Part shown: in pieces, positions 1 through 60,189 of the stretch
How positions within the stretch are numbered: position 1 is the stretch's first letter
Layout of the letters: each line of letters opens with the position of its first letter
Source: Betaproteobacteria bacterium
GTDB taxonomy: Bacteria; Pseudomonadota; Gammaproteobacteria; Burkholderiales; SG8-39
Assembly (NCBI GenBank): GCA_019237595.1
Contig: JAFAGU010000054.1
Coordinates: 1-60,189 of the forward strand
DNA length: 60,189 nucleotides
Direction: 5' to 3'
Notes under the pieces: model-generated
Seen by the model: only the letters and a program-made list of their open reading frames with translations
What the model was told of the DNA's origin: nothing
The model's database searches: none
Program-made: the position numbers and the translations under genes

Positions 1-1284
1 GTTTGCCTGAATGTGGGCTGCATCCCGTCGAAGGCGTTGCTGCACACGGCCGCCATCATGGATGCAGCGCGCGAGCTCGGTGCTCATGGGGTGAGCTATG
101 GCGAGCCGAAGGTGGACCTCGACAAGCTGCGCGCCTTCAAGGAAAAGGTGGTGGCCAAGCTCACCGGCGGCCTCGCCGGGATGGCCAAGATGCGCAAGGT
201 GACGGTGCTGACCGGCCTTGGAAGTTTCATTGACAAAAATACCTTAACCGTGGAGACGAAGGACGGTCGAAAGGCGGTGCGCTTCGCCTCGGCAATCATC
301 GCCGCCGGATCGCAGGCGGCGAACCTTCCCTTTCTTCCCGAAGACCCGCGCATCGTCGATTCCACTGGCGCGCTCGAGCTGCGGATGAAGCCGAAGAAAA
401 TGCTGGTCATCGGCGGCGGCATCATCGGCCTCGAGATGGGCACGGTCTACTCGACGCTCGGCGCGCGGCTCGACGTCGTCGAAATGATGGATGCGCTCAT
501 GCTCGGCGCCGACCGAGACCTCGTCGCCGTCTGGCAGAAGTTCAATGCGTCGCGCTTCGACAACGTGTTCCTGAAAACGAAGACCGCGAAGGTCGAAGCT
601 TCCCCTTCGGGCCTGAAGGCTTTCTTTGAAGGAGAGAAGAAGGAAAGCCATACCTACGACATGATCCTCGTATCCGTCGGCCGATCTCCGAACGGCAAGA
701 AGATCGGCGCGGACAAGGCCGGGGTCAACGTGACCGAGCGCGGGTTCATCGAGTCCGACGACCAGATGCGGACCAACGTGCCGCACATCTACTCGATCGG
801 CGACATCCGGGGAAATCCCATGCTCGCGCACAAGGCGGCGCACGAGGGTCACGTCGCGGCAGAAGCGGTCGCCGGCAAGAAGGCTTACTTCGACGCGCGC
901 GTCATCCCGGCGGTCGCCTTTACTGATCCAGAAATCGCTTGGGCTGGCCTGACCGAGGATGAGGCGAAGCGCGCCGGCACCAAAGTCGGGGTCGCAAAGT
1001 TTCCGTGGATTGCCTCGGGCCGGGCGATCGCCAACGGCCGCGACGAGGGATTCACCAAGCTCATTTTCGACGAGGAAACGCACCGCATCCTTGGCGGAGG
1101 CATCGTGGGAACGGGCGCCGGCGACCTCATCAGCGAGATCGCCCATGCGATCGAGATGGGCTCGGATGCGACCGACATCGGCAAGACGATCCACCCGCAC
1201 CCGACCCTGGCCGAGTCGGTCGGTATGGCCGCCGAGATGTTCGAAGGTGTGTGCACGGACATGCCGCCGCAGAAGAAAAAATGA
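1..1284 (+). CDS. lpdA: dihydrolipoyl dehydrogenase (E3 component), 5' end cut by window edge
   Basis: The frame opens at nt 1 and reads [11 protein letters not shown], the redox-active disulfide of class-I pyridine nucleotide-disulfide oxidoreductases. It also has the [10 protein letters not shown] dinucleotide motif and a C-terminal HPHPTLAES interface motif. Stop is TGA at 1282-1284. Confidence 0.95.
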
Positions 1285-1955
1285 CGCAGGACGAGCTGAA
1301 GAAGGCGGTCGCCGAGGCCGCGCTCAAGCACGTCGTGGAAGACGCGATCGTCGGCGTGGGGTCTGGCTCAACCGTGAATTTCTTCATCGATGCGTTGGCA
1401 AAGATGAAAGGCAGGATCGAAGGGGCGGTCGCGGCGTCCGAAGCGAGCGCGCAGCGTCTCAAGGGCCATGGCATCCGAGTATTTGACCTGAACGCCGTCA
1501 GCGCGCTTCCTGTCTATATCGACGGGGCAGACGAGGTGACCGAGCACCTTCACATGATCAAGGGCGGCGGCGGGGCGCTCACGAGGGAGAAGATCGTTTC
1601 CGCCGTGGCCGAGCGCTTCGTGTGCATCTGCGACGCGTCGAAGCTCGTCCCGGTGCTCGGCAAGTTCCCCTTGCCGCTCGAAGTCATCCCGATGGCGCGG
1701 AGCTATGTCGGCCGCGAGATCGTCAAGCGCGGCGGGCGCCCGGTGCTGCGCGAGAACTTCACCACCGACAACGGCAACTTGATCCTGGATTGCCACGGCA
1801 TGGCGCTCCTCGATCCGCCGCGTATGGAATCGGAGCTCGACGGCATTGCCGGGATCGTCACGAACGGCCTCTTTGCCCGCCGCCGCGCCGATGTGCTCCT
1901 CCTCGCCGCCGAATCCGGCGTGAAAACGCTGGAGAAAAAGCAGATCCTCGCCTAG
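1281..1955 (+). CDS. rpiA: ribose-5-phosphate isomerase A
   Basis: ATG at 1281 overlaps the lpdA stop (ATGA). The product MTQDELKK...GVGSGSTV...DGADEV...[11 protein letters not shown] matches RpiA signature blocks. The ORF-track start at 1005 lies inside lpdA and is rejected. Confidence 0.93.
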
Positions 1956-3496
1956 GCCCTGCCGGCCTCTTCGAGCAGCGAGCCCATTTTCGCGGCGTAA
2001 GGCTCCGGCTCGCAAAAGCGGGCGGCAAATGCGTCCTGCAGCCCACGCCGCGGCGAGTCGAGCTGTGCCGGGTCGGAAACCAGCTCCGCGATCCGGCCGG
2101 CGATATCCTTCTCCACGGGGACGATCCAGCGGCCCATGTCCAGCGCGAGCAGCATCGAGGCGCTGATGCGGCTTGCCGGGCGCGGGCCGATGCGGGTGAG
2201 CAGCGGCACGCCAAGGCTCAGCACTGCCGCGGAGGTCGCGCCGCCGCCCCAAGGGTAACTGTCCAGCGCGAAATCCACCGACTGCACCAGGGACCAGAAG
2301 CGGTGCTCTTCCAGGAATGGATGGATCTCCACCCGCTCGGGCGCGATTCCGGCTGCCGAGAGCTGGCGCCGCAGCCGGAGGTTCGCCACTCCGTCGTCGA
2401 AGCCCGCAACGACCAGCTGCAGGCGGTCGTGCTTCCGAAGAAGCGAGATCCACAGCGAAATTTCGTCGTCGCCGATCTTGTGCCAGCTATTGAAGAGTCC
2501 CATGCGCACGGGCCCGCCATGGCGCGACGGGGCTCCCCCGACGCGCGGCACGGGCTCGAATGGCAGGTAAGCCAGGTGGCACGAAGTCAGGCGCAGCAGC
2601 TTCTCCGTGTAGGAGGATTCGCTTCCAGCCGGATCGACCACTTCGTCCGTAATGCGATAGTCGATGGCCTCGAGCCCCGTCGTCTGGTTCAGGCCGAAGA
2701 GCGAAATCTGCACCGGCGCCACGCGCTGCGCTAGCGCGGCGAGGCGGTTTTCGCGCGTGTGGTTGTCGAGCTCCACGAGCAGGTCCAGGTCTTCGCGGCG
2801 CAAGCGCTCCACGAGCTGCGGAGTCTCCAGCGCGGCCACGTCGAGCCATTGGTCGCTCAAGTTGCGCAGTGCATCCTGATGGCCATCGCGGATGCTTCCG
2901 GCGGAATAGATGCGCACGGAAAATCGCCTTCGGTCCAGGCCGCGCACCAGGGGAGATATGAATCCCATGATCGGATGGAAGTGCAGGGAAGAGCCGAGGA
3001 TGCCCACGCGCAGCGCTCCCGAACGTCGCGGCCGCTTCGGGGCCGGCGTCGGGGCGCCGAGCTCTCGCTGTACCGCGGCGCTGAATCGGGCGCGGAACGC
3101 TACCGGGTCGAGACCGCGGACGGAGAGCGCAATTCGGGCCGCGCTTGCCAGCAGGTTGACCGAGTCCTCCGCAGGGCAGGCGAGCCCCGCAAACGACGCT
3201 TCGAGTGCTCGGGCGCGACGATCCGTGAGCGCGAGGTACTCTGCGTAGTGCCGGAAGGCCCGGCGGCCGGCGCGCGGCGATTCAAGGTGCTGCCGCCATG
3301 CGCTATCCGCGCCGTCCAGGTCATCGAGCGCGCGCACGCGCAGCATCAGTGCCTCGGCATCGATGCTGCCAGGCGATTCGCGGAAGAAGCGTGTCGCGAG
3401 CTCGAGGGCGCGCGCCGGCTCGCCCAATAGCAGCCACGAGTTCACCAGGTGCATCTGGCCCTCCGGATCGAGGGCGCCGTGCTGCCGCCAGTGCAT
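1952..3496 (-). CDS. TPR-containing glycosyltransferase, O-GlcNAc-transferase (GT41/SPINDLY)-like
   Basis: 514 aa. The N-terminal part is helical-repeat-like. The C-terminal half has [33 protein letters not shown] and [23 protein letters not shown] blocks, typical of bacterial OGT-like proteins. Confidence 0.7.
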
Positions 3497-3583
3497 TTCC
3501 AGCGAACGGATGTCGTCCGCCGGATCCTCCCCGATGACCTGGCTCAGAAGCTCCTCGGCTCTACGCGGCCGCGATCCCGGGTG

Positions 3584-3856
3584 CTACTGGCTTGGCGGAA
3601 CGTAGCCCGAGGCGACGTCCGCACCGCCGCCGAAGAAATGGCGCTCGGTCTGCTCCATCAGGTATTTGCGCGCGCGCGGATCGGCGAGGTTGAGGCGGTT
3701 CTCGTTCACGAGCATGGTCTGCTGGCGCAGCCACTGCTGCCATGCTTCCTTGGAGACGTTTTCCCAGATCCGCTTGCCCAGCGCCCCGGGATAGGGAGGG
3801 AAGTCCAGGCCTTCGGCCTCGCGGCCGAGCTTCACGCAGTTCACGGTCCTTGCCAT
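3584..3856 (-). CDS. yggX: Fe(2+)-trafficking / oxidative-damage protection protein YggX
   Basis: A 90-aa product, [43 protein letters not shown]...NENRLN, is the YggX family pattern. It is the C-terminal tail of a spurious 538-aa track ORF. ATG is at 3856-3854. Confidence 0.9.
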
Positions 3857-3864
3857 GGCAAAAA

Positions 3865-5187
3865 TTATATTCGCTTGACGAAGACCTTCGAGCCGCGTTT
3901 CCAGTTGTAGAGCGCCTGCCGCTGCTCCGGCAGCGCCTTGACGTCCGCGGTACGGAAGCCCTGCTCGAGGAACCAGTGCGCCGCATGGGTCGTCAGCGCG
4001 AAGACGCGGCGCAGGCGCAGGCCGCGGGCGCGGTCCTCGCAGGCTTTCAGCAAACGCTCGCCGTAGCCGGCATCGCGATAGCCGTCCGCGACCGCCAGGC
4101 AGGCGAATTCTGCGCTCCGGTCGCCCGGATACGGGTAGAGGGCGGCGCAGCCGACGATGACACCGTCGTGCTCGACGACCATGAAGTTGCCGATTTCGGC
4201 CTCGATGAGCTCGCGGCTGCGCTTGACCAGCATGCCTTCGGCCTCGAGCGGCTCGATGAGCGTGAGCATGCCGCGGACGTCCTCGACCTTTGCGGGGCGC
4301 AGCTTTTCGGTGGTGGCGGCGGTGACCATGGTGCCGACGCCGGCGTGCGTGAAGAGCTCCTGCAGGAGCGATCCCTCGGCCCGACGCGTCACGAGGTGAC
4401 CGCGGCCTACACCGGTCTTCACCGCCCGGGCGAGGTGCTCGAGCGCGCGGCTCGCCGCGGGCGTGAGATCCGTCTTGCGGGTGGACACCGTGGCGGCCTC
4501 GTCGGCGGTCAGCTCGGAAACGATATTGCCCTTGCGGTCGGTCGGCAGGCGATCGGTGTACATGAGCAGCTTGTCGGCCTTGAGCGCCACCGCCACGCTC
4601 TCGGCCACGTCTTCCCAGGCAAGGTTGAAGACTTCGCCGGTGCTCGAATAGCCCAGCGGCGGCACGAGAACGATGTCCGCCACGTCGAGGTGGCTCGAGA
4701 GCGCCGCGGCGTCCACCTTGCGCACGGCGCCGGTGAACGCGAAATCCACGCCCTTGCGCACGCCGATCGGGCGAGCGCTGATGTAATTGCCCGACACCAC
4801 GCGAATTTGCGCGCGAGCCATGGGCGAGTTGGGCAGCCCTTGGGATAGCAGCGCCTCGATCTCGACGCGCAGCACGCCCGCCGCATGCTTCACCGCCATG
4901 AGGGCGCCTTCGTCCGTGATGCGCAACCCCTGCGCGTAGCGCGAGCGCACGCCCTGGCGCTTCAACTCCGCCTCGATCTGCAGCCGAGCGCCGTGCACGA
5001 GCACGAGCCGGATCTCGAGCGAGGCGAGCACGTTCACGTCGTGGATGAAGCTCGCGAAGCGCGTGCGTTCCGCCACCATCTCGCCGCCGAAGGCGACGAC
5101 GAAGGTGCGGCCGCCGAAGTCGTGGACGTACGGCGCGACCTGGCGGAGCCAGCGCACGAACGCTTCGGGTTGGGGTGGCGCGCTCAT
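3865..5187 (-). CDS. argA: amino-acid N-acetyltransferase (N-acetylglutamate synthase)
   Basis: 440 aa. N-terminal amino-acid-kinase fold ([17 protein letters not shown]) plus a C-terminal GNAT domain ([18 protein letters not shown]). This is the ArgA architecture. Confidence 0.9.
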
Positions 5188-5260
5188 GTAGTTTTTTCAA
5201 ATTGTAAGCGCGAAATCCGCCGCGGCGGCTGCGCTATGCTGTCCTGCAAAGGAGGCCGCC

Positions 5261-5839
5261 ATGAAGCTCGCCCGCATCGCTTTGCTCCTGCCCTGCTTTG
5301 CCGCTGCTGCGCCGGCGCTTGGCTCCGAAGACGACGCCTTCACGCATGCCCTCACGCTCGTGCAGATCTTCGTCCATGCCGCCGCGCAGTCGAGCGATCC
5401 CCAAGCGAACTTGCGGTTCCTGGACGACGTCCTCGCGGGACGCAATAGCGAGGCGAATCGCGCGATGACCGGCCTGCTCGAAGAGGCGACCGCCGACCTC
5501 TCGCCCGAGCACCGGGACAAGTTCGCCTCCATCGCCCGCGACCTCGCGGCCCTCGCGCGCAGGGACGCGCTTCTGCGGCCATCCGTGCCCGATGCGGCGT
5601 CGGCGGAAGCCGCGCTCCAGGCGCGAAAAGACCTGAATGCGATGGGCCTTCGCTACTTCGACGAGGCGCAGTTCCTGGACGCCGTGCGCCGTAACGACGA
5701 GCTCGCCGCGGCGCTCTTCGTGCGCGGCCGCGGCGTGAGCCTCGCCGCGAAGGGGCCGGACGGCCGCACGGCGCTCGACATTGCGAGGGCGAACCGCAAC
5801 GAGCGGCTGGCGGCGCTTCTCTCTTCTTCGACGCCCTAG
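5261..5839 (+). CDS. secreted hypothetical protein with C-terminal ankyrin-like repeat
   Basis: Signal peptide MKLARIALLLPCFAAAAPALG. The C-terminus DGRTALDIARANRNERLAALL looks like an ankyrin repeat. AAAGGAGG RBS lies 6 nt upstream. G/C third-position bias supports coding. Confidence 0.6.
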   Translation: MKLARIALLLPCFAAAAPALGSEDDAFTHALTLVQIFVHAAAQSSDPQANLRFLDDVLAGRNSEANRAMTGLLEEATADLSPEHRDKFASIARDLAALARRDALLRPSVPDAASAEAALQARKDLNAMGLRYFDEAQFLDAVRRNDELAAALFVRGRGVSLAAKGPDGRTALDIARANRNERLAALLSSSTP

Positions 5840-6594
5840 GCGCGGAAATCGCCCGCCAGGGCGTGGAGGGCCGCAAGCGCCGCGAGCGCTGCCGTTTCCG
5901 TGCGTAGCACGCGGGGTCCGAGGTTTGCCGCCACGAATCCTGCGTCCAGGAAACCCTGCTCCTCCCGTTCGTCGAAGCCGGCTTCCGGCCCTGCGGCGAG
6001 CACGAAGCCCTGTTTTCCGCTAACGAGCTGCGCGATCGGCGTGGGCGCGCCCGGGGAGAGGAGGATCTTCGCTTCGGAGGCGCCGAAACCGGGGGGAAGC
6101 GGGAGCTCCCGCGGCGGCACGACGAGCGGGATGCGGTTGCGGCCGCATTGCTCGCAAGCCGAAATCGCGATCTTGCGCCAGTGCGCCTGCCGCCCGGCGG
6201 CGCGCTCGCCCTCGGGGCGTGCCACGGACGCGGTGGCGAGCACGGGATGAATCTCCGCGACGCCGAGCTCCACCGCCTTGCGGATGGTGAGCTCCATGCG
6301 CTCGCTGGACGAAACGCCCTGCACGAGCACGAGCCGCAACCGAGATTCGCGCTCGATCGCCCTGTGCTCCAGGACCTCCACCTCGACCCGCAAACGCTGC
6401 ACGGAAGCGAGGCGCGCGGCGTGCTCGCCGCCGCGCCCGTCGAAGAGCACGAGCTCGTCGCCCGCGCGTAGCCGAAGGACGCGCACGGCGTGGTGGGCCG
6501 TTTCGTCGGGCAGCAAGAGCATTCCCTGCCCGAGCGGGCCGTCGACGAAGAACCGCGGCGCCCGGCGACCGGCCGCCGCAGCGGACCGCTGCAT
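5836..6594 (-). CDS. rsmE: 16S rRNA (uracil1498-N3)-methyltransferase
   Basis: The product from MQRSAAAAGRRAPRFFVDG...ETAHHAVRVLRLRAGDELVLFDGRGGE has a PUA-like N-terminus and a SPOUT C-terminus (RVLRTETAALAALA). I chose the internal ATG at 6594 because the upstream part of the track ORF overlaps the Bug gene. Confidence 0.85.
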   Translation of the reverse strand: MQRSAAAAGRRAPRFFVDGPLGQGMLLLPDETAHHAVRVLRLRAGDELVLFDGRGGEHAARLASVQRLRVEVEVLEHRAIERESRLRLVLVQGVSSSERMELTIRKAVELGVAEIHPVLATASVARPEGERAAGRQAHWRKIAISACEQCGRNRIPLVVPPRELPLPPGFGASEAKILLSPGAPTPIAQLVSGKQGFVLAAGPEAGFDEREEQGFLDAGFVAANLGPRVLRTETAALAALAALHALAGDFRA

Positions 6595-7565
6595 CACGGG
6601 CCCGCCTTGATGCCTGCCTGGCGGATCATCGCGCCGGAGCGCTCGTAGTCCACGCGCAGCATTTCGGCGAATTGCTCGATCGAGAGCGCACCCGGCTCGC
6701 CGCTCAGTCCCCTGAGGCGCGCGTCCACGTCGGGAAGCCGGATTGCCTGCTCGAGGAGCGCGTGGAGCTTGTCCACCACCGGCCGCGGCGTGCCGGCGGT
6801 GGTGAACATGCCGTACCACGTCGTCATCTCGACATTCGGCACGCCGGCTTCGGCGAGGGTGGGCACCTCGGGAAGCTCGCGCGAGCGCCGCGCCGACATG
6901 ACGGCGAGCGGGCGCACGCGCCCGCCCTTGATGGTGCCGGTCGCCGAGGAAGCGGTGTCGAACATCATCTCGATCGAGCCGCCGAGAAGGTCGCCCTGCG
7001 CCTGGCTGCTGCCTTTGTACGGAACATGGATCGCCTGCGTGCCGGTCGCGAGGCAGAACGCTTCTCCGGCGATGTGGAGGGTGCTTCCGACGCCGGTCGA
7101 GCCATAGCGAAGCTCTCCGGGCCGGCTTTTCATGAGCGCGATGAGCTCCCGCACGTTGCGCGCCGGGACCGCCGCGCCGACGATCAGGACGTTCGGCACC
7201 TGCACGATGAGTCCGACGGGCTGCAGGTCCTTCATCGGGTCGAAGGAGAGCTTCATGAGGTGCGGCGCAATCGACTGCGCGGTGTTGGTGCCTACGAGCA
7301 CCGTGTAGCCGTCGGGCGCGGCCTTCGCCGTCCCCTCGGACGCAATGGTGTTCGAGGCGCCGGCGCGGTTCTCCACGAGGAAGGGCTGCTTCGTGGCCTG
7401 GCTGAACTTCTCGGCAAGGAGCCGGGCGATGATGTCCGTGCCGCCTCCCGGCGAGGCGCCTACGAGCACCCGCACGGCGCGAGCAGGGTACGGTTCGGCC
7501 TGCGCTCGAGCCACCGAGGGAACGAGCGCGACGACCGCCGCGAGCACCGCAGCGAGCGCCCTCAT
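6594..7565 (-). CDS. Bug-family (TctC-like) tripartite tricarboxylate transporter substrate-binding protein, orphan
   Basis: Start chosen at MRALAAVLAAVVALVPSVARAQ (signal peptide). The YPARAVRVLVGASPGGGTDIIAR motif is typical of the Bordetella uptake gene family. No tctA or tctB is adjacent. Confidence 0.88.
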   Translation of the reverse strand: MRALAAVLAAVVALVPSVARAQAEPYPARAVRVLVGASPGGGTDIIARLLAEKFSQATKQPFLVENRAGASNTIASEGTAKAAPDGYTVLVGTNTAQSIAPHLMKLSFDPMKDLQPVGLIVQVPNVLIVGAAVPARNVRELIALMKSRPGELRYGSTGVGSTLHIAGEAFCLATGTQAIHVPYKGSSQAQGDLLGGSIEMMFDTASSATGTIKGGRVRPLAVMSARRSRELPEVPTLAEAGVPNVEMTTWYGMFTTAGTPRPVVDKLHALLEQAIRLPDVDARLRGLSGEPGALSIEQFAEMLRVDYERSGAMIRQAGIKAGP

Positions 7566-7572
7566 GAGCCCT

Positions 7573-7932
7573 TCAGCGGGTGCAGGTCCAGGCCGAGATC
7601 TCGCAGGCCTGCCCGCAGCGCTTGAGCGCCTTGGTCTCGGCTTCCTGCCGCGTGGCGCCTTTCTCCACGAACGGCTTGGCGCTCGCGCGCGCAAGGGCAA
7701 GGCAGCCGCGGCTCACGCTGCCCACCACGACGCAGTTCTCGTGTCCGCATTGCTTCAGGGCTTCGGTGCTCGCCTCGCGGCTCGTGCGACGGTCGGTGGA
7801 CCAGCCTACCGCCTGTGTTCCCTCGTGATAGGCGATGGCCGCGTGCAGGACGTTGCGGTTGCGCGTTTCGTAGCCGAGCGCGCTTCCTGCGGCGAGGCCA
7901 GCCAGAAGCAGAACCAGGAGCGCGCGCGCCAT
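7573..7932 (-). CDS. secreted Cys-containing protein, DUF4189-like
   Basis: 119 aa with signal peptide MARALLVLLLAGLAAGSALG. It carries two copies of the pattern ...G(W/A)S...S..EA...ALK.CG...C.V, as in DUF4189. Its start codon overlaps the stop of the upstream dehydratase by 1 nt. Confidence 0.6.
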   Translation of the reverse strand: MARALLVLLLAGLAAGSALGYETRNRNVLHAAIAYHEGTQAVGWSTDRRTSREASTEALKQCGHENCVVVGSVSRGCLALARASAKPFVEKGATRQEAETKALKRCGQACEISAWTCTR

Positions 7933-9452
7933 CACATCGTCGCCCCGAGCGTCCATGGCGCGAATTCGTCCTCGCCGTAGCCCAGCTCCTCGGACTTGCT
8001 CTTGCGGCCCGAGGCCGTGTCGAGAATGCGCCGGAAGATGCGCTCGCCCACCTGCGGGATCGTTTCCGTTCCGTCGACGATCGTGCCGCAATTGATGTCC
8101 ATGTCGTCCTCTTGCCGAACATAGAGCGAGGTGTTCGTCGCGAGCTTGAGGGAGGGTGCGGGCTTGCACCCGTAGGCGGAGCCCCTTCCGGTGGTGAAGA
8201 GGATCATATTGGCGCCGCCGGCCACTTGGCCCGTTGCCGAGACCGGGTCGTACCCGGGCGTATCCATATAGACGAAGCCCTTGGCCGTGACCGGCTCCGC
8301 GTACTCGTAGACCGCGACCAGGTTCGTCGTACCGCCCTTCGCCACGGCGCCGAGCGATTTCTCGAGGATGGTGGTGAGCCCGCCCGCCTTGTTGCCCGGC
8401 GACGGATTGTTGTTCATCTCGTTGCCGTTGCGGCGCGTGTAGTCTTCCCACCAGCGGATGCGGCCCACGAGCTTCTCGCCGACCTCGCGCGAGACGGCCC
8501 TTCGCGTCAGCAGGTGCTCGGCGCCGTAGATCTCCGGGGTCTCCGACAGGATGGCCGTGCCGCCGTGGCGGACCAGTAGGTCGACGGCGGCGCCGAGCGC
8601 CGGATTCGCGCTGATCCCCGAATAACCGTCGGAGCCGCCGCATTGCAGCCCGAGGGTGAGGTGGCTCGCGGGGACGGGTACGCGCTTCACCTTGTTCGCT
8701 TCCGGGAGCATCTCCTTCACGCGGGCGATGCCGTTCTCGACCGCTTTTCGCGTGCCGCCCTTTTCCTGGATGGTGAAGGCCCCGAACTTGTCGCTTCTCT
8801 TCAATTTTTCCGTATCGAGAAGAACATTGATCTGGTTCGCTTCGCAGCCGAGGCCCACGAGCTGCGCGGAGAAGAAGTTCGGATGGCGCGCATAGCCGGC
8901 GATGGTGCGCCGAAGGACGTCGGTCGCCTCGCCCTCGCTTGCCATGCCGCAGCCGGTCTTGTGCGTGAGCGCGACTACGCCGTCCACATTCGGATAGTCG
9001 GCGAGGTTGTTCTCGAAGTGGCGGGCGATCATCCGCGCGACCGTCGCCGAGCAGTTCACGCTCGTGAGGATGCCGATGTAGTTGCGCGTCGCGACGCGGC
9101 CGTCGGCGCGAACGATGCCGAGGAAGGTGGCCGGCTCGGCGAAGTACTCGGTGTCTTTCCTGAGCGAAGCGAAGGCGTAGTCCCTCTGGAACTCGCCCAT
9201 CGCGAGGTTGTGCACGTGGACGTGCTCGCCCGCCTTGATGTCGCGCGTCGCGAAGCCGATGATCTGGTTGTACCGGTGCGCGGGCTGGCCCTTGGCGATG
9301 TCCCGCACCGCGATCTTGTGGCCGGGCGGGATCGTGACGATCGCGCGGACGTTCTCCTTGGTCACGAGGGTGCCCGTGGGTATCTCGACGCGCGCGATGA
9401 CGACGTCGTCCTCGGGATGCAGGCGGATGGTCAGGTCGGCGGCTTGGAGCAT
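7932..9452 (-). CDS. UxaA-family sugar-acid dehydratase (altronate / galactarate / D-arabinonate dehydratase type)
   Basis: 506 aa. N-terminal SAF domain (IRLHPEDDVVIARVEIPTGT...GHKIA) followed by the UxaA C-terminal domain with conserved Cys residues (GCGMASEG, GLGCE, LQCGGSD). Confidence 0.85.
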   Translation of the reverse strand: MLQAADLTIRLHPEDDVVIARVEIPTGTLVTKENVRAIVTIPPGHKIAVRDIAKGQPAHRYNQIIGFATRDIKAGEHVHVHNLAMGEFQRDYAFASLRKDTEYFAEPATFLGIVRADGRVATRNYIGILTSVNCSATVARMIARHFENNLADYPNVDGVVALTHKTGCGMASEGEATDVLRRTIAGYARHPNFFSAQLVGLGCEANQINVLLDTEKLKRSDKFGAFTIQEKGGTRKAVENGIARVKEMLPEANKVKRVPVPASHLTLGLQCGGSDGYSGISANPALGAAVDLLVRHGGTAILSETPEIYGAEHLLTRRAVSREVGEKLVGRIRWWEDYTRRNGNEMNNNPSPGNKAGGLTTILEKSLGAVAKGGTTNLVAVYEYAEPVTAKGFVYMDTPGYDPVSATGQVAGGANMILFTTGRGSAYGCKPAPSLKLATNTSLYVRQEDDMDINCGTIVDGTETIPQVGERIFRRILDTASGRKSKSEELGYGEDEFAPWTLGATM

Positions 9453-9470
9453 GGGCGGCGGTTCCTCGGG

Positions 9471-11198
9471 TCAGTGATTATCGCGCGGGACAAACGCGCC
9501 GCTCTTGCCCACGAGGAAATCGAGATCCGCGCCGCGGTCGGCCTGCAGCACGTGGTCGAAGTAGAGCCGCCAATAGCCCCGCTCGAGCGGCGGCTTGGCC
9601 TTCTTCCACTTCGCTTTGCGCTTCTTCAGCTCCTTTTCATCGACGTGCAGGTGAAGGAGCCCGCGGGAAACATCCAGTTCGATCGTGTCGCCATTCTGGA
9701 CGAGCGCGAGCGTGCCGCCGGCGGCCGCCTCTGGCGAAATATGGAGCACCACGGTGCCGTAAGCCGTGCCGCTCATTCGGGCATCGGAGAGCCGCACCAT
9801 GTCCGTGATGCCCTTCTTGAGGAGCTTGGGCGGCAGCGGCATGTTGCCCACCTCCGCCATGCCGGGGTACCCCTTCGGGCCGCAGTTCTTGAGCACCATG
9901 ATGCAGCGCTCGTCGATGTCGAGCTTCGGGTCGTCGATGCGGCCATGGAAGTCCTCGATGCTCTCGAACACCACCGCGCGCCCTTTGTGCTTTAGGAGCT
10001 TGGGCGTCGCTGCCGAGGGCTTGATGATGGCGCCGTTCGGCGCGAGGTTGCCGCGCAGCACCGTCAGGCCGGTGTGCTTCTTGAACGGCTTCTTCATCGG
10101 GAAAATCACGTCCCGATTCCAGCACGGGGCGTCCTTCACGTTCTCCCAGATCGTCTTGCCGTTGACGGTCAGCGCATTTCGATTCAATAAATTGCTTTCT
10201 CCCAGTTCACGCAGCACTACGGGCAAGCCGCCGGCGTAGCAGAAGTCTTCCATCAAGTACTTGCCCGACGGCATGAGGTTGAGGATGGTATGCATGCCCT
10301 TGCCTAGGCGGTGGAAGTCGTCGAGGTCGAGCTTCACGCCAATGCGCCCGGCGAGCGCGATCAGATGGATGACTGCGTTGGTCGAGCCGCCGATGGCCGA
10401 CAGCGTCCGGATGGCGTTCTCGAAGGCCTCCTTGGTCAATATTTTTGACAAAGAGAGCTTTTCTTTCACCATCTCGACGATCCGGCGGCCCGCCATCCTC
10501 GCGATGACGTTGCGCCGTGCATCGACCGCGGGATAGGCGGCGTTGCCCGGCATGCCGACCCCGAGCGCTTCGACCATCGAGGCCATCGTCGACGCCGTAC
10601 CCATGACCATGCAGTGGCCGTGCGAGCGATGCATGCACGACTCGGCCTCGTGGAATTCCTCGAGCGTGATCTTCCCGGCGCGCAGGTCCTCGGACATCGA
10701 CCAGACGTTCGTCCCCGAGCCGATGTCGGTGCCGCGGTACTTGCCGGAGAGCATCGGCCCGCCGGAGACGAGGATCGTGGGCAGATCGACGCTCGCGGCG
10801 CCCATGAGGGTCGCCGGCGTCGTCTTGTCGCACCCGGCGAGGAGCACCACGCCGTCGAGCGGATTGCCGCGGATCGATTCCTCCACGTCCATGCTCGCAA
10901 GGTTGCGGTAGAGCATCGCGGTGGGCCGCAGCAGCGTCTCGCCGAGCGACATCACGGGAAACTCCAGCGGGAAGCCTCCCGCCTCGAGGATCCCGTGCCG
11001 CACGTGTTCCGCGAGCACGCGGAAGTGCGTGTTGCAAGGCGTGAGCTCCGACCACGTGTTGCAGATGCCGATGACCGGCCGGCCGTCGAACTGGTCCTGC
11101 GGGACGCCGCGGTTCTTCACCCAGCTGCGATAGATGAACCCGTAGATGTCCTGCCGCCCGAACCATTGGATGCTGCGCCAGCCGCTTTTCTTCGCCAT
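9471..11198 (-). CDS. IlvD/Edd-family dehydratase (sugar-acid dehydratase type, e.g. arabinonate/xylonate)
   Basis: 575 aa with LAGCDKTTPATLMGAA, SGGPMLSG and DARMSGTAYG motifs. The N-terminus WFGRQDIYGFIYRSW is typical of pentonate-dehydratase-like members rather than IlvD proper. Confidence 0.85.
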   Translation of the reverse strand: MAKKSGWRSIQWFGRQDIYGFIYRSWVKNRGVPQDQFDGRPVIGICNTWSELTPCNTHFRVLAEHVRHGILEAGGFPLEFPVMSLGETLLRPTAMLYRNLASMDVEESIRGNPLDGVVLLAGCDKTTPATLMGAASVDLPTILVSGGPMLSGKYRGTDIGSGTNVWSMSEDLRAGKITLEEFHEAESCMHRSHGHCMVMGTASTMASMVEALGVGMPGNAAYPAVDARRNVIARMAGRRIVEMVKEKLSLSKILTKEAFENAIRTLSAIGGSTNAVIHLIALAGRIGVKLDLDDFHRLGKGMHTILNLMPSGKYLMEDFCYAGGLPVVLRELGESNLLNRNALTVNGKTIWENVKDAPCWNRDVIFPMKKPFKKHTGLTVLRGNLAPNGAIIKPSAATPKLLKHKGRAVVFESIEDFHGRIDDPKLDIDERCIMVLKNCGPKGYPGMAEVGNMPLPPKLLKKGITDMVRLSDARMSGTAYGTVVLHISPEAAAGGTLALVQNGDTIELDVSRGLLHLHVDEKELKKRKAKWKKAKPPLERGYWRLYFDHVLQADRGADLDFLVGKSGAFVPRDNH

Positions 11199-11204
11199 AG
11201 AGCC

Positions 11205-11906
11205 TCAGTAGGTCGCCCTGCCTCCGGAAATATCGAACACCGCGCCCGTGGAAAACGAGCAGTCCGCGGACGCCAGCCAGCACACGAGGGCCGCGATCTC
11301 GTCCACCGAGACGAAGCGGCCCATCGGGATCTTGGAAAGCATGTATTGAATGTGGGTCTCGCTCATCTGGTCGAAGATGGCGGTCTTGGCCGCGGCCGGC
11401 GTCACGCAATTGACGAGCACGCCGCTATTTGCGAGCTCCTTGCCCAGGGACTTCGTGAGCGAAATCACGCCCGCCTTCGAGGCAGAGTAGGCGACGGCAT
11501 TCGGGTTGCCTTCCTTCCCCGCAACGGAGGCGATGTTCACGATGCGGCCGTAGCCCGCCTTCACCATGTTCGGCGCGACGGCACGGCAGCACAGGAAGGC
11601 GCCCGTGAGGTTCACGCGCAGGACGCGTTCCCATTCTTCGACTGGATACTCGACCGTCGGCGCGTTCTTGCCGGCGATCCCGGCGTTGTTGACGAGGACG
11701 TCGATCTTGCCGAGCTCGGCAAGCGTCCGCTTCGTTGCCGCCTCCACGGAGGCGGCGTCGGAGACGTCCACGCTGGGCGAGCCGCCAACGTCCCAGATCG
11801 CGACCCTCGCGCCGGAGTCCTTCAGTCGTCGCACGATCGCATCGCCGATACCCTGCAAGCCGCCGGTCACGACGGCAGTGCGCCCCGCGAAATCGAGCCG
11901 GTTCAC
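11205..11906 (-). CDS. short-chain dehydrogenase/reductase (SDR)
   Basis: GTG start at 11906 overlaps the GntR stop (GTGA). It has TGGLQGIGDA cofactor and YSASK catalytic motifs. The rest of the 663-aa track ORF is a GC artefact. Confidence 0.85.
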   Translation of the reverse strand: MNRLDFAGRTAVVTGGLQGIGDAIVRRLKDSGARVAIWDVGGSPSVDVSDAASVEAATKRTLAELGKIDVLVNNAGIAGKNAPTVEYPVEEWERVLRVNLTGAFLCCRAVAPNMVKAGYGRIVNIASVAGKEGNPNAVAYSASKAGVISLTKSLGKELANSGVLVNCVTPAAAKTAIFDQMSETHIQYMLSKIPMGRFVSVDEIAALVCWLASADCSFSTGAVFDISGGRATY

Positions 11907-12610
11907 GCCTGCACCGCCTTCCAGTCCCTGCTGTAGCGCTTCTTCGTCATGTCCATGTGCCTGCGCATCGCCGCGCGCGCCGCGGCGGAGTCTCGGCGAG
12001 CGATGGCGGCAACGATGGCCTGGTGCTCTCGCAAGGTGTCGCCCGCCATCTGCGGGTTCTCGACCTTGCGCTCGAGCGCGCGGTACAGCGGTCCGACGCG
12101 CTGGTCCCATAGCGTCTCTACGACGAGCACGAGCGCGCTGTTGCCGCTCGCTTCCGCCACGCGGACGTGGAAGAGCCGGTCTGCCTCGAGCGGGTTCGGG
12201 TTTCGCCGGGTCTCTTCCGCCATGCGCTGATGCGCCTCGCGGATGGCGCGCAGCTGCTCGGCGCCCGCGTAGCGCGCGGCGAGCGCCGCGCACTCGCTCT
12301 CGATGAGCCAGCGGGCGCGGATGACCTCGAAGGGGCCCGTGGGATCGCCTACGGAGGCCGCATCCGGAGCGGAGGATCCGGGGCGGGTGACGTAGATGCC
12401 GGAGCCCACGCGCACATCGAGCAGTCCTTCCATCTCCAGTGCGATCAGCGCTTCGCGCAGGCTCGGCCGGCTGACCTTGAGCTGGCGAGCGAGGTCTCGC
12501 TCCGCCGGAAGCCGCGCGCCGCGCGCCACTTCCCCCGACTCGATGAGCCCGCGGATCTGGTCGGCAATCTGGCGATAGAGGCGACGCGGTTCGACGGCTT
12601 GCAGGCGCAC
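11903..12610 (-). CDS. GntR-family transcriptional regulator (FadR/FCD subfamily)
   Basis: N-terminal winged HTH (LPAERDLARQLKVSRPSLREALIALEMEGLL) plus an all-helical FCD C-terminal domain. It is the first gene of the minus-strand sugar-acid operon. Confidence 0.9.
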   Translation of the reverse strand: MRLQAVEPRRLYRQIADQIRGLIESGEVARGARLPAERDLARQLKVSRPSLREALIALEMEGLLDVRVGSGIYVTRPGSSAPDAASVGDPTGPFEVIRARWLIESECAALAARYAGAEQLRAIREAHQRMAEETRRNPNPLEADRLFHVRVAEASGNSALVLVVETLWDQRVGPLYRALERKVENPQMAGDTLREHQAIVAAIARRDSAAARAAMRRHMDMTKKRYSRDWKAVQA

Positions 12611-12765
12611 CGTTTTTCCTACTCCTCGAGGAACGGCGAGCGTAGCCGCGCGTTCCGCGCTTGGTCAAGTGGCCAGACTGGTTTGCGAGCGCGCCTCGCG
12701 CGGCGCTGCGGCCTGCGGCTATAATTCGCGCCCTCGCTGAATATCGATTCCGGAATCGTTCTCGC

Positions 12766-13506
12766 ATGGGTGGAAGACTCGCCGGCAAGGTCGCATTCGT
12801 GACCGCCGCCGGGCAGGGCATGGGGCGCGGCGCCGCGCTCGCCTTCGCCCGTGAAGGCGCGCAAGTCTGGGCGACGGACCTGAACGCGAAGCCCCTCGAC
12901 GAGCTCGAGGGCCAGCACGGCATTCGCACGCGCCGGCTCGACGTCACGGACGAGGCGGCGATCGCGAAGATCGCCGCCGAAGCGGGGCCGGTGGACGTGC
13001 TCTTCAACTGCGCCGGCATCGTGCAGAACGGAACGATCCTCGACGCGACGGCGAAGGACTGGGACCTCGGCTTCGCGGTCAACGTGAAGTCCATGTTCCT
13101 CGTCTCGAAGGCCTTCCTGCCCGGCATGCTGAAGAAGGGGCGCGGCTCGATCATCAACATGTCCTCCGTCGCCTCGTCGCTTCGCGGCCTTCCCAATCGC
13201 TTCGTCTACGGCGCGAGCAAGGCGGCGGTCGTCGGGCTCACCAAGGCGATTGCCGCGGACTTCGTCCGCCAGGGCGTGCGCTGCAACGCCATCGCTCCCG
13301 GGACCGTGGACACGCCCTCGCTGCAGGGCCGCATCAATGCGCAGGCCGACCCAGTGCAGGCGCGCAAGGATTTCGTGGCGCGCCAGCCCATGGGGCGCCT
13401 GGGCAGCGTGGACGACGTCGTCGGCCTGATCATGTTTCTCGCCTCCGACGAGTCGCTCTTCGCCACCGGCAACGTGTATCCGATAGACGGGGGAATGACG
13501 ATATGA
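12766..13506 (+). CDS. SDR, 2-keto-3-deoxy-sugar-acid 4-dehydrogenase-like
   Basis: ATG at 12766. It has TAAGQGMGRG and YGASK motifs. It is paired with an FAH-family hydrolase, as in the KDP/KDF dehydrogenase-hydrolase branch of non-phosphorylative sugar pathways. Confidence 0.75.
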   Translation: MGGRLAGKVAFVTAAGQGMGRGAALAFAREGAQVWATDLNAKPLDELEGQHGIRTRRLDVTDEAAIAKIAAEAGPVDVLFNCAGIVQNGTILDATAKDWDLGFAVNVKSMFLVSKAFLPGMLKKGRGSIINMSSVASSLRGLPNRFVYGASKAAVVGLTKAIAADFVRQGVRCNAIAPGTVDTPSLQGRINAQADPVQARKDFVARQPMGRLGSVDDVVGLIMFLASDESLFATGNVYPIDGGMTI

Positions 13507-14351
13507 AGCTGTGCCGATACGGGAAGGCGGGCTACGAGAAGCCGGGAATGATCGATGCCGACGGTCGGGTGCGCGACCTTTCCAAGGTCGTCGAGAACAT
13601 CGGCCCGAACGAGATCTCGCCCCGCGGGCTGAAGATGCTCTCGAAGGTGAAGCCCCAGACGCTTCCGCTCGTGAACGGCCATCCCCGCCTGGGCGTGCCT
13701 TACGTGGGCATCGGGAAGTTCGTCGCGATCGGCCTCAATTACTCCGACCATGCGAAGGAAGCGGGGCTTCCCATTCCTCCGGAGCCTGTTGTCTTCATGA
13801 AGGCGACGACGTGCATCAGCGGCCCGAACGACGACGTCGTGCAGCCGCGCAACTCCACCAAGCTCGACTGGGAAATCGAGCTCGGCGTGGTGATCGGCAC
13901 GCAAGCGAAATACGTGAGCGAGGCTTCGGCGCTCGAGCACGTGGCCGGCTATTGCATCGTGAACGACGTGTCGGAGCGCGCGTTCCAGATGGCGACCAGC
14001 CAGTGGGACAAGGGCAAGGGCTTCGATACCGCCGGGCCGATCGGCCCGTGGCTCGTCACCACCGACGAGATCCGCGACCCCCAAACGCTCGACATGCGGC
14101 TCGAGGTGAACGGAAAGCGCATGCAAAGCGGCAACACGCGCACCATGGTCTTCAACGTCGCCAAGATCATCGCGCATGTCAGCCAGTACATGACGCTCCT
14201 TCCGGGCGACATCATCACCACCGGCACGCCGCCCGGCGTGGGTCTAGGCGTCAAGCCGACGCCGGTGTTCCTGAAGCCCGGCGACGTGATGACGCTCGCC
14301 ATCCAGGGCCTCGGAGAGCAGAAGCAGAAGGTCGTGGCCCACTCGGCCTAG
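13503..14351 (+). CDS. fumarylacetoacetate-hydrolase-family protein (2,4-diketo-3-deoxy-sugar-acid hydrolase-like)
   Basis: ATGA overlap with the upstream SDR. It has GLNYSDHAKE and TGTPPGVG motifs of the FAH family. Confidence 0.85.
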   Translation: MKLCRYGKAGYEKPGMIDADGRVRDLSKVVENIGPNEISPRGLKMLSKVKPQTLPLVNGHPRLGVPYVGIGKFVAIGLNYSDHAKEAGLPIPPEPVVFMKATTCISGPNDDVVQPRNSTKLDWEIELGVVIGTQAKYVSEASALEHVAGYCIVNDVSERAFQMATSQWDKGKGFDTAGPIGPWLVTTDEIRDPQTLDMRLEVNGKRMQSGNTRTMVFNVAKIIAHVSQYMTLLPGDIITTGTPPGVGLGVKPTPVFLKPGDVMTLAIQGLGEQKQKVVAHSA

Positions 14352-14398
14352 CCCGCACGGGGGTAGCCCCCCCGTCGGCGTTGGAGTAGGCTCGCCGC

Positions 14399-15715
14399 AT
14401 GAATAAGCGCGTGGACCTCCAGGCGTCCGCCTTCTGGATGCCCTATACGGCGAACCGCCAGTTCAAGAAGGCGCCGCGCCTTCTCGCCCGCGCCGAGGGC
14501 ATGTACTACTGGACCGCCGACGGTCGCCAGGTCCTGGACGGGCAGGCGGGCCTCTGGTGCGTGAACGCGGGCCATTGCCGGCCCAAGATCGTGCAGGCGG
14601 TGCAGAAGCAGGTCGCCGAGATGGACTTCGCGCCGACGTTCAACATGGGCCACCCGATCGCCTTCGAATTCGCGGAGCGGCTCGCCGGCATCGCGCCCGA
14701 TCGCTTCACGCGCGTGTTCTTCACCAACTCGGGCTCCGAATCCGCCGACACGGCGCTCAAGATCGCGCTCGCCTATCAGCGCGCGCGGGGCGAAGGCCAG
14801 CGCTTCCGGCTGATCGGCCGCGAGCGCGGCTACCACGGCGTCAATTTCGGCGGCATGGCCGTGGGCGGCATTCCCGCGAACCGCAAGGTATTCGGCCCCG
14901 GCGTTGCGGGCGTTGCCCACATCCGCCATACGCACGACCTGCAGAGGAACGCGTTTTCCAGGGGACAGCCGCAGCACGGCGCGGAGTTCGCCGATACGCT
15001 CGAGCAGGTCTGCGCCTTCCATGATCCCTCGACGGTCGCGGCCGTGATCGTCGAGCCGGTAGCCGGCTCGGCGGGCGTGCTCGTTCCGCCCAAGGGCTAT
15101 CTCGAGCGGCTGCGCGAGATCTGCACGAAGCACGGCATCCTGCTGATCTTCGACGAGGTCATCACCGGCTTCGGCCGCCTCGGGCAGCCCTTTGCGAGCC
15201 AGCGTTTTGGCGTGATGCCCGATCTATTCACCGTCGCCAAGGGCATGACGAACGGAACCGTCCCGATGGGCGCAGTCTTCGTGAAGGACTCGATCTACGA
15301 GAGCTTCATGGATGCACCCGAGGGCATCGAGCTTTTCCACGGGTACACGTATTCCGGGCACCCGCTCGCCTGCGCAGCCGGCATCGGCACGCTCGACACC
15401 TACGCGGACGAAGGCCTGCTCACGCGCGGGGCGAGCCTCGAGAAGACGTTCGAGGATGCCATCCACTCACTCAAGGGTGCCCGCCATGTGATCGACGTCC
15501 GCAACCTCGGCCTCATGGGCGCGGTGGAGCTCGAGCCGCGTCCCGGCCAGCCGGGTGCGCGCGCGTACGAAGCTTTCCTCAAGTGCTTCGAGGCCGGCGT
15601 CTTGGTGCGCTACACCGGCGACACGCTCGCGTTTTCGCCGCCCCTCATCGTCGAAAAGGCGCAGATCGAGCGGATTTTCGACGCCGTCGGCGACGCCCTG
15701 AAAGCGGTGCACTAG
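14399..15715 (+). CDS. omega-amino acid (beta-alanine)--pyruvate aminotransferase, class-III PLP enzyme
   Basis: 438 aa. FWMPYTANRQFKKAPRLL, GLWCVNAGH, FTNSGSESADTALK, LIFDEVITGFGR and HGYTYSGHP closely follow the Pseudomonas omega-amino-acid:pyruvate transaminase pattern. Confidence 0.85.
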   Translation: MNKRVDLQASAFWMPYTANRQFKKAPRLLARAEGMYYWTADGRQVLDGQAGLWCVNAGHCRPKIVQAVQKQVAEMDFAPTFNMGHPIAFEFAERLAGIAPDRFTRVFFTNSGSESADTALKIALAYQRARGEGQRFRLIGRERGYHGVNFGGMAVGGIPANRKVFGPGVAGVAHIRHTHDLQRNAFSRGQPQHGAEFADTLEQVCAFHDPSTVAAVIVEPVAGSAGVLVPPKGYLERLREICTKHGILLIFDEVITGFGRLGQPFASQRFGVMPDLFTVAKGMTNGTVPMGAVFVKDSIYESFMDAPEGIELFHGYTYSGHPLACAAGIGTLDTYADEGLLTRGASLEKTFEDAIHSLKGARHVIDVRNLGLMGAVELEPRPGQPGARAYEAFLKCFEAGVLVRYTGDTLAFSPPLIVEKAQIERIFDAVGDALKAVH

Positions 15716-16120
15716 GTGCGGCTGGGCGCGGCGATATTCCTCGCCGGCGCCCTCCTCGTCGCCACCTACTTCGGCATCGTCCTCACGTGGAGCTATTCCA
15801 GCGGCGAGCGGGCCGGGTGGGTGCAGAAGCTCTCCTACAAGGGCTGGCTGTGCAAGACGTGGGAAGGCGAGATGGCCATGGTGTCCATGCCCGGCGCGAC
15901 GCCCGAAAAGTTCTATTTCACCCTGTGGGACGATCGCATCGCCGCCGAGATCAACAAGGTCATGGGCCGGCGCGTCTCCTTGCACTATGAGCAGAAGGTG
16001 GGGCTGCCGACCACGTGCTTCGGCGAAACCCGTTACTACGTGAGCAGAATTACCCTGGTGGAAGAGATCCCGCTCGCCCCTGGAGTCGTCGTGCCGGCGC
16101 CCAAGCCGGCAGGCCAGTAA
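15716..16120 (+). CDS. membrane-anchored hypothetical protein
   Basis: GTG lies immediately after the transaminase TAG, with 0-nt spacing. It has one N-terminal TM helix (LGAAIFLAGALLVATYFGIVL), strong G/C third-position bias, and a terminator right downstream. Confidence 0.6.
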   Translation: MRLGAAIFLAGALLVATYFGIVLTWSYSSGERAGWVQKLSYKGWLCKTWEGEMAMVSMPGATPEKFYFTLWDDRIAAEINKVMGRRVSLHYEQKVGLPTTCFGETRYYVSRITLVEEIPLAPGVVVPAPKPAGQ

Positions 16121-16121
16121 G

Positions 16122-16143
16122 AAAGGGGCCCGCAGGCCCCTTT
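16122..16143. terminator. bidirectional intrinsic terminator between convergent genes
   Basis: AAAGGGGCC-CGCA-GGCCCCTTT is a perfect 9-bp stem with a tetraloop. It is flanked by T-runs on both strands (TTTGTCTTTG on the plus strand, TTTCTTA on the minus strand). Confidence 0.75.
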
Positions 16144-16166
16144 GTCTTTGTATTGGAACGCCGCCG

Positions 16167-17426
16167 CTACTTGGCGGCGGCGCGCACGACGCCCAGCCGC
16201 CGGCCGCGCGCCGGCTGCTTCAGCCTCGCCGGGGTGACGAGGTCGCGCACGAAGTTCGGCAGGGCGAACACGCCCTCGTGCGTCTCGCCGTTGTAGAAGC
16301 GCAGGTCCGAGAGCTTCCTCGCCTCGATGCGCCGGTCGATCTCGTCGGCGGTGAAAGCCTTGGGATCGAGCTTGTCGGAGCACACCGCCATGGCCCAAAG
16401 CGAGCCGTAGAGCGGGATGTACATGAGGTACGGCCGAATGATCCGGAAGACGCCGTTCAGGCGCTGAGCGAGCTCGGCCACGCGCTCGGGCCGTGCGACC
16501 GGGGAGCCGATGTGCAGCGTCAGCGCGCCGCCCGGCGCGAGGATGGCGCGGATTTGCTGGAAGAACTCGGCGGAGTAGAGCGCCTCGGCCGGCCCCATCG
16601 GATCGTTGAGGTCGAGGGCGACGAGGTCGAACTTCTCCTGCGTTTCCCGGACGAACTTCATCCCGTCCTCGACGAGGACGCGAAGCTTGGGATTCGAGAA
16701 GGCGCCGTTGTGCACGGCGTGGAAGTGCTTTTTCGCCACCTCGATCACGTCGCCGTCGATCTCCACCATCGTGACCTGCTCGACGCTCGGGTGCTTGAGC
16801 GCTTCCTCGGAGGAGCCGCCATCGCCGCCGCCGATGATGAGCACGCGCTTGGGCGCCGCGTGCGCCGTGAGCGCGGGGTGGACGAGATTCTCGTGGTAGA
16901 CGAACTCCTCCTTCTCGGAGGTCATGTTGAAGCCGTCGAGCCGGAAGAGCTTCCCGTAGTGCGGAGTCTCGTAGATCTGCATCTTCTGGAACCGCGTTTG
17001 CCACTCGCCGAGCTGCTTCGTCGCCTTGATGTAGAAGCCGGTCGTCTCGTTGAGCGGCTCCATGAGGAGATGCTCGCCGCGGTCCACCTCGTGCTTCGCG
17101 ACCTCGGTGGGCTGGAAATAGGCGACGAGCGCGTCGAAGAGCTTGCGCGCCTTGTCGGAGTTGTCCGCGCTGTAGTTGCACACGTACACGTCGAGCGTGA
17201 GCCCTTGCCGCTCGGGCCACGTGTGGATCGCGAGGTGCGACTCGGCGAGCACCACCGTGCCGGTGAAGCCCCCGCCCTCGAACGTATGGAAGCTCGCGTC
17301 CATGGTCGTGAGGCCGGAGGCCGAGACCATTTCGACGCACGTGGACTTGAAGCGCTCTCCGTCCAGGAGGAGCTGCGGATCGCAGCGGCAGCCGGTGAGG
17401 TCACCGATGAGATGCAGGCCGTTCAT
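16167..17426 (-). CDS. fused S-adenosylmethionine decarboxylase proenzyme (class-1, SpeH-like) - spermidine synthase (aminopropyltransferase)
   Basis: ATG at 17426 is preceded by GGAGGG. N-terminal ~120 aa: MNGLHLIGDLTGC...VVLAESHLAIHTWPE, the pyruvoyl self-cleavage E|S site. The rest is SpeE-like: VLIIGGGDGGSSEE and DLNDPMGPAEALYS. Confidence 0.85.
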   Translation of the reverse strand: MNGLHLIGDLTGCRCDPQLLLDGERFKSTCVEMVSASGLTTMDASFHTFEGGGFTGTVVLAESHLAIHTWPERQGLTLDVYVCNYSADNSDKARKLFDALVAYFQPTEVAKHEVDRGEHLLMEPLNETTGFYIKATKQLGEWQTRFQKMQIYETPHYGKLFRLDGFNMTSEKEEFVYHENLVHPALTAHAAPKRVLIIGGGDGGSSEEALKHPSVEQVTMVEIDGDVIEVAKKHFHAVHNGAFSNPKLRVLVEDGMKFVRETQEKFDLVALDLNDPMGPAEALYSAEFFQQIRAILAPGGALTLHIGSPVARPERVAELAQRLNGVFRIIRPYLMYIPLYGSLWAMAVCSDKLDPKAFTADEIDRRIEARKLSDLRFYNGETHEGVFALPNFVRDLVTPARLKQPARGRRLGVVRAAAK

Positions 17427-17448
17427 CTTTTTATGCCCTCCGAAATGC

Positions 17449-17489
17449 GAAGGCGCAGCCCGCCGAAGAAAGAACCAGGCTGCGCCTTC
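17449..17489 (-). other. 12-bp GC-rich hairpin in the nudC-speDE spacer (weak terminator or leader structure)
   Basis: GAAGGCGCAGCC (17449-17460) pairs perfectly with GGCTGCGCCTTC (17478-17489) across a 17-nt loop. On the minus strand it ends about 10 nt before the GGAGGG RBS. Only a short T-run follows. Confidence 0.45.
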
Positions 17490-17563
17490 CATCCGCGCCT
17501 CGCGGCGCAAAACAGAGCTCTTCAATCCCGTTCAATTCGTTCAAAACCTCCTAAGCGCCCGAC

Positions 17564-18463
17564 TTATTCGCCGCGCATTTCCGCTGCCACGGCATCGATT
17601 AACCGACGAGCGATCGAGATTCTGCTTGGAAGTTTCGGTAAATGCAATACTTTGAACCAGTTAGCCGCCTCGATTTCCCCTTCCTGGGGCCGGATCTCGC
17701 CGTGCGCCCAGTCGCACACGAAGGCGATCATGAGCGAGTGCGGGAAGGGCCAGGACTGGCTCGCAAAGTAACGGATGTTGCTTACGCGCACGCCGACCTC
17801 CTCCTGCGTCTCCCGGGCCACGCACTGCTCGAGCGACTCGCCGGGCTCGACGAAGCCGGCAAGCGCGCTGTACATCCCCGGCGGGAAGTGCGGCGAGCGG
17901 CCGAGGAGGAGCTCGTCGCCCCGGCGCACGAGCATCATGACCGCCGGCGCCACCCTCGGGTAGGCGGAGAGCCCGCAGGCAGGACACGTGCGGGAGCGCT
18001 CGTCTTGCTTGGGCTGCGTGCGGGCGCCGCAGCGGCCGCAGAACTGGTGGGTGCGATCCCAGTCGACTAGCTGCAGCGCTCGGCCCGCCAGCGCGAAGTG
18101 CGCGTCGTCCAGCACCGAAAAGAGCGTCCTCAGCCCTTCCCAGCTGAGGCGCGGCCCCGGCGGCGGAGCGTCCTTCGGCAGTTCGGCCGCCCAGCAGTCG
18201 GTGCCCTTGAGCCGCCCTAGATATAGCGTTCTCAGAGCGCTGCTCCCCAACCAGTTGTAGTTTTTCTGCAACGCGTGCTCGCCCGGCAGCCGCGCCCAGG
18301 CCGGGCGTGCACGCACGCGCGGGTCGTCGGACGGTCGGTCGGCGGGCCCCATCTCGACGAGGAGCTGGTCGCCGCGGAAGACGAACCAGTGGCCTGCGCC
18401 CGGCGCATCGCAACGGCATGCGCTTTCGAATTCCGCGGGGGCGGAGAAGGGAAGCTCGAGCAT
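17564..18463 (-). CDS. nudC: NAD(+) diphosphatase (NADH pyrophosphatase)
   Basis: Zn-ribbon CGRCG...CPACG, Nudix box [23 protein letters not shown], and the NudC-specific SQSWPFPHS motif. Confidence 0.9.
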
Positions 18464-18505
18464 CCGGCTCAGTATAATTTGCGCCTTCCGATGGAATCTC
18501 CGGTC

Positions 18506-20542
18506 ATGGCCAAGGCGTCCGACGCCGAGCTGGCGAACGCGCTTCGCGCCCTCGCCATGGACGCGGTGGAAGCCGCCAAGTCAGGGCACCCGGGGATGCC
18601 GATGGGCATGGCCGAGATCGCCGTCGCCCTCTGGACCCGGCACCTGCGGCACAACCCGGCCGACCCCGCCTGGCCGAACCGCGACCGGTTCGTGCTCTCG
18701 AACGGGCACGGGTCCATGCTCCTGTACGGGCTCCTGCACCTCACGGGCTATCCGCTGCCGATGGAGGAGCTGCGCCGGTTCCGCCAGCTCGGGTCCAAGA
18801 CCCCCGGCCACCCGGAATTCGGCCACACGCCCGGGGTGGAGACCACCACCGGTCCCCTCGGGCAGGGCTTCGCCAACGCCGTAGGCATGGCGCTCGCCGA
18901 GAAGCTGCTGGCGGCGCGCTTCAACCGGCCCGGCGCGGAGCTCGTGGAGCATCACACCTACGTCTTCATGGGCGACGGCTGCATGATGGAAGGCATCTCC
19001 CACGAGGCGGCCTCCTTCGCCGGCACGATGGGCCTTTCGCGGCTCATCGCCTTCTACGACGACAACGGCATCTCGATCGACTCCGAGAAGGGCGAGATGC
19101 GCTACTGGTACAGCGACGACGTGCCCAAGCGCTTCGCCGCCTACGGCTGGCAGGTCATTCCAAACGTCGACGGACACGATGTGGAGGCGGTCGACAAGGC
19201 GATCCGCAAGGCGAAGCGCGAAGCGAAGCGTCCGAACGGCAGGCCGACGCTCATCTGCTGCAAGACGACGATCGCGAAGGGCGCGCCGAAGAAGGCGAAT
19301 ACCGGCGCGGCGCATGGCGCTCCCTTGGGCGCGGAAGAGGTCGCGGCGACGCGCGCGGCCATCGGCTGGAGCGCGGCGCCCTTCGAGGTTCCCGAGCACG
19401 TGAAGACCGGCTGGGATGCCCGCGAGGCGGGAAAGCGGTTGCAGCGCAGATGGAAAAAAGTCCGCGCGGCGTACGAAAAGCAGTTTCCCGCCGACGCAGC
19501 CGAGTTCGATCGCAGGGTCGCCGGAAACCTGCCGGGGGACTTCCTGGAGAAGTTCAAGGGCCTCCTCGAGGAAACGGATCGCAAGGCGGAGACGATCGCC
19601 ACGCGCAAGGCGTCGCAGAATGTCCTCGAGGCGCTCGTGCCCGCGCTGCCGGAGCTGCTCGGCGGGTCGGCGGACCTCACCGGCTCGAATCTCACCATGG
19701 TGAAGGCGTCCCGTCCGGTCGCGCCAGCGGCGCTTTGGAAGAACGAGCCTGGCAACCACGTCTTCTACGGCGTACGCGAGTTCGGCATGTGCGCGATGAT
19801 GAACGGGATCGCGCTGCACGGCGGGTTCATTCCCTACGGCGGCACGTTCCTCGTCTTTTCCGACTATGCGCGCAATGCGCTGCGCATGGCGGCGCTCATG
19901 AAGATCCGGGTCGTCTACGTGTTTACCCACGATTCGATCGGTCTCGGCGAGGACGGGCCCACGCACCAGCCGATCGAGCACGCCTCGAGCCTCAGGCTCA
20001 TTCCCAACCTGGACGTGTGGCGGCCCTGCGACACCGTGGAGACGGCGCTCGCCTGGAAGGCCGCGCTCGAGCGGACCGACGGGCCGACGGCGCTCCTCCT
20101 TTCGCGCCAGAACGTCGCCTTCTCCAGGCGCTCCTCCCTCGAGGACGCGGCGAAGGGCGGCTATGTTCTTTCGGAAGCGCCTTCGGGACCGTTGTCCGCG
20201 AAGGCGGTGATCCTCGCCACGGGCTCCGAGGTCCCGCTCGCGCTCGCGGCGCAAAAGCTGCTTGCGGAGACGCACCTGCCGGTACGGGTCGTGTCGATGC
20301 CCTCCACTACCGTCTTCGATCGCCAACCGGAGCACTACCGCAAGGCCGTGCTGGCGCCAGGCGTGCCGAAGGTGGCCGTGGAGGCGGGCGTAAGCGACTT
20401 CTGGCGCAAGTACGTCGGGCTGGAGGGCGCGGTGCTCGGCATCGACCGGTTCGGCGAGTCGGCACCGGCGGCGGATGCGTTCCGGCATTTCGGGTTCAGC
20501 GCCGACAAGGTGGCGCAGCTCGTCCGAAGCGTGGTGGGATGA
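18506..20542 (+). CDS. tkt: transketolase
   Basis: [34 protein letters not shown], the ThDP motif [12 protein letters not shown], and ...[16 protein letters not shown]. An alternative in-frame ATG lies at 18491. The track start at 18275 overlaps nudC and is rejected. Confidence 0.93.
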
Positions 20543-20620
20543 GGACTTGAACGCCGCGCAAACCGGCGCGGCGCGTCGAGGTCATATCGGTATGGCAAGC
20601 GATCCAGCGCAGGAGCAACG

Positions 20621-21634
20621 ATGACCATCAAGGTAGCGATCAACGGGTTCGGCCGCATCGGCCGCAACATCCTCAGGGCCCACTACGAGGGCGGCAAGAA
20701 GCAGGGCCTCGAGTTCGTGGCGATCAACGACCTCGGCGATGCGGCGACGAACGCCCACCTCCTCAAATACGACACCGTGCACGGACCTTTCCGGGGCTCC
20801 GTGCGGGTCGAGGGCGACTCGCTCGTGGCGAACGACGATCGCATCAAGGTCGTCGCCGAGCGCGACCCGGGCAAGCTTCCGTGGAAGGCGCTCGGGGTAG
20901 ACGTCGTCCTGGAGTGCACCGGCCTTTTCACGAGCAAGGCAAAGGCGAGCGCGCACGTCGCGGCGGGGGCGAAGAAGGTGATCATCTCCGCGCCAGCAGA
21001 AAAGGACGTGGACCGCACGGTCGTCTTCGGCGTGAACCACAAGGACCTGAAAGCGGGCGATACGGTCATCTCCAATGCCTCGTGCACGACCAACTGCCTC
21101 GCGCCGCTCGTGAAGGCGCTGGACGACCGCATCGGCGTGGTGTCGGGCCTCATGACGACCATCCATTCCTACACCAACGACCAGGTGCTCACCGACGTCT
21201 TCCACAAGGACCTGCGCCGCGCGCGCTCGGCGACCCACAACCAGATCCCCACGAAGACAGGCGCCGCGGCCGCCGTCGGCCTCGTGCTCCCGCACCTCAA
21301 CGGCAAGCTCGACGGATTCTCGATTCGCGTCCCGACCATCAACGTCTCGCTCGTGGACCTCGTTTTCGTCGCGAAGAGGAAGACGAACGTCGACGAGGTG
21401 AACGCGGCCGTGAAGCAGGCCTCGGAAACGGACTTGAAGGGCATTCTCGAGTACAGCGCCGAGCCGCTCGTCTCGTCGGACTTCAACCACCACCCGGCGA
21501 GCTCGGTCTTCGACGCGACTATCACCAAGGTGGCCGACGGCACGCTCGTGAAGGTGTACTCCTGGTACGACAATGAGTGGGGCTTCTCGAACCGCATGCT
21601 CGACGTGACCGCGGCGCTGATGCACGCGAAGTAG
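20621..21634 (+). CDS. gap: glyceraldehyde-3-phosphate dehydrogenase
   Basis: [10 protein letters not shown] plus the active site [12 protein letters not shown]; 337 aa. Confidence 0.95.
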
Positions 21635-21662
21635 CCGGGCGATCCCGCTCCGGGCGAGCCTC

Positions 21663-22826
21663 ATGAAGTTCAAGCGCATGTCGGAGGTGGACCTGCGAGG
21701 CAAGCGGGTCTTCATCCGGGCCGACCTCAACGTGCCGTGCGAGGGCGGGCGGATCACGGACGACACGCGGATCCGCGCTTCCGTCCCGGGCATCGAGGAA
21801 GCGATCGCGAAGGGCGCGGCGGTCATGGTCGCCTCGCACCTCGGGCGGCCGAAGGAGGGCAGCTTCGATCCGGCCGATTCGCTTGCCCCGGTGGCGCAGC
21901 GCCTCTCCGAGCTCATGGAGCGCAAGGTGCCCCTCGTGCGCGACTGGCTGGGCGGCGTCGATGTTTCGCCGGGCGAGGCCGTGCTCCTCGAGAACTGCCG
22001 CTTCAACAAGGGCGAAAAGGCGGACGACGAAGCGCTCGCCAGGAAGGTAGCGTCGCTTTGCGACGTGTATGTCAACGACGCTTTCGGCGCCGCGCACCGC
22101 GCCGAAGCCACGACCCACGGCGTCGCGCGCTTCGCGAAGGTCGCGTGCGCCGGGCCGCTCATGGCGGCCGAGCTCGACGCGCTCGGAAAGGCGCTTTCTA
22201 GCCCGGCACGACCGCTCGTGGCGCTCGTGGGCGGCTCCAAGGTCTCGACGAAGCTCACCGTGCTTGGCGAGCTCGCAAAGAAGGTCGACGCCCTGATCGT
22301 CGGCGGCGGCATCGCGAACACGTTCCTCCTCGCGGCCGGAAAGCCGATCGGCAAGTCGCTCGCCGAGCCGGCGCTCGTCGAGGAGGCGAAGCGCATCGCC
22401 GCGGCGACGCACGTGCCAATCCCCGAGGACGTAGTGGTCGCGGTCGAGGCCTCGGCGCGGGCCAGGAGCTCGATCAAATCGCCGGACGAGGTCCACGGCG
22501 ACGAGATGATCCTCGATATCGGCCCGCGCACCGCGGCCGCGCTCGCCGAGCGCCTGAGGGCCGCGGGCACGATCGTCTGGAACGGACCGCTCGGAATGTT
22601 CGAGCTCGACGCATTTGCCAAGGGAACGCACGAAGTGGGCCGCGCCATCGCCCAATCCGGGGCTTTTTCCATTGCGGGCGGAGGCGACACGGTCGCGGCC
22701 ATCCACAAGTTCGGACTGGAGCGCGGCATCGACTACATTTCGACCGCTGGCGGCGCGTTCCTCGAGTTTCTCGAGGGAAAGACGCTTCCGGCGGTGGCGG
22801 CGCTCGAAGCGCGCGCCAATGGTTGA
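21663..22826 (+). CDS. pgk: phosphoglycerate kinase
   Basis: [16 protein letters not shown] and GGGDT motifs; 387 aa. Confidence 0.95.
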
Positions 22827-23217
22827 GCGAGTCTGGGTCGACACGCGCGGCCGCGGCCTTCACGAGATCACGGCGATGGTCGCCGCAAAGGTGAAGATCG
22901 TCGAGGGCCTGTGCACCTTGTTCGTGCGCCACACTTCGGCGAGCCTCGTCGTCCAGGAGAACGCCGACCCGAGCGCGAAGGCGGACCTCGAGCGCTGGCT
23001 CGACCGGCTGGTGCCCGACGGCGATCCGTTTTACCGGCACGACACCGAAGGCCCGGACGACATGCCGGGCCACATCAAGGCCGCGCTGACGGCAACCTCG
23101 CTCTCGATCCCGGTGCTCGAAGGGCGGCTCGCGCTCGGCACGTGGCAGGGCATCTACCTTTGGGAACACCGCCTGCGCGGCTCGCGCAGGGAAGTGGTGT
23201 TGCACATCGGTCCTTGA
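22819..23217 (+). CDS. YjbQ/UPF0047-family protein (secondary thiamine-phosphate synthase enzyme family)
   Basis: ATG at 22819 overlaps the pgk 3' end by 8 nt. [24 protein letters not shown] and [11 protein letters not shown] are characteristic of the family; 132 aa. Confidence 0.8.
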
Positions 23218-23267
23218 GCGGATAACTTTCGCCCTTCCCCTTTCGCTCTCTTTCTCGTTCTCTTCCC

Positions 23268-24707
23268 ATGGTGCGCAGTACCAAGATCGTTGCCACGCTT
23301 GGCCCGGCCTCGAGCGAGCCCGTGGTGCTGGAACGGATGATCCGAGCCGGCGTGGACGTCGTGCGGCTCAATTTTTCGCACGGCACGGCGGAGGACCACC
23401 TGAAGCGCGCCGAGCTCGTGAAGGAGCTCGCGCGCAAGACCGGGCGCACGGTCGCCATCCTGTGCGACCTCCAGGGGCCGAAGATCCGCGTCGGCAAGTT
23501 CAAGGAAGGCAAGGTCACGCTCGAGAAGGGGCAGCGCTTCGTCCTCGACGCGAACTGCGAGCTCGGCGACAAGGAGCGCGCGGGGCTCGACTACAAGGAG
23601 CTGCCGCGGGACGTGGAGCCCGGCGCGGTGCTCCTCCTCGACGACGGGAAGATCGTCCTCGACGTGGCGGAGGTGCGCGGCGCCGAGGTCCACACCAAGG
23701 TGCGCCATGGCGGCGTGCTCTCCAACAACAAGGGGATCAACCGCCAGGGCGGCGGCCTCACGGCGCCCGCGCTCACCGCCAAGGACATGGAGGACATCAA
23801 GACCGCGGCACGGCTCCAGGCCGACTACCTCGCGGTTTCGTTCCCGAAGAGCGGCGCCGACATGTACATGGCGCGCGAGCTCATGCGCGCGGCGGGAGGC
23901 CGGTCGTTCCTCATCGCCAAGATCGAGCGCGCCGAAGCGGTGGGCGAAAGCGCGCTCGTGGACATCATGCGCGGGTCCGACGGCATCATGGTGGCTCGCG
24001 GCGACCTCGCGGTCGAGGTCGGCGATGCCTCCGTTCCCGCCTTGCAAAAGAAGATGATCCGGCTTGCCCGCGAGCACAACAAGCTGACGATCACCGCGAC
24101 GCAGATGATGGAGTCGATGATCTCGAGCCCGGTGCCCACGCGCGCCGAGGTTTCCGACGTGGCCAACGCGGTCCTCGACGGTACGGATGCGGTGATGACC
24201 TCCGCGGAGACGGCGAGCGGGCGCTACCCGGTCGAGACGATCGAGGCGATGGCGCGCGTGTGCGTGGAGGCAGAGCAGACGCAGCCGCTCAACCTCGAGC
24301 AGGACTTCCTGAACCGCGTGTTCACGCGGGTCGACCAGTCGATCGCCATGGCGGCGCTCTTCACCGCCTACCACCTTAAGGTGAAGGCGATTGCTTCCCT
24401 CACCGAGTCTGGCTCCACGGCGCTGTGGATGAGCCGCCTGAATTGCGGCGTGCCGATCTACGCCCTCACCTCGCAGACGGCGACTCGTTATCGTTGCGCG
24501 CTTTTCCGCGACGTCTATCCGCTCATGGTGAAGTACGTCGGCCACGACCGCGAGGAGCTCCTGCGCGAGGCGGAGAAGGTGCTGGTCGAGAGCGGGGTCG
24601 TCAAGGAAGGCGACATCATCGTGCTGACCATCGGCGAGCCTATCGGCAAGAGCGGCGGCACGAACACGATGAAGATCGTCAAAGTGGGCGAGCACCTGCG
24701 GGCGTGA
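23268..24707 (+). CDS. pyk: pyruvate kinase
   Basis: MVRSTKIVATLGPAS, RLNFSHG, MVARGDLAVE, ATQMMESM; 479 aa. Confidence 0.95.
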   Translation: MVRSTKIVATLGPASSEPVVLERMIRAGVDVVRLNFSHGTAEDHLKRAELVKELARKTGRTVAILCDLQGPKIRVGKFKEGKVTLEKGQRFVLDANCELGDKERAGLDYKELPRDVEPGAVLLLDDGKIVLDVAEVRGAEVHTKVRHGGVLSNNKGINRQGGGLTAPALTAKDMEDIKTAARLQADYLAVSFPKSGADMYMARELMRAAGGRSFLIAKIERAEAVGESALVDIMRGSDGIMVARGDLAVEVGDASVPALQKKMIRLAREHNKLTITATQMMESMISSPVPTRAEVSDVANAVLDGTDAVMTSAETASGRYPVETIEAMARVCVEAEQTQPLNLEQDFLNRVFTRVDQSIAMAALFTAYHLKVKAIASLTESGSTALWMSRLNCGVPIYALTSQTATRYRCALFRDVYPLMVKYVGHDREELLREAEKVLVESGVVKEGDIIVLTIGEPIGKSGGTNTMKIVKVGEHLRA

Positions 24708-25903
24708 AGGGCGCGGCCGCGCACGCGATCGCTGCGGCCCTTTTTTCCACAATGCTCGCTCCGGCGGCCTTCGCTCAGAACGCCGCGGATCCCTGCCGCA
24801 TGGCGGCCCCTTTCGCGCGAAACGACGAAATCGCGCGTGCGCTCGAGCGGCGCACCGAGGCGCTCCGCGATGCGCAGGCGAGCTCGCCGGCGCGCGCGAA
24901 GCTCTACATCGATCGCGCGGCGTGCCTCGAGCGCCTCGGCCAGCCGGAGGCCGCGGCCGCGGACCTGAATGCCGCGCTTGCGCTCGATCCGGGCGCCGCG
25001 GAGGCCTATCGCGACCGCGCCCGCCTGCGCGCCAGGTTCGGCGAGCTCGAAGCCGCGCTCCAGGACCTAGGCGAGGCGCTGCGCCTGGAGCCCGCGAGCG
25101 TTATCGCTCGCGAAGGCAAGGCCGAGGTCGAAGCGCGGCTCGGGCGTCACCGCGAGGCAGTAGCGGACTTCGACGAAGTGCTCCGCCTGCAGCCCGAGAA
25201 CGTGGTGGCCCGCCACGGGCGTGGCGCGAGCCTCACCGTGCTCGGCGAGACGGCGCGCGCCATCTCCGACCTCGACGAGGCGCTGCGGCTCGACCCTCGC
25301 TATACGCCCGCACTCCTCGCGCGTGGCGAGGCGTACGCCCGGGCGGGTCAGCAAGCTCGCGCGATCGAGGACTACGCGGCGTACCTCGCCAGCAATCCGG
25401 ACGATGCCTACGCCCATTTCCGCCGCGGCGTTTCGCTTTCCCGGTTGCAGCGAGCGGCGGACGCCGTCGTCGAGTTCGGCGAGGCGATCCGGCTCGACCC
25501 GCGCCTCGTATCCGCGTACGTGGAGCGCGCTCGCTCGCTCGCGCGCCTTGCGCGGACGGAGGAAGCGATCCGGGATCTCGCCGATGCGGTGAAGCTGGCC
25601 CCGCGCTTCGCGCTTGCCCACAACGAGCTCGCGTGGCTCCTCGCGACATCCGCCGATGCCCGCCTGCGCGACGGCAAGCGAGCGCTCGAGCACGCGCGCG
25701 CCGCCGCGGAGCTCGCGAACTGGTCGAATGCCGGCTACCTCGACACTTATGCGGCCGCGCTCGCCGAAGCGGGCGACTTCGCCGAGGCGGTGAAGTGGGA
25801 GGAGCGCGCGCTCGAGCTGCCCGGGTTCGGCGCGGCGGCGCGCGACGAGGCCGCTGCCCGCCTTCGCCTCTACAAGGAGCGGATGCCGTTTCGCGGTAAT
25901 TGA
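24704..25903 (+). CDS. secreted TPR-repeat protein
   Basis: GTG at 24704 overlaps the pyk stop (GTGA). Signal peptide ...AAALFSTMLAPAAFAQ. At least 8 tandem 34-aa-type repeats end in A..L.LDP/LEP. The start codon is less certain than the frame. Confidence 0.7.
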   Translation: MKGAAAHAIAAALFSTMLAPAAFAQNAADPCRMAAPFARNDEIARALERRTEALRDAQASSPARAKLYIDRAACLERLGQPEAAAADLNAALALDPGAAEAYRDRARLRARFGELEAALQDLGEALRLEPASVIAREGKAEVEARLGRHREAVADFDEVLRLQPENVVARHGRGASLTVLGETARAISDLDEALRLDPRYTPALLARGEAYARAGQQARAIEDYAAYLASNPDDAYAHFRRGVSLSRLQRAADAVVEFGEAIRLDPRLVSAYVERARSLARLARTEEAIRDLADAVKLAPRFALAHNELAWLLATSADARLRDGKRALEHARAAAELANWSNAGYLDTYAAALAEAGDFAEAVKWEERALELPGFGAAARDEAAARLRLYKERMPFRGN

Positions 25904-25924
25904 GCGCGCAGGCGCCCCGAACAA

Positions 25925-25966
25925 TTGACGCGGCGCCCGGGCAGGGCTAGCTTAACCATCTGGTTA
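25925..25966 (+). promoter_or_regulatory. putative sigma70 promoter (TTGACG-17 nt-TAGCTT) with abutting 14-bp palindromic operator TAACCAtcTGGTTA
   Basis: -35 at 25925-25930 and -10 at 25948-25953. A perfect inverted repeat spans 25953-25966, 13 nt upstream of the tetR ATG. This is classic TetR autoregulatory geometry. Confidence 0.5.
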
Positions 25967-25979
25967 CTTCCTTCCCTTG

Positions 25980-26606
25980 ATGAAGATCAACGGCAGCCGG
26001 GATCCCGAGCGGACGAGGCGTCGCATCCTCGATGCCGCGACGGGCGAGTTCGCCCGCTACGGCCTCGGCGGCGCGCGCGTCGACCGGATTGCGGCGCGCT
26101 CGCGCGCCAACAAGCGGATGATGTACTACTACTACGGCTCGAAGGAGAGGCTCTTCCTCGCCGTCCTGGAGGAGAGCTATTCGCGCATCCGCAGCGCCGA
26201 GCGCTCGCTCGAGCTCGAGGACCTCGACCCGCGGCGCGCGCTGAGGCGGCTGGTCGAGTTCACCTGGCAGTACTTCGTGCGGCACCCGGAGTTCATGACG
26301 CTGCTGAACAGCGAGAACCTCCACAAGGGCCGGCACCTGAAAGGGTCCTCGCGCGTGCGCGACATGCACTCGCCGCTGCTCGTCACGCTCGCGGCGATCC
26401 TCGCGCGAGGCGAGCGGGAGGGGCTCTTCCGGCGCGGGATCGATCCCGTGCAGCTCTACATCTCGATCGCGGGCGAAGGTTATTTCTATCTTTCCAACCG
26501 CTATACGCTCTCGAGGATCTTCGGCCGAGACCTCATGGCGCCGCGCGCGCTCGCCGAGCGCGCGCGGCACAACGCCGACATGATCCTCCACGCGGTGCGC
26601 AAATGA
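25980..26606 (+). CDS. TetR/AcrR-family transcriptional regulator
   Basis: N-terminal HTH RRRILDAATGEFARYGLGGARVDRIAARSRANKRMMYYYYGSKERLF. A TTG at 25977 is an alternative start. Confidence 0.9.
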   Translation: MKINGSRDPERTRRRILDAATGEFARYGLGGARVDRIAARSRANKRMMYYYYGSKERLFLAVLEESYSRIRSAERSLELEDLDPRRALRRLVEFTWQYFVRHPEFMTLLNSENLHKGRHLKGSSRVRDMHSPLLVTLAAILARGEREGLFRRGIDPVQLYISIAGEGYFYLSNRYTLSRIFGRDLMAPRALAERARHNADMILHAVRK

Positions 26607-26643
26607 GCCTCGCCGCCATCTGGATGCCCCAGGGGCCGAGGCG

Positions 26644-27480
26644 ATGAGAGTCGCCCTCTGCAACGAGGTCATCGCGCCGATGCCCTTTCCCAAGCAGTGC
26701 GAGTACGCGGCGAAGCTCGGCTACGACGGCCTCGAGATCGCGCCGTACACGCTCTCGGAGGAGCCGCATCGCCTGGGCTCGGCGCAAATCGCCGCGGCGC
26801 GGGCGGCCGCCGACGACGCCGGAATCGCGCTCACCGGGCTTCACTGGCTGCTCCTCAAGCCCGCGGGGCTTTCCATCAGCACCCGCGACGACGCGGCGCG
26901 CAGGAGGACGATCGACGTCATGCTCGCGCTCATCGACCTTTGCGCCGCGCTGGGCGGGCGCTACCTCGTGCATGGTTCACCGCATCAGCGGCGGATCGAG
27001 CCGGGCGAGACGCGAGCCGCGGCGCTCGCGCGCGCCCGCGATACCTTCGCCGCGATCGCCGAGCGGGCCGCCGCGGCGGGGGTCCTCTACTGCATCGAGC
27101 CCCTGTCCGCGGACCAGACGCCGCTCATCAACACCCTCGAGGAAGCGGCGCGTCTGGTCGAGGATATCGCGAGCCCTGCCGTGCGGAGCATGCTCGATTG
27201 CAGCGCCGCCGGGCGGATGGAGAAGGAGCCGCTCGCGCTCCTCGTCGAGCGCTGGCTGCCGCGGGGGCTCATCGCGCACGTGCAGGTGAACGATCGCAAC
27301 CGCCGAGGACCGGGGCAGGGCGAGCAGCGCTTCGCGCCGCTCCTCGCCGCGCTCATCAAGCACGGCTACGACGGCGATCTCGCCGTCGAGCCCTTCGACT
27401 ATGTGCCCGACGGGCCGGGCGCCGCGGCGCGCGCGATCGGCTACATCCGCGGCATCCTTGAAGCGCTCTCGCGCGCATGA
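26644..27480 (+). CDS. xylose-isomerase-like TIM-barrel protein (sugar phosphate isomerase/epimerase family)
   Basis: MRVALCNEV...AKLGYDGLEIAP...GLHWLL...YLVHGSP...CIEPL...HVQVND is the AP-endonuclease-2 / TIM-barrel pattern; 278 aa. Confidence 0.8.
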   Translation: MRVALCNEVIAPMPFPKQCEYAAKLGYDGLEIAPYTLSEEPHRLGSAQIAAARAAADDAGIALTGLHWLLLKPAGLSISTRDDAARRRTIDVMLALIDLCAALGGRYLVHGSPHQRRIEPGETRAAALARARDTFAAIAERAAAAGVLYCIEPLSADQTPLINTLEEAARLVEDIASPAVRSMLDCSAAGRMEKEPLALLVERWLPRGLIAHVQVNDRNRRGPGQGEQRFAPLLAALIKHGYDGDLAVEPFDYVPDGPGAAARAIGYIRGILEALSRA

Positions 27481-28898
27481 GCGGCACGCCTCGCTTCACC
27501 ATCACCGAGCTCGCTCTCTTCGAGCGCGACGTGCGCCTGCGCATGCCGTTTCGCTTCGGCGCGGCGACGCTGAGAGAGGCGCCCCAGGCCTTCGTGCACG
27601 CGCGGATCCGGCTCGAGGATGGGCGCGAAGCCGAAGGCGGCGCCGCCGAGCTCATGGTGCCCAAGTGGTTCGACAAGTCGCCCGAGCGCTCAAACGACGA
27701 GAACGTCGCGGACCTGCGCGCGAGCCTCGCGCTCGCGCGCGAGGCCTACCTTGCGGGCGAGGCGAACACCGCCTTCGGGCATTCGATCGATCACTACGGG
27801 CCCCAGATCGCGCTCGGTGCGCTACGCGGCCTGAACAGCCTCACCGCCTGCTTCGGCCCTGCGCTCGTCGACCGTGCCGTGCTCGATGCGCTCTGCCGGG
27901 CGCTCGGCATCTCGTTCTACCGCGCTATCACGGAAAACGCCGCAGGGATCACGGCGCCGGGCTGGCAGGAGGACCTGCTCGCGTTCGACATGGACGAGTT
28001 CCTCTCGAGCCTCGAGCCACGAACGACCATTGCCGCGCGCCATACGGTCGGTCTCCTGGACCCCATCACCGAGACCGACCTGCGCGAGCCCGTGGGCGAC
28101 GGCCTGCCGGAGACGCTCGAGCAGGTGATCGAGGCCTACGGCCATCGCTGGTTCAAGATCAAGGTGAGCGGAAACGTGGCCGCAGACCTGGAGAGGCTCG
28201 CGGCGATCGCGGCGGTGCTCGATCGCCGCGTCGAGAAATACTGCGTCACGCTCGACGGCAACGAGCAATTCGACGACGCGGAAGCGGCGCTCGCGCTATG
28301 GCGTGCCTTGCGAGCCGATCGGCGCCTGGAGCGCCTGGCGGCGGCGGTCGCGTACATCGAGCAGCCGGTGAAGCGCCAGAATGCGCTCGCAAGCGACGTC
28401 TCGGAGCTCGCCGAGGAGCGCCCGGTCCTCCTCGACGAGTCCGACGATTCGCTCGAGGCGTTTCCGCGCGCCCGCAGGCTCGGCTATACCGGCGTTTCGT
28501 CCAAGACCTGCAAGGGCCTGTACAAGTCGGTTCTCAATGCGGCACGCGCGCGCCTCTGGAATCGCGAGGAGGGCGCCGCGCGCTATTTCCTGTCGGGCGA
28601 AGACCTGACCACCCAGGCGGGGCTCGCGGTGCAGCAGGATCTCGCGCTTGCCGCGCTTCTCGGAGTGGAGCATGTCGAGCGCAATGGCCACCACTACGTG
28701 AATGGCATGAGCGGATCGCCGGCCGCGGAGCAGGGCGTCTTTCTCGAGGCCCATGGCGACCTGTACGAGCGAGGCACGGGGGTCGTGCGCCTTCGCATCA
28801 GGGGCGGCGAACTCGCCATCGCGTCGCTCGATCGCCCGGGATATGCGAGCGGCGCGATGCCGGACTGGAAAGCCATGAGGGAGCTGCGCGCGCCATGA
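27477..28898 (+). CDS. atypical long enolase-superfamily protein (muconate-lactonizing-enzyme-like KxK subgroup)
   Basis: 473 aa. It has KIKV (KxK), DGNEQ, IEQP and LDESD, the three metal-ligand acidic positions in order, followed by SSKTCK. This is longer than typical ~370-aa members. Confidence 0.65.
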   Translation: MSGTPRFTITELALFERDVRLRMPFRFGAATLREAPQAFVHARIRLEDGREAEGGAAELMVPKWFDKSPERSNDENVADLRASLALAREAYLAGEANTAFGHSIDHYGPQIALGALRGLNSLTACFGPALVDRAVLDALCRALGISFYRAITENAAGITAPGWQEDLLAFDMDEFLSSLEPRTTIAARHTVGLLDPITETDLREPVGDGLPETLEQVIEAYGHRWFKIKVSGNVAADLERLAAIAAVLDRRVEKYCVTLDGNEQFDDAEAALALWRALRADRRLERLAAAVAYIEQPVKRQNALASDVSELAEERPVLLDESDDSLEAFPRARRLGYTGVSSKTCKGLYKSVLNAARARLWNREEGAARYFLSGEDLTTQAGLAVQQDLALAALLGVEHVERNGHHYVNGMSGSPAAEQGVFLEAHGDLYERGTGVVRLRIRGGELAIASLDRPGYASGAMPDWKAMRELRAP

Positions 28899-30043
28899 GC
28901 GAAAGGCGGATCGGCATCGCCATGCACGGCGTCACGGGCCGGATGGGAACGAACCAGCATCTCGTGCGCTCGATCCTCGCCATCCGTAGCGAGGGCGGCG
29001 TGCGGCTCCGGGACGGCACGAGGCTCGTGCCGGACCCGCTGCTCCTCGGCCGCGATGCCGGGAAGCTTGCCGCGTTGGCGAAAGCGCATGGCGTCGAGCG
29101 CTGGAGCACCGACCTCGACGCTGCGCTGGAAGGCCCGGACGAAGTGTTCTTCGACGCCGCATCGACCAAGCTGCGCCCCGCGATCCTTCGCCGGGCAATC
29201 GCGGCTGGCAAGCATGTCTACTGCGAGAAGCCGGTCGCCACTTCCACGCGCGAGGCCCTCGTGCTCTACCGGGCAGCGCGCAAGGCGCGCGTGAAGCACG
29301 GCGTCGTGCAGGACAAGCTCTGGCTGCCGGGACTGCTCCGTCTGCGCGAGCTCCGTGACGCGGGTTTCTTCGGTCGCATCCTCTCCGTGAAGGGCGAGTT
29401 CGGGTACTGGGTGTTCGAGGGCGGCGAGCGCCAGGCGCCGCAGCGCCCGTCCTGGAACTATCGCAAGGCCGATCGCGGCGGGATGATCCTCGACATGCTC
29501 TGCCACTGGCGCTACGTGCTGGACAACCTCTTCGGCGCCGTCGAGTCCGTGAGCTGCCTGGGCGCGACGCACATTGCCTATCGCCACGACGAGGCGGGCC
29601 GGCGCTACAAGGCTACGGCCGACGACGCGGCCTACGCGAGCTTCCGCCTCGCGAAGGGCGTGGTCGCGCATTTCAATTGCTCCTGGGCGACGCGGGTTCG
29701 GCGCGACGACTTGCTCACGTTGCAGGTCGATGGCACCGACGGCTCCGCGGTGGCTGGCCTTCGGCGCTGCGTCGTGCAGTCGTGGCGCGACACGCCTCGC
29801 CCGGTCTGGAACCCGGACCTGCCGCAGCCGATCGACTTCTACGCAACCTGGAAGACGCTCGACGACAAGCCGGTCGAGAATGCCTTCAAGGCTCAATGGG
29901 AGCTCTTCCTTCGCCACGTTGCGGGCGAAGGCTCCTTTCGCTGGGACCTGATGGAAGGCGCGAAAGGCGTGCAGCTCGCCGAGCTCGGACTGAAGAGCTG
30001 GCGCCAAAGGAAGTGGGTCGACGTGCCGAGGCTGCGCGCATGA
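28895..30043 (+). CDS. Gfo/Idh/MocA-family NAD(P)-dependent oxidoreductase
   Basis: IGIAMHGVTGRMG Rossmann start and the CEKP motif, with an alpha/beta C-terminal domain. ATGA overlap with the upstream gene. Confidence 0.85.
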   Translation: MSERRIGIAMHGVTGRMGTNQHLVRSILAIRSEGGVRLRDGTRLVPDPLLLGRDAGKLAALAKAHGVERWSTDLDAALEGPDEVFFDAASTKLRPAILRRAIAAGKHVYCEKPVATSTREALVLYRAARKARVKHGVVQDKLWLPGLLRLRELRDAGFFGRILSVKGEFGYWVFEGGERQAPQRPSWNYRKADRGGMILDMLCHWRYVLDNLFGAVESVSCLGATHIAYRHDEAGRRYKATADDAAYASFRLAKGVVAHFNCSWATRVRRDDLLTLQVDGTDGSAVAGLRRCVVQSWRDTPRPVWNPDLPQPIDFYATWKTLDDKPVENAFKAQWELFLRHVAGEGSFRWDLMEGAKGVQLAELGLKSWRQRKWVDVPRLRA

Positions 30044-31212
30044 AGCGCGACCGGATCCTCGGCATTCGGCTGCCGACCGAGGCGGGGTCCGAGGAATTTC
30101 CCGTCCATGCGCCGGGCGCATTCGCGAAGCCTTCCCGACCCTTCACGCGCGTAGCGCTCGCGGCGGCTCACGTGGTCGCGGATCCGCTCTCCTCGAGGGA
30201 GCCGTGGCTCGAGGCGGCAATCGACTGGGACGCGACCATTGCCTACCGCCGCCATCTTTGGTCGTGGGGCTTCGGCGTTGCCGAAGCCATGGATACCGCG
30301 CAGCGGGGGATGGGGCTCGATTGGTCGAGCTCGCTCGAGCTCATTCGAAGGTCCATCGATGCCGCAAAAGGCGTCCCGGGCGCCCATGTCTGGTCCGGCG
30401 CCGGCACCGACGACCTGGCCGGGGACCGGCTTCATTCGCTGGAGAGCATCGCCGCCGCCTACGAGGCGCAGTGCGCGGCGATCGAGAAGCTCGGCGGCCG
30501 GATCATCCACATGGCGAGCCGGGCGCTCGCCGCCGCGGCGAAGGGTCCGGACGACTACGCGCGCGTCTACGACCGGGTGATCTCGCAGCTCCGCGCGCCG
30601 GTGATCATCCATTGGCTCGGCGAGATGTTCGACCCGGCGCTGGCGGGCTATTGGGGACGCTCCGACCATCGCGAGGCGATGAGTGTCTGCCTCGGTGTCC
30701 TGGAGCGCAACAAGGAAAAGATCGAAGGCATCAAGATCTCGCTCCTCGACAAGCACAAGGAAATCGAGATGCGCCGCCGGCTGCCGCATGGCGTGCGCAT
30801 GTACACGGGAGACGACTTCAACTTCGCCGAGCTCATCGTCGGCGATTCCGAGGGACATTCGGAGGCGCTCCTCGGCATCTTCGACGCGATCGCGCCCGCG
30901 GCCTCGCATGCGCTTTCGGCGCTTGCAGAAGGGCGCGCCGAGGCGTGCCTGGAGACGCTCGCGCCCACGGTTCCGCTCTCCCGGCACATCTTTCGCGCTC
31001 CCACGCGGTTCTACAAGACGGGCGTTGTGTTCATGGCGTGGCTGAACGGCCACCAGGACCACTTCGTCATGGTGGGCGGCCAACAGTCGGCGCGCAGCGT
31101 CCTGCACCTCGCGGAGCTATTCCGCCTCGCGGACGCGGCGGGCCTTCTCGCCGATCCGGAGCTCGCCTGCCATCGCATGAAGCGGCTCCTCGCGCTGCAC
31201 GGCATCGAATGA
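30040..31212 (+). CDS. conserved hypothetical protein, probably DUF993-type (function unknown)
   Basis: 390 aa with no catalytic motif I can name. The DUF993 assignment rests on my recollection of length and of the recurrent neighbourhood (Gfo/Idh/MocA + TIM-barrel isomerase). It needs an HMM check. Confidence 0.5.
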   Translation: MKRDRILGIRLPTEAGSEEFPVHAPGAFAKPSRPFTRVALAAAHVVADPLSSREPWLEAAIDWDATIAYRRHLWSWGFGVAEAMDTAQRGMGLDWSSSLELIRRSIDAAKGVPGAHVWSGAGTDDLAGDRLHSLESIAAAYEAQCAAIEKLGGRIIHMASRALAAAAKGPDDYARVYDRVISQLRAPVIIHWLGEMFDPALAGYWGRSDHREAMSVCLGVLERNKEKIEGIKISLLDKHKEIEMRRRLPHGVRMYTGDDFNFAELIVGDSEGHSEALLGIFDAIAPAASHALSALAEGRAEACLETLAPTVPLSRHIFRAPTRFYKTGVVFMAWLNGHQDHFVMVGGQQSARSVLHLAELFRLADAAGLLADPELACHRMKRLLALHGIE

Positions 31213-32804
31213 GCCGGCGAAGCAAGATGGTCTCGTTCGAGGCAGCGGCCAGGCTGGTCCGGGACGGCTCGGTGCTCGCCGTGAGCTCCTCGTCGGGACT
31301 CAATTGCCCGGACCGGATGCTCGCGGCGATCGGCGAGCGCTTCGCCTCCGAAGGCCATCCGCGGGAGATCACGTTCTTCATGCCCATTGCGGCCGGCGAC
31401 ATGTACGGCATCAAGGGGATCGACCACATCGCCAGGAAGGGGCTTCTCCGCCGCGTCGTCGGCGGCTCCTATCCGAGCGGCCCTTCGTCGCTCGAGCCGC
31501 CGGCGATCTGGAAGATGATCAGCGCCAACGAGGTCGAGGCCTACAACTTTCCCTCGGGCGTGCTCTTCGACATGCTGCGCGACGTGGCCGCGCGCCGGGC
31601 CGGCGTGCTGACAAGGATCGGCCTCGACACCTTCGTCGATCCGCGCCGCCACGGCGGCAAGATGAACCGGGCGGCTCGAGAAGACCTGGTGCGAGTGGTG
31701 GAGTTCGGCGGCGAGGAGTGGCTGCACTTTCCCAACGTGCTGCCGAACATCGCGATCGTCCGCGGCACGAGCGCCGACCCGGACGGCAACGTCTCGAGCG
31801 AGCACGAAGGCGCGCCGCTCGGCGCGCTCGACGTGGCGCTCGCAACCCACAACGCGGGCGGCGTGGTCATCGCACAGGTGAAGCGTCTCGTGGATCGCGG
31901 CGCGATCCCAGCGCAGCACGTCGCGGTGCCTTCCACGCTGGTGGACTACGTCGTCGTCGACCCGGACCAGATGCAGGCGACGCAGACGCGCTACGACCCC
32001 GCGCTCTCCGGCGAGGCGAAGAAGCCGCGCGCGTCCTTCGAGCGCGTACCCTTCGGCCCCGACAAGGTCATCGCTCGCCGGGCGGCGCTCGAGCTCGCCG
32101 AGGGCGACGCCGTGAACCTCGGGTTCGGCATCTCGCCGCTCGTGCCGCTGATCCTGCTCGAGGAAGGAGACGACGAGGCGGTCACCTGGGCGATCGAGCA
32201 AGGACCGATTGGCGGCATTCCCGCGGGCGGTTTCGTCTTCGGCTGTGCGTTCAACGCGCAGGCCATCATTCCCTCGCCGCAGCAGTTCACGTACTTCCAG
32301 GGCGCGGGCTTCGATCTCTGCATGCTTTCTTTCCTGGAGATCGACCGCCATGGCTCGGTGAACGTCTCGCAGCTCTCCGCCAAGCCGCACGTCACGGCGG
32401 GCTGCGGCGGCTTCGTCGACATCACCTCCCACGCCCGCCGCATCGTGTTCTCGGGCTATTTCCGGGCCGGTGGGCTGCAGCTCGAGATCGCCGGCGAGCG
32501 GATGAAGATCGCCCGCGAAGGAAGCGTCGCCAAGCTCGTGCCCGAGGTCGAGCATGTCACGTTCAGCGGCCGGCGCGGCCGCGCGCAAGCGCAGGAAGTG
32601 ACCTACATCACCGAGCGCTGCGTCCTGCGCCTCGCGAAGGAAGGTCTCGAGGTCACCGAGATCGCGCCGGGCATCGACCTGGAGCGCGACGTCCTTGCTC
32701 GGGCAGGATTCCCGCTCTCGGTATCGCCTGCGCTGAAGACGATGGACGCGCGCCTCTTTCGCCCGGAGCCGATGAAGCTCGCATTGAAGGAGCGGCGAAC
32801 GTGA
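31209..32804 (+). CDS. family-I CoA-transferase, fused alpha/beta (YdiF / acyl-CoA:acetate-3-ketoacid CoA-transferase-like)
   Basis: 531 aa. The N-terminal half has VSFEAAARLVRDGSVLAVSSS...YPSGP. The C-terminal half has GFGI...IEQGPIGGIP, the position of the catalytic Glu. Confidence 0.8.
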   Translation: MSRRSKMVSFEAAARLVRDGSVLAVSSSSGLNCPDRMLAAIGERFASEGHPREITFFMPIAAGDMYGIKGIDHIARKGLLRRVVGGSYPSGPSSLEPPAIWKMISANEVEAYNFPSGVLFDMLRDVAARRAGVLTRIGLDTFVDPRRHGGKMNRAAREDLVRVVEFGGEEWLHFPNVLPNIAIVRGTSADPDGNVSSEHEGAPLGALDVALATHNAGGVVIAQVKRLVDRGAIPAQHVAVPSTLVDYVVVDPDQMQATQTRYDPALSGEAKKPRASFERVPFGPDKVIARRAALELAEGDAVNLGFGISPLVPLILLEEGDDEAVTWAIEQGPIGGIPAGGFVFGCAFNAQAIIPSPQQFTYFQGAGFDLCMLSFLEIDRHGSVNVSQLSAKPHVTAGCGGFVDITSHARRIVFSGYFRAGGLQLEIAGERMKIAREGSVAKLVPEVEHVTFSGRRGRAQAQEVTYITERCVLRLAKEGLEVTEIAPGIDLERDVLARAGFPLSVSPALKTMDARLFRPEPMKLALKERRT

Positions 32805-33250
32805 GCGCGAAGTGGTATGAGGAGGCCGAGGTGGGCGAGCGCTTCCAGACCGGCGGAATCGTCGTGACGGAGAGCCATGTCATGGGCTTTGCCGGCCTTA
32901 CGGGGGATTTCTTCGACCTGCACGTGGACGACGACTTCGCGCACAAGCTTGGCTTTCCCGGGCGGGTGGCGCACGGCATCCTCGGCCTTGCGATCGTCGA
33001 CGGGCTGAAGAACCGCGCCGAAACGCGCTTCCGCGCCGTGGCCTCGCTCGGATGGAACTGGAAGTTCAGGAAACCGATCCTCATCGGCGACCGCATCCGC
33101 GCCGAGATCGAAATTTGCGGCAAGCGCGAGACGAAGCGCGCCGACCGCGGCATCCTCGTGCTCGAGTTCAAGGTCAGGAACCAGCGCGAGGAGGTGGTGC
33201 AGGAAGGAACGAACGAATTGATGGTCCTGCGGAGGCCGCGTGGCGCGTAA
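32801..33250 (+). CDS. MaoC-like (R)-specific enoyl-CoA hydratase/dehydratase, hot-dog fold
   Basis: GTGA overlap with the upstream gene. It has the GDFFDLHVDDDFA...GRVAHG hydratase-2 motif. Confidence 0.85.
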   Translation: MSAKWYEEAEVGERFQTGGIVVTESHVMGFAGLTGDFFDLHVDDDFAHKLGFPGRVAHGILGLAIVDGLKNRAETRFRAVASLGWNWKFRKPILIGDRIRAEIEICGKRETKRADRGILVLEFKVRNQREEVVQEGTNELMVLRRPRGA

Positions 33251-33980
33251 GCCGGCCGCGCTCGTCACGGGCGGAAATCGCGGCATCGGCCGGGGCATCG
33301 TCCTTGCGCTCGCCGCCCGCGGCTTCGACGTCGTGGTGAACGACCTCGATGAGGATGCGCACGGCGACTTTCCCTTCGTGAGGGGCGATATCGCGAAGCT
33401 CGACGGGCACGCGAAGCTCGTCGAGGACGGCTGGCGCGCCTACGGCTCGCTCGATTGCCTCGTCAACAATGCCGGCGTGCAGGTCAAGGTGCGAGGCGAC
33501 CTGCTCGATGTCTCGGCCGAGAGCTTCGACCGGCTCCTCGGCGTGAACCTGCGCGGCACGTTCTTCCTGACGCAGGCGCTCGCGCGCCGCATGCTCGCCG
33601 AGCAGCGGCAGCCGGAGTCGCCGATGCGCTCGATCATCTCGATTTCTTCGATCAACGCTTTCGTCGTCGGCGCCAACCGCGGCGAATACTGCCTGTCGAA
33701 GAGCGCACTCACCATGATGGTGAAGCTCTTCGCCGTCCGGCTTGCCGATGCCGGCATCCGCTGCTACGAAGTCCGGCCGGGAATCATCCGCACCGACATG
33801 ACGCGCCCAGCGGCCGACCGGTACGACAAACTCATTGCCGAGGGACTTACACCGATCCGCCGCTGGGGCGAGCCGCAGGACGTCGGCCGCGCGGTGGCGA
33901 TGCTCGCGAGCGGCGACCTGCCGTATTCCACCGGCGAGGCGCTGCACGTGGACGGCGGCATGCATATGCAGACGCTATGA
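33240..33980 (+). CDS. SDR (3-oxoacyl / 3-hydroxyacyl-thioester reductase-like)
   Basis: GTG start, 11-nt overlap with the upstream gene. It has TGGNRGIGRG, NNAG and YCLSK motifs. Confidence 0.85.
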   Translation: MARKPAALVTGGNRGIGRGIVLALAARGFDVVVNDLDEDAHGDFPFVRGDIAKLDGHAKLVEDGWRAYGSLDCLVNNAGVQVKVRGDLLDVSAESFDRLLGVNLRGTFFLTQALARRMLAEQRQPESPMRSIISISSINAFVVGANRGEYCLSKSALTMMVKLFAVRLADAGIRCYEVRPGIIRTDMTRPAADRYDKLIAEGLTPIRRWGEPQDVGRAVAMLASGDLPYSTGEALHVDGGMHMQTL

Positions 33981-34744
33981 ACATCAGCGGCGCAACGCGC
34001 GTCTATTGCCTGCTCGGGGATCCGCTGCACAAGGCGAGGACGCCCGAGCATTTCAACGGTCTCTTCGCCCAGCGCGGCATCGACGCGGTGATGGTTCCGC
34101 TCGAGGTGCCCGACGGCGCGCTCGCCGAGGCTTTTTCCGTCCTGAGGAAAGTGAAGAACCTGGACGGCCTGATCATCACCATGCCGCACAAGGCCGGCAT
34201 GGCGGGGCTTGTCGACGAGCTCGAGGCGGGCGGCCGCAACGCCGGGGCCATCAACGCCGCGCGGCGCGGCGGCGACGGTCGCTGGCGAGGGGACATGTTC
34301 GACGGCCGGGGCTATACCGGTGCGCTCGCCGCGCGCGGCGTCGATCCGCGCGGCAAGCAAATACATCTGATCGGGGCGGGCGCCGTGGCGAGAGCCATCG
34401 GCTTCGCGCTGCGGGAAGCGGGCGCGGGTGCCTTCACGCTCGTGGACGTCAACCGATCGCGCGCGGCGGCGCTCGCCGGTCTGCTCGAAGCGCGCGTCGC
34501 CGACGAACCCGAAAAGGCGGACGTCGTCGTCAATTGCACGCCGCTCGGCATGAAGGAGGGGGATGCGCTTCCGTGCGATCCGGCGCGGATTTCGCCGGCC
34601 GCCGTCGTGTCCGACGTGACGACGAAGCCCGAAATCACGCCGTTCCTGTCCGCTGCCCGGGCCCGCGGCCACACGGTCACGACCGGGCGCGACATGTTCG
34701 AGGCGCAAGGCGAGCTCATCGCAGGCTTCTTCGGCTGGCGATGA
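33977..34744 (+). CDS. shikimate-dehydrogenase-family (AroE-like) dehydrogenase with altered substrate clamp
   Basis: GDPLHKARTPEHFN replaces the canonical GNPIxHSKSPxxHN. The catalytic Lys (ITMPHK) and Asp (MFDG) are retained. It has a GAGAVARA dinucleotide motif; 255 aa. Confidence 0.75.
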   Translation: MNISGATRVYCLLGDPLHKARTPEHFNGLFAQRGIDAVMVPLEVPDGALAEAFSVLRKVKNLDGLIITMPHKAGMAGLVDELEAGGRNAGAINAARRGGDGRWRGDMFDGRGYTGALAARGVDPRGKQIHLIGAGAVARAIGFALREAGAGAFTLVDVNRSRAAALAGLLEARVADEPEKADVVVNCTPLGMKEGDALPCDPARISPAAVVSDVTTKPEITPFLSAARARGHTVTTGRDMFEAQGELIAGFFGWR

Positions 34745-35166
34745 AATTCTTCGTCGAGATCGGCGAGAGCGCCGAGTTCACGAAGTCCATCGGCGCCGAG
34801 GACCTCGCGCGCTTTGCCGAGCTGAGCGGCGACTTCGACCCGATCCACATGGACGACGCCTATGCCGCGGCTTCGCGGTACGGGCGGCGCATCGCGCACG
34901 GGATCCTCGCCATGGCGCCGCTCTCCGCCGTCTCGGCGATGATCAGCCGGCGCGCCAAGGAGCGCGGCTCACCCGGTGTCTCGGTCTCGATGGGCTACGA
35001 CCGCATCCGCTTCCTCAAGCCGGTGTACATGGGCGACACGCTTACCGCGCGCTACACCATCCAGTCGCTCGAAGGCGACCGCAGCCGCTCGAAGGTCGAG
35101 GTGCTGAACCAGGCCGGCGAGCTCGTCGTCGCCGGCGAGCACATCATGAAGTGGCTCCCCGAGTGA
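34741..35166 (+). CDS. MaoC-like dehydratase, hot-dog fold (second copy)
   Basis: ATGA overlap with the upstream gene. It has the GDFDPIHMDDAYA...RRIAHG motif. Confidence 0.85.
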   Translation: MKFFVEIGESAEFTKSIGAEDLARFAELSGDFDPIHMDDAYAAASRYGRRIAHGILAMAPLSAVSAMISRRAKERGSPGVSVSMGYDRIRFLKPVYMGDTLTARYTIQSLEGDRSRSKVEVLNQAGELVVAGEHIMKWLPE

Positions 35167-36305
35167 GCGACCCGGCGAGGCTCCTGCGCGAGACGGTCCG
35201 GCGTTTCGCGGACGAACGGATCCGCCCGCTCGCCCGCGAGCTCGACGAATCGGAGCGCTTCCCTGCGGAGCTCTACGTCGAGATGGCGAAGCTCGGGCTC
35301 TTCGGCATCACGGTTCCCGATACCGTCGGCGGGGCCGGCATGGACGTCGCCTCCTATGCGGTGGTCATGGAGGAGCTTTCGCGTGGCTACGCATCCGTGG
35401 CCGACCAGTGCGGCCTCGTCGAGCTCGTAGGGACGCTCCTCGCCGAGCATGGCTCGGAGGACCAGAAAGAACGCTATCTCAGGCCGCTTCTCGCGGCGAA
35501 GCGACGCTGTGCCTATGCCCTGACCGAGGCGGAAGCCGGCTCGGACCTGGCCGGACTGAAGGCGTTTGCCGAAAAGCGCGGCGACGGATGGATCCTCGGC
35601 GGCGAGAAGATGTGGATCCACAACGCGCCGGTCTGCGATTTCGCCGCCGTCCTCGCCCGCACGGACAAGGGCGCCGGGCACCGCGGGATGAGCATCTTCA
35701 TCGTCGACCGGGACCTGCGCGGCGTGGCGGCGGGCAAGAAGGAGCACAAGATGGGGCAGCGAGCGTCGCAGGTGGGCGCGCTTGCCTTCACCGACGTGGC
35801 GCTTCCCGCTGCCGCCCTCCTCGGCCCGGAGGGGCGCGGCTTCTACATGATGATGAGCGTCCTGGACAAGGGTCGCGTGGGCATCGCGGCGCTCGCGCTC
35901 GGAATCCTTCAGGCGGCGCTCGACGCCTCGGTCGAGCACGCGCGGCTGCGGCGGCAGTTCGGCCGCGCGATCGCGGAATTCCAGGCGGTGCAGTGGATGA
36001 TCGCCGACATGGCGAAGGACGCGCATGCCGCGCGGCTCCTTGTGCGCGACGCCGCGGCGAAGCTCGACGCCGGCGAGCGCGCCACGATCGAGGCTTCGAT
36101 CGCGAAGTGCTTTGCCTCGGACGCGGCGGTCGCGCACACGGCAAACGCCGTGCAGGTCCATGGCGGCTCGGGCTACATCCGCGGCTTCGAGGTCGAGCGG
36201 CTTTACCGCGACGCAAAAATCACCCAGATCTACGAAGGGACAAACCAGATTCAGCGTATGATCATCGCGAGGCAGGTCCTGGGTAACCAGGCTGTTAATT
36301 CCTGA
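35151..36305 (+). CDS. acyl-CoA dehydrogenase
   Basis: YALTEAEAGSD, GGEKMWI, and the C-terminal catalytic-Glu motif IYEGTNQIQ. GTG at 35163 would give a GTGA overlap and is an equally good start. Confidence 0.9.
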   Translation: MAPRVSDPARLLRETVRRFADERIRPLARELDESERFPAELYVEMAKLGLFGITVPDTVGGAGMDVASYAVVMEELSRGYASVADQCGLVELVGTLLAEHGSEDQKERYLRPLLAAKRRCAYALTEAEAGSDLAGLKAFAEKRGDGWILGGEKMWIHNAPVCDFAAVLARTDKGAGHRGMSIFIVDRDLRGVAAGKKEHKMGQRASQVGALAFTDVALPAAALLGPEGRGFYMMMSVLDKGRVGIAALALGILQAALDASVEHARLRRQFGRAIAEFQAVQWMIADMAKDAHAARLLVRDAAAKLDAGERATIEASIAKCFASDAAVAHTANAVQVHGGSGYIRGFEVERLYRDAKITQIYEGTNQIQRMIIARQVLGNQAVNS

Positions 36306-36316
36306 GGAGGAATTCA

Positions 36317-37294
36317 ATGAAGAAAGCACTGCTGGCGGGCGCCTTCGCGGCCTTCTGCTCGCTTCCCGCCCACGCGCAGAACATCACCTGGCATGGCGCT
36401 TCGCAATTCAACGACGACCACGCCTTCACGAAGACGCTGGTGAAGTTCGAGGATCTGGTGAAGAAGTACTCCGGCAGGCCGGTGAGCTTCGTGCTCCACA
36501 AGAACTCGGAGCTTGGCCTGGAGAAGCAATATTTCGAGTACATGGCGCAGGGCAAGGCCGTGGACTACGGCATCGTGTCCCCGGCGCACATGTCTACCTT
36601 CTCGAAGGCGGCGCCCTTCATCGATGCGCCTTTCGTCTTCAGGGACCACGAGCACTGGAACAAGGTGCTGGACGCGGACCTTTTCAAGCCCATAGCCGAT
36701 GAGATACACCAGAAGGCCGATGTGCTCCTCATTGGCTACGCGGGAGGAGGGACGCGCAATCTTTTCGTCAACAAGCCGGTGCGCAACCTCCAGGACATGA
36801 AAGGCCTCAAGGTCCGGGTTCAGGGGGCGCCCATCTGGAGCCGTACCTTCGCTGCGGTGGGCATGGCGCCGACGGTCATCGCGTACAACGAGATCTACAA
36901 CGCGATACAGAACAACGTCATCTCGGCGGGTGAAAACGAGGCGGCAGGGGTCGAGCAGATGAAGTTCTACGAGGTCGCGCCGCAGCTTTCCATGACACAG
37001 CACGCGATCACGATCCGGCCGATCTGCTTCTCTGGCAAGACGTTCAAGGGCCTCGACAAGGCGATGCAGGCCGCGGTGCTGCGCGCCGGCAGGGAAGCCG
37101 GCGCCTACGGACGACAGGTCGAATCAAGCGAAGACGAGCAGAAGCTCGCGGCGCTCGAGAAAGCGGGGCGGCTGACGCGCGTGGCGTTCACGGACCGGGC
37201 GCAGATGAAGAAACTCGTCGACCCGGTAATGGAGGCTTACGCCAAGGAAATCGGCGCCTCGGAGATCCTCGCCAGGATCAACTCGATCAAATAA
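36317..37294 (+). CDS. dctP: TRAP transporter substrate-binding protein (DctP family)
   Basis: GGAGG RBS. Signal peptide MKKALLAGAFAAFCSLPAHAQ. The GGGTRNLF block contains the carboxylate-binding Arg conserved in the family. Confidence 0.88.
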   Translation: MKKALLAGAFAAFCSLPAHAQNITWHGASQFNDDHAFTKTLVKFEDLVKKYSGRPVSFVLHKNSELGLEKQYFEYMAQGKAVDYGIVSPAHMSTFSKAAPFIDAPFVFRDHEHWNKVLDADLFKPIADEIHQKADVLLIGYAGGGTRNLFVNKPVRNLQDMKGLKVRVQGAPIWSRTFAAVGMAPTVIAYNEIYNAIQNNVISAGENEAAGVEQMKFYEVAPQLSMTQHAITIRPICFSGKTFKGLDKAMQAAVLRAGREAGAYGRQVESSEDEQKLAALEKAGRLTRVAFTDRAQMKKLVDPVMEAYAKEIGASEILARINSIK

Positions 37295-37305
37295 CGCAGC
37301 ACTCG

Positions 37306-37341
37306 GACGCCGCGCCGGCAGCGGCGCGGCGTCTTTTCGTT
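37306..37341 (+). terminator. intrinsic terminator / attenuator between dctP and dctQ
   Basis: GACGCCGCGCC-GGCAGC-GGCGCGGCGTC is a perfect 11-bp stem, followed by TTTTCGTT. Confidence 0.7.
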
Positions 37342-37352
37342 CCGGGGGACGC

Positions 37353-37889
37353 ATGTTGGGAATGCCGGGCAGGAAGCGCACCGCGTGGCGCACGTTTACC
37401 GCGTGGTATGCATGGGGTCTTTCGCAGGTGCTTGCCCTCGCGCTCGTAGTGCTGGTCATCCCCGTGTCGCTGCAGATCTTTTCGCGCTACACCCCGTTCG
37501 TCCCGACCTACATATGGACCGAGGAGATGGCGCGCTTCCTGTTCGTCTGGGTGATCATGCTCGGCAGCATCATCGGCGTCTACGAGAACGCCCATTTCGA
37601 CTGCGACCTGTGGCCTGACTACGGCCCGCGAGTCGACGCCATCGGCCGCCTCCTCGGTCGCGTGGGTGTACTGATCACCGCGCTCATCTTCATCTGGGCC
37701 GGCATCGAATTCACCAAATTCGCGTGGAATCGGACCTCGGAGCTCGGCGACCTGCCGCTCTGGTACATCCATGTTGCCTGGCCCATCGCAGGCGTCTCAT
37801 GGATCGTGTTTCTCGGCGAACAGATGCTCGATGACGTGCGCATCATCCGCGGCCTGGAGCCGATCGATCCGGTGCGGAGACCGATGTGA
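37353..37889 (+). CDS. dctQ: TRAP transporter small permease (DctQ family)
   Basis: About 4 TM segments, with the W.EE..RFLFVW motif typical of DctQ. Confidence 0.85.
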   Translation: MLGMPGRKRTAWRTFTAWYAWGLSQVLALALVVLVIPVSLQIFSRYTPFVPTYIWTEEMARFLFVWVIMLGSIIGVYENAHFDCDLWPDYGPRVDAIGRLLGRVGVLITALIFIWAGIEFTKFAWNRTSELGDLPLWYIHVAWPIAGVSWIVFLGEQMLDDVRIIRGLEPIDPVRRPM

Positions 37890-39205
37890 ACGGCTCGGTC
37901 CTGTCGCCGGTGATGGCCTGCGTGGTCCTGCTCGGTACCTTCGGCGTGCTCATGGCGATGCGGCTGCCGATTGCTTTCGCGCTCGGGCTCTCCTGCGTGC
38001 CGATCCTCGTGATCGAGCCGCGGCTGGATACGGTCGTGCTGATGAGCGAGACATTCAATGCCTACAATTCGTTCATCCTCCTCGCGGTCCCGTTTTTCCT
38101 TCTCACAGCGAACCTCATGAACGCGGGAGGGACGACGGACCGGCTGCTCAGGCTGTCGCGCGCCATGGTGGGCCACTTCCCGGGCGGGCTTGCGCAGATC
38201 AATGTGCTGCTTTCGGTGTTCTTCGCTGGCATTTCGGGCTCGGCGACCGCCGACGCCGCGAGCCAGTCGAAGATTTTCCTGGACGCCCAGAAGAAGGAGG
38301 GCTACGACGACAGTTTCTCCGTCTCCATTACCGCCGTTTCGGCGGTGCTCTCCAACATCTTTCCACCGTCGATCCTGATGGTGGTATGGGGCGGGCTCCT
38401 CACGGTGTCGATAGGCGGCCTGTTTCTCGCCGGGATTATTCCGGGGCTCCTCGTCGGCCTCGCGCAGATGGCCACCGTTCACGTCTACGCGAAGCTGCGC
38501 AATTACCCGACCTACAAGCGCGCCACATTCAAGGAATTCCTCAAGTCGCTCTGGGTTTCAATTCCCGCGCTTACGACGCCCGGGATCATCATCGGCGGAA
38601 AGATCTTCGGCTGGTTCACCGCCACCGAGTCGGCTTGCATTGCCGTCCTCTACGCGCTCGTCATCTCGTTCTTCGTGTACCGCGATCTCGACCTGCGCGG
38701 CTTCTACGGTGCGCTAGTGGATACGGGAAAGCTCGCCGGCGTCGCGCTTTTCTGCGTGGGCACAGCAAGCGTCTTCGGCTGGATCCTCGCGTACTACAAG
38801 ATTCCGGAGGCGGTGCTGGCGGGCGTATCGACCTGGAACATGGGACTGACTGCTACGGGCTTCTTCATCGTCTTCGTCTTCCTCGTCGCGGGGACGTTCC
38901 TCGATTCCATTCCTGCGATCATCATTTGCGCGCCCATCCTGGAGCCGCTCGCCCGGCATGGCGGGATGGATCCGATCCACTTCGCCATGATCAGCATCGT
39001 GTCGCTCGCGTTCGGGCTCGTCACGCCTCCGTACGGAATTACGCTCTCCATCGCGTGCTCGGTCGCCGGGATCAGGATGCGCGAGGCGCTTTGGGATACG
39101 AACATCATGCTGCTTCCCATGCTGGGAGTGCTGATGCTGCTCGTCATCTGGCCCGAGACGGTTCTCTTCCTCCCTCGGCTGATCTCGCCGGAGTTCCTGA
39201 AATAG
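37886..39205 (+). CDS. dctM: TRAP transporter large permease (DctM family)
   Basis: GTGA overlap with dctQ. 439 aa, polytopic, with DctM-like blocks (FFAGISGSATADAA, PPSILMVVWG). Confidence 0.9.
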   Translation: MNGSVLSPVMACVVLLGTFGVLMAMRLPIAFALGLSCVPILVIEPRLDTVVLMSETFNAYNSFILLAVPFFLLTANLMNAGGTTDRLLRLSRAMVGHFPGGLAQINVLLSVFFAGISGSATADAASQSKIFLDAQKKEGYDDSFSVSITAVSAVLSNIFPPSILMVVWGGLLTVSIGGLFLAGIIPGLLVGLAQMATVHVYAKLRNYPTYKRATFKEFLKSLWVSIPALTTPGIIIGGKIFGWFTATESACIAVLYALVISFFVYRDLDLRGFYGALVDTGKLAGVALFCVGTASVFGWILAYYKIPEAVLAGVSTWNMGLTATGFFIVFVFLVAGTFLDSIPAIIICAPILEPLARHGGMDPIHFAMISIVSLAFGLVTPPYGITLSIACSVAGIRMREALWDTNIMLLPMLGVLMLLVIWPETVLFLPRLISPEFLK

Positions 39206-39211
39206 CGCGGC

Positions 39212-40042
39212 ATGGGCGCGCCCGACCCTTCGAGGCTCTCGCTCAATACCGCCACGGTCCGCAAGCAGTGGAAGCTCGCGCAGATACTCGATGGCTGCGC
39301 GCGGCACGGCATCCGCGGCGTGGCGCCGTGGCGCGATCAGGTGCAGGAATTCGGGCTCGACCAGACGGCGCGCCTCGCGAAGACCCACGGCCTCACCGTC
39401 ACGGGCCTTTGCCGCGGCGGCTTCTTCACCGGCAAGAACTGGCTAGAAGACAATCGGCGGGCGATCGCCGAAGCCCACGTGCTGGGCGCGCAGTGCCTCG
39501 TGCTGGTCGTCGGCGGACTGCTCTTCGAGTCGAAGAACCTCGTCCGCGCCCGCGAGGTCGTCCGCGAATCGCTCCAGGAAATCCTTCCCGAAGCGAGGCA
39601 GGCCGGCGTCCCGCTTGCCATCGAGCCGCTGCATCCCATGCAGGCGGCGGAGCGGGCCTGCATAAACACGCTCGAGCAGGCGCTCGACCTCTGCGATGCG
39701 CTGGACCCGGGAGGTTCGCGAGGCGCCCCGGCTCTAGGCGTGGCGGTCGACGCCTACCACGTATGGTGGGACCCGAAGCTCGAAGCGCAGATCCAGCGCG
39801 CGGGGAGCCGCATCCTCGCGTACCACATCTGCGACTGGCTCGTGCCCACGCGCGACCTCCTCAACGACCGCGGCATGATGGGCGACGGCGTCATCGACCT
39901 GCCGCGCATTCGTTGCTGGGTAGAGGCAGCCGGCTACGCCGGCTTCCACGAGGTGGAGATCTTCTCGGAGCTCGACTGGTGGCGGAAGAATCCCGATGAC
40001 GTGCTTGCGACCTGCAAGCAGCGCCACCGGGAGTGCAGCTGA
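39212..40042 (+). CDS. xylose-isomerase-like TIM-barrel protein (second copy; sugar phosphate isomerase/epimerase or dehydratase type)
   Basis: LSLNTATV...HGIRGVAPWRD...LVLVVGG...AIEPLHP...YHVWWD...YHICDW; 276 aa. It lies 6 nt downstream of dctM. Confidence 0.78.
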   Translation: MGAPDPSRLSLNTATVRKQWKLAQILDGCARHGIRGVAPWRDQVQEFGLDQTARLAKTHGLTVTGLCRGGFFTGKNWLEDNRRAIAEAHVLGAQCLVLVVGGLLFESKNLVRAREVVRESLQEILPEARQAGVPLAIEPLHPMQAAERACINTLEQALDLCDALDPGGSRGAPALGVAVDAYHVWWDPKLEAQIQRAGSRILAYHICDWLVPTRDLLNDRGMMGDGVIDLPRIRCWVEAAGYAGFHEVEIFSELDWWRKNPDDVLATCKQRHRECS

Positions 40043-40051
40043 GCCGCCGGG

Positions 40052-41188
40052 TTACTTCCGCACCGAAAAGCGGTAGACCGTCTTGCCGGTGTACCACTCG
40101 CCGGGATTGAGGACGGTCGAGGGAAAGGCCGGCTTGTTCACGCTGTCGGGAAAGTGAGAGGGCTCGAGGCAGAACCCGGTGCGGAAGGCGTAAAGCGCGC
40201 CGCCCTTGCCGACGTCGCGCGGCTGCTTTCCTTCCAGGAAGTTGCCCGAGTAGACCTGGATGCCGGGCTCCGTGGTCCACACCTCCATCACCCGGCCGCT
40301 TTTCGGCTCGAACATGCGCGCGGCCAGGCTGAATTCGCCATCCCGCTTCTTGTTGAGCACATAGTGGTGGTCGTACCCGTTGCCGAGCTTGAGCTGCTCG
40401 TCGTCCGCGCCGATGCGCTTGCCGAAGGTCTCGGGCTTGGTGAAGTCCATCACCGTGCCCTTGACCGGCTTCAGCTCGCCGGTGGGGATCAGCGTCTTGT
40501 CGATGGGCAGGAAGGCGTCGCCGTTCACTTGCAGCACGTGGCCGAGCACGTCGCCGCCGTTATGGCCGGCGAGGTTCCAGAACGTGTGCGTCGTGAAGTT
40601 CACGACCGTGGGCTTGTCGGCCGCGACGGCGGCCCACTCGACGAGGAACTCGTTCTTGTCCGTGACCGAGTACTTGACCATCGAGGGAAGCGTGCCCGGG
40701 AAGTTCTCCTCGCCGTCCCGATAGGTATAGCTCATCACCACGGTGGAATCGTCGACCTGCTTGGCGTCGAAGACGACGAAGCGCGAGCCTTTCGCGCCGC
40801 CATGCAGCGTGTTCGGGCCGTTATTCGCGGCGAGCTTGTACTCCTGGCCGTTCAGCGTGAATTTGGCGCCGCCGATGCGGTTGGCGTAGCGGCCCACGAA
40901 GGCGCCCATCGACGCCTGGCCCTGCTGCAGCTGGTCGATCGAGTCGTAGCCGAGCGCGACGTCGCCGAGCACCCCCTTGCGATCGGGCACGAGCACCTGC
41001 ATCACCTTGGCGCCCCAGTTGGTGATCTTCACCACCATGCCCTTCGAGTTGCGGATCGTGTAGAGGTCGACCTTCTTGCCGTCGATCTCCTTCTGGTAGC
41101 TCTCCCGCTTGAGCTCCGGGTCCCCGGCGGCGCCGGCGGCTGAAAAGGCGATGGCCATGCATGCTCCCGCGATGACGGACGACTTCAT
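40052..41188 (-). CDS. galM: aldose 1-epimerase (mutarotase), exported
   Basis: Signal peptide MKSSVIAGACMAIAFSAAGAAG. It has GRYANRI, NTLHGG and HHYV... blocks of the GalM family. Confidence 0.88.
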   Translation of the reverse strand: MKSSVIAGACMAIAFSAAGAAGDPELKRESYQKEIDGKKVDLYTIRNSKGMVVKITNWGAKVMQVLVPDRKGVLGDVALGYDSIDQLQQGQASMGAFVGRYANRIGGAKFTLNGQEYKLAANNGPNTLHGGAKGSRFVVFDAKQVDDSTVVMSYTYRDGEENFPGTLPSMVKYSVTDKNEFLVEWAAVAADKPTVVNFTTHTFWNLAGHNGGDVLGHVLQVNGDAFLPIDKTLIPTGELKPVKGTVMDFTKPETFGKRIGADDEQLKLGNGYDHHYVLNKKRDGEFSLAARMFEPKSGRVMEVWTTEPGIQVYSGNFLEGKQPRDVGKGGALYAFRTGFCLEPSHFPDSVNKPAFPSTVLNPGEWYTGKTVYRFSVRK

Positions 41189-41231
41189 GCGTTCTCCTTT
41201 CGCTTGCTTGCGTTCTCCTCCGCTTTGAGCC

Positions 41232-42515
41232 TCAGTACCCGAGCACCCTCGGCAGCCACAGCGAGAGCGCCGGCACGTACGTGACGATGAGCAGCGCGAG
41301 GCACATGGCGCCGTAGAAGGGCCAGAGCTCCTTCGACACCTCCTCCATGGTGACCTTGCCGATCGCGCAGCCCACGAAGAGCGTCGGCCCGACGGGCGGG
41401 GTGATGAGCCCGATGCCGAGGTTGAGCAGCATGATCATCCCGAAGTGCACCGGGTCGACGCCCATCGCCTTCACCACGGGCAGCATGATCGGCGTGCAGA
41501 TGAGGATCATCGGCGCCATGTCCATGAACGTGCCCAGGAGCAGCAGCAGCACGTTGATGAGGAGCAGCATCATGTACTTGTCGGTGGTGACGTGCAGGAA
41601 GAACTCGGTCGCCTTCGCCGGCAGCTGCATGATCGCCATCAGGTAGCCGAAGCCCGCCGCGAAGCCGATCACCATCATGACCATCGCCACGGTCTTGGTG
41701 ACCCGGTGCACGAGCTTCGGCAGCTCGCGCCACTTGTATTCCTTGTAGATCACCACGGTGCAGAAAAGCGCGTAGACGCACGCGACGGCGCCCGACTCGA
41801 TAGCGGTGAAGACGCCCGAGAGGATGCCGCCCAGGATGATGACGATCGTGATGAGGCCCCACACCGCGTCGAGGGCGATCTTGAGCGCCTGGCGAAGCGG
41901 CACGACCTCGCTCGCCGGGAAGCCGCGCTTGCGTGCCGTGATGAGCACGAGGCCCACGATGCATGCCCCGAAGAGCAGTCCCGGGAAGATGCCGGCCATG
42001 AAGAGCGCGGCGATCGACACCGTGCCGCCGGTGGCGATCGAATAGATGACCGAGTTGTGGGAGGGCGGGACGAGGATCGCCTGCACCGAGCCGCAGATCG
42101 TGACGTTGGTGGCGAAGACCTTGTCGTAGCCGTTCTTCACCATCTGCGGGATCATCACCGAGCCGATCGACGCCGTATCCGCGACGGAGGACCCGGAGAG
42201 GCAGCCGAAGAGCGTGGAGGCGAGCACGTTGACCAGCGCGAGGCCGCCGCGGATGAAGCCGACGAACACCTTGGCGAGGTCGACGAGCCGGCGCGCGACG
42301 CCGCCCTCCGACATGATGGCGCCTGCCAGCACGAAGAACGGGATCGTGAGCAGCGCAAAGTCGTCCATGCCGTCGGAGATCTTCAGCATCACCGCCTCGA
42401 GCGGGATGTCGATCCAGAGCGCCGTGATAAGGGTGGCGAGGCCCATCGCATAGGCGACGGGGATGCCGATGAACATCAGCACGAGGAAGGAGACGAGGAG
42501 GATGAGCGCGTCCAT
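41232..42515 (-). CDS. dctM: TRAP transporter large permease (DctM family)
   Basis: Start at MDALILLVSFLVLMFIGIPVAYAMG, preceded by GGAG. The track ORF extension to 43010 overlaps dctQ and is rejected. Confidence 0.9.
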   Translation of the reverse strand: MDALILLVSFLVLMFIGIPVAYAMGLATLITALWIDIPLEAVMLKISDGMDDFALLTIPFFVLAGAIMSEGGVARRLVDLAKVFVGFIRGGLALVNVLASTLFGCLSGSSVADTASIGSVMIPQMVKNGYDKVFATNVTICGSVQAILVPPSHNSVIYSIATGGTVSIAALFMAGIFPGLLFGACIVGLVLITARKRGFPASEVVPLRQALKIALDAVWGLITIVIILGGILSGVFTAIESGAVACVYALFCTVVIYKEYKWRELPKLVHRVTKTVAMVMMVIGFAAGFGYLMAIMQLPAKATEFFLHVTTDKYMMLLLINVLLLLLGTFMDMAPMILICTPIMLPVVKAMGVDPVHFGMIMLLNLGIGLITPPVGPTLFVGCAIGKVTMEEVSKELWPFYGAMCLALLIVTYVPALSLWLPRVLGY

Positions 42516-42523
42516 GGGGCCTC

Positions 42524-43039
42524 CTAGTCGATCTGCGGCTGGTCGCGGAACGTGAACGAGTCCGCGCTCGGCTGGCCGAGCCACAGCCGCTCGATGCAAA
42601 AGAGCAGCGTGATCACGCCGGCGATCGGGATCGGGGTGTAGGTCACGCCGACCGATACGTCCGGGAATTCGGCGATCGTGTTGTGCCAGACCGCCTGCAC
42701 GAGCTGGATGCCCCATTTCGTCATGAAGATGCCGACGACGCCCATGCCTACGTCGCCGACGAATTCCAGGCGGCGCCGGTTCTGCGCGTTCACCATGTTG
42801 AGGAGCGTGCCGACGGCGATGTGCGCGTTTGCCCGGTACGCGGCCGCGCCGCCCACGAACGAGAACAGGATCATCATCAGGATGCCGGCGGGCTCGGGCC
42901 AGCTCGCGGGCGAGTTCACCACGTAGCGCATGAACACGCCGTAGGGGATGATCGCCGTGATCACGACCATGGCGACCCCCGCCATGGCGATGCAAGCGAT
43001 GTAGAGCCACTCCATCGCCGTGCGGTAGGCTTGTCTCAT
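42524..43039 (-). CDS. dctQ: TRAP transporter small permease (DctQ family)
   Basis: 171 aa with 4 TM segments. W.EPAGILMMILFSFVGGAAAYR is DctQ-like. Confidence 0.85.
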   Translation of the reverse strand: MRQAYRTAMEWLYIACIAMAGVAMVVITAIIPYGVFMRYVVNSPASWPEPAGILMMILFSFVGGAAAYRANAHIAVGTLLNMVNAQNRRRLEFVGDVGMGVVGIFMTKWGIQLVQAVWHNTIAEFPDVSVGVTYTPIPIAGVITLLFCIERLWLGQPSADSFTFRDQPQID

Positions 43040-43044
43040 ATATG

Positions 43045-43071
43045 AAAAGGGCCGCCTTCTTTGGGCGGCCC
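43045..43071 (-). terminator. intrinsic terminator / attenuator between dctP and dctQ (minus strand)
   Basis: GGGCCGCC (43049-43056) pairs with GGCGGCCC (43064-43071) across a 7-nt loop. On the minus strand it is followed by TTTT (43048-43045), only 5 nt before the dctQ ATG. Confidence 0.6.
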
Positions 43072-43090
43072 CCTTATGGGTTGACGATCG

Positions 43091-44071
43091 TTACTTCGTG
43101 TCCTGGATGCGCTTCAGGAGCGCGGCGTACTTGGCGCCGTACTTTTCGCGGATCGGCTGCGTCGCCTGGTAGAACGCGGGCTTGTCGGCAGCAACGAACT
43201 GCACGCCGGCGGCCTTGAGCTTCTCGGTCGCCTCGCCGACCATCTTGTCCCAGAGCTGGCGCTGCTCCATCTGCGCCTCGCGGGAATGCTTCTTGAGCAT
43301 CGCCTGGTCCTCCGGCGAGAGCGTTTCCCAGGTGCGCTTCGAGAAAACGAAGATCTCGGGAATGATGAGGTGGCCCGTGAGGCTGTACACCTTCACGACC
43401 TGGTAGTGGTTGGCGGTGAGGTAGGAGGGCGGATTGTTCTCCGCGCCGTCCACCACGTGGGTCTGCAGCGCCGAATAGAGCTCGTTGTAGCCCATCGCCA
43501 CGCCGTTGCCGCCCATCGCGTTCATCGTCTCGACGAAGATCGGGTTCCCCATCATGCGCACCTTGAGGCCCTTCAGGTCCGCGGGCTTAGTGACGGGCTT
43601 GCTCGAATAGACGTTGCGCGTGCCGCCGTCCATCCACCCGAGGCCGATCAGCCGCGCGCTCGAGGCGCTCACCTTGTCGAGGAGCTCCGTGCCGATCGGG
43701 CCGTCGATTACCTTGCGCATGTGCGCTTCGTCGCGGAAGATGAACGGCAGGTTGAAGACGTTGAGGTCGTCGACGACGGGCCCGAGGGCGCCGACGGAGA
43801 CGCGCGTGATCTGCAGCGCGCCGACCTGCGCCTGCTCGATCATCTCCTTCTCGCCGCCGAGCTGCATGGACGGGTACATCTGGATGGAGATGCGGCCGTT
43901 CGTCTCGGCCTCGATCTTCTTGCCCATCCGCTGGATCGCCTCGATGGTGGGATAGCCGAGCGGGTGGACGTCGGCGGCCTTCCAGACCTGCTTCTGCTGC
44001 GCCGGGGCGGCGAAGGGCAGCGCAAGCGCGCCGGCCGCGGCGGCGGCCGCGATGAAATGGCGGTACGACAT
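43091..44071 (-). CDS. dctP: TRAP transporter substrate-binding protein (DctP family)
   Basis: ATG at 44071 is preceded by GGAGGAG. Signal peptide MSYRHFIAAAAAAGALALPFAAPAQ. The DGGTRNVY block carries the conserved Arg. Confidence 0.88.
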   Translation of the reverse strand: MSYRHFIAAAAAAGALALPFAAPAQQKQVWKAADVHPLGYPTIEAIQRMGKKIEAETNGRISIQMYPSMQLGGEKEMIEQAQVGALQITRVSVGALGPVVDDLNVFNLPFIFRDEAHMRKVIDGPIGTELLDKVSASSARLIGLGWMDGGTRNVYSSKPVTKPADLKGLKVRMMGNPIFVETMNAMGGNGVAMGYNELYSALQTHVVDGAENNPPSYLTANHYQVVKVYSLTGHLIIPEIFVFSKRTWETLSPEDQAMLKKHSREAQMEQRQLWDKMVGEATEKLKAAGVQFVAADKPAFYQATQPIREKYGAKYAALLKRIQDTK

Positions 44072-44147
44072 GGACTCCTCCTTTGGTAGAATCATCAGTC
44101 ATCATACAACCCAACCGGTAGGCCTCGTCAAGCGACCCGCGCCGCCC

Positions 44148-44882
44148 ATGATGCGCATCCGTCCCGTCGCCGCCGCCCGCAAGCTCTCGCGCGGGCTCTT
44201 CGAGCAGCTTGCCGAGCAGATCAAGAGCGGGCGCCTCGCCCCCGGCGAGCGCCTACCCACCGAGCAGGAGCTCACCCGTGCGGCGCGCGTCTCGCGCACG
44301 GTCGTGCGCGAAGCCGTCGCGGCGTTGCGCGCGGAGGGCCTCGTCGTCACGCGCCAGGGCGTCGGCGCCTTCGTTTCCGCGATGCCGCAGCAGGCGCCGT
44401 TTCGCATCGACCCCGAGCGCATGCAGTCGCTCGACGAGATCCTCAATGTCATGGAGCTGCGCCTGGGCGTGGAGATCGAGTCGGCCGGGCTTGCGGCCGA
44501 GCGCGCCACCAAGCCGCAGCTGCGCGCGATCGGCGCCGCGCTCGAGGCCATGGACGCCGCGGCGCGCGGCGGCAAGAGCGCGGTCGACGAAGACCTGGAG
44601 CTCCACCGCGCGATTGCCGAGGCCACGGGAAATCCCGAGTTCGCGCGCTTCCTGCAGTTCATCGGCCGCCACCTGATTCCACGGCGGATCGTCACCGGGC
44701 TGCCGGAGAGCATGGGCGGGCGCAGCGCGTACCTCGAGATCATCCAGGAGGAGCACCGCCGCATCTTCGAGGCGATCCGCGGCCGCGATGCCAAGGCCGC
44801 CCGCGAGGCGATGCGCAGGCACCTCACGCGCTCGCTCGAGCGCTACCGGCGGCTCGCCGGCGAACGGCCGCAGGCGGCTTGA
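44148..44882 (+). CDS. GntR-family transcriptional regulator (FadR/FCD subfamily)
   Basis: HTH LPTEQELTRAARVSRTVVREAVAALRAEGLV plus an FCD domain. Start chosen at MMRIRP. It is divergent from dctP and is the first gene of the downstream operon. Confidence 0.88.
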   Translation: MMRIRPVAAARKLSRGLFEQLAEQIKSGRLAPGERLPTEQELTRAARVSRTVVREAVAALRAEGLVVTRQGVGAFVSAMPQQAPFRIDPERMQSLDEILNVMELRLGVEIESAGLAAERATKPQLRAIGAALEAMDAAARGGKSAVDEDLELHRAIAEATGNPEFARFLQFIGRHLIPRRIVTGLPESMGGRSAYLEIIQEEHRRIFEAIRGRDAKAAREAMRRHLTRSLERYRRLAGERPQAA

Positions 44883-45856
44883 AGATCCTCCTCACGCATT
44901 CGCCCGAGGCGCTCGAGCTCTACTACGGGCCGCGGGCGCTCGCGGGCTTGCGCGCGGTGGGCGAGGTGATCCTGCACAAGGGGCCCCTGCCCCTCGAGGG
45001 CGAAGCGCTCATCGAGGCGGCACGCGAATGCGATCTCATCGTGTCCTACCGGCAATCGCCGGGGCCGGCGGCCGTCTTCGAGCGCCTCCCCCGACTCGTC
45101 GCCTTCCTGCGCTGCGCGATCGACATCCGCAACATCGACGTCGCGGCCGCGAGCAAGGCCGGCGTGCTCGTCACCCAGGCGAGCGCCGGGTTCGTCACCT
45201 CGGTGGCCGAGCAGATCTTCGGATTCATGATCGACCTCGCGCGCGGGCTCACGAAATATTCCTCTCTCTACCACGCGGGGTCCGTTCCCAAGGCCTCCAT
45301 GGGACGAGAGCTCAAGGGCAGCACGATCGGCGTGATCGGCTACGGGCAGATCGGGCGCGAGGTCGTGCGCCTCGCCCGCGCCTTTGGCATGCGGGTGCTC
45401 GTGCACGATCCCTATGTGAAGGATCTCGAGCACGCACCGCTCGACCAGCTCCTCGCGGAGAGCGACTTCGTGGTGCCGCTTGCCGTCGCGACGGCGGAGA
45501 CCGAGAACCTTATCGGCGAAGCGACGCTCACAAAGATGAAGCGCGGCGCGTATCTCGTGAACCTCTCGCGCGGCAACCTGGTGGATGAAGCGGCGCTCGA
45601 GAAGGCGCTCGACTCGGGGCGGCTCGCGGGCTGTGCCATTGACGTCGGGCGGGCGCCCGACCAGATGCCCACGCCGCGCCTCGCCGCCCGGCCGGACGTG
45701 CTCGCCACGCCGCACTCCGCGGGACTCACGCGCCCGGCGATCGAGCACCAGTCCATGGAAACCGTCGCGCAGGCGGCGGAAATCGCCAAGGGCCGCGCGC
45801 CGAAGGGCGCAGTGAACGCGGCAAACTGGAAAAGGAAGGAGCTGCTCGCGAAATGA
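44879..45856 (+). CDS. D-isomer-specific 2-hydroxyacid dehydrogenase family protein
   Basis: TTG start overlaps the regulator stop (TTGA). NAD motif GVIGYGQIGREV, with catalytic-region blocks NLSRG and TPHSAG. Confidence 0.8.
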   Translation: MKILLTHSPEALELYYGPRALAGLRAVGEVILHKGPLPLEGEALIEAARECDLIVSYRQSPGPAAVFERLPRLVAFLRCAIDIRNIDVAAASKAGVLVTQASAGFVTSVAEQIFGFMIDLARGLTKYSSLYHAGSVPKASMGRELKGSTIGVIGYGQIGREVVRLARAFGMRVLVHDPYVKDLEHAPLDQLLAESDFVVPLAVATAETENLIGEATLTKMKRGAYLVNLSRGNLVDEAALEKALDSGRLAGCAIDVGRAPDQMPTPRLAARPDVLATPHSAGLTRPAIEHQSMETVAQAAEIAKGRAPKGAVNAANWKRKELLAK

Positions 45857-46692
45857 AGACCGTCCTCATCACCGGCGCCACGGGAGACGTGGGCTCGCAC
45901 CTGCGGCGGGAGCTCGCCGGGAAATACCAGCTCCGCCTTTCGGACCGGCGGCCGATCAAGGCTGCGTCCAAGGGAGAGAAGTTCATCAAGGCCGATGTCT
46001 CCAGGATGGCCGATGCCCTGAAGATCACCAAGGGCGTGGACGCGATCGTGCACCTCGGCGGCTACTCCGTCGAAGGCCCGTGGGAGGCGATCTTGCAGGC
46101 GAACATCGTCGGCTGCTACAACATCTTCGAGGCCGCGCGGCGAAACGGCGTGAAGCGCATCATCTTTCCGACGAGCAACCACGCGGTCGGCTTCTACCGC
46201 CGCGACCAGACCATCGACCATCGCGTGTATCCCAGGCCCGACAGCCGCTACGGCGTCTCCAAGGTATTCGGCGAGGCGCTCGGGAGCCTCTACGCCGACA
46301 AGTACGGCATGGAGATGTTCATGATCCGGATCGGCAACGTGAACCCCAAGCCGATCGACAAGCGCCGGCTTTCGATCTGGTTCAGCCCGAGGGACCTCGC
46401 GCAGCTCGTCTCGCTCGGCATCGAAAAGCCGGGCATCAAGTTCGAGATCGTCTACGGCGTGTCCGGGAACAAGCGCAGCTGGTACGACAATTCGAACGCG
46501 TATCGCCTGGGCTACACGCCGCAGGACGACGCGGAAGCCTGGGCCGAGGAAGTGCTGAAGAACGAGAAGCCCGGCAACCCGATCGCCGAGCTCTACCAGG
46601 GCGGCATTTTCTGCGCCGTCGAAGAGGTGCAGAATCCGGCTGCGCCGGCGAAGGCCGCGGCGAAAAAAGCGAGGAGGAAGAAAGGCAAATGA
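45853..46692 (+). CDS. udh: uronate dehydrogenase (NAD-dependent epimerase/dehydratase fold) with Lys/Ala-rich C-terminal tail
   Basis: ITGATGDVG, HLGGYSVEGPWEAILQANI, SSNH-type TSNHAVGFY, YGVSK, IRIGN and SIWFSP are collinear with characterised Agrobacterium/Pseudomonas Udh. The extra tail is AAPAKAAAKKARRKKGK. Confidence 0.8.
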   Translation: MKTVLITGATGDVGSHLRRELAGKYQLRLSDRRPIKAASKGEKFIKADVSRMADALKITKGVDAIVHLGGYSVEGPWEAILQANIVGCYNIFEAARRNGVKRIIFPTSNHAVGFYRRDQTIDHRVYPRPDSRYGVSKVFGEALGSLYADKYGMEMFMIRIGNVNPKPIDKRRLSIWFSPRDLAQLVSLGIEKPGIKFEIVYGVSGNKRSWYDNSNAYRLGYTPQDDAEAWAEEVLKNEKPGNPIAELYQGGIFCAVEEVQNPAAPAKAAAKKARRKKGK

Positions 46693-47522
46693 AGAAGCCG
46701 AGAGTCGTCGCGCCCGCGGGCGCGACCGACACGCACATGCATTTCTACATCGAGGGCACCGGGACGCAGGCGCCGGGGACTTTCCTCCCCGGGCACTTCC
46801 CGGTCGAGGACTACCAGGCGATGCAGAAGCGCCTGGGGCTCGAGCGCGTGGTCGTGGTGCAGCCGAACGCCTACGCCGACAACAACACCGTGACGCTCGA
46901 GTGCGTGGGCAAGATCGGCTTGAAAAAGGCGCGGGGTGTCGCGGTGGTGAAGCGGGGCGTCGCCGATGCCGAGCTCGACCGCCTGACGAAGGGCGGCATG
47001 TGCGCGATCCGCATCATGACGCTGCACGGCGGGACGCTGGGCTTCGACGTGATGGACGAGCTGATGGCGCGCGTGCATCCGTTCGGCTGGCACGCGAACA
47101 TCCAGCTCGACGGAAGGGAGCTGCCGAAATACGAGGCGCAGATCAAGCGGCTGCCCGGCCGGTTCGTCATCGACCACACCGCCAAGTTCCTCGAGCCGGT
47201 ATCCACCGACCACGAGTCCTTCAAGTGCCTGCTTCGCCTCGTCGACACCGGGCGCTGCTGGGTCAAGCTCTCGGCGCCCTACGAGACCTCGAAGACCGGC
47301 GCGCCGAAGTACGAGGACGTGTCGCGCCTTGCGCGCGCGCTCGTGAAGCACGCGCCCGAGCGCATGATGTGGGCGTCCAACTGGCCGCATCCGTCTGCGC
47401 GCAAGCCGCAGCCGCCCGACGACGCCGATCTCCTCGATCTCCTCCTCGATTGGGCGCCGGAGGAGCGCACGCGCAACCGGATCCTCGCCGACAATCCCGC
47501 CGAGCTCTACGGTTTCAAGTAG
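46689..47522 (+). CDS. amidohydrolase-2 family protein (LigI / galactaro-lactone isomerase-like)
   Basis: ATGA overlap with udh. DTHMHF, VIDH and WASNWPHP motifs match metal-independent LigI-type lactonases/isomerases. Confidence 0.7.
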   Translation: MKKPRVVAPAGATDTHMHFYIEGTGTQAPGTFLPGHFPVEDYQAMQKRLGLERVVVVQPNAYADNNTVTLECVGKIGLKKARGVAVVKRGVADAELDRLTKGGMCAIRIMTLHGGTLGFDVMDELMARVHPFGWHANIQLDGRELPKYEAQIKRLPGRFVIDHTAKFLEPVSTDHESFKCLLRLVDTGRCWVKLSAPYETSKTGAPKYEDVSRLARALVKHAPERMMWASNWPHPSARKPQPPDDADLLDLLLDWAPEERTRNRILADNPAELYGFK

Positions 47523-47528
47523 CCCGGG

Positions 47529-48524
47529 ATGACCCGCGTCGGCATCGTGGGGCTCGGCATGGCGGTCGGGCCCCACGCGAAAAGCCTCGTCGACCTGAAG
47601 GACCGGGTCGAGGTCGCGTACGCGTTCAGCCCGAGCGCCGAGCGCCGCGCTGCCTTCTCGGCGAAATTCCCGTTCCCGACCTGCGAGCGCTTCTCGGCGA
47701 TCCTGCAGGACCGGTCCGTCGACGCGGTGCTGCTGCTCACGCCGCCCAACACGCACCTCGAGATCGTCGAGCGCTGCGCCGACGCCGGCAAGCACGTGCT
47801 GCTCGAGAAGCCGCTGGAGGTCTCGACCGCGAAGGCGGAAAAGCTCGTGCGCGTCATGCGCGAGGCGAAGCGAAAGCTCGGCATCGTGCTCCAGCATCGC
47901 TTCCGGCCGGCGGTGGAGAAGCTCGATGCGCTCGTCAAGGCGGGGGAGCTCGGCACGCTCGTATCGGCCTCGGCGCTCGTTCCGGTATGGCGGCCGCAGA
48001 AGGGCTACTACGACCAGCCGGGACGAGGAACGCGCGCGCGGGACGGCGGCGGGGTGCTCCTTACGCAGGGCATCCACACGCTGGACGTCTACCTCTCGCT
48101 CGCCGGAGAGCCGGCCGCCGCAAAGAGCTTCTGGACGACCACGGCCGTGCATGAGATGGAAACCGAGGACCTCGTCGCCGCCGCGGTGAAATTCAAGAGC
48201 GGCGCGCTCGGCGTCGTCCACGCCACGACCGCGGCTTACCCCGGGTTTGCCGAGCGCATCGAGCTCCTCGGCACCCAGGGCACTGCGGTTCTCGAGGGCA
48301 CGGCGATGAAGGCGTTCCTGCACGACGGCAGGTCGCTCGAGCTGAAGACCGAGTCGGGCGGTGGCGGAACCGGCGCGGACCCGATGGCCTTCCCCCACGA
48401 CTGGCACCGCGGCGTCCTCGCGGACTTCCTCGACGCGATCGAAAAGGACCGCGAGCCTCGGGTGAGCGGCGAGGAAGCGCTCAAGGTCCACCGCTTCATC
48501 GACAGCCTGCTGCGAACTCCCTGA
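47529..48524 (+). CDS. Gfo/Idh/MocA-family oxidoreductase
   Basis: VGIVGLGMAVGPH Rossmann start and an LEKP motif; 331 aa. Confidence 0.85.
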   Translation: MTRVGIVGLGMAVGPHAKSLVDLKDRVEVAYAFSPSAERRAAFSAKFPFPTCERFSAILQDRSVDAVLLLTPPNTHLEIVERCADAGKHVLLEKPLEVSTAKAEKLVRVMREAKRKLGIVLQHRFRPAVEKLDALVKAGELGTLVSASALVPVWRPQKGYYDQPGRGTRARDGGGVLLTQGIHTLDVYLSLAGEPAAAKSFWTTTAVHEMETEDLVAAAVKFKSGALGVVHATTAAYPGFAERIELLGTQGTAVLEGTAMKAFLHDGRSLELKTESGGGGTGADPMAFPHDWHRGVLADFLDAIEKDREPRVSGEEALKVHRFIDSLLRTP

Positions 48525-49284
48525 TGAGGGTGTTGACCCGCTCGGGCGCGTCGAGCTGCGTGAAGTGGCCTACGCCCGGGATGACCTCGACAGGCAGCCG
48601 GCCGAGCTTCTTGCGCAGGAGCTTGAGCCACGGCGAAGTTTCGCCGGGCTTCAGCGACGTGCGCCGCAGCGTCGTCGGATCGCGCGTCGTGCTCTGGATG
48701 GCGAGCACGGGCGAGCGCACGGCATCAAGCGCCGCTTCCAGCTTCCCGGCATCCCAGGCCGCGCTCCTCGGCCAGAGCGCGGCGCCCACGTCCGGTGCCC
48801 GGGCGTCGACGCGGGCGAGGATTTCCTTCGCACGGACGGATCCGGGAACGAACATCTCGCCGAAGAGCGTCGCGGCGAACGCCGCGTAGCCGTCGCGCTC
48901 GATTGCCGCGCGCGCGGCCGCCGCCGCGGCTTCCGGATCGCCTGAAGCGAAGCGGCTGCCGTCGACGAGCACGATTCCTGCGACGCCCTCCGGCATGAGC
49001 CTCGCCGCCTCGAGGACGACGCGGCATCCCATGCTGTGTCCCACGAGCACGACCCCGCGGAGCCCGAGATTCGTCGCGAGCGCCGCTACGTCCCCGCCGA
49101 AGGTCTCGATCGTGCATTCCTCGGGCCGCCCGGGCGTGCGGCCATGGCCGCGCAGGTCGCAGGCGACGATCTCGTGCGTGGCGCGGAAGTGCTCGAGCTG
49201 CGGCGCCCAGTCGCCGTGCTCGCAGCAGTAGCCGTGGACGAAGAAGAGGGGCGGCGCGCCGCGCCCTTCGTGGAGATAGTGCAC
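48496..49284 (-). CDS. alpha/beta-fold hydrolase
   Basis: GTG at 49284, 2 nt after the EF-G-2 stop. It has the oxyanion block FFVHG, the nucleophile elbow GHSMG, and C-terminal GVGHF (His). The upstream part of the 828-aa track ORF is an artefact. Confidence 0.8.
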   Translation of the reverse strand: MHYLHEGRGAPPLFFVHGYCCEHGDWAPQLEHFRATHEIVACDLRGHGRTPGRPEECTIETFGGDVAALATNLGLRGVVLVGHSMGCRVVLEAARLMPEGVAGIVLVDGSRFASGDPEAAAAAARAAIERDGYAAFAATLFGEMFVPGSVRAKEILARVDARAPDVGAALWPRSAAWDAGKLEAALDAVRSPVLAIQSTTRDPTTLRRTSLKPGETSPWLKLLRKKLGRLPVEVIPGVGHFTQLDAPERVNTLIREFAAGCR

Positions 49285-49286
49285 GC

Positions 49287-51338
49287 CTAGTCTTCGACAT
49301 GCGCGGCCGGCTTGTGCGCGGCGACGAGCCTCTGCTGCAGCTGCGGCGGCGTCGGCTCGTAGTGGCTGAACTCGAGGCTGTAGGACCCGTGCCCGGCCGT
49401 CAGCGACTTCAGGCGCGCGGGAAAGTGCTCCATCTCGGAGAGCGGTGCCTGGGCGGTGATCTGCACGAGGCCGGGCCGCGGCGCATCGGAGCCTTTGATG
49501 TGCGCGCGATGGCCCGACAGCTCGCCGGCGATGTCGCCCATCTTCTCCTCGGGCGCCGTGATCTCGACGTTGACGATCGGCTCGAGCACTACTGGCCGCG
49601 CCTTCGCTAGCGCGTCGAGGAAGGCCTTGCGCCCGGCAGACATGAAGGCGACGTCCTTCGAATCCACCGGGTGGCTTTTGCCGTCGTACACGGTGACGCG
49701 CACGTCCTGGATCGGGAAGCCGGCGACGAAGCCGGTCTCGAGGACACTGCGCACGCCTTTTTCCACCGAGGGGATGAACTGGTTCGGGATCGCGCCGCCC
49801 TTCACCGAATCGACGAACTCGAAGCCCTTGCCGCGAGGCAGGGGCTCCACCTTGAGGAAGACTTCGCCGAACTGTCCGGCGCCGCCGGTCTGCTTCTTGT
49901 GGCGGTTGTGGCCCTCGGCCCGCGAGGCGATCGTCTCGCGGAAGGGGATCGCCGGCGGGCGCGTGTCGAGCTCGAGCTTGTATTGCGTCGAAATCTTCTC
50001 GAGCACGGTCTTCAGGTGCATCTCGCCCAGGCCGCGCAGGACCGTCTCGTTCGCCTGCGCGTTGTGCTCGAGCCTGAAGCAAGGGTCTTCGGCGAGGAGG
50101 CGGTGCAGGACATCCGAGACCTTCTGCTCGTCGCCGCGCTTCTTCGGCTGGACCGCGAGGCCGAACACCGACGCCGGCAGCTCGAGCGGCCGCGCGTGCA
50201 CGTGCGCATCCGATGGCGAGTCGTGCAGGATGTGGTCGAACTGGATCTCGTCGACCTTCGCAATCGCGCAGATGTCGCCCGGGAGCGCCTCGCCCACCTC
50301 GACCTGCTGCTTGCCGCGCAGGAGATAGAGGTGCCCGGGCTTCACCGGCTTGCGTCCCTCGCCGATGTAGAGCTGCGTGCCGGGCGTAAGGCGACCCTGG
50401 TGCACGCGGAAGATCGCGAGCCGGCCGACATAGGGATCGATCTCGACCTTGAAGACGTGGGCGAGCACGTGCCGGCCCGGGTCCGGGATGGGCTGCAGCT
50501 CGGTGGCCGCGCCGCCGCCTGCCGGCGTGGTGATGTATGAAGGCGGATTTCCCTCGGTCGGGTTCGGCAGCAGCTCTACGATGACGCGCAGGAGCTCGTC
50601 CACGCCGGCGCCGGTCTTGGCGGAGGTGAAGACCACCGGCACGAGGTGTCCTTCGCGCAACGCGCGCTCGAGCGGCTCGTGGAGCTCCCCAGGGCTCACT
50701 TCGCCCTTCTCGAGGTAGGCCGCCATCAGCTTTTCGTCCACTTCGACGACCTGGTCGACGAGCCGGCGATGCGCTTCCTCGACCGAGGAGAAATCCGCCT
50801 CGCCCGAGGGCGCGAAGAAGCAGTCCGAGACGCGCGTGCGGCCGCCGGCGGGCAGGTTGAGCGGCAGGCACTCGCGTCCGAAGGCCGACTGGATGTCGGC
50901 GAGCAGCCGCTCCGGGTCGGCGCCCTCTCGGTCGATGCCGTTCACGATCACGAGCCGGTCGAGCCCGCGCTTCGCCGCCCACTGCATGAAGCGGCCGGTC
51001 ATCATCTCGATGCCGTTCTGCGCGTTGATCACGATCGCCGCGGTTTCCACGGCGGCGAGCGCGGGAAGCGAATGGCCGAGGAAATCCGGATAGCCGGGCG
51101 TATCGAGCAGGTGGATGCGATGGTCCTCGAAATCGAAGCTAGCGACGGCGAGCTTCAGCGAGTGATGCAGCTGCTTCTCGATCGGCGTGTAGTCGCAGAC
51201 GGTGGAGCCTCGCTCGATGCTTCCGGCTGCCGGCACGGCGCCCGAGCGCGCCAGGAGCGCTTCGGCGAGGCTCGTCTTGCCGCTACCCGCCTGGCCAACG
51301 AGGGCAAGCGTCCGGATCCGCTTGATGGAATGGGGCAC
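49287..51338 (-). CDS. elongation factor G paralog (EF-G-2 / EFG-II subfamily)
   Basis: 683 aa with a GTG start. G1 is GQAGSGKTS and G3 is DTPGYPDF. Domains II-V are collinear with Thermus EF-G-2 (TDYTPxE, KKQTGGAGQFG, LEFSHYEP). G4 reads NGID instead of NKxD. Confidence 0.85.
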   Translation of the reverse strand: MPHSIKRIRTLALVGQAGSGKTSLAEALLARSGAVPAAGSIERGSTVCDYTPIEKQLHHSLKLAVASFDFEDHRIHLLDTPGYPDFLGHSLPALAAVETAAIVINAQNGIEMMTGRFMQWAAKRGLDRLVIVNGIDREGADPERLLADIQSAFGRECLPLNLPAGGRTRVSDCFFAPSGEADFSSVEEAHRRLVDQVVEVDEKLMAAYLEKGEVSPGELHEPLERALREGHLVPVVFTSAKTGAGVDELLRVIVELLPNPTEGNPPSYITTPAGGGAATELQPIPDPGRHVLAHVFKVEIDPYVGRLAIFRVHQGRLTPGTQLYIGEGRKPVKPGHLYLLRGKQQVEVGEALPGDICAIAKVDEIQFDHILHDSPSDAHVHARPLELPASVFGLAVQPKKRGDEQKVSDVLHRLLAEDPCFRLEHNAQANETVLRGLGEMHLKTVLEKISTQYKLELDTRPPAIPFRETIASRAEGHNRHKKQTGGAGQFGEVFLKVEPLPRGKGFEFVDSVKGGAIPNQFIPSVEKGVRSVLETGFVAGFPIQDVRVTVYDGKSHPVDSKDVAFMSAGRKAFLDALAKARPVVLEPIVNVEITAPEEKMGDIAGELSGHRAHIKGSDAPRPGLVQITAQAPLSEMEHFPARLKSLTAGHGSYSLEFSHYEPTPPQLQQRLVAAHKPAAHVED

Positions 51339-51347
51339 GGCGTTCCT

Positions 51348-51372
51348 CCTCGCGGCAGAGTGTCCCGCGAGG
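51348..51372 (-). promoter_or_regulatory. hairpin overlapping the Shine-Dalgarno of the EF-G-2 gene
   Basis: The minus strand reads CCTCGCGG-GACACTCTG-CCGCGAGGAGGAACGCC-GTG. An 8-bp stem has a 3' arm that contributes GAGG to the GAGGAGGAA SD. Confidence 0.4.
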
Positions 51373-51428
51373 CCGAGCTTATTTCAAGGGCGCCGGCGCG
51401 TGCTATCGCCGATGCCGCGGGCCGCGCC

Positions 51429-51851
51429 TTAGTGCGGGCAGGGCGGCAGCGGAGCGGGCGGGCAATTCGGGCCCCGTGGGGCGGCCGCCGCAGCCGCCTG
51501 GTTCTGCTGCAGCTGCTGCTGGTTCTGCGCCGCGGATTTCGCGCCCGAGGCGCCTACCAGGAGTGCGCCCGCGCCGGCGACGGCCCCGACCACGAGGATC
51601 TTCGACTCGATGAAGCCCATGTCGACGAACCGGCTGAAGGCTTGCGAGTCGACGCTGAAGGACTGGTAGTCGCGCCGGCCGCGCAGCGCGAAGCCCCATA
51701 CGGGCTGCTGCTCCTTCGATGTCTCGCCGTCGAGCGGGATGCGCAGGAAGATGAACGTCTCGGTCGCCGGCAGGTCGCGGAAATCGCCCCCGCTCGCCTG
51801 GAGCGGCAGCCATGCGAGCGCGCACAGCGCCGCGAGGATACAGGACTTCAT
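51429..51851 (-). CDS. small exported protein with Gly-zipper TM segment, Gln-rich tract and C-terminal CPPAPLPPCPH
   Basis: AAGGAG RBS. Signal peptide MKSCILAALCALAWLPLQASG. Hydrophobic Gly/Ala segment ILVVGAVAGAGALLVGASGA, then QNQQQLQQNQAAAAAA. G/C third-position bias supports coding. Confidence 0.6.
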   Translation of the reverse strand: MKSCILAALCALAWLPLQASGGDFRDLPATETFIFLRIPLDGETSKEQQPVWGFALRGRRDYQSFSVDSQAFSRFVDMGFIESKILVVGAVAGAGALLVGASGAKSAAQNQQQLQQNQAAAAAAPRGPNCPPAPLPPCPH

Positions 51852-51947
51852 GAGGGCTCCTTCGATGCGGAAAGGAGCGTAAGGCGGGCTCGCCTACACG
51901 AGCTACCGCGAGAACTTCGTCACGCTTGGCCCGCGCGGCCGGTTTTC

Positions 51948-52991
51948 CTATTTCTTCGTGTCTTCTTTCTTCGCGAGCATCTCCGCTCGCGGCTTGAGCG
52001 TGTCCTCGAGCCTGGACTTCGGCACGAGCAGGACGTGCTCGGCGAGGATCTTGTCGCGCGGCGCGCCGGATGACGAAGAGACGGAGAGATAGTAGTTCTC
52101 CCCGACCAGCTTGCCGACCCTCAAGGTATAGGAGACGCCCGCAAGGGTAGTCGCCTCGACGATCGTCGGCCGATCGAGCCCGCTCGCCTGCAGGTCGTTT
52201 TTCGCCTCGGTCGGCGCGACGTCGGCAAGCTCGAGCTGGCCGAGCACGTAGGAGGCGGCGTTTGCGCGAGTGATCTCGAGCTTTTCGGCCGGCTTGGCGC
52301 CGACGAGCTTCCAGTCGGCGTTGTCGCCGCTGCGCTCGACCTTCCATCCGCTGCCGTCCGGGAACCGGACCGCGAGCGTCCCGACCTTCTCGATCTTGAG
52401 CACGTTGCGATCGATCCAGTCGGCGCTGCGCGGGCTCGCCTGCACGAGCGGGTCGGCGACGATGAGGACCGTGCCGGGCTCGTCCGGCCGCTGCACGAAG
52501 CGTCCGTCCGCGGGCGCGCGCTCCGCGTTCTCCGGCTCGCGGCTGAAGTATTTCTTGCCGACGATGAGGCGCGCGAGCGGCTTGGCGTCCGCGCTCCGGA
52601 ACTCCACCAGCGTGCCGGCGCCTTCCGCGCCCTTCGCGGGATCCTGGACCTGCAGGCGCGAGCGGTCCTTCTCGCCGATCGGCTCGCTCGTGCCGACCTT
52701 GAGGTCGATCGCCTTCAGGACGAAGTCGCGCACCTTTGCGACATCGGCCGGAAAGCCGCCGCGTTCGGCGAGCGCCCAGCCGTCCTCCTTGCGCTCGAGC
52801 GTGAGCGCGCTTTTCGGGTCGGCGATGCGGATGGACGCGACCTCCGCCGCCTTCAGGTCCTTGAAGACCTTCTGGCCGAGCACCGCGGCGTTCGCGGGCC
52901 GCTCAGCCGCTTCCTGTCTCTGCAGGAGGAGCGCTCCGCCGCCGAGGGCGACGAGGAGCACGACGAGGATGGCGAGGGCCCGTGCGCTCAT
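51948..52991 (-). CDS. DUF4340-domain protein (accessory of GldG-type ABC systems)
   Basis: ATG at 52991, with an N-terminal anchor MSARALAILVVLLVALGGGALLL. Repeated beta-rich modules (LERKEDGWAL, WKVERSGDNADWKL) are typical of DUF4340. Confidence 0.7.
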   Translation of the reverse strand: MSARALAILVVLLVALGGGALLLQRQEAAERPANAAVLGQKVFKDLKAAEVASIRIADPKSALTLERKEDGWALAERGGFPADVAKVRDFVLKAIDLKVGTSEPIGEKDRSRLQVQDPAKGAEGAGTLVEFRSADAKPLARLIVGKKYFSREPENAERAPADGRFVQRPDEPGTVLIVADPLVQASPRSADWIDRNVLKIEKVGTLAVRFPDGSGWKVERSGDNADWKLVGAKPAEKLEITRANAASYVLGQLELADVAPTEAKNDLQASGLDRPTIVEATTLAGVSYTLRVGKLVGENYYLSVSSSSGAPRDKILAEHVLLVPKSRLEDTLKPRAEMLAKKEDTKK

Positions 52992-53004
52992 CTTTCCCCT
53001 GCGC

Positions 53005-54876
53005 TCACGCCGGCCGGGCGCCGCGGGCCGCGCGCCGGCGGCGCACCAGCGCGACGACAAGTCCGGCGAGCGCCACCAGGATCGGCATCACGGCGATGTT
53101 GGCGACCTTCGTCCAGAAGACGAGGGCTTCCGCGTCCTGGCGCAGGTTCTTGCGCACTTCCTTGAGCTGCAGGCGCGTCTCGGCGACCGTCTTGCGGAAG
53201 CGCTCGAGCTCGGCCTGCTGCTCGGGGGTCATGATCTGGCCGCCCTTGGCGCCCGGCGCCGACGCGCCTGCGCCCTGAGCCCGCTGCAGCTGCTGCATCC
53301 GCGCGGTGGTCTTCTGCAGCTCGGCCTCCAGCGCCTGGATGCGGCCGAAGTACTGCTGTTGCGCGTTGGCCTCGAGCTCGCGCACGACGGTGAGCGGCCG
53401 GAAGGTCGCCGCGCGGCTGCGAAGCGAGATGAGGTCGTCGCCGGCGCTGAACTGCTCGACGAGGCCGAGCGCGAAGGCGAGGTTCCCGTTCGAGGGCACG
53501 ACGACCTTGCGGCCGAAGACGTCCTGCACGTCGACCGCCGCGCCGTCGGCGAGCATGTCGACGTCCGCGACGAGCACGACCGCGCCTTCCTTCGCCGACT
53601 GGCGCAGTTGCGGCGTGCCCGCGACCGGTTTCTTGTCCTTCTCGTTCAGGAGGCCTTCGGGGAACGCGGTCTTGAACTTGCCCGTGAGCCGCACCGCGAG
53701 CGGGAATGCCCGTCCCGCAGGCTGGAAGTTCGCCGTGGCTTCGTTGCCCGACTTCGTCGCCGCGGCGGTGTCGACGAGCATCGCTCTCTGAGAGCTGTGC
53801 AGGAGCGTCGTCGCGACGAGCCCCTCGGGCGGTTTCGCCTCGAACGCGCCGCCGAACGCATAGAGCAGCGTTTCGATGGACGAGGTGACCACGTCGTCGC
53901 GGTTGAAGGCCGTGCGGTTGAGCGAAAGCACCGTCGGTGTGTAGCGGTTCCCGCCGCCTGAGCCGAAGACGACATCCGACACCACCTTCTCCGCGGGAAA
54001 GGCGATACCCCAGGCCTTGAAGAGCGTCGGCAGCGTGGAGCCCGAGGGCTGAGGCGGCATGCCGGGCATCTGCCCCTGGTCGAAGTAGCAATAGGGATCG
54101 ACGAATGCGACGAGCTTGCCGCCGCGCAGGACGAACTGGTCGAGCGCGTACTCGGCCTCCGGCGGGATCCCCTGCGGGTGGATGACGAGCAGGACGGCGA
54201 GCGCCGGATCGATCTCCTTCGCGGTGAGCGGCACCTCCTTCACGTCGAACTCGCGCCGCAGCTCGCTCGCAAGCACCCAGGGCTCGGAGCTCTGGCGCGT
54301 AAAGGGATTGAAGCGCTCGCCCAGGACCGGAAGCCCGGCCATCACGCCGACCTTGGGGCGCTCGGGCTGGCCGACGCGCGAAATCGCGCGCACGAGGTCG
54401 TATTCGAGCAAGCGCTCGCGCTGCGGCGAGAGGGCGCCGATCACCTGCTTGCGATCGAGCTGGCTTACCGAGGCGCCGAGGTAGAAGGTCTCGCCGGTCA
54501 CGAGCTGCTGCGGCTCGATGCCGTCGAGCTGCGCCGCGTCCTCGATCTCGGAGTCGGGCTTGGGATCGAGCCGCTCGACGACGAGCTTGTCGCCTGCCTC
54601 GCGCTTGAGCTCGTTCACGAGGTCGGAAACGCGCTGCGCGAAGCTGCGAAGCGGCACCGGGACCGCCTCGCCCTGCGAAGCGTAGAGCTTCAACTTCACC
54701 GGCGCCTGCAGGCCCTGCAGGATGCGCTTCGTGCCAGGGGAAAGGGTGTAGACCTTTCCATCCGTGAGGTCGACGCGTGCCGGCGCCTTCGAGAGCAGGA
54801 AATTCGCCGCCACGAGGACGAGGAAGAGGGCGACGAGGCCGAGCGCCGAATACAGGACTTGTCCTGAGCGTTTCAT
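53005..54876 (-). CDS. GldG-like ABC-transporter auxiliary protein (ABC-type uncharacterized transport system)
   Basis: 623 aa with N- and C-terminal TM anchors flanking a large exported domain. It sits immediately after an ABC-2 permease, as in gldA-gldF-gldG-type operons. Confidence 0.75.
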   Translation of the reverse strand: MKRSGQVLYSALGLVALFLVLVAANFLLSKAPARVDLTDGKVYTLSPGTKRILQGLQAPVKLKLYASQGEAVPVPLRSFAQRVSDLVNELKREAGDKLVVERLDPKPDSEIEDAAQLDGIEPQQLVTGETFYLGASVSQLDRKQVIGALSPQRERLLEYDLVRAISRVGQPERPKVGVMAGLPVLGERFNPFTRQSSEPWVLASELRREFDVKEVPLTAKEIDPALAVLLVIHPQGIPPEAEYALDQFVLRGGKLVAFVDPYCYFDQGQMPGMPPQPSGSTLPTLFKAWGIAFPAEKVVSDVVFGSGGGNRYTPTVLSLNRTAFNRDDVVTSSIETLLYAFGGAFEAKPPEGLVATTLLHSSQRAMLVDTAAATKSGNEATANFQPAGRAFPLAVRLTGKFKTAFPEGLLNEKDKKPVAGTPQLRQSAKEGAVVLVADVDMLADGAAVDVQDVFGRKVVVPSNGNLAFALGLVEQFSAGDDLISLRSRAATFRPLTVVRELEANAQQQYFGRIQALEAELQKTTARMQQLQRAQGAGASAPGAKGGQIMTPEQQAELERFRKTVAETRLQLKEVRKNLRQDAEALVFWTKVANIAVMPILVALAGLVVALVRRRRAARGARPA

Positions 54877-54883
54877 GGCCGGA

Positions 54884-55618
54884 TCAGCCCGAGCGGTGCG
54901 CGCGCAGGATGACGCTCGTCGCGAAGAGCGAGAAGCCGATCACCGAGGCGAAGTAGACGAGGTCGCGCGTGTCGATGACGCCGCGCTGCAAGCCGTCGAA
55001 ATGCGTGACGACGGAGAAGGCCGCAATCGTATCGACCACCGCCGGGCTCGCCCACCGCACCAGCAGGTCGGTGACGGGATTGAATCCCGCGAGGACGAGG
55101 AAGAGGCAGATCACGATCGAGACGATGAAGGCGACGACCTGGTTCCGCGTCATCGCGGAGGTCATGCAGGTGATGGCGAGGTAGGTGCCGGCCAGGAGGA
55201 AGCTGCCGAGGTAGCCCGCGGCGATGACGCCGTTGTCCGGGCTGCCGAGCACGTTCACCGTGAGCACCGCAGGGAAGGTGAGGAAAAGCGCGAGCCCGAG
55301 GAAGAGCCACGACGCCAGGAACTTGGCGAGGATGGCCTGCCAGGTCGCGATGGGAAGCGTGAGCAGGAGCTCCAGCGTGCCCGAGCGCCGCTCCTCGGCC
55401 CAGAGGCGCATGCCCACCGCGGGCACGACGACGAGGAAGATCCAGGGGTGCCAGCCGAAGAACGCCGCGAGGCTCGCCTCGCCGCGCTCGAAGAAGTTGC
55501 CCGCCGTGAAGGTGAAGAAGCCCGTGAGGAGCAGGAAGATCACGAGGAAGACGTAGGCGATGGGCGAGGCGAAGTAGGCCCCGAGCTCGCGCTTGACGAG
55601 CGTCCAGACGATCTTCAT
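54884..55618 (-). CDS. ABC-2-type transporter permease (GldF-like)
   Basis: ATG at 55618 overlaps the ATPase stop (ATGA). 244 aa, about 6 TM segments, with an N-terminus KRELGAYFASPIAYVF typical of the family. Confidence 0.8.
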   Translation of the reverse strand: MKIVWTLVKRELGAYFASPIAYVFLVIFLLLTGFFTFTAGNFFERGEASLAAFFGWHPWIFLVVVPAVGMRLWAEERRSGTLELLLTLPIATWQAILAKFLASWLFLGLALFLTFPAVLTVNVLGSPDNGVIAAGYLGSFLLAGTYLAITCMTSAMTRNQVVAFIVSIVICLFLVLAGFNPVTDLLVRWASPAVVDTIAAFSVVTHFDGLQRGVIDTRDLVYFASVIGFSLFATSVILRAHRSG

Positions 55619-56553
55619 CGCGCCTGAGCCGTGTCGGGAAGCGTGATGCGGCGGAAGACTTCGTCCAGCTCGCCTCGCTCGCTGTACATGCCTTCGACCC
55701 TCCAGCTGCGGCGCCCGACGAGGTCCACCACCGCCTGGGCGAGTTGGGCGGGCGTCTGGTCGGCCTTCGGAAAGATCCTGAAGGCCTCGCCGACCTGCTC
55801 GACGCGGCCCAGCGCTTCCAGGTCCTCCTTCATCGCGCCTTGCGCCTGCAGCGTGACGGCGCCGTGAAGCGTCGACATCGCACGCAGATCCTCCGGCGTG
55901 CCATTGGCGACGATCTTCCCGCGGTCGATGATGATGGCGCGCGTGCACGCCGCATCGACTTCCTCGAGGATGTGCGTGGAGAAGACGATCGCCTTCGAGC
56001 GCCCGAGCTCGCGGATGAGCTGGCGCACCTCGTGCTTCTGGTTCGGATCGAGCCCGTCGGTCGGCTCGTCGAGGACGAGCACGTCCGGATCATGGATGAG
56101 CGCCTGCGCGAGGCAGGTCCGATGGCGGTAGCCCTTCGAGAGCGTGTCGATCGATTGATGCAGGACCGACTCGAGGAAGCAGCGCTCCACCGCGCGCGAG
56201 ACGGCGCGCTTGCGCGCCTCGCCTGCGAGGCCCCGTACCTCGGCGGAGAAGCGCAGGAAGGCGCCCACCGTCATGTCGGGGTAGGCCGCCGCGTTCTCGG
56301 GCAGGTAGCCGATCAGGCGCTTCGCTGCGATCGGCTCCGCCTCGATGTCGTGGCCGCCGACCGTGATGCGCCCGGACGTAGGCGGCATGAAGCCCGTGAT
56401 CATGCGCATGGTGGTCGACTTGCCTGCGCCGTTCGGGCCGAGGAAGCCGAGCACCTCGCCGCGCTCCACGGCGAACGAGATGCCGTCCACCGCGCGCTTC
56501 GCGCCGAAATCCTTGACCAGGTTCTCGATGGTGATCATGTTCGAGGGCCGCAA
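55615..56553 (-). CDS. ABC transporter ATP-binding protein (GldA-like)
   Basis: Walker A GPNGAGKST, signature-like LSKGYRHR, and Walker B VLVLDEPT. An alternative start is MITIENL at 56538. Confidence 0.9.
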   Translation of the reverse strand: MRPSNMITIENLVKDFGAKRAVDGISFAVERGEVLGFLGPNGAGKSTTMRMITGFMPPTSGRITVGGHDIEAEPIAAKRLIGYLPENAAAYPDMTVGAFLRFSAEVRGLAGEARKRAVSRAVERCFLESVLHQSIDTLSKGYRHRTCLAQALIHDPDVLVLDEPTDGLDPNQKHEVRQLIRELGRSKAIVFSTHILEEVDAACTRAIIIDRGKIVANGTPEDLRAMSTLHGAVTLQAQGAMKEDLEALGRVEQVGEAFRIFPKADQTPAQLAQAVVDLVGRRSWRVEGMYSERGELDEVFRRITLPDTAQAR

Positions 56554-56610
56554 TTATCGCCGAATTGCGGCGCTACAATCCGCGCCTCTTCCGCCATTGG
56601 AGGCACGGCC

Positions 56611-57570
56611 ATGAAATTGGTTCTGCGCGGGATTCTCCTGGGAACGGCGCTCGCCGCGAGCCTCGCCTGTGCGCAGGAATATCCCTCCAAGCCGGTGCGC
56701 ATCGTCGTGCCGTTCGCGCCCGGCGGCGGCTCCGACTTCATCGCGCGCTTCATCGCCCAGCGGCTTTCCGATTCGACGGCGAAGCAGTTCGTCGTGGAAA
56801 ACCGCCCGGGCGCGGGCGGCGAGCTCGGCGTCGAGGCCGGCATCAAGTCGCCGCCCGACGGCTACACGCTCACGCTCATCGCCTCGAGCTACACCGTGAA
56901 CCCCTCCATCTACAAGCTGAGCTTCGACCCGGTGAAGGACATCACGCCCATCATCCAGCTCTCGCAAGGGCCGCTCGTCGCCGTCGTGCGGCCCGATTTC
57001 CAGGCGAAGACGCTGAAGGAGCTCATGGCCATGGCGAAGGCGAAGCCCGGCCAGGTCAACTTCGCCTCGTCGGGGCAGGGGAGCGTCATCCATCTCGCCA
57101 CCGAGCTCTTCGCGAGCATGGCCGGGATCAAGATGAACCACATTCCCTACAAGGGCACGGGGCCGGCGCTGACCGACACGCTGGCAGGACAGACCGACGT
57201 CTTCTTCAGCAGCACCGCGAACGCGATCGGCCACATCAAGGGCGGGAAGCTGCGAGCGCTCGCCGTCACGACCGCGAAGCGCATCCCGGCGCTCCCGGAC
57301 GTACCCACGGTCGCGGAAGCCGGCGTGCCGGGCTACGAGGTCGTGCTCTGGCACGGCCTCATTGGGCCCAAGGGCCTGCCCAAGCCGATCGTCGACAAGC
57401 TGAACGCCGAGGTGGCGAAGGCGCTCAAGCTCCCCGAGACCGCCGACAAGCTGCAAAGCGACGGTGTCGCGCCCGCCGGAGGCTCGCCCGAGCAGTTCGC
57501 GAAGCAGATCGCGAAAGAGATCGGCGTCTGGCGCAAGGTCGTCGCCGACGCCCACGTGAAGGCGGAGTAG
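56611..57570 (+). CDS. Bug-family (TctC-like) substrate-binding protein, orphan
   Basis: GGAGG RBS. Signal peptide MKLVLRGILLGTALAASLACAQ. It has the YPSKPVRIVVPFAPGGGSDFIAR motif. The upstream part of the track ORF is antisense to the ABC ATPase and is rejected. Confidence 0.88.
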   Translation: MKLVLRGILLGTALAASLACAQEYPSKPVRIVVPFAPGGGSDFIARFIAQRLSDSTAKQFVVENRPGAGGELGVEAGIKSPPDGYTLTLIASSYTVNPSIYKLSFDPVKDITPIIQLSQGPLVAVVRPDFQAKTLKELMAMAKAKPGQVNFASSGQGSVIHLATELFASMAGIKMNHIPYKGTGPALTDTLAGQTDVFFSSTANAIGHIKGGKLRALAVTTAKRIPALPDVPTVAEAGVPGYEVVLWHGLIGPKGLPKPIVDKLNAEVAKALKLPETADKLQSDGVAPAGGSPEQFAKQIAKEIGVWRKVVADAHVKAE

Positions 57571-57588
57571 GCCGCGCACGACGTCCTC

Positions 57589-58764
57589 GTGATCGGCGCC
57601 GGCGCCGCGGGGCTTGCCGCGGCGCGCGCGCTTGCCGACGCCGGCCGGTCGGTGGCGGTGCTCGAGGCGCGCGAGCGGATCGGCGGGCGTTGCTGGACGC
57701 GGCGCCTTCCCGGCGTCGCCGCGCCGGTCGAGCTCGGCGCCGAGTTCATCCACGGGCGGCCGCGCGCGACGCTCGATCTCATGGCTCGCGTCGGCGTGCC
57801 GGGAGTCGACTCGAGCGAAACGCAGCGCCTTCTCGATCGCGGCCGGTTGCGCGAGGTCGACGCCTTCGACGCCGCGCAAAAGGCAATGAGCCGCCCGCCC
57901 TCGCGGGACGTATCGTTTGCCGAATTCCTGGCCCGGAAGAAGCTCCCGGCCCTGACGAAGCGCCTCGCGACCATGATGGTGCAGGGCTTCGACGCCGCCG
58001 ACCCGCGGCTCGTGAGCGCGCGCGACATCGCCGCCGAGTGGAGCGAGGCGTTCGAGACCGCGGAGATGCGGCCGCAGGGCGGCTACCGTCCGCTCCTCGA
58101 CTTTCTCGCGCAGGGCCTCGACGTGCGGCTCGGCTCGCCGGTGCGCGAGATCCGCTGGCGGCGCGGAGAAGTCGAAGTGAACGGCCTTCGCGCGAGCAAG
58201 GCGATCGTCACTCTGCCGCTGGGCGTGTTGCAGGCGGGCTCGGTGCGGTTTTCTCCTCATCTCAGAAAAGAAGAGCCATTGACGGCACTGGCGTCCGGGC
58301 CCGTGATCCGCGTCGCCATGGCCTTCCGCGAGCCGTTCTGGGAGAAGCGTTTCGGAGACGTCGCGTTCTTCCACGCGCCGCAGTCGCCGTTTCCAACGAT
58401 GTGGACGCCGTTGCCGATGCGCGTGCCTTTGCTGACCGCGTGGGCGGGCGGTCCGAAGGCGAGTGCCATGACGGGTTCTTCGCGAAGAGATCTTGTCGAT
58501 CTGGCGCTTCGATCCGTGCGCACGGTGTTCGGAAGAGATCCAAAAATCACGGCCGCGCTCGTGCAGGACTGGGCCGCCGACCCCTTCGCGCGCGGCGGCT
58601 ACAGCTACGTCAAGGTCGGCGGCGAGCGCGCGCGCCGGGCGCTCGCGCGCCCGATCGACCGGACGCTCTATTTCGCAGGCGAGGCCACGAACACCGAAGG
58701 CGAGGCCGGGACTGTCGGTGGCGCGCTACAAACGGGACTGCGCGCCGCGGAGGAATGTTTGTAA
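57589..58764 (+). CDS. flavin-containing amine oxidoreductase (polyamine/monoamine-oxidase-like)
   Basis: GAGAAGLAAARAL...VLEARERIGGR is an FAD beta-alpha-beta motif, and the C-terminus YFAGEAT is the amine-oxidase signature. The only available start is GTG at 57589, which clips the first beta-strand (see findings). Confidence 0.75.
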   Translation: MIGAGAAGLAAARALADAGRSVAVLEARERIGGRCWTRRLPGVAAPVELGAEFIHGRPRATLDLMARVGVPGVDSSETQRLLDRGRLREVDAFDAAQKAMSRPPSRDVSFAEFLARKKLPALTKRLATMMVQGFDAADPRLVSARDIAAEWSEAFETAEMRPQGGYRPLLDFLAQGLDVRLGSPVREIRWRRGEVEVNGLRASKAIVTLPLGVLQAGSVRFSPHLRKEEPLTALASGPVIRVAMAFREPFWEKRFGDVAFFHAPQSPFPTMWTPLPMRVPLLTAWAGGPKASAMTGSSRRDLVDLALRSVRTVFGRDPKITAALVQDWAADPFARGGYSYVKVGGERARRALARPIDRTLYFAGEATNTEGEAGTVGGALQTGLRAAEECL

Positions 58765-58813
58765 AATTCCCGCCTCTCCGGGCGTCAACGCATTCATTCC
58801 GCAACGAGGAACC

Positions 58814-59836
58814 ATGGACAAAGAGCTTCTTTCCAAGACCGCGGCCGCGATGGTCGCCAAGGGCAAAGGCATCCTGGCCGCCGACGAGTCGAGCGGCACC
58901 TGCGAGAAGCGCTTCAAGTCGGTGAACGTCGAGTGCACCGAGGAGAACCGCCGCGCGTACCGGAATCTCCTCTTCAGCACGCCGGGGGTCGAGCAGTTCC
59001 TCTCCGGCGTCATCCTCTTCGACGAGACGGCGCGCCAGAAGGCGAACGACGGCACGTCGATTCCGCAGTACCTCGCGAAGAAGGGGATCATCCCCGGCAT
59101 CAAGGTGGACAAGGGCATCGTCAACCTGCCCTTCACGAACGAAGAGAAGGTCACCGAGGGGCTCGACGGCCTGCAGAAGCGGATGAAGGAATACTTCGAA
59201 CTCGGCTGCCGCTTCGCCAAGTGGCGCGCGGTCATTACGATCGGCGAAGGTATCCCGACGCACGCCTGCCTCTATGCGAACGCCCATGCGCTCGCTCGAT
59301 ACGCGGCCATCTGCCAGGAAGCGTCGATCGTGCCCATGATCGAGCCCGAAGTGCTCCTCGACGGCAACCACAGCGCGGAACGCTCCGAGGAAGTCCACGA
59401 GGCGACGCTCCGCGCGACCTACGCCGCGATCGCGGCCTACAACGTCTCGGTCGAGCACCTCATCCTCAAGACGAGCATGTGCGTCTCCGGCAAGGACCAC
59501 CCGCGCCAGGCGGGCGTCGATGAGGTGGCCGAGCGCACTGTGCGCGTCCTCAAGCGCACGGTTCCGGCGGCGCAGCCCGGGATCGTCTTCCTCTCGGGCG
59601 GGCAATCGGACGAAGCCGCTACGGCTCACCTGAACGCCATGGCGTCGATGAAGGGCCTGCCGTGGCCGCTCACCTTCTCGTACTCGCGTGCCCTGCAAAA
59701 CTCGGCACTCAAGGCCTGGCGCGGCCAGGCGGGCAACATGGCGGCGGCGCAGAAGGCCTTCCACCATCGCGCGCACATGAACGGGCTCGCCTCGCAAGGG
59801 AAGTGGCGCGCCGATCTCGAGAAGGCGGCCGCCTGA
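58814..59836 (+). CDS. fba: fructose-bisphosphate aldolase, class I
   Basis: GAGGA RBS. It has [30 protein letters not shown] (Schiff-base Lys region) and FLSGGQS; 340 aa. Confidence 0.9.
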
Positions 59837-60189
59837 TGGCTGTGTTCGAATCCAAGATCGATTCCCTGAAGCGAATCGGGCGTGGAAAGGTCCGCGACAT
59901 CTACGCGCTTGGCGAGGACAAGATGCTGATCGTGGTGAGCGACCGGCTCTCGGCGTTCGACGTCGTGCTGCCGGACCCGATCCCCGACAAGGGCGCGGTG
60001 CTCAACCAGATGGCGAACTTCTGGTTCGAGAAGCTCGGCAACATCGTGCCGAACCAGCTGACCGGCATCGATCCCGAGAGCGTCGTTTCCGCCTCGGAGA
60101 AATCGCAAGTGAAGGGAAGGGCGGTGGTCGTGAAGAAGCTCAAACCGCTGCCCATCGAGGCGGTCGTGCGCGGCTACATCATCGGCTCG
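59836..60189 (+). CDS. purC: phosphoribosylaminoimidazole-succinocarboxamide synthase (SAICAR synthetase), 3' end beyond window
   Basis: ATG at 59836 shares its A with the fba TGA. My own translation reads [64 protein letters not shown]..., the PurC N-terminal signature. This ORF is not in the track because it has no stop in the window. Confidence 0.9.

Follow-up and report, generated by a model that had tools for sequence, protein, structure and literature searches.

A TetR-linked operon of a betaproteobacterium, an uncommon form of a widespread regulon, carries coenzyme A-type genes in an exchangeable slot

Related loci in Burkholderiales and Hyphomicrobiales

A widespread, experimentally uncharacterised regulon of Burkholderiales and Hyphomicrobiales takes in SMc04130-04134 of S. 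meliloti, and literature searches found no characterised pathway for its homologous clusters. Its core is made up of two units, TIMa-ENO (a xylose-isomerase-like TIM barrel and an enolase-like protein) and GFO-DUF993-TIMb (a Gfo/Idh/MocA oxidoreductase, a DUF993 protein and a second TIM barrel), and is paired with alternative importers (NMT1-type ABC, TTT, CUT1 ABC or TRAP). The structural-genomics structures of three core proteins are named just "uncharacterized protein," "oxidoreductase," and "sugar isomerase." Our analysis of a 60,189-nucleotide stretch of a Betaproteobacteria bacterium (the window) identified a locus that is a rare variant of this regulon, in which the sugar-type core is joined to genes for CoA-type enzymes. 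A sequence-only reading of the locus knew of no characterised pathway in which both kinds of enzyme act on one substrate; as a general statement this is too strong. Oxidative deoxyribonate catabolism terminates in CoA esters.

Gene layout and regulation of the operon

A GC3 frame plot and a start-codon scan identified 15 co-directional genes on the + strand (25980-40042), and Pfam and NCBIfam profile searches assigned each of them to a family, bearing out the co-directional string of domain families named earlier. Catalytic residues are intact across these families. The genes are:

25980-26606, + strand: g1, TetR-family repressor (Pfam TetR_N 2e-47, TetR_C_29 2e-10)
26644-27480, + strand: g2, TIMa, xylose-isomerase-like TIM barrel (Pfam AP_endonuc_2 7e-35)
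27477-28898, + strand: g3, ENO, 473 aa, enolase-like (MR_MLE_C 1e-11, no other domain)
28895-30043, + strand: g4, GFO, Gfo/Idh/MocA NAD(P) oxidoreductase (Pfam)
30040-31212, + strand: g5, DUF993 (PF06187, 8e-179)
31209-32804, + strand: g6, fused family-I CoA-transferase of the YdiF/Pct type, 531 aa (CoA_trans 7e-21)
32801-33250, + strand: g7, MaoC1, (R)-specific hydratase/dehydratase (PF01575 8e-21)
33240-33980, + strand: g8, SDR, 3-ketoacyl reductase-like (adh_short_C2 4e-49)
33977-34744, + strand: g9, AroE-like, shikimate-dehydrogenase family (Shikimate_dh_N 1.5e-15)
34741-35166, + strand: g10, MaoC2, hydratase/dehydratase (PF01575 8e-21)
35163 (or 35151)-36305, + strand: g11, acyl-CoA dehydrogenase (ACAD), butyryl-CoA-DH-like (three ACAD domains)
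36317-37294, + strand: g12, DctP, TRAP solute-binding protein (DctP 2e-54)
37353-37889, + strand: g13, DctQ, small TRAP permease (PF04290 2e-26)
37886-39205, + strand: g14, DctM, large TRAP permease (PF06808 8e-93)
39212-40042, + strand: g15, TIMb, second xylose-isomerase-like TIM barrel, SMc04130 family (AP_endonuc_2 8e-34)

From g2 to g11, seven junctions have a 4-nt ATGA/GTGA overlap, including the one between DUF993 and the CoA-transferase, and the same overlaps are kept in another MAG (L096) that preserves the whole array with enzyme genes 69-85% identical. The g7/g8 junction overlaps by 11 nt, and g10/g11 by 4 nt provided that ACAD starts at 35163, a start that follows from the 380-aa length of the protein recorded for the same contig. 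The earlier description of 4-nt overlaps at almost every enzyme junction thus holds, and our analysis supports 25980-40042 as one TetR-gated, translationally coupled unit. The tetR frame starts at 25977/25980; the 25925 ORF lies in another frame, without GC3 support. The locus sits after a conserved tkt-gap-pgk-pyk block, and the content at this position varies among relatives.

The region upstream of tetR and the dctP/dctQ gap carry three further features:

25925-25953, + strand: candidate sigma-70 promoter, TTGACG-17 nt-TAGCTT
25953-25966: putative TetR operator, exact palindrome TAACCATCTGGTTA, 11 nt upstream of tetR
37305-37334, + strand: perfect GC-rich hairpin with a T-rich tail (13-bp stem, 11 GC pairs)

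The palindrome, noted earlier, is exact, with a chance expectation in the window of 0.08 at up to two mismatches. Allowing up to one mismatch, 37 copies were found across 1.31 Mb of related loci, where a composition-based estimate gives a chance number of ~0.4 (~100-fold enrichment). About 60% of these matches lie outside ORF calls, many others are near gene starts preceding cluster operons, and the S. meliloti tetR promoter regions also carry the operator. Orthologues of g1 are present in 30 related loci. TetR is predicted to act regulon-wide via the palindrome TAACCAnnTGGTTA, and the operon is probably TetR-autoregulated. The candidate promoter, read directly from the sequence, is too weak for a consensus scan, which detected no promoter-like site between 25500 and 41500. 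The hairpin in the dctP/dctQ gap (arms of 12 nt, 100% complementary) is the single strong one inside the array and is a possible partial terminator or mRNA stabiliser.

Core enzymes, importer and candidate substrate

TIMa is closest to ketose 3-epimerases (D-psicose/D-tagatose 3-epimerases in the PDB, ~1e-14). ENO is a new long enolase-superfamily subgroup with an MLE-type catalytic set: a Foldseek search with its AF2 model (pLDDT 78) matched enolase-superfamily members over the full length at 12-21% identity, K227 (with K229 near-invariant), D260, E295, D320 and K343 are conserved, and 7788 of the 8000 candidates scored are homologues at E<=1e-5. In Foldseek, Gci, GlucD and TalrD were no nearer to ENO than other superfamily members. 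GFO, which carries EKP and DxxxH motifs, has as its best PDB match 3oqb (551 bits), deposited merely as "Oxidoreductase," followed by scyllo-inositol/L-glucose dehydrogenases and 6a3f, a "Putative dehydrogenase" (1e-15 to 1e-14). TIMb matches the functionally unannotated structures 3qc0 and 3ju2 (SMc04130; ~335 bits), and IolI at 1.5e-8.

DUF993 has an uncharacterised PDB match (4dnh). Besides itself, its profile (A2) matches only DHDPS, at E 0.001-0.012 and aligned at GIK...TGDD, and S. meliloti and Chelatococcus records label its homologues "dihydrodipicolinate synthase family protein." K232 is retained in 36/36 cluster members and in 14/17 diverse, distant members, and hhalign of DUF993 with the DHDPS-like family that the cluster itself contains returned no match. 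DUF993 is probably a DHDPS/NAL-like Schiff-base TIM-barrel enzyme, with a weak profile link (E 0.001).

DctP contains the GGGTRNLF motif pointed out earlier. Among solved structures, just 4nx1/4ovp is closely related to it (342 bits, 51% identity), and the gene for that protein lies in a Sulfitobacter hexuronate locus (GntR-SDR-Aldedh-DctPQM-UxuA-PfkB); its ligand we take to be D-mannuronate/D-taluronate. Since this relative comes from a locus with UxuA and KDG-kinase genes, a hexuronate-like acid is favoured over quinate or shikimate. DctP is not of the C4-dicarboxylate type. The Rhizobium ENO homologue sits with GH39, KduI/IolB and 2-hydroxyacid dehydrogenase genes, and the operon adjacent to ours carries sugar-1-dehydrogenase-like and lactonase-like genes, which we count toward the hexuronate lead. 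Against this lead, DctP and 4nx1 share only 51% identity. Import in most ENO loci runs through ABC or TTT systems, and in S. meliloti through a CUT1 sugar ABC system, so the core substrate need not be an imported uronate.

CoA-type genes in an exchangeable slot

The CoA-transferase g6 aligns with E. coli YdiF (2ahu; 374 bits) across all 531 aa and has an EQGPIGG (EXGXXG) stretch near residue 330. MaoC1, which retains the Asp/His of the hydratase-2 motif (GDFFDLH), comes after the CoA-transferase in the window and in L047, L075, L087, L088, L091 and L096. The SDR scores 348 bits against NF009386 (cut-off 250) and has YxxxK. The g9 protein is rejected as a canonical AroE/YdiB, falling under all NCBIfam shikimate-DH cut-offs, with the non-AroE 4k28 ("SDH family protein") as its best PDB match. 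It keeps the Lys/Asp dyad; the equivalents of S14, T101 and Y215, presumably shikimate carboxylate-binding residues, are A, F and T, and on our reading of the alignment these residues appear to be lost. ACAD has its catalytic Glu in IYEGT (E362 is present), and its best NCBIfam matches, AcrC (369 bits) and cyclohexane-1-carbonyl-CoA DH (312 bits; cut-off 650), are both under cut-off. Orthologues of MaoC2 (65-68%) are paired with ACAD in the GntR/sugar-dehydrogenase operons of L098, L099 and L101, a separate GntR/Epimerase/Amidohydro_2 setting with no CoA-transferase nearby. MaoC2 and ACAD may belong to a neighbouring pathway. The operon has no thiolase, lyase or ETF gene, leaving the CoA route without a visible end.

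A neighbourhood census of 83 loci found GFO followed by DUF993 in 30 loci, TIMa by ENO in 29, and DUF993 by TIMb in 12 (all without a TRAP block), by TauD in 10 and by the CoA-transferase in 7. The 17 loci with the same TRAP system have TauD (13), the CoA-transferase (2) or neither (2), and none has both; the two are mutually exclusive in this slot. Most TRAP-bearing relatives hold TauD and DctPQM where the window holds CoAT-MaoC-SDR-AroE-like-MaoC-ACAD and DctPQM, and the CoA genes, present in a minority of loci, form an exchangeable insert between DUF993 and TIMb, outside the regulon core. Co-occurrence of sugar-type and CoA-type genes elsewhere was found, in full in L096 and reduced in at least five other loci (seen in L047, L075, L087, L088, L091 and L100), along with other permutations. 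L075, L087, L088 and L091 have DUF993-CoAT-MaoC-(ECH)-DctPQM-(SDR)-AroE-TIMb, L100 has GFO-MaoC-SDR-AroE-ACAD, and in alphaproteobacterial loci the CoAT adjoins DUF993 at 44% identity. In its core genes the window resembles TauD-type loci (DUF993 74-76%) more than other CoA-type loci (67-69%), whereas its CoAT and MaoC1 share 71-76% identity with their counterparts in the latter, which we count as suggestive of module swapping. Of the original interpretation, the single coupled TetR-gated unit stands, the CoA genes as an integral half do not, and an alicyclic substrate is weakened.

We judge it unlikely that the CoA cassette is a separate acyl-CoA module, short-chain or dicarboxylic (a beta-oxidation-like or itaconate/methylsuccinate-like set), that inserted at a recombination hot spot and is co-transcribed with the sugar genes while acting on another substrate. 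In favour of this, the cassette is missing from most related loci, the slot is variable, the locus comes after tkt-gap-pgk-pyk with unlike content between relatives, MaoC2-ACAD orthologues occur in another operon, and the CoA enzymes all score merely as generic family members. Against this, the 4-nt DUF993/CoA-transferase overlap is kept in L096, the CoA-transferase adjoins DUF993 in two distant lineages with unlike gene orders, CoA-type genes repeatedly appear with sugar-type partners in fresh arrangements (L075, L087, L100, L098), and TauD and CoA-transferase strictly exclude each other in the TRAP-linked slot.

Equally improbable, in our view, is that the TetR operon works together with the neighbouring GntR operon as a variant oxidative uronate/aldarate route, in which the CoA genes, in place of an aldehyde dehydrogenase, would degrade the resulting C5/C6 keto-dicarboxylate. 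The proposed counterparts would be:

45853-46692: sugar-1-dehydrogenase-like (Epimerase-type) gene, for Udh
46689-47522: Amidohydro_2 gene, for Gli/lactonase
27477-28898, + strand: ENO, for Gci/aldarate dehydratase
30040-31212, + strand: DUF993, for KdgD

These four analogue types lie within 22 kb here and in L096, two TRAP systems are present, the island has no aldehyde dehydrogenase, in L098, L099 and L101 MaoC2-ACAD orthologues immediately follow the Epimerase-Amidohydro_2 pair, and MaoC and ACAD pairs work on C5 dicarboxylyl-CoAs in other pathways. Yet an Epimerase-type gene is near ENO in just 4/83 loci, ENO shows no special closeness to Gci, GlucD or TalrD, as described above, TIMa, TIMb and GFO are left without a role, and the two operons have separate regulators.

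Finally, the imported acid could be an alicyclic one, either quinate, shikimate or a cyclitol carboxylate, which would be oxidised, CoA-activated, then dehydrated, reduced and oxidised, a scheme that the sequence-only reading likened to the E. coli ydiB-aroD-ydiF-ydiO neighbourhood and to the Streptomyces cassette leading from shikimate to cyclohexanecarbonyl-CoA. All CoA-type variants seen pair the CoA-transferase with a shikimate-DH-family gene, g6 is a full-length YdiF homologue, cyclohexane-1-carbonyl-CoA DH ranks second among the ACAD matches, g9 lacking carboxylate-binding residues would suit a thioester, and GFO, a Schiff-base TIM barrel and AP_endonuc_2 resemble what we take to be a parallel set, QuiA, type-I dehydroquinase and dehydroshikimate dehydratase. 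This too is doubtful, and such a substrate is weaker than a hexuronate-type one: g9 is non-AroE by score and nearest structure, and its family also includes the sugar-acting 5-ketofructose reductase; neither a dehydroquinase gene nor a ring-hydrolysing crotonase is present in the window; TIMa is nearest to ketose 3-epimerases; both the solved relative of DctP and the genes around ENO in Rhizobium speak for uronates; and the ACAD score is far under its cut-off.

We favour, with moderate confidence, a TetR-autoregulated catabolic operon for a hexuronate-type acid, a rare regulon variant in which the CoA block replaces the TauD step. In the route that we infer, including its substrate, the sequence of its reactions and the equivalence of the TauD and CoA steps, DctPQM would import a ring-form hexuronate-type polyhydroxy-carboxylate, from which ENO would abstract the proton alpha to the carboxylate, leading to 4,5-dehydration or C5 epimerisation. 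The resulting keto-sugar acid would be isomerised or epimerised by TIMa and undergo NAD(P)-linked oxidoreduction by GFO, and DUF993, as a DHDPS/NAL-like Schiff-base enzyme, would cleave or dehydrate the keto-deoxy acid. The CoA block would work on that same skeleton: once the YdiF-type transferase has formed the thioester, MaoC would carry out beta-elimination or hydration adjacent to it, hydroxyls would be oxidised by the SDR and the AroE-like enzyme, and ACAD would set the alpha,beta bond. Together, these steps may be an O2-independent stand-in for the TauD-family step, either an oxidation at the carbon beside the carboxylate or the removal of a substituent, and the locus would be an operon variant in which an oxygen-using enzyme was exchanged for six coenzyme A-type enzymes.

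Gene organization and predicted control of the operon

The window, a 60,189-bp contig of a Betaproteobacteria MAG, has a G+C content of ~68% and raw ORF lists were therefore full of spurious frames; a third-position GC plot combined with a start-codon scan gave one clean series of 15 genes. Profile assignment of these genes with Pfam and NCBIfam recovered all of the gene families named in the sequence-only reading.

18275-25903: transketolase-GAPDH-PGK-pyruvate kinase block (tkt-gap-pgk-pyk) preceding the main operon
24425 or 24704 to 25903: TPR protein between pyk and tetR
25953-25966: TAACCATCTGGTTA, exact 6-2-6 palindrome, 11 nt 5' of tetR
25980-40042, plus strand: main operon, encoding TetR (g1), TIMa (g2), the enolase-like ENO (g3), the Gfo/Idh/MocA protein GFO (g4), DUF993 (g5), CoA-transferase (g6), MaoC1 (g7), SDR (g8), AroE-like g9, MaoC2 (g10), ACAD (g11), DctP, DctQ and DctM (g12-g14) and TIMb (g15)
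36284-36297: TAACCAGGCTGTTA, operator-like site overlapping the ACAD 3' end before dctP
37305-37334: perfect, GC-rich hairpin of 12-13 bp between dctP and dctQ, followed by TTTTCGTT
40052-48524, minus strand: galM, DctM, (DctQ), DctP
40052-48524, plus strand: GntR/FCD regulator, 2-hydroxyacid dehydrogenase, Epimerase-family protein, LigI-like Amidohydro_2 protein, IolG-like Gfo/Idh/MocA protein

According to Pfam, TetR comprises TetR_N and TetR_C_29 domains, TIMa and TIMb are both AP_endonuc_2 TIM barrels, DUF993 is matched over its full length (E 8e-179), and the 473 amino acid ENO has a weak MR_MLE_C match as its only assignment. The CoA-transferase is a fused family-I protein of 531 amino acids. 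None of the enzymes reached the NCBIfam equivalog level, the exception being the SDR (generic model). The reported 4-nt overlaps between the enzyme genes were found at seven of the nine junctions among the ten genes, with an 11-nt overlap at one more; the ninth junction would also be of 4 nt if ACAD starts at 35163, as implied by a 380 amino acid protein recorded for the same contig. A sequence scan of the main operon region identified no promoter-like site. The hairpin between dctP and dctQ, the sole strong one in this region, could act as a partial terminator or as an mRNA stabiliser that raises expression of the binding protein.

The product of g1 has the features of a TetR-family repressor: a TetR HTH at the N terminus, a ligand domain at the C terminus and, at its own promoter, a palindrome predicted to be the operator. 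This palindrome, located exactly where it had first been described, abuts a weak promoter candidate (TTGACG-17-TAGCTT), and 0.08 copies would be expected in the window by chance when up to two mismatches are allowed. Related loci totalling 1.31 Mb contain 37 copies of the motif with no more than one mismatch, against ~0.4 chance copies estimated from base composition. Approximately 60% of these 37 copies fall outside called ORFs, and many of the remaining ones are close to starts of cluster genes, preceding those for ENO, TIMa, ABC, TTT or MetE-like proteins. Operator-like palindromes at positions 6734 and 7608 of locus L103 show that the motif is conserved in S. meliloti, in the divergent promoter region of the ABC and tetR genes and again between tetR and GFO, so that the regulon extends across both Alpha- and Betaproteobacteria. 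The second operator-like site (TAACCAGGCTGTTA, two mismatches) has no counterpart in L096, a MAG locus with the same array, or in any other CoA-type locus, and was rejected as an operator because of this lack of conservation.

The core cluster and its predicted enzymes

Homologues of ENO are abundant, with 7788 of the 8000 candidates scored matching at E<=1e-5. A scan with one genome per species gave at least 599 matching stretches, the best 80 of which were used, and neighbors were counted by our own ORF calling and clustering over 83 non-redundant ENO loci.

Table. Gene families near ENO in the non-redundant loci.
GFO: 47/83 loci
NMT1-type ABC transporter: 45/83 loci
TIMa: 43/83 loci
DUF993: 41/83 loci
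TetR: 30/83 loci
TIMb: 25/83 loci
MetE-like protein: 23/83 loci
TctABC: ~20/83 loci
DHDPS-like protein: 20/83 loci
DctPQM of the window type: 17/83 loci
TauD (dioxygenase): 14 loci in the non-redundant count
CoA-transferase: 9/83 loci

Two units stand out, namely TIMa followed by ENO (29 adjacencies) and GFO followed by DUF993 (30), with TIMb following the second (12). The core cluster is common in rhizobia and in soil and freshwater Burkholderiales; DUF993 itself comprises 1983 representative clusters at 50% identity, and the exact DUF993 sequence of the window has no record in the assembly collection. Together with TetR, the core is also present in Chelatococcus and S. meliloti, where, judging by PDB names, it corresponds to SMc04130-04134. 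This cluster of S. meliloti 1021 (3ju2, 4dnh) shares with the window the GFO, DUF993, ENO and TIMb core families as well as a TetR whose operator-like palindrome is the same; unlike the window, it has no TIMa-ENO adjacency and no TRAP, TauD or CoA genes, and its importer is a CUT1 sugar ABC system instead of a TRAP system. The structural-genomics structures 3oqb (GFO), 4dnh (DUF993) and 3ju2/3qc0 (TIMb) are close to the core proteins and carry no functional annotation; 3oqb and 3qc0 come from organisms other than S. meliloti. A search of the searchable literature returned no functional study of the core proteins, including DUF993 and SMc04129-04138.

Other gene sets recur around ENO. Many loci (L013, L016, L024, L027, L042, L043, L057, L081 and others) carry MetE-like, NAD-epimerase, GNAT and DHDPS-like proteins with NMT1-type binding proteins, to which PhyH or an amine oxidase is added in some cases. 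In R. johnstonii 3841 (L102; pRL10, 282938-295249), an ENO homologue with 54% identity lies inside a LacI-controlled operon together with an SBP_bac_5/Opp-type ABC importer, a KduI/IolB protein, a GH39 glycosidase, a TIM barrel and a 2-hydroxyacid dehydrogenase.

ENO is a member of the enolase superfamily, which is defined by a capping domain and a modified TIM barrel with Asp/Glu/Asp metal ligands at strands 3-5. Its predicted structure (pLDDT 78) has the full enolase-superfamily fold, and Foldseek returned full-length matches at probability 1.0, with identities to solved members of only 12-21%. The corresponding residues D260, E295 and D320 are invariant, and together with the KxK pair (K227 and the near-invariant K229) and K343 they form a two-base site of the MLE type; from these conserved residues, ENO is predicted to remove the proton at the alpha position of a carboxylate. 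Assignment as muconate cycloisomerase or another named MLE-subgroup enzyme was rejected (TIGR02534, 31.6 bits vs. a cut-off of 335), although the active-site type matches.

Besides 4dnh, the DUF993 profile matched only DHDPS (E 0.001-0.012), the alignment falling on GIK...TGDD, which we take to be the Schiff-base lysine region. The candidate Schiff-base lysine is kept in 14 of 17 diverse members and in all 36 cluster members, and the DUF993 homologues of S. meliloti and Chelatococcus are named DHDPS family in their records. Against the DHDPS-like family of the cluster itself, hhalign was not significant and pairwise BLASTP matched at motif level only; the single-sequence AlphaFold model (pLDDT 40) was unusable for a fold search. 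These similarities are suggestive, but not proof, of membership in the DHDPS/NAL class-I aldolase superfamily. Finally, the closest PDB relatives of TIMa are ketose 3-epimerases, and those of TIMb are SMc04130/IolI.

The CoA genes as an exchangeable and recurrent module

The CoA-transferase belongs to the family-I YdiF/Pct type (CoA_trans; 2ahu aligned over residues 6-528, 374 bits), and its catalytic Glu presumably lies within the EXGXXG stretch EQGPIGG at about residue 330. Both MaoC proteins match PF01575 (8e-21) and keep the hydratase-2 Asp/His in GDFFDLH and GDFDPIH, the SDR keeps YxxxK, and ACAD has its N, M and C domains and the Glu362 of IYEGT, scoring below every specific subfamily cut-off in NCBIfam.

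Close relatives with the tkt-gap-pgk-pyk block in synteny upstream have the gene order TetR-(transporter)-TIMa-ENO-GFO-DUF993-TauD-DctPQM-TIMb, and the six CoA-type genes of the window occupy the position of TauD. Among the 17 of the 83 loci that carry this TRAP system, 13 have TauD, two have a CoA-transferase and two have neither. TauD and CoA-transferase occur together in none of the 83 loci, and TauD occurs without this TRAP system in a single case, at a contig end. This distribution indicates that the block lying between DUF993 and TIMb is an exchangeable TRAP-linked module. The window DUF993 is 74-76% identical to those of TauD-type loci vs. 67-69% to those of other CoA-type loci; for the CoA-transferase and MaoC1 of the window, identity to their counterparts in other CoA-type loci is 71-76%. 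Since the core resembles TauD-type loci while these two proteins match CoA-type loci, the comparison points to an origin of the array by module exchange rather than by vertical descent of the whole array. The tkt-gap-pgk-pyk anchor is also kept in L001, L008 and L020 (related MAGs), where the cluster content after it differs, which suggests that modules are exchanged at a hot spot following the anchor. The TPR protein between pyk and tetR is found in the window only, without a counterpart in the related MAGs.

The combination of sugar-type and CoA-type genes recurs in several forms, which removes one objection named in the sequence-only reading, an absence of such co-occurrence from other loci. 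Two MAG assemblies (L096 and L097) carry the full array ENO-GFO-DUF993-CoAT-MaoC-SDR-AroE-like-MaoC-ACAD-DctPQM-TIMb in the window order, with enzyme genes 69-85% identical, the same overlaps and the same downstream neighbors. A reduced array, DUF993-CoAT-MaoC-(crotonase)-DctPQM-(SDR)-AroE-like-TIMb, is found in L075, L087, L088 and L091, and L047, a further locus of this form, is truncated after MaoC. In six alphaproteobacterial loci the CoA-transferase is 39-45% identical and directly adjoins DUF993 in four; most of the six have the TetR and an OYE-type flavoprotein nearby. In L087 (3317-4240), a 307 amino acid BtuF/Peripla_BP_2-like protein sits between DUF993 and the CoA-transferase.

Parts of the set also occur in other arrangements. 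L100 has the permutation GFO-MaoC-SDR-AroE-like-ACAD, while L098, L099 and L101 carry GntR-Epimerase-(Amidohydro_2)-MaoC2-ACAD-(SDR) beside a homologue of the second TRAP system of the window; in these three loci (ACAD at ~9000-11100) the MaoC2 and ACAD orthologues are 65-68% and 78-79% identical to those of the window, and no CoA-transferase was found near them. A metagenome scan with the AroE-like protein yielded nine loci, L096 and L097 being retrieved via ACAD instead, and in this limited sampling the full CoA cassette appears to be rare. Hence the proposed pairing of a sugar half with a CoA half stands insofar as the two do co-occur, but the CoA set is an accessory and not half of the core. 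A mere juxtaposition of unrelated modules is considered an improbable explanation.

Substrate, candidate pathways and significance

DctP, DctQ and DctM form a TRAP transporter, with PF03480, PF04290 and PF06808 encoded together. DctP contains the GGGTRNLF motif described earlier, with the Arg expected to bind a carboxylate, and this motif is matched by that of 4nx1 in the alignment. The closest solved relative of DctP is the Sulfitobacter protein 4nx1/4ovp (342 bits, 51% identity; next match 126 bits), whose bound ligands we take to be D-taluronate and D-mannuronate; 4nx1 is absent from the entries of a TRAP review. The gene context of 4nx1 is GntR-cupin-SDR-Aldedh-DctPQM-UxuA-PfkB, which, by its gene content, is a hexuronate-to-mannonate-to-KDG layout. 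This best solved relative and its UxuA/PfkB hexuronate-type locus rule against DctP as a C4-dicarboxylate binder. GH39 is the family of alpha-L-iduronidase and beta-xylosidase, and the Rhizobium context of ENO (GH39, KduI/IolB) likewise points to uronates.

The suggestion that the substrate could be quinate- or shikimate-derived is disfavored, as g9 scores below all shikimate dehydrogenase cut-offs, dehydroquinase is absent and TIMa is ketose-3-epimerase-like. In NCBIfam, g9 reaches at most 141 bits where the cut-off is 252, and assignment as an AroE/YdiB enzyme was rejected; aligned to 2egg, it keeps the Lys/Asp dyad, while A, F and T replace the shikimate-binding S14, T101 and Y215, and its closest match is the non-AroE entry 4k28. 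Pfam detected no dehydroquinase domain in any of the 15 genes, and a qui/qsu catabolic cluster was rejected on this ground and because the TIM barrels are nearest to ketose epimerases and SMc04130/IolI.

YdiF-type CoA-transferases, shikimate dehydrogenase-family proteins and ACADs are encoded together in the E. coli ydiB-aroD-ydiF-ydiO neighborhood and in the Streptomyces shikimate-to-cyclohexanecarbonyl-CoA cassette. The window combines the same three types, and an alicyclic-acid CoA pathway is on that account a conceivable but unlikely alternative: in contrast to those cassettes, the window lacks a dehydroquinase, the substrate-binding residues of g9 differ from those of YdiB and AroE, ACAD is butyryl-CoA dehydrogenase-like rather than YdiO-like, and the genes form a catabolic setting that includes an importer. 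An Ali/Bad-type cyclohexanecarboxyl-CoA pathway was rejected from the ACAD scores (312 bits, cut-off 650; 218 bits, cut-off 575). No crotonase is encoded in the window; one is present in L075-type variants.

The adjacent GntR operon constitutes a second sugar-acid locus, which, minus galM, is kept beside the main operon in L096 and L097. Its Epimerase-family protein has Azf as best match and is sugar-1-dehydrogenase-like. The Agrobacterium oxidative uronate pathway (Udh-Gli-Gci-KdgD) uses MLE-subgroup enolase-superfamily and DHDPS-family enzymes on a sugar diacid, and Udh-like and Amidohydro_2 genes adjoin the main operon, a likeness in enzyme type. However, alpha-ketoglutarate-semialdehyde dehydrogenase is missing from the window, and that pathway offers nothing equivalent to the TIM barrels, GFO or the CoA genes. 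An oxidative uronate or aldarate route running across both operons is given little credence.

Levoglucosan Lgd and 3-keto-glycoside oxidation/beta-elimination routes employ Gfo/Idh/MocA proteins and xylose-isomerase-like TIM barrels, recalling GFO and the two AP_endonuc_2 barrels. GFO weakly matches levoglucosan dehydrogenase and TIMa 3-keto-glucoside 4-epimerase, all far below family cut-offs, and ENO, DUF993 and the CoA genes are without counterpart in these routes. The myo-inositol iol pathway was rejected, as GFO scores 50 bits against an IolG cut-off of 355 and IolD, IolB and IolC are absent from the 15 genes.

The isomerase-type hexuronate pathway (UxaC/UxuB/UxuA or KduI/KduD, then KdgK/Eda) has the logic proposed here, with TRAP uptake of a uronate, dehydration, ketol isomerisation, reduction and aldol cleavage, and is paralleled by the DctP relative in a UxuA/PfkB locus and by the Rhizobium ENO homologue adjoining KduI/IolB. 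Unlike that pathway, the window has no UxaC, UxuA, UxuB, KduI, KduD, KdgK or Eda and no kinase, and the proposed steps would use non-homologous enzymes. We propose that DctPQM would import a hexuronate-type ring acid, which ENO would dehydrate or epimerise at the carbon adjoining the carboxylate; TIMa would then isomerise the keto-acid, GFO would catalyze a redox step, DUF993 would cleave or dehydrate a keto-deoxy acid and TIMb would work on a product. The TRAP-linked module would prepare or open the TRAP substrate, in most relatives by means of TauD and O2, and in the window through thioester formation, MaoC-dependent beta-elimination/hydration, oxidation of hydroxyls by the SDR and g9, and reactions of the ACAD type. 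Our main argument for this equivalence is that TauD and the CoA set strictly exclude each other within one slot, from which we infer that the CoA set may replace the TauD step functionally. A bolder reading, to which we give a low probability, is a previously undescribed CoA-thioester branch of sugar-acid catabolism, in which the YdiF-type transferase would activate a hexuronate-type or keto-deoxy acid and MaoC, SDR, AroE-like and ACAD proteins would replace TauD without O2.

Overall, the observation behind the sequence-only reading holds and its interpretation is supported in part: the locus is a TetR-controlled, TRAP-fed acid-sugar catabolic operon with an uncharacterised core and an unusual, recurrent CoA module. 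Because the sister loci differ mainly by TauD vs. the CoA set, they form a natural pair for comparing which chemical step needs oxygen or a thioester. The cluster is present in tractable organisms, including S. meliloti 1021, R. johnstonii 3841 and Ramlibacter/Caenimonas isolates, of which R. johnstonii 3841 is a cultured model organism for ENO function, and functions for DUF993 and for a large subgroup of the enolase superfamily thereby come within practical reach. The locus may reveal a CoA-dependent step in sugar-acid catabolism. If the thioester-branch reading is true, it would provide the first functions for DUF993 and for a new subgroup of the enolase superfamily that numbers thousands of proteins, and a CoA-dependent sugar-acid route would represent a new bacterial way to use plant- or algal-derived uronates.

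What the first reader, a model, noticed from the sequence alone, without database searches (positions are those of the whole stretch)
31209..36305. CoA-thioester module containing an AroE-family dehydrogenase with a remodelled substrate clamp
Seen in sequence:
- A shikimate-dehydrogenase-fold gene (33977-34744) sits between an SDR and a MaoC dehydratase, with ATGA overlaps on both sides, inside a CoA-transferase/ACAD block.
- It keeps the catalytic Lys (ITMPHK) and Asp (MFDG).
- The canonical HSKSP carboxylate-binding loop reads HKARTP, and the NTD triad reads MFD.

Established: in AroE the two Ser residues of HSKSP bind the shikimate carboxylate.

Inference: loss of the first Ser fits a substrate whose carboxylate is no longer free, for example esterified to CoA, or a different alicyclic polyol. 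Two non-identical MaoC hot-dog dehydratases suggest two separate dehydration steps.
Basis: partly seen in the sequence, partly recalled or inferred. Interest (0 to 1): 0.6.

Follow-up and report, generated by a model that had tools for sequence, protein, structure and literature searches.

The report
Non-AroE shikimate-dehydrogenase paralogue in CoA operon
The gene is a real, intact relative of shikimate dehydrogenase from a conserved, uncharacterised subfamily that is repeatedly found beside CoA-transferase, hydratase and acyl-CoA dehydrogenase genes, so it probably oxidises an unknown hydroxy-acid in an undescribed breakdown pathway rather than making aromatic amino acids.

Summary
Gene 33977-34744 encodes a 255-aa protein with a full shikimate-dehydrogenase (SDH) fold. 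It keeps the catalytic Lys72/Asp109. HSKSP reads HKARTP and NTD reads MFD. ATGA overlaps join it to an SDR and a MaoC gene.

It is not AroE. A canonical aroE lies on another contig, and every NCBIfam AroE/YdiB/SdhL-type model scores below its cut-off.

It belongs to a coherent clade (x-x-[AVL]-R-[ST]-P, TMPHK, G[DE]MFDG, Asp at the NAD site, truncated C-terminus). More than 534 species genomes encode a relative matching the family's peptide patterns. The nearest solved structure is Pseudomonas putida 4k28 (36% identity).

Loss of the first Ser and of Asn-Thr is common across a much wider SDH clade, so it is not a specific sign of a CoA-ester substrate. Synteny does link the clade to CoA chemistry: 24 of 34 long loci carry orthologues of the YdiF-type CoA-transferase, MaoC or ACAD within 10 kb, in several gene orders. 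Three genomes have the gene but no ACAD orthologue.

The best reading is an NAD-dependent secondary-alcohol dehydrogenase in an orphan, TetR-controlled, TRAP-fed pathway for a polyhydroxy-carboxylate. Whether it acts on the free acid or a CoA ester is unresolved. Earlier notes of this scan report similar SDH-plus-CoA clusters on other DNA.

The parts
25953..25966 (.). Perfect palindrome TAACCA-tc-TGGTTA just upstream of tetR; candidate TetR operator
   Evidence: Read in sequence. Function is inferred.
25977..26606 (+). TetR-family regulator (TetR_N + TetR_C_29)
   Evidence: Pfam. An orthologue (74% identity) heads the related locus L001.
26644..27480 (+). Xylose-isomerase-like TIM barrel 1 (AP_endonuc_2)
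   Evidence: Pfam 121 bits. Best solved relatives are ketose 3-epimerases at 50-57 bits.
27477..28898 (+). 473-aa atypical enolase-superfamily protein
   Evidence: MR_MLE_C 45 bits, covering residues 212-336 only. No close solved structure.
28895..30043 (+). Gfo/Idh/MocA oxidoreductase
   Evidence: Pfam. Weak matches to levoglucosan and inositol dehydrogenase models.
30040..31212 (+). DUF993 protein
   Evidence: PF06187 595 bits. PDB 4dnh 'uncharacterized protein' 549 bits.
31209..32804 (+). Single-chain family I CoA-transferase of the YdiF type
   Evidence: CoA_trans. 36% identity over the full 531 aa to E. coli YdiF, E 1e-124.
32801..33250 (+). MaoC hot-dog (de)hydratase 1
   Evidence: PF01575 74 bits. 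The GD..LH catalytic pair is present.
33240..33980 (+). FabG-like SDR
   Evidence: NF009386 348 bits, above the cut-off of 250.
33977..34744 (+). SDH-fold dehydrogenase of the TMPHK clade (the finding)
   Evidence: PF08501 57.6 bits. AF2 model pLDDT 94. Z 32.1, rmsd 2.1, 252 residues aligned to 4k28. Motifs.
34741..35166 (+). MaoC hot-dog (de)hydratase 2
   Evidence: PF01575 74 bits. The GD..IH pair is present. 32% identity to MaoC1.
35163..36305 (+). Acyl-CoA dehydrogenase (Bcd/AcrC/CarC-like)
   Evidence: Pfam and NCBIfam. PDB 5ol2_C 326 bits and 6fah_C 323 bits. Orthologues at 65-83% identity lie in related loci.
36317..37294 (+). TRAP solute-binding protein DctP
   Evidence: Pfam. PDB 4nx1/4ovp (Sulfitobacter, EFI-510292) 342 bits.
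37305..37334 (+). GC-rich hairpin followed by a T-rich tail, between dctP and dctQ
37353..37889 (+). TRAP small membrane subunit DctQ
   Evidence: Pfam
37886..39205 (+). TRAP large membrane subunit DctM
   Evidence: Pfam
39212..40042 (+). Xylose-isomerase-like TIM barrel 2; the commonest same-strand downstream neighbour of the SDH-like gene in other loci (10 loci; a divergent MaoC1 follows in 12)
   Evidence: Pfam. PDB 3qc0 and 3ju2 (SMc04130) 335 bits, both unassigned. Neighbour counts.

Best explanation
Gene 33977-34744 encodes an active, NAD+-preferring secondary-alcohol dehydrogenase with the shikimate-dehydrogenase fold. It belongs to a distinct, conserved clade: x-x-[AVL]-R-[ST]-P, TMPHK, G[DE]MFDG, and no C-terminal helix. 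It is not the cell's AroE.

It works in a TetR-controlled accessory operon (25977-40042). That operon imports a carboxylate through a TRAP transporter whose binding protein resembles uronate binders. It processes the compound with an orphan sugar-acid set (Gfo/Idh/MocA, DUF993, two TIM barrels, an atypical enolase). It then passes carbon through CoA thioesters (YdiF-type CoA-transferase, two MaoC (de)hydratases, a FabG-like SDR, an ACAD).

The most likely role is Lys72/Asp109-catalysed oxidation of a ring or chain hydroxyl of the free polyhydroxy-carboxylate, or of a keto/deoxy derivative of it. The resulting ketone would activate a neighbouring position for beta-elimination or cleavage by the adjacent barrel or hydratase enzymes. 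The altered clamp (Ala20, Arg21, Thr22, Phe108, Thr216, Lys217) marks a non-shikimate anionic substrate.

Shown here: the fold, the catalytic residues, clade membership, synteny, and the separate aroE. Inferred: cofactor, direction of the reaction, substrate class, and position in the pathway.
For: - Fold and residues: the AF2 model has pLDDT 94 and aligns with solved SDHs at Z 28-32 over the whole length. K72, D109, N93 and Q244 are invariant in the family.
- Cofactor: Asp157 lies at the end of beta-2 where AroE has NRT, as in 4k28. The 4k28 entry title is cut at 'in comp...'; I recall that the bound cofactor is NAD+.
- Not AroE: a canonical aroE lies on contig C118 (HSKSP, NVTLPFK, GDTTDG, NRT; NF001310 341 bits, above the cut-off of 221). 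P0001 is below the cut-off of every AroE/YdiB/SdhL-type model.
- Clade: the TMPHK loci form one clade (FastTree support 96) with AroE and YdiB as outgroup. There are 372 homologues in the protein collection, and more than 534 species genomes encode a relative matching the family's peptide patterns.
- Operon: an unbroken chain of overlapping starts and stops. The same gene order is found at 69% identity in L003.
- Carboxylate substrate: the related loci use TRAP and TctC-type importers. DctP scores 342 bits to the Sulfitobacter EFI-510292 binding protein, and the next hits include structures I recall as uronate-bound.
- Free-acid preference: Arg21 is invariant and Lys217 nearly so. Close homologues (about 50% identity) lie in CoA-free loci together with TIM barrel, enolase and Gfo genes (L001, L013). 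Three genomes have the gene but no ACAD orthologue. In Acetobacteraceae the gene is co-transcribed with a Gfo/Idh/MocA gene and lies divergent from the CoA genes. A TIM-barrel gene follows it on the same strand in 10 loci. The 3-hydroxyacyl-CoA oxidation step already has a candidate in the SDR.
Against: - No biochemical data exist for any member of the clade.
- In this window the gene lies in the middle of the CoA genes and is translationally coupled to an SDR and a MaoC gene. In Variovorax it directly follows CoA-transferase and crotonase genes. It is also the gene that travels with the CoA module in Acetobacteraceae, where DUF993 and the TIM barrels are missing. This position fits a CoA-ester substrate just as well.
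- CoA-free loci may be served by CoA genes elsewhere in the genome. Two of the five genomes tested had the ACAD orthologue on another contig.
- The ligand of the nearest solved binding protein is recalled from memory. The entry title was cut off in the tool output.
- The side-chain orientation of Arg21 and Lys217 could not be inspected because no model coordinates were available.
Confidence: 0.5

Rival explanations
1. The enzyme oxidises or reduces a hydroxyl or ketone on an acyl-CoA thioester of an alicyclic or sugar-derived acid. The Ser and Tyr carboxylate clamp was lost because the carboxylate is esterified.
For: - The gene is embedded in the CoA block with ATGA coupling on both sides.
- 24 of 34 long TMPHK loci carry CoA-module orthologues within 10 kb, against 2 of 12 for sister SDH types (Fisher p = 0.002).
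- At least five different gene orders keep the association. One example is CoAT-ECH-SDH-DUF993-TIM in Variovorax.
- Ser14, Tyr215 and Thr101 equivalents are replaced by Ala, Thr and Phe.
- E. coli also places an SDH paralogue (ydiB) beside ydiF and ydiO.
Against: - The clamp changes are found across a wider clade and also occur in members with no CoA neighbours.
- Invariant Arg21 and near-invariant Lys217 suit a free anion.
- CoA-free loci exist, and so do genomes without the ACAD orthologue.
- I know of no SDH-fold enzyme with an acyl-CoA substrate.
- No fusion to a CoA-related domain was found (this is weak evidence).
Confidence: 0.27
2. It is a catabolic quinate/shikimate-type (hydroaromatic) dehydrogenase, functionally like YdiB or QsuD. 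It would feed a CoA-dependent hydroaromatic route, with the TIM barrel acting like a dehydroshikimate dehydratase.
For: - The SDH fold with an intact Lys/Asp/Asn/Gln set.
- An NAD-type site.
- A frequent pairing of the SDH gene with an AP_endonuc_2 gene, a family that I recall includes dehydroshikimate dehydratases.
- The E. coli ydiB-aroD-ydiF-ydiO arrangement, with the CoA-transferase 36% identical to YdiF.
- As I recall, the 4k28-type enzyme has weak NAD-dependent shikimate activity.
Against: - There is no dehydroquinase gene in the operon.
- The TIM barrels are nearest to unassigned 'sugar isomerases' and ketose epimerases. The QuiC model gives only 19.7 bits for TIM1.
- The YdiB and QsuD models score 63 and 53 bits, against cut-offs of 349 and 515.
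- The shikimate-contacting Ser14, Thr101 and Tyr215 equivalents are lost.
- The binding protein is closest to a Sulfitobacter TRAP protein whose ligand I recall as a uronate.
Confidence: 0.12
3. It is a redundant biosynthetic shikimate dehydrogenase (an AroE isozyme) that merely happens to lie in this operon.
For: Pfam Shikimate_dh_N is above its cut-off, and public annotation of homologues reads 'shikimate dehydrogenase'.
Against: - A canonical aroE is present elsewhere in the genome.
- All equivalog models score below their cut-offs.
- The cofactor site is of the NAD type.
- The distribution is patchy: 0 of 3 same-genus genomes and 11 of 80 same-family genomes have a match.
- The synteny is consistently catabolic.
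Confidence: 0.02

Closest known systems
Pseudomonas putida KT2440 'shikimate dehydrogenase family protein', PDB 4k28. Probably the RifI-class enzyme RifI2 of Peek et al. 2013 (pmid 23142411). That identification is from memory; the paper was not readable here.
   Same: Best sequence and fold match: 147 bits against 89 or less for all other solved SDHs; 36% identity; Z 32.1, rmsd 2.1, 252 residues aligned. The first Ser of HSxSP is lost (AQVKSP). Thr is lost before the catalytic Asp (NVD). Asp sits at the NAD site. The conserved Asn is kept (N186 here, N193 in 4k28). The C-terminus is short.
   Different: Only 36% identical. 4k28 has K-S-P, TVPYK and NVD where this clade has R-[ST]-P, TMPHK and MFD. 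4k28 has no known CoA gene context. Its physiological substrate is also unknown.
AroE, NADP-dependent shikimate dehydrogenase (E. coli 1nyt; the genome's own copy P0272)
   Same: Same two-domain fold (Z 28-31). The catalytic Lys/Asp and the Asn and Gln of the substrate pocket are conserved.
   Different: 25-29% identity. Ser14 becomes Ala, Lys15 becomes Arg, Asn59 becomes Ile, Asn-Thr becomes Met-Phe, and Tyr215 becomes Thr. The NRT NADP motif is replaced by an Asp-type site. The last helix is missing. HMM scores are below the cut-offs.
E. coli YdiB and its neighbourhood ydiB-aroD-ydiF-ydiO
   Same: An SDH paralogue lies beside a single-chain family I CoA-transferase and an ACAD. The window's CoA-transferase is 36% identical to YdiF over 531 aa.
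   Different: The SDH is only 28% identical to YdiB, which keeps HSLSP and NTD. The ACAD is only 26% identical to YdiO. There is no aroD here. The function of the E. coli block is itself untested.
5-ketofructose reductase of Gluconobacter (PDB 7cok/7col)
   Same: An SDH-fold enzyme that acts on a sugar and not on shikimate. 73 bits; Z 29.6, rmsd 2.5, 249 residues aligned.
   Different: 26% identity. It was crystallised with NADPH (7col title). Its substrate is a neutral ketose and it has no CoA context.
Cyclohexanecarboxyl-CoA formation from shikimate in Streptomyces collinus (ans/chc genes). Recalled from memory, not checked here.
   Same: A precedent for dehydrating and reducing a shikimate-derived ring as a CoA ester using ACAD-like, SDR and dehydratase enzymes.
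   Different: It is biosynthetic, uses a CoA ligase, and has no SDH-fold enzyme acting on the thioester. No sequence comparison was made.

Membership tests
AroE (shikimate 5-dehydrogenase, EC 1.1.1.25) | Two-domain SDH fold with a Shikimate_dh_N domain | tested here: met
   PF08501 57.6 bits, above the cut-off of 27. The model aligns to AroE structures at Z 28-31.
AroE (shikimate 5-dehydrogenase, EC 1.1.1.25) | Catalytic Lys/Asp dyad (E. coli K65/D102) | tested here: met
   K72 and D109 align with them and are invariant.
AroE (shikimate 5-dehydrogenase, EC 1.1.1.25) | Ser-x-Ser plus Tyr carboxylate clamp, and Thr before the catalytic Asp | tested here: not met
   A20-R21-T22, T216 and F108 occupy these positions.
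AroE (shikimate 5-dehydrogenase, EC 1.1.1.25) | Score above the curated cut-off of an AroE equivalog model | tested here: not met
   TIGR00507 gives 107.6 against 200.2. The best model, NF001319, gives 141 against 252. The genome's own AroE passes.
AroE (shikimate 5-dehydrogenase, EC 1.1.1.25) | NADP-type NRT...R site after beta-2 | tested here: not met
   The family has h-x-D-h-D with near-invariant D157. Cofactor use was not assayed.
YdiB / QsuD quinate-shikimate dehydrogenases | Score above the curated cut-off (NF009390, NF010631) | tested here: not met
   63.5 against 349, and 53.2 against 515. 28% identity to E. coli YdiB.
SdhL (HI0607) and Ael1 | Close similarity to the solved class representatives 1npy and 3pwz | tested here: not met
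   37.8 and 47 bits, 22% and 23% identity. PRK12550 gives 81.7 against 306.
RifI class / 4k28-like SDHs | Nearest relative; NAD-type Asp; conserved Asn in the cofactor domain; C-terminal truncation | tested here: met
   147 bits and 36% identity to 4k28. D157 and N186 are present. The sequence ends about 18 residues before AroE and YdiB.
RifI class / 4k28-like SDHs | Phylogenetic grouping with RifI of Amycolatopsis and RifI1/2 of P. putida | not testable with these tools
   No RifI, Ael1 or SdhL sequences could be brought into the tree. Only AroE and YdiB served as outgroup.
TMPHK clade (defined here) | x-x-[AVL]-R-[ST]-P, TMPHK and G[DE]M[FY]DG motifs, and monophyly | tested here: met
   The motifs are present. 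The clade has 62 tips, of which 59 carry TMPHK, with support 96.

The most novel reading that the evidence does not exclude
The TMPHK clade would be the first SDH-fold enzyme known to act directly on an acyl-CoA thioester: a polyhydroxylated ring or sugar-derived acid activated by the YdiF-type transferase. The operon would then encode an undescribed CoA-dependent route for uronate-like or hydroaromatic acids. The same logic might explain the untested E. coli ydiB-aroD-ydiF-ydiO block.
Probability: 0.22. Interest if true: 0.8.

Novelty: new variant of a known kind. Interest (0 to 1): 0.55.

Why it matters
Routine annotation calls hundreds of these genes 'shikimate dehydrogenase'. Here the gene is clearly not AroE, and its clade has no assigned substrate.

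The clade's repeated partnership with a YdiF-type CoA-transferase, MaoC hydratases and a highly conserved ACAD points to a catabolic pathway that joins sugar-acid-type chemistry to CoA-thioester chemistry. In many Burkholderiales the widespread orphan set Gfo/Idh/MocA + DUF993 + TIM barrel is part of the same cluster. No such route is described for these enzyme families.

Finding the substrate would do three things. It would assign function to several orphan families at once. It would extend the known reaction range of the SDH fold. It would give a testable lead for the long-unexplained E. coli ydi gene block.

Tried and rejected
- Literature: searches for 4K28, DUF993, RifI2, the SDH class names, 4NX1, taluronate or mannuronate with TRAP, 7VPF, and SDH+MaoC+CoA-transferase clusters found nothing usable. 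The RifI2 paper and the SDH family review could not be opened, nor could the TRAP screening paper under the PMC id I recalled.
- TRAP ligand: I modelled DctP to retrieve the title of its nearest PDB entry. The model was poor (pLDDT 58). The title of 4ovp was cut off before the ligand name, so the uronate ligand rests on my memory.
- Class phylogeny: a tree with RifI, Ael1 and SdhL could not be built because their sequences were not obtainable. The tree has only AroE and YdiB as outgroup and was made with FastTree.
- Fusions: a search for longer, fused forms of the SDH-like protein found none at E<=1e-30. The tool itself rates this as weak evidence.
- Obligate MaoC1/MaoC2 heterodimer: considered and thought less likely. 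Both keep the catalytic Asp/His, and MaoC1 occurs without MaoC2 in many loci. No complex prediction was run, because a pass would not separate hetero- from homodimers.
- Promoter scan: no sigma-70-like site by the strict consensus in 25500-40400.
- Pocket geometry: the AF2 model could not be docked or inspected, because no coordinates were available.

Full report
**Observation.** The window has about 68% G+C, so I called genes from third-position GC and stop/start mapping.

From 25977 to 40042 there is one + strand chain of 15 genes, in this order:
- TetR
- a xylose-isomerase-like TIM barrel
- a 473-aa atypical enolase-superfamily protein
- Gfo/Idh/MocA
- DUF993
- a CoA-transferase
- MaoC
- an SDR
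- the SDH-like gene (33977-34744)
- a second MaoC
- an ACAD
- DctP, DctQ and DctM
- a second TIM barrel

Nine consecutive junctions overlap (ATGA or GTGA, and one of 11 nt), including ATGA on both sides of the SDH-like gene.

The translation (P0001, 255 aa) carries LLGDPLHKARTPE, ITMPHK, AINA, GDMFDG and MFEAQG. Alignment with E. coli AroE and YdiB and with the genome's own AroE fixes the correspondences:
- S14 becomes A20, K15 becomes R21, S16 becomes T22.
- N59 becomes I66.
- T61 and K65 are kept as T68 and K72.
- N86 is kept as N93.
- N-T-D102 becomes M107-F108-D109.
- Y215 becomes T216.
- Q244 is kept.

**It is a sound SDH-fold enzyme but not AroE.** An AlphaFold model built on 38 homologues has mean pLDDT 94. 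It aligns over its whole length with solved shikimate dehydrogenases at Z 28-32. Only Pfam's N-terminal domain model passes its threshold. Every NCBIfam AroE, YdiB, QsuD or SdhL-type model is far below its cut-off.

The assembly (3.27 Mb, 88% complete) holds exactly two SDH homologues. The other, on contig C118, has HSKSP, NVTLPFK, AVNT, GDTTDG and NRT, and passes NF001310 and TIGR00507. So the biosynthetic function is already covered elsewhere.

The family has Asp157 at the end of beta-2 where AroE has its NADP motif, and it lacks the last 18 or so residues of AroE and YdiB. From this I infer NAD+ use and a catabolic direction.

**Which SDH is it?** Against all PDB sequences, the best hit by a wide margin is 4k28, a 'shikimate dehydrogenase family protein from Pseudomonas putida KT2440' (147 bits, 36% identity, Z 32.1). 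Other scores are:
- 89 bits for the best AroE
- 63 bits for YdiB
- 47 bits for Ael1 (3pwz)
- 38 bits for SdhL (1npy)

4k28 itself reads AQVKSP, TVPYK and GDNVDG.

From memory, this is the RifI-class enzyme RifI2 (Peek et al. 2013, pmid 23142411; the citation was seen in PMC7144000). It was described as NAD-preferring, C-terminally truncated, poorly active on shikimate and without a known physiological substrate. Its conserved Asn193 matches my residue count in the 4k28 alignment. I could not open that paper.

**The motif changes in context.** The 120 closest homologues (45-71% identity) conserve DP[LI]xK[AV]R[ST]PE, TMPHK, GDM[FY]DG, DV..KP and M.E.Q. Arg21, Lys72, Asn93, Asp109, Asn186 and Gln244 are invariant.

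A search of 1.84 billion cluster representatives gave 315 clusters at E<=1e-30 and 6,505 at E<=1e-10. Among the best 150 of these, the first motif is typically [QH]-V-[RK]-[ST]-P, the second is T-[VIM]-P-H-K, and the residues before the catalytic Asp vary freely (MF, NF, IF, LF, ML, NV, MT).

So loss of the first Ser and of Asn-Thr is a trait of a large, mostly unstudied SDH clade. It is not special to genes that lie beside CoA genes. The substitutions are common, but in non-AroE relatives and not in bona fide AroE. The AroE and YdiB sequences I compared directly (E. coli AroE and YdiB, the genome's own AroE, 2egg, 3tnl) all keep S-x-S and NTD or TTD.

**Synteny.** A pattern scan of one genome per species found more than 534 genomes encoding a relative, and the best 80 loci were kept. 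Together with loci fetched for metagenomic homologues, I searched them with all 15 operon proteins, classified each SDH by motif, and built a tree.

The TMPHK/G[DE]MFDG genes form one clade (support 96, AroE and YdiB as outgroup). It has three sub-clades: two in Burkholderiales and one in Acetobacteraceae.

Of 34 TMPHK loci with at least 8 kb on both sides:
- 24 carry at least one orthologue of the CoA-transferase, a MaoC or the ACAD within 10 kb.
- 17 carry two or more.
- 11 carry DUF993, TIM-barrel or enolase genes.

Of 12 loci with sister motif types, 2 carry a CoA-module orthologue (Fisher p = 0.002). Related genomes are not independent, so this p-value overstates the case.

The ACAD orthologues are 65-83% identical even where the SDH is only 37-45% identical. 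Gene order differs between lineages:
- SDR-SDH-MaoC2-ACAD here and in L003
- CoAT-MaoC1-(crotonase)-DctPQM-(SDR)-SDH-TIM in L017, L088 and L089
- TctC-CoAT-crotonase-SDH-DUF993-TIM-SDR in Variovorax
- Gfo-SDH divergent from MaoC1-SDR-ACAD-LacI, with CoAT-MaoC2 on an Opp-type ABC operon nearby, in Plastoroseomonas and its relatives

Retention of the association through such rearrangement is good evidence of functional coupling to CoA chemistry.

**Limits of that coupling.** L001, L002 and L013 (about 50% identity, in the window's own sub-clade) have TetR, TIM, enolase, a VOC protein, Gfo, SDH, TIM and TctCBA, but no CoA gene within 10 kb.

I searched five whole genomes whose SDH loci lacked CoA genes. 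Two had the conserved ACAD (69% identity) on another contig. Three had only generic ACAD paralogues (41-44% identity): a 3.6-Mb MAG, a complete 4.2-Mb MAG chromosome, and Belnapia arida. In Belnapia the gene is followed by two amidohydrolase-2 genes and a Rieske ferredoxin gene.

Within the window's own family, 11 of 80 other genomes and none of three same-genus genomes have a match. The operon is therefore accessory.

**The rest of the operon.**
- The CoA-transferase is of the single-chain YdiF type: 36% identity over all 531 residues to E. coli YdiF. In E. coli, ydiB, aroD, ydiF and ydiO are adjacent. The ACAD and the SDH are only 26-28% identical to YdiO and YdiB.
- The ACAD resembles Bcd, CarC and AcrC enzymes.
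- The SDR passes a FabG-like equivalog model. It is the natural candidate for 3-hydroxyacyl-CoA oxidation, which leaves the SDH-like enzyme a different hydroxyl.
- Both MaoC proteins keep the catalytic Asp and His and are 32% identical. MaoC1 is often present without MaoC2.
- No thiolase gene is present in the operon.
- DUF993 and TIM barrel 2 match solved but unassigned proteins (4dnh; 3qc0 and 3ju2 = SMc04130).
- DctP scores 342 bits to the Sulfitobacter EFI-510292 binding protein (4nx1/4ovp). I recall its ligands as D-taluronate and D-mannuronate. A review confirms only that these acids were among the TRAP ligands found in that screen (PMC12076931).
- Immediately downstream lies a second TRAP system with a mutarotase, a GntR regulator, an NAD-dependent epimerase/dehydratase-family protein and a Gfo/Idh/MocA gene.

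Together these results favour an acidic sugar of uronate type as the substrate.

**Interpretation.** What is shown:
- an intact, conserved, non-AroE SDH-fold dehydrogenase
- a separate aroE elsewhere in the genome
- a defined clade
- a strong but not obligate link to a YdiF-type CoA-transferase, MaoC hydratases and an ACAD

What is inferred: NAD+ use, oxidation of a secondary alcohol of the imported polyhydroxy-carboxylate or a derivative, and a role in setting up elimination or cleavage.

I give the free-acid reading about 0.5. The reasons are the Arg21/Lys217 gain, the CoA-free loci, the genomes without the ACAD, co-transcription with Gfo, and pairing with a TIM barrel. I give the CoA-ester reading about 0.27, because of the gene's embedded position and the fact that it travels with the CoA module where the sugar-acid genes are absent. 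A hydroaromatic substrate gets about 0.12, and a redundant AroE about 0.02.

Earlier notes of this scan describe similar SDH-plus-CoA clusters and the recurring orphan Gfo/DUF993/TIM set in other genomes. I used them as leads only.

Noticed in passing
window 28895-31212 and 39212-40042: The set Gfo/Idh/MocA + DUF993 + xylose-isomerase-like TIM barrel recurs in many related loci. Its nearest solved structures (4dnh, 3qc0, 3ju2 = SMc04130) have no assigned function. Earlier notes of this scan report the same orphan set in at least 76 genomes.
   Followed up: partly
window 27477-28898: A 473-aa enolase-superfamily outlier. Only residues 212-336 match MR_MLE_C (45 bits), and no solved structure is close. 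Orthologues at 52-74% identity lie in related loci.
   Followed up: partly
window 40052-48524: A second carboxylate locus on the opposite strand: aldose 1-epimerase, a 592-aa DctM-containing TRAP membrane protein (probably a DctQ-DctM fusion) and DctP. It looks like uronate uptake and oxidation. In L087 the same kind of genes directly follows the SDH/ACAD genes.
   Followed up: partly
window 37305-37334: A 13-bp GC-rich hairpin followed by a T-rich tail lies between dctP and dctQ. It is a likely partial terminator that raises the amount of binding protein relative to the membrane subunits.
   Followed up: partly
window 25953-25966: The perfect palindrome TAACCA-tc-TGGTTA lies 11 nt upstream of the tetR start. 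It is a candidate operator.
   Followed up: partly
window 18275-25903: A central-carbon gene row (transketolase, GAPDH, PGK, pyruvate kinase, and probably fructose-bisphosphate aldolase) lies directly upstream of the operon. In L088 and L089 the related operon also lies beside an aldolase-purE-purC row, so the island seems to sit at a conserved chromosomal site.
   Followed up: no
window 16167-17525 (- strand): One 452-aa protein combines an AdoMet decarboxylase domain with a spermidine synthase domain.
   Followed up: no
L040 10807-13405 (Belnapia arida): Here a TMPHK-type SDH gene is followed by two amidohydrolase-2 genes and a Rieske ferredoxin gene instead of CoA genes. This context is more aromatic or lignin-like, so the clade may not share a single substrate.
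   Followed up: no
L083 (Pseudogemmobacter lacusdianii): An SDH of a sister motif type (RQVRST, TIPHK, GDIFDG) is nevertheless surrounded by orthologues of CoAT, DUF993, MaoC2, the TRAP genes, SDR, ACAD and TetR. The link to the CoA module therefore reaches beyond the TMPHK clade.
   Followed up: no
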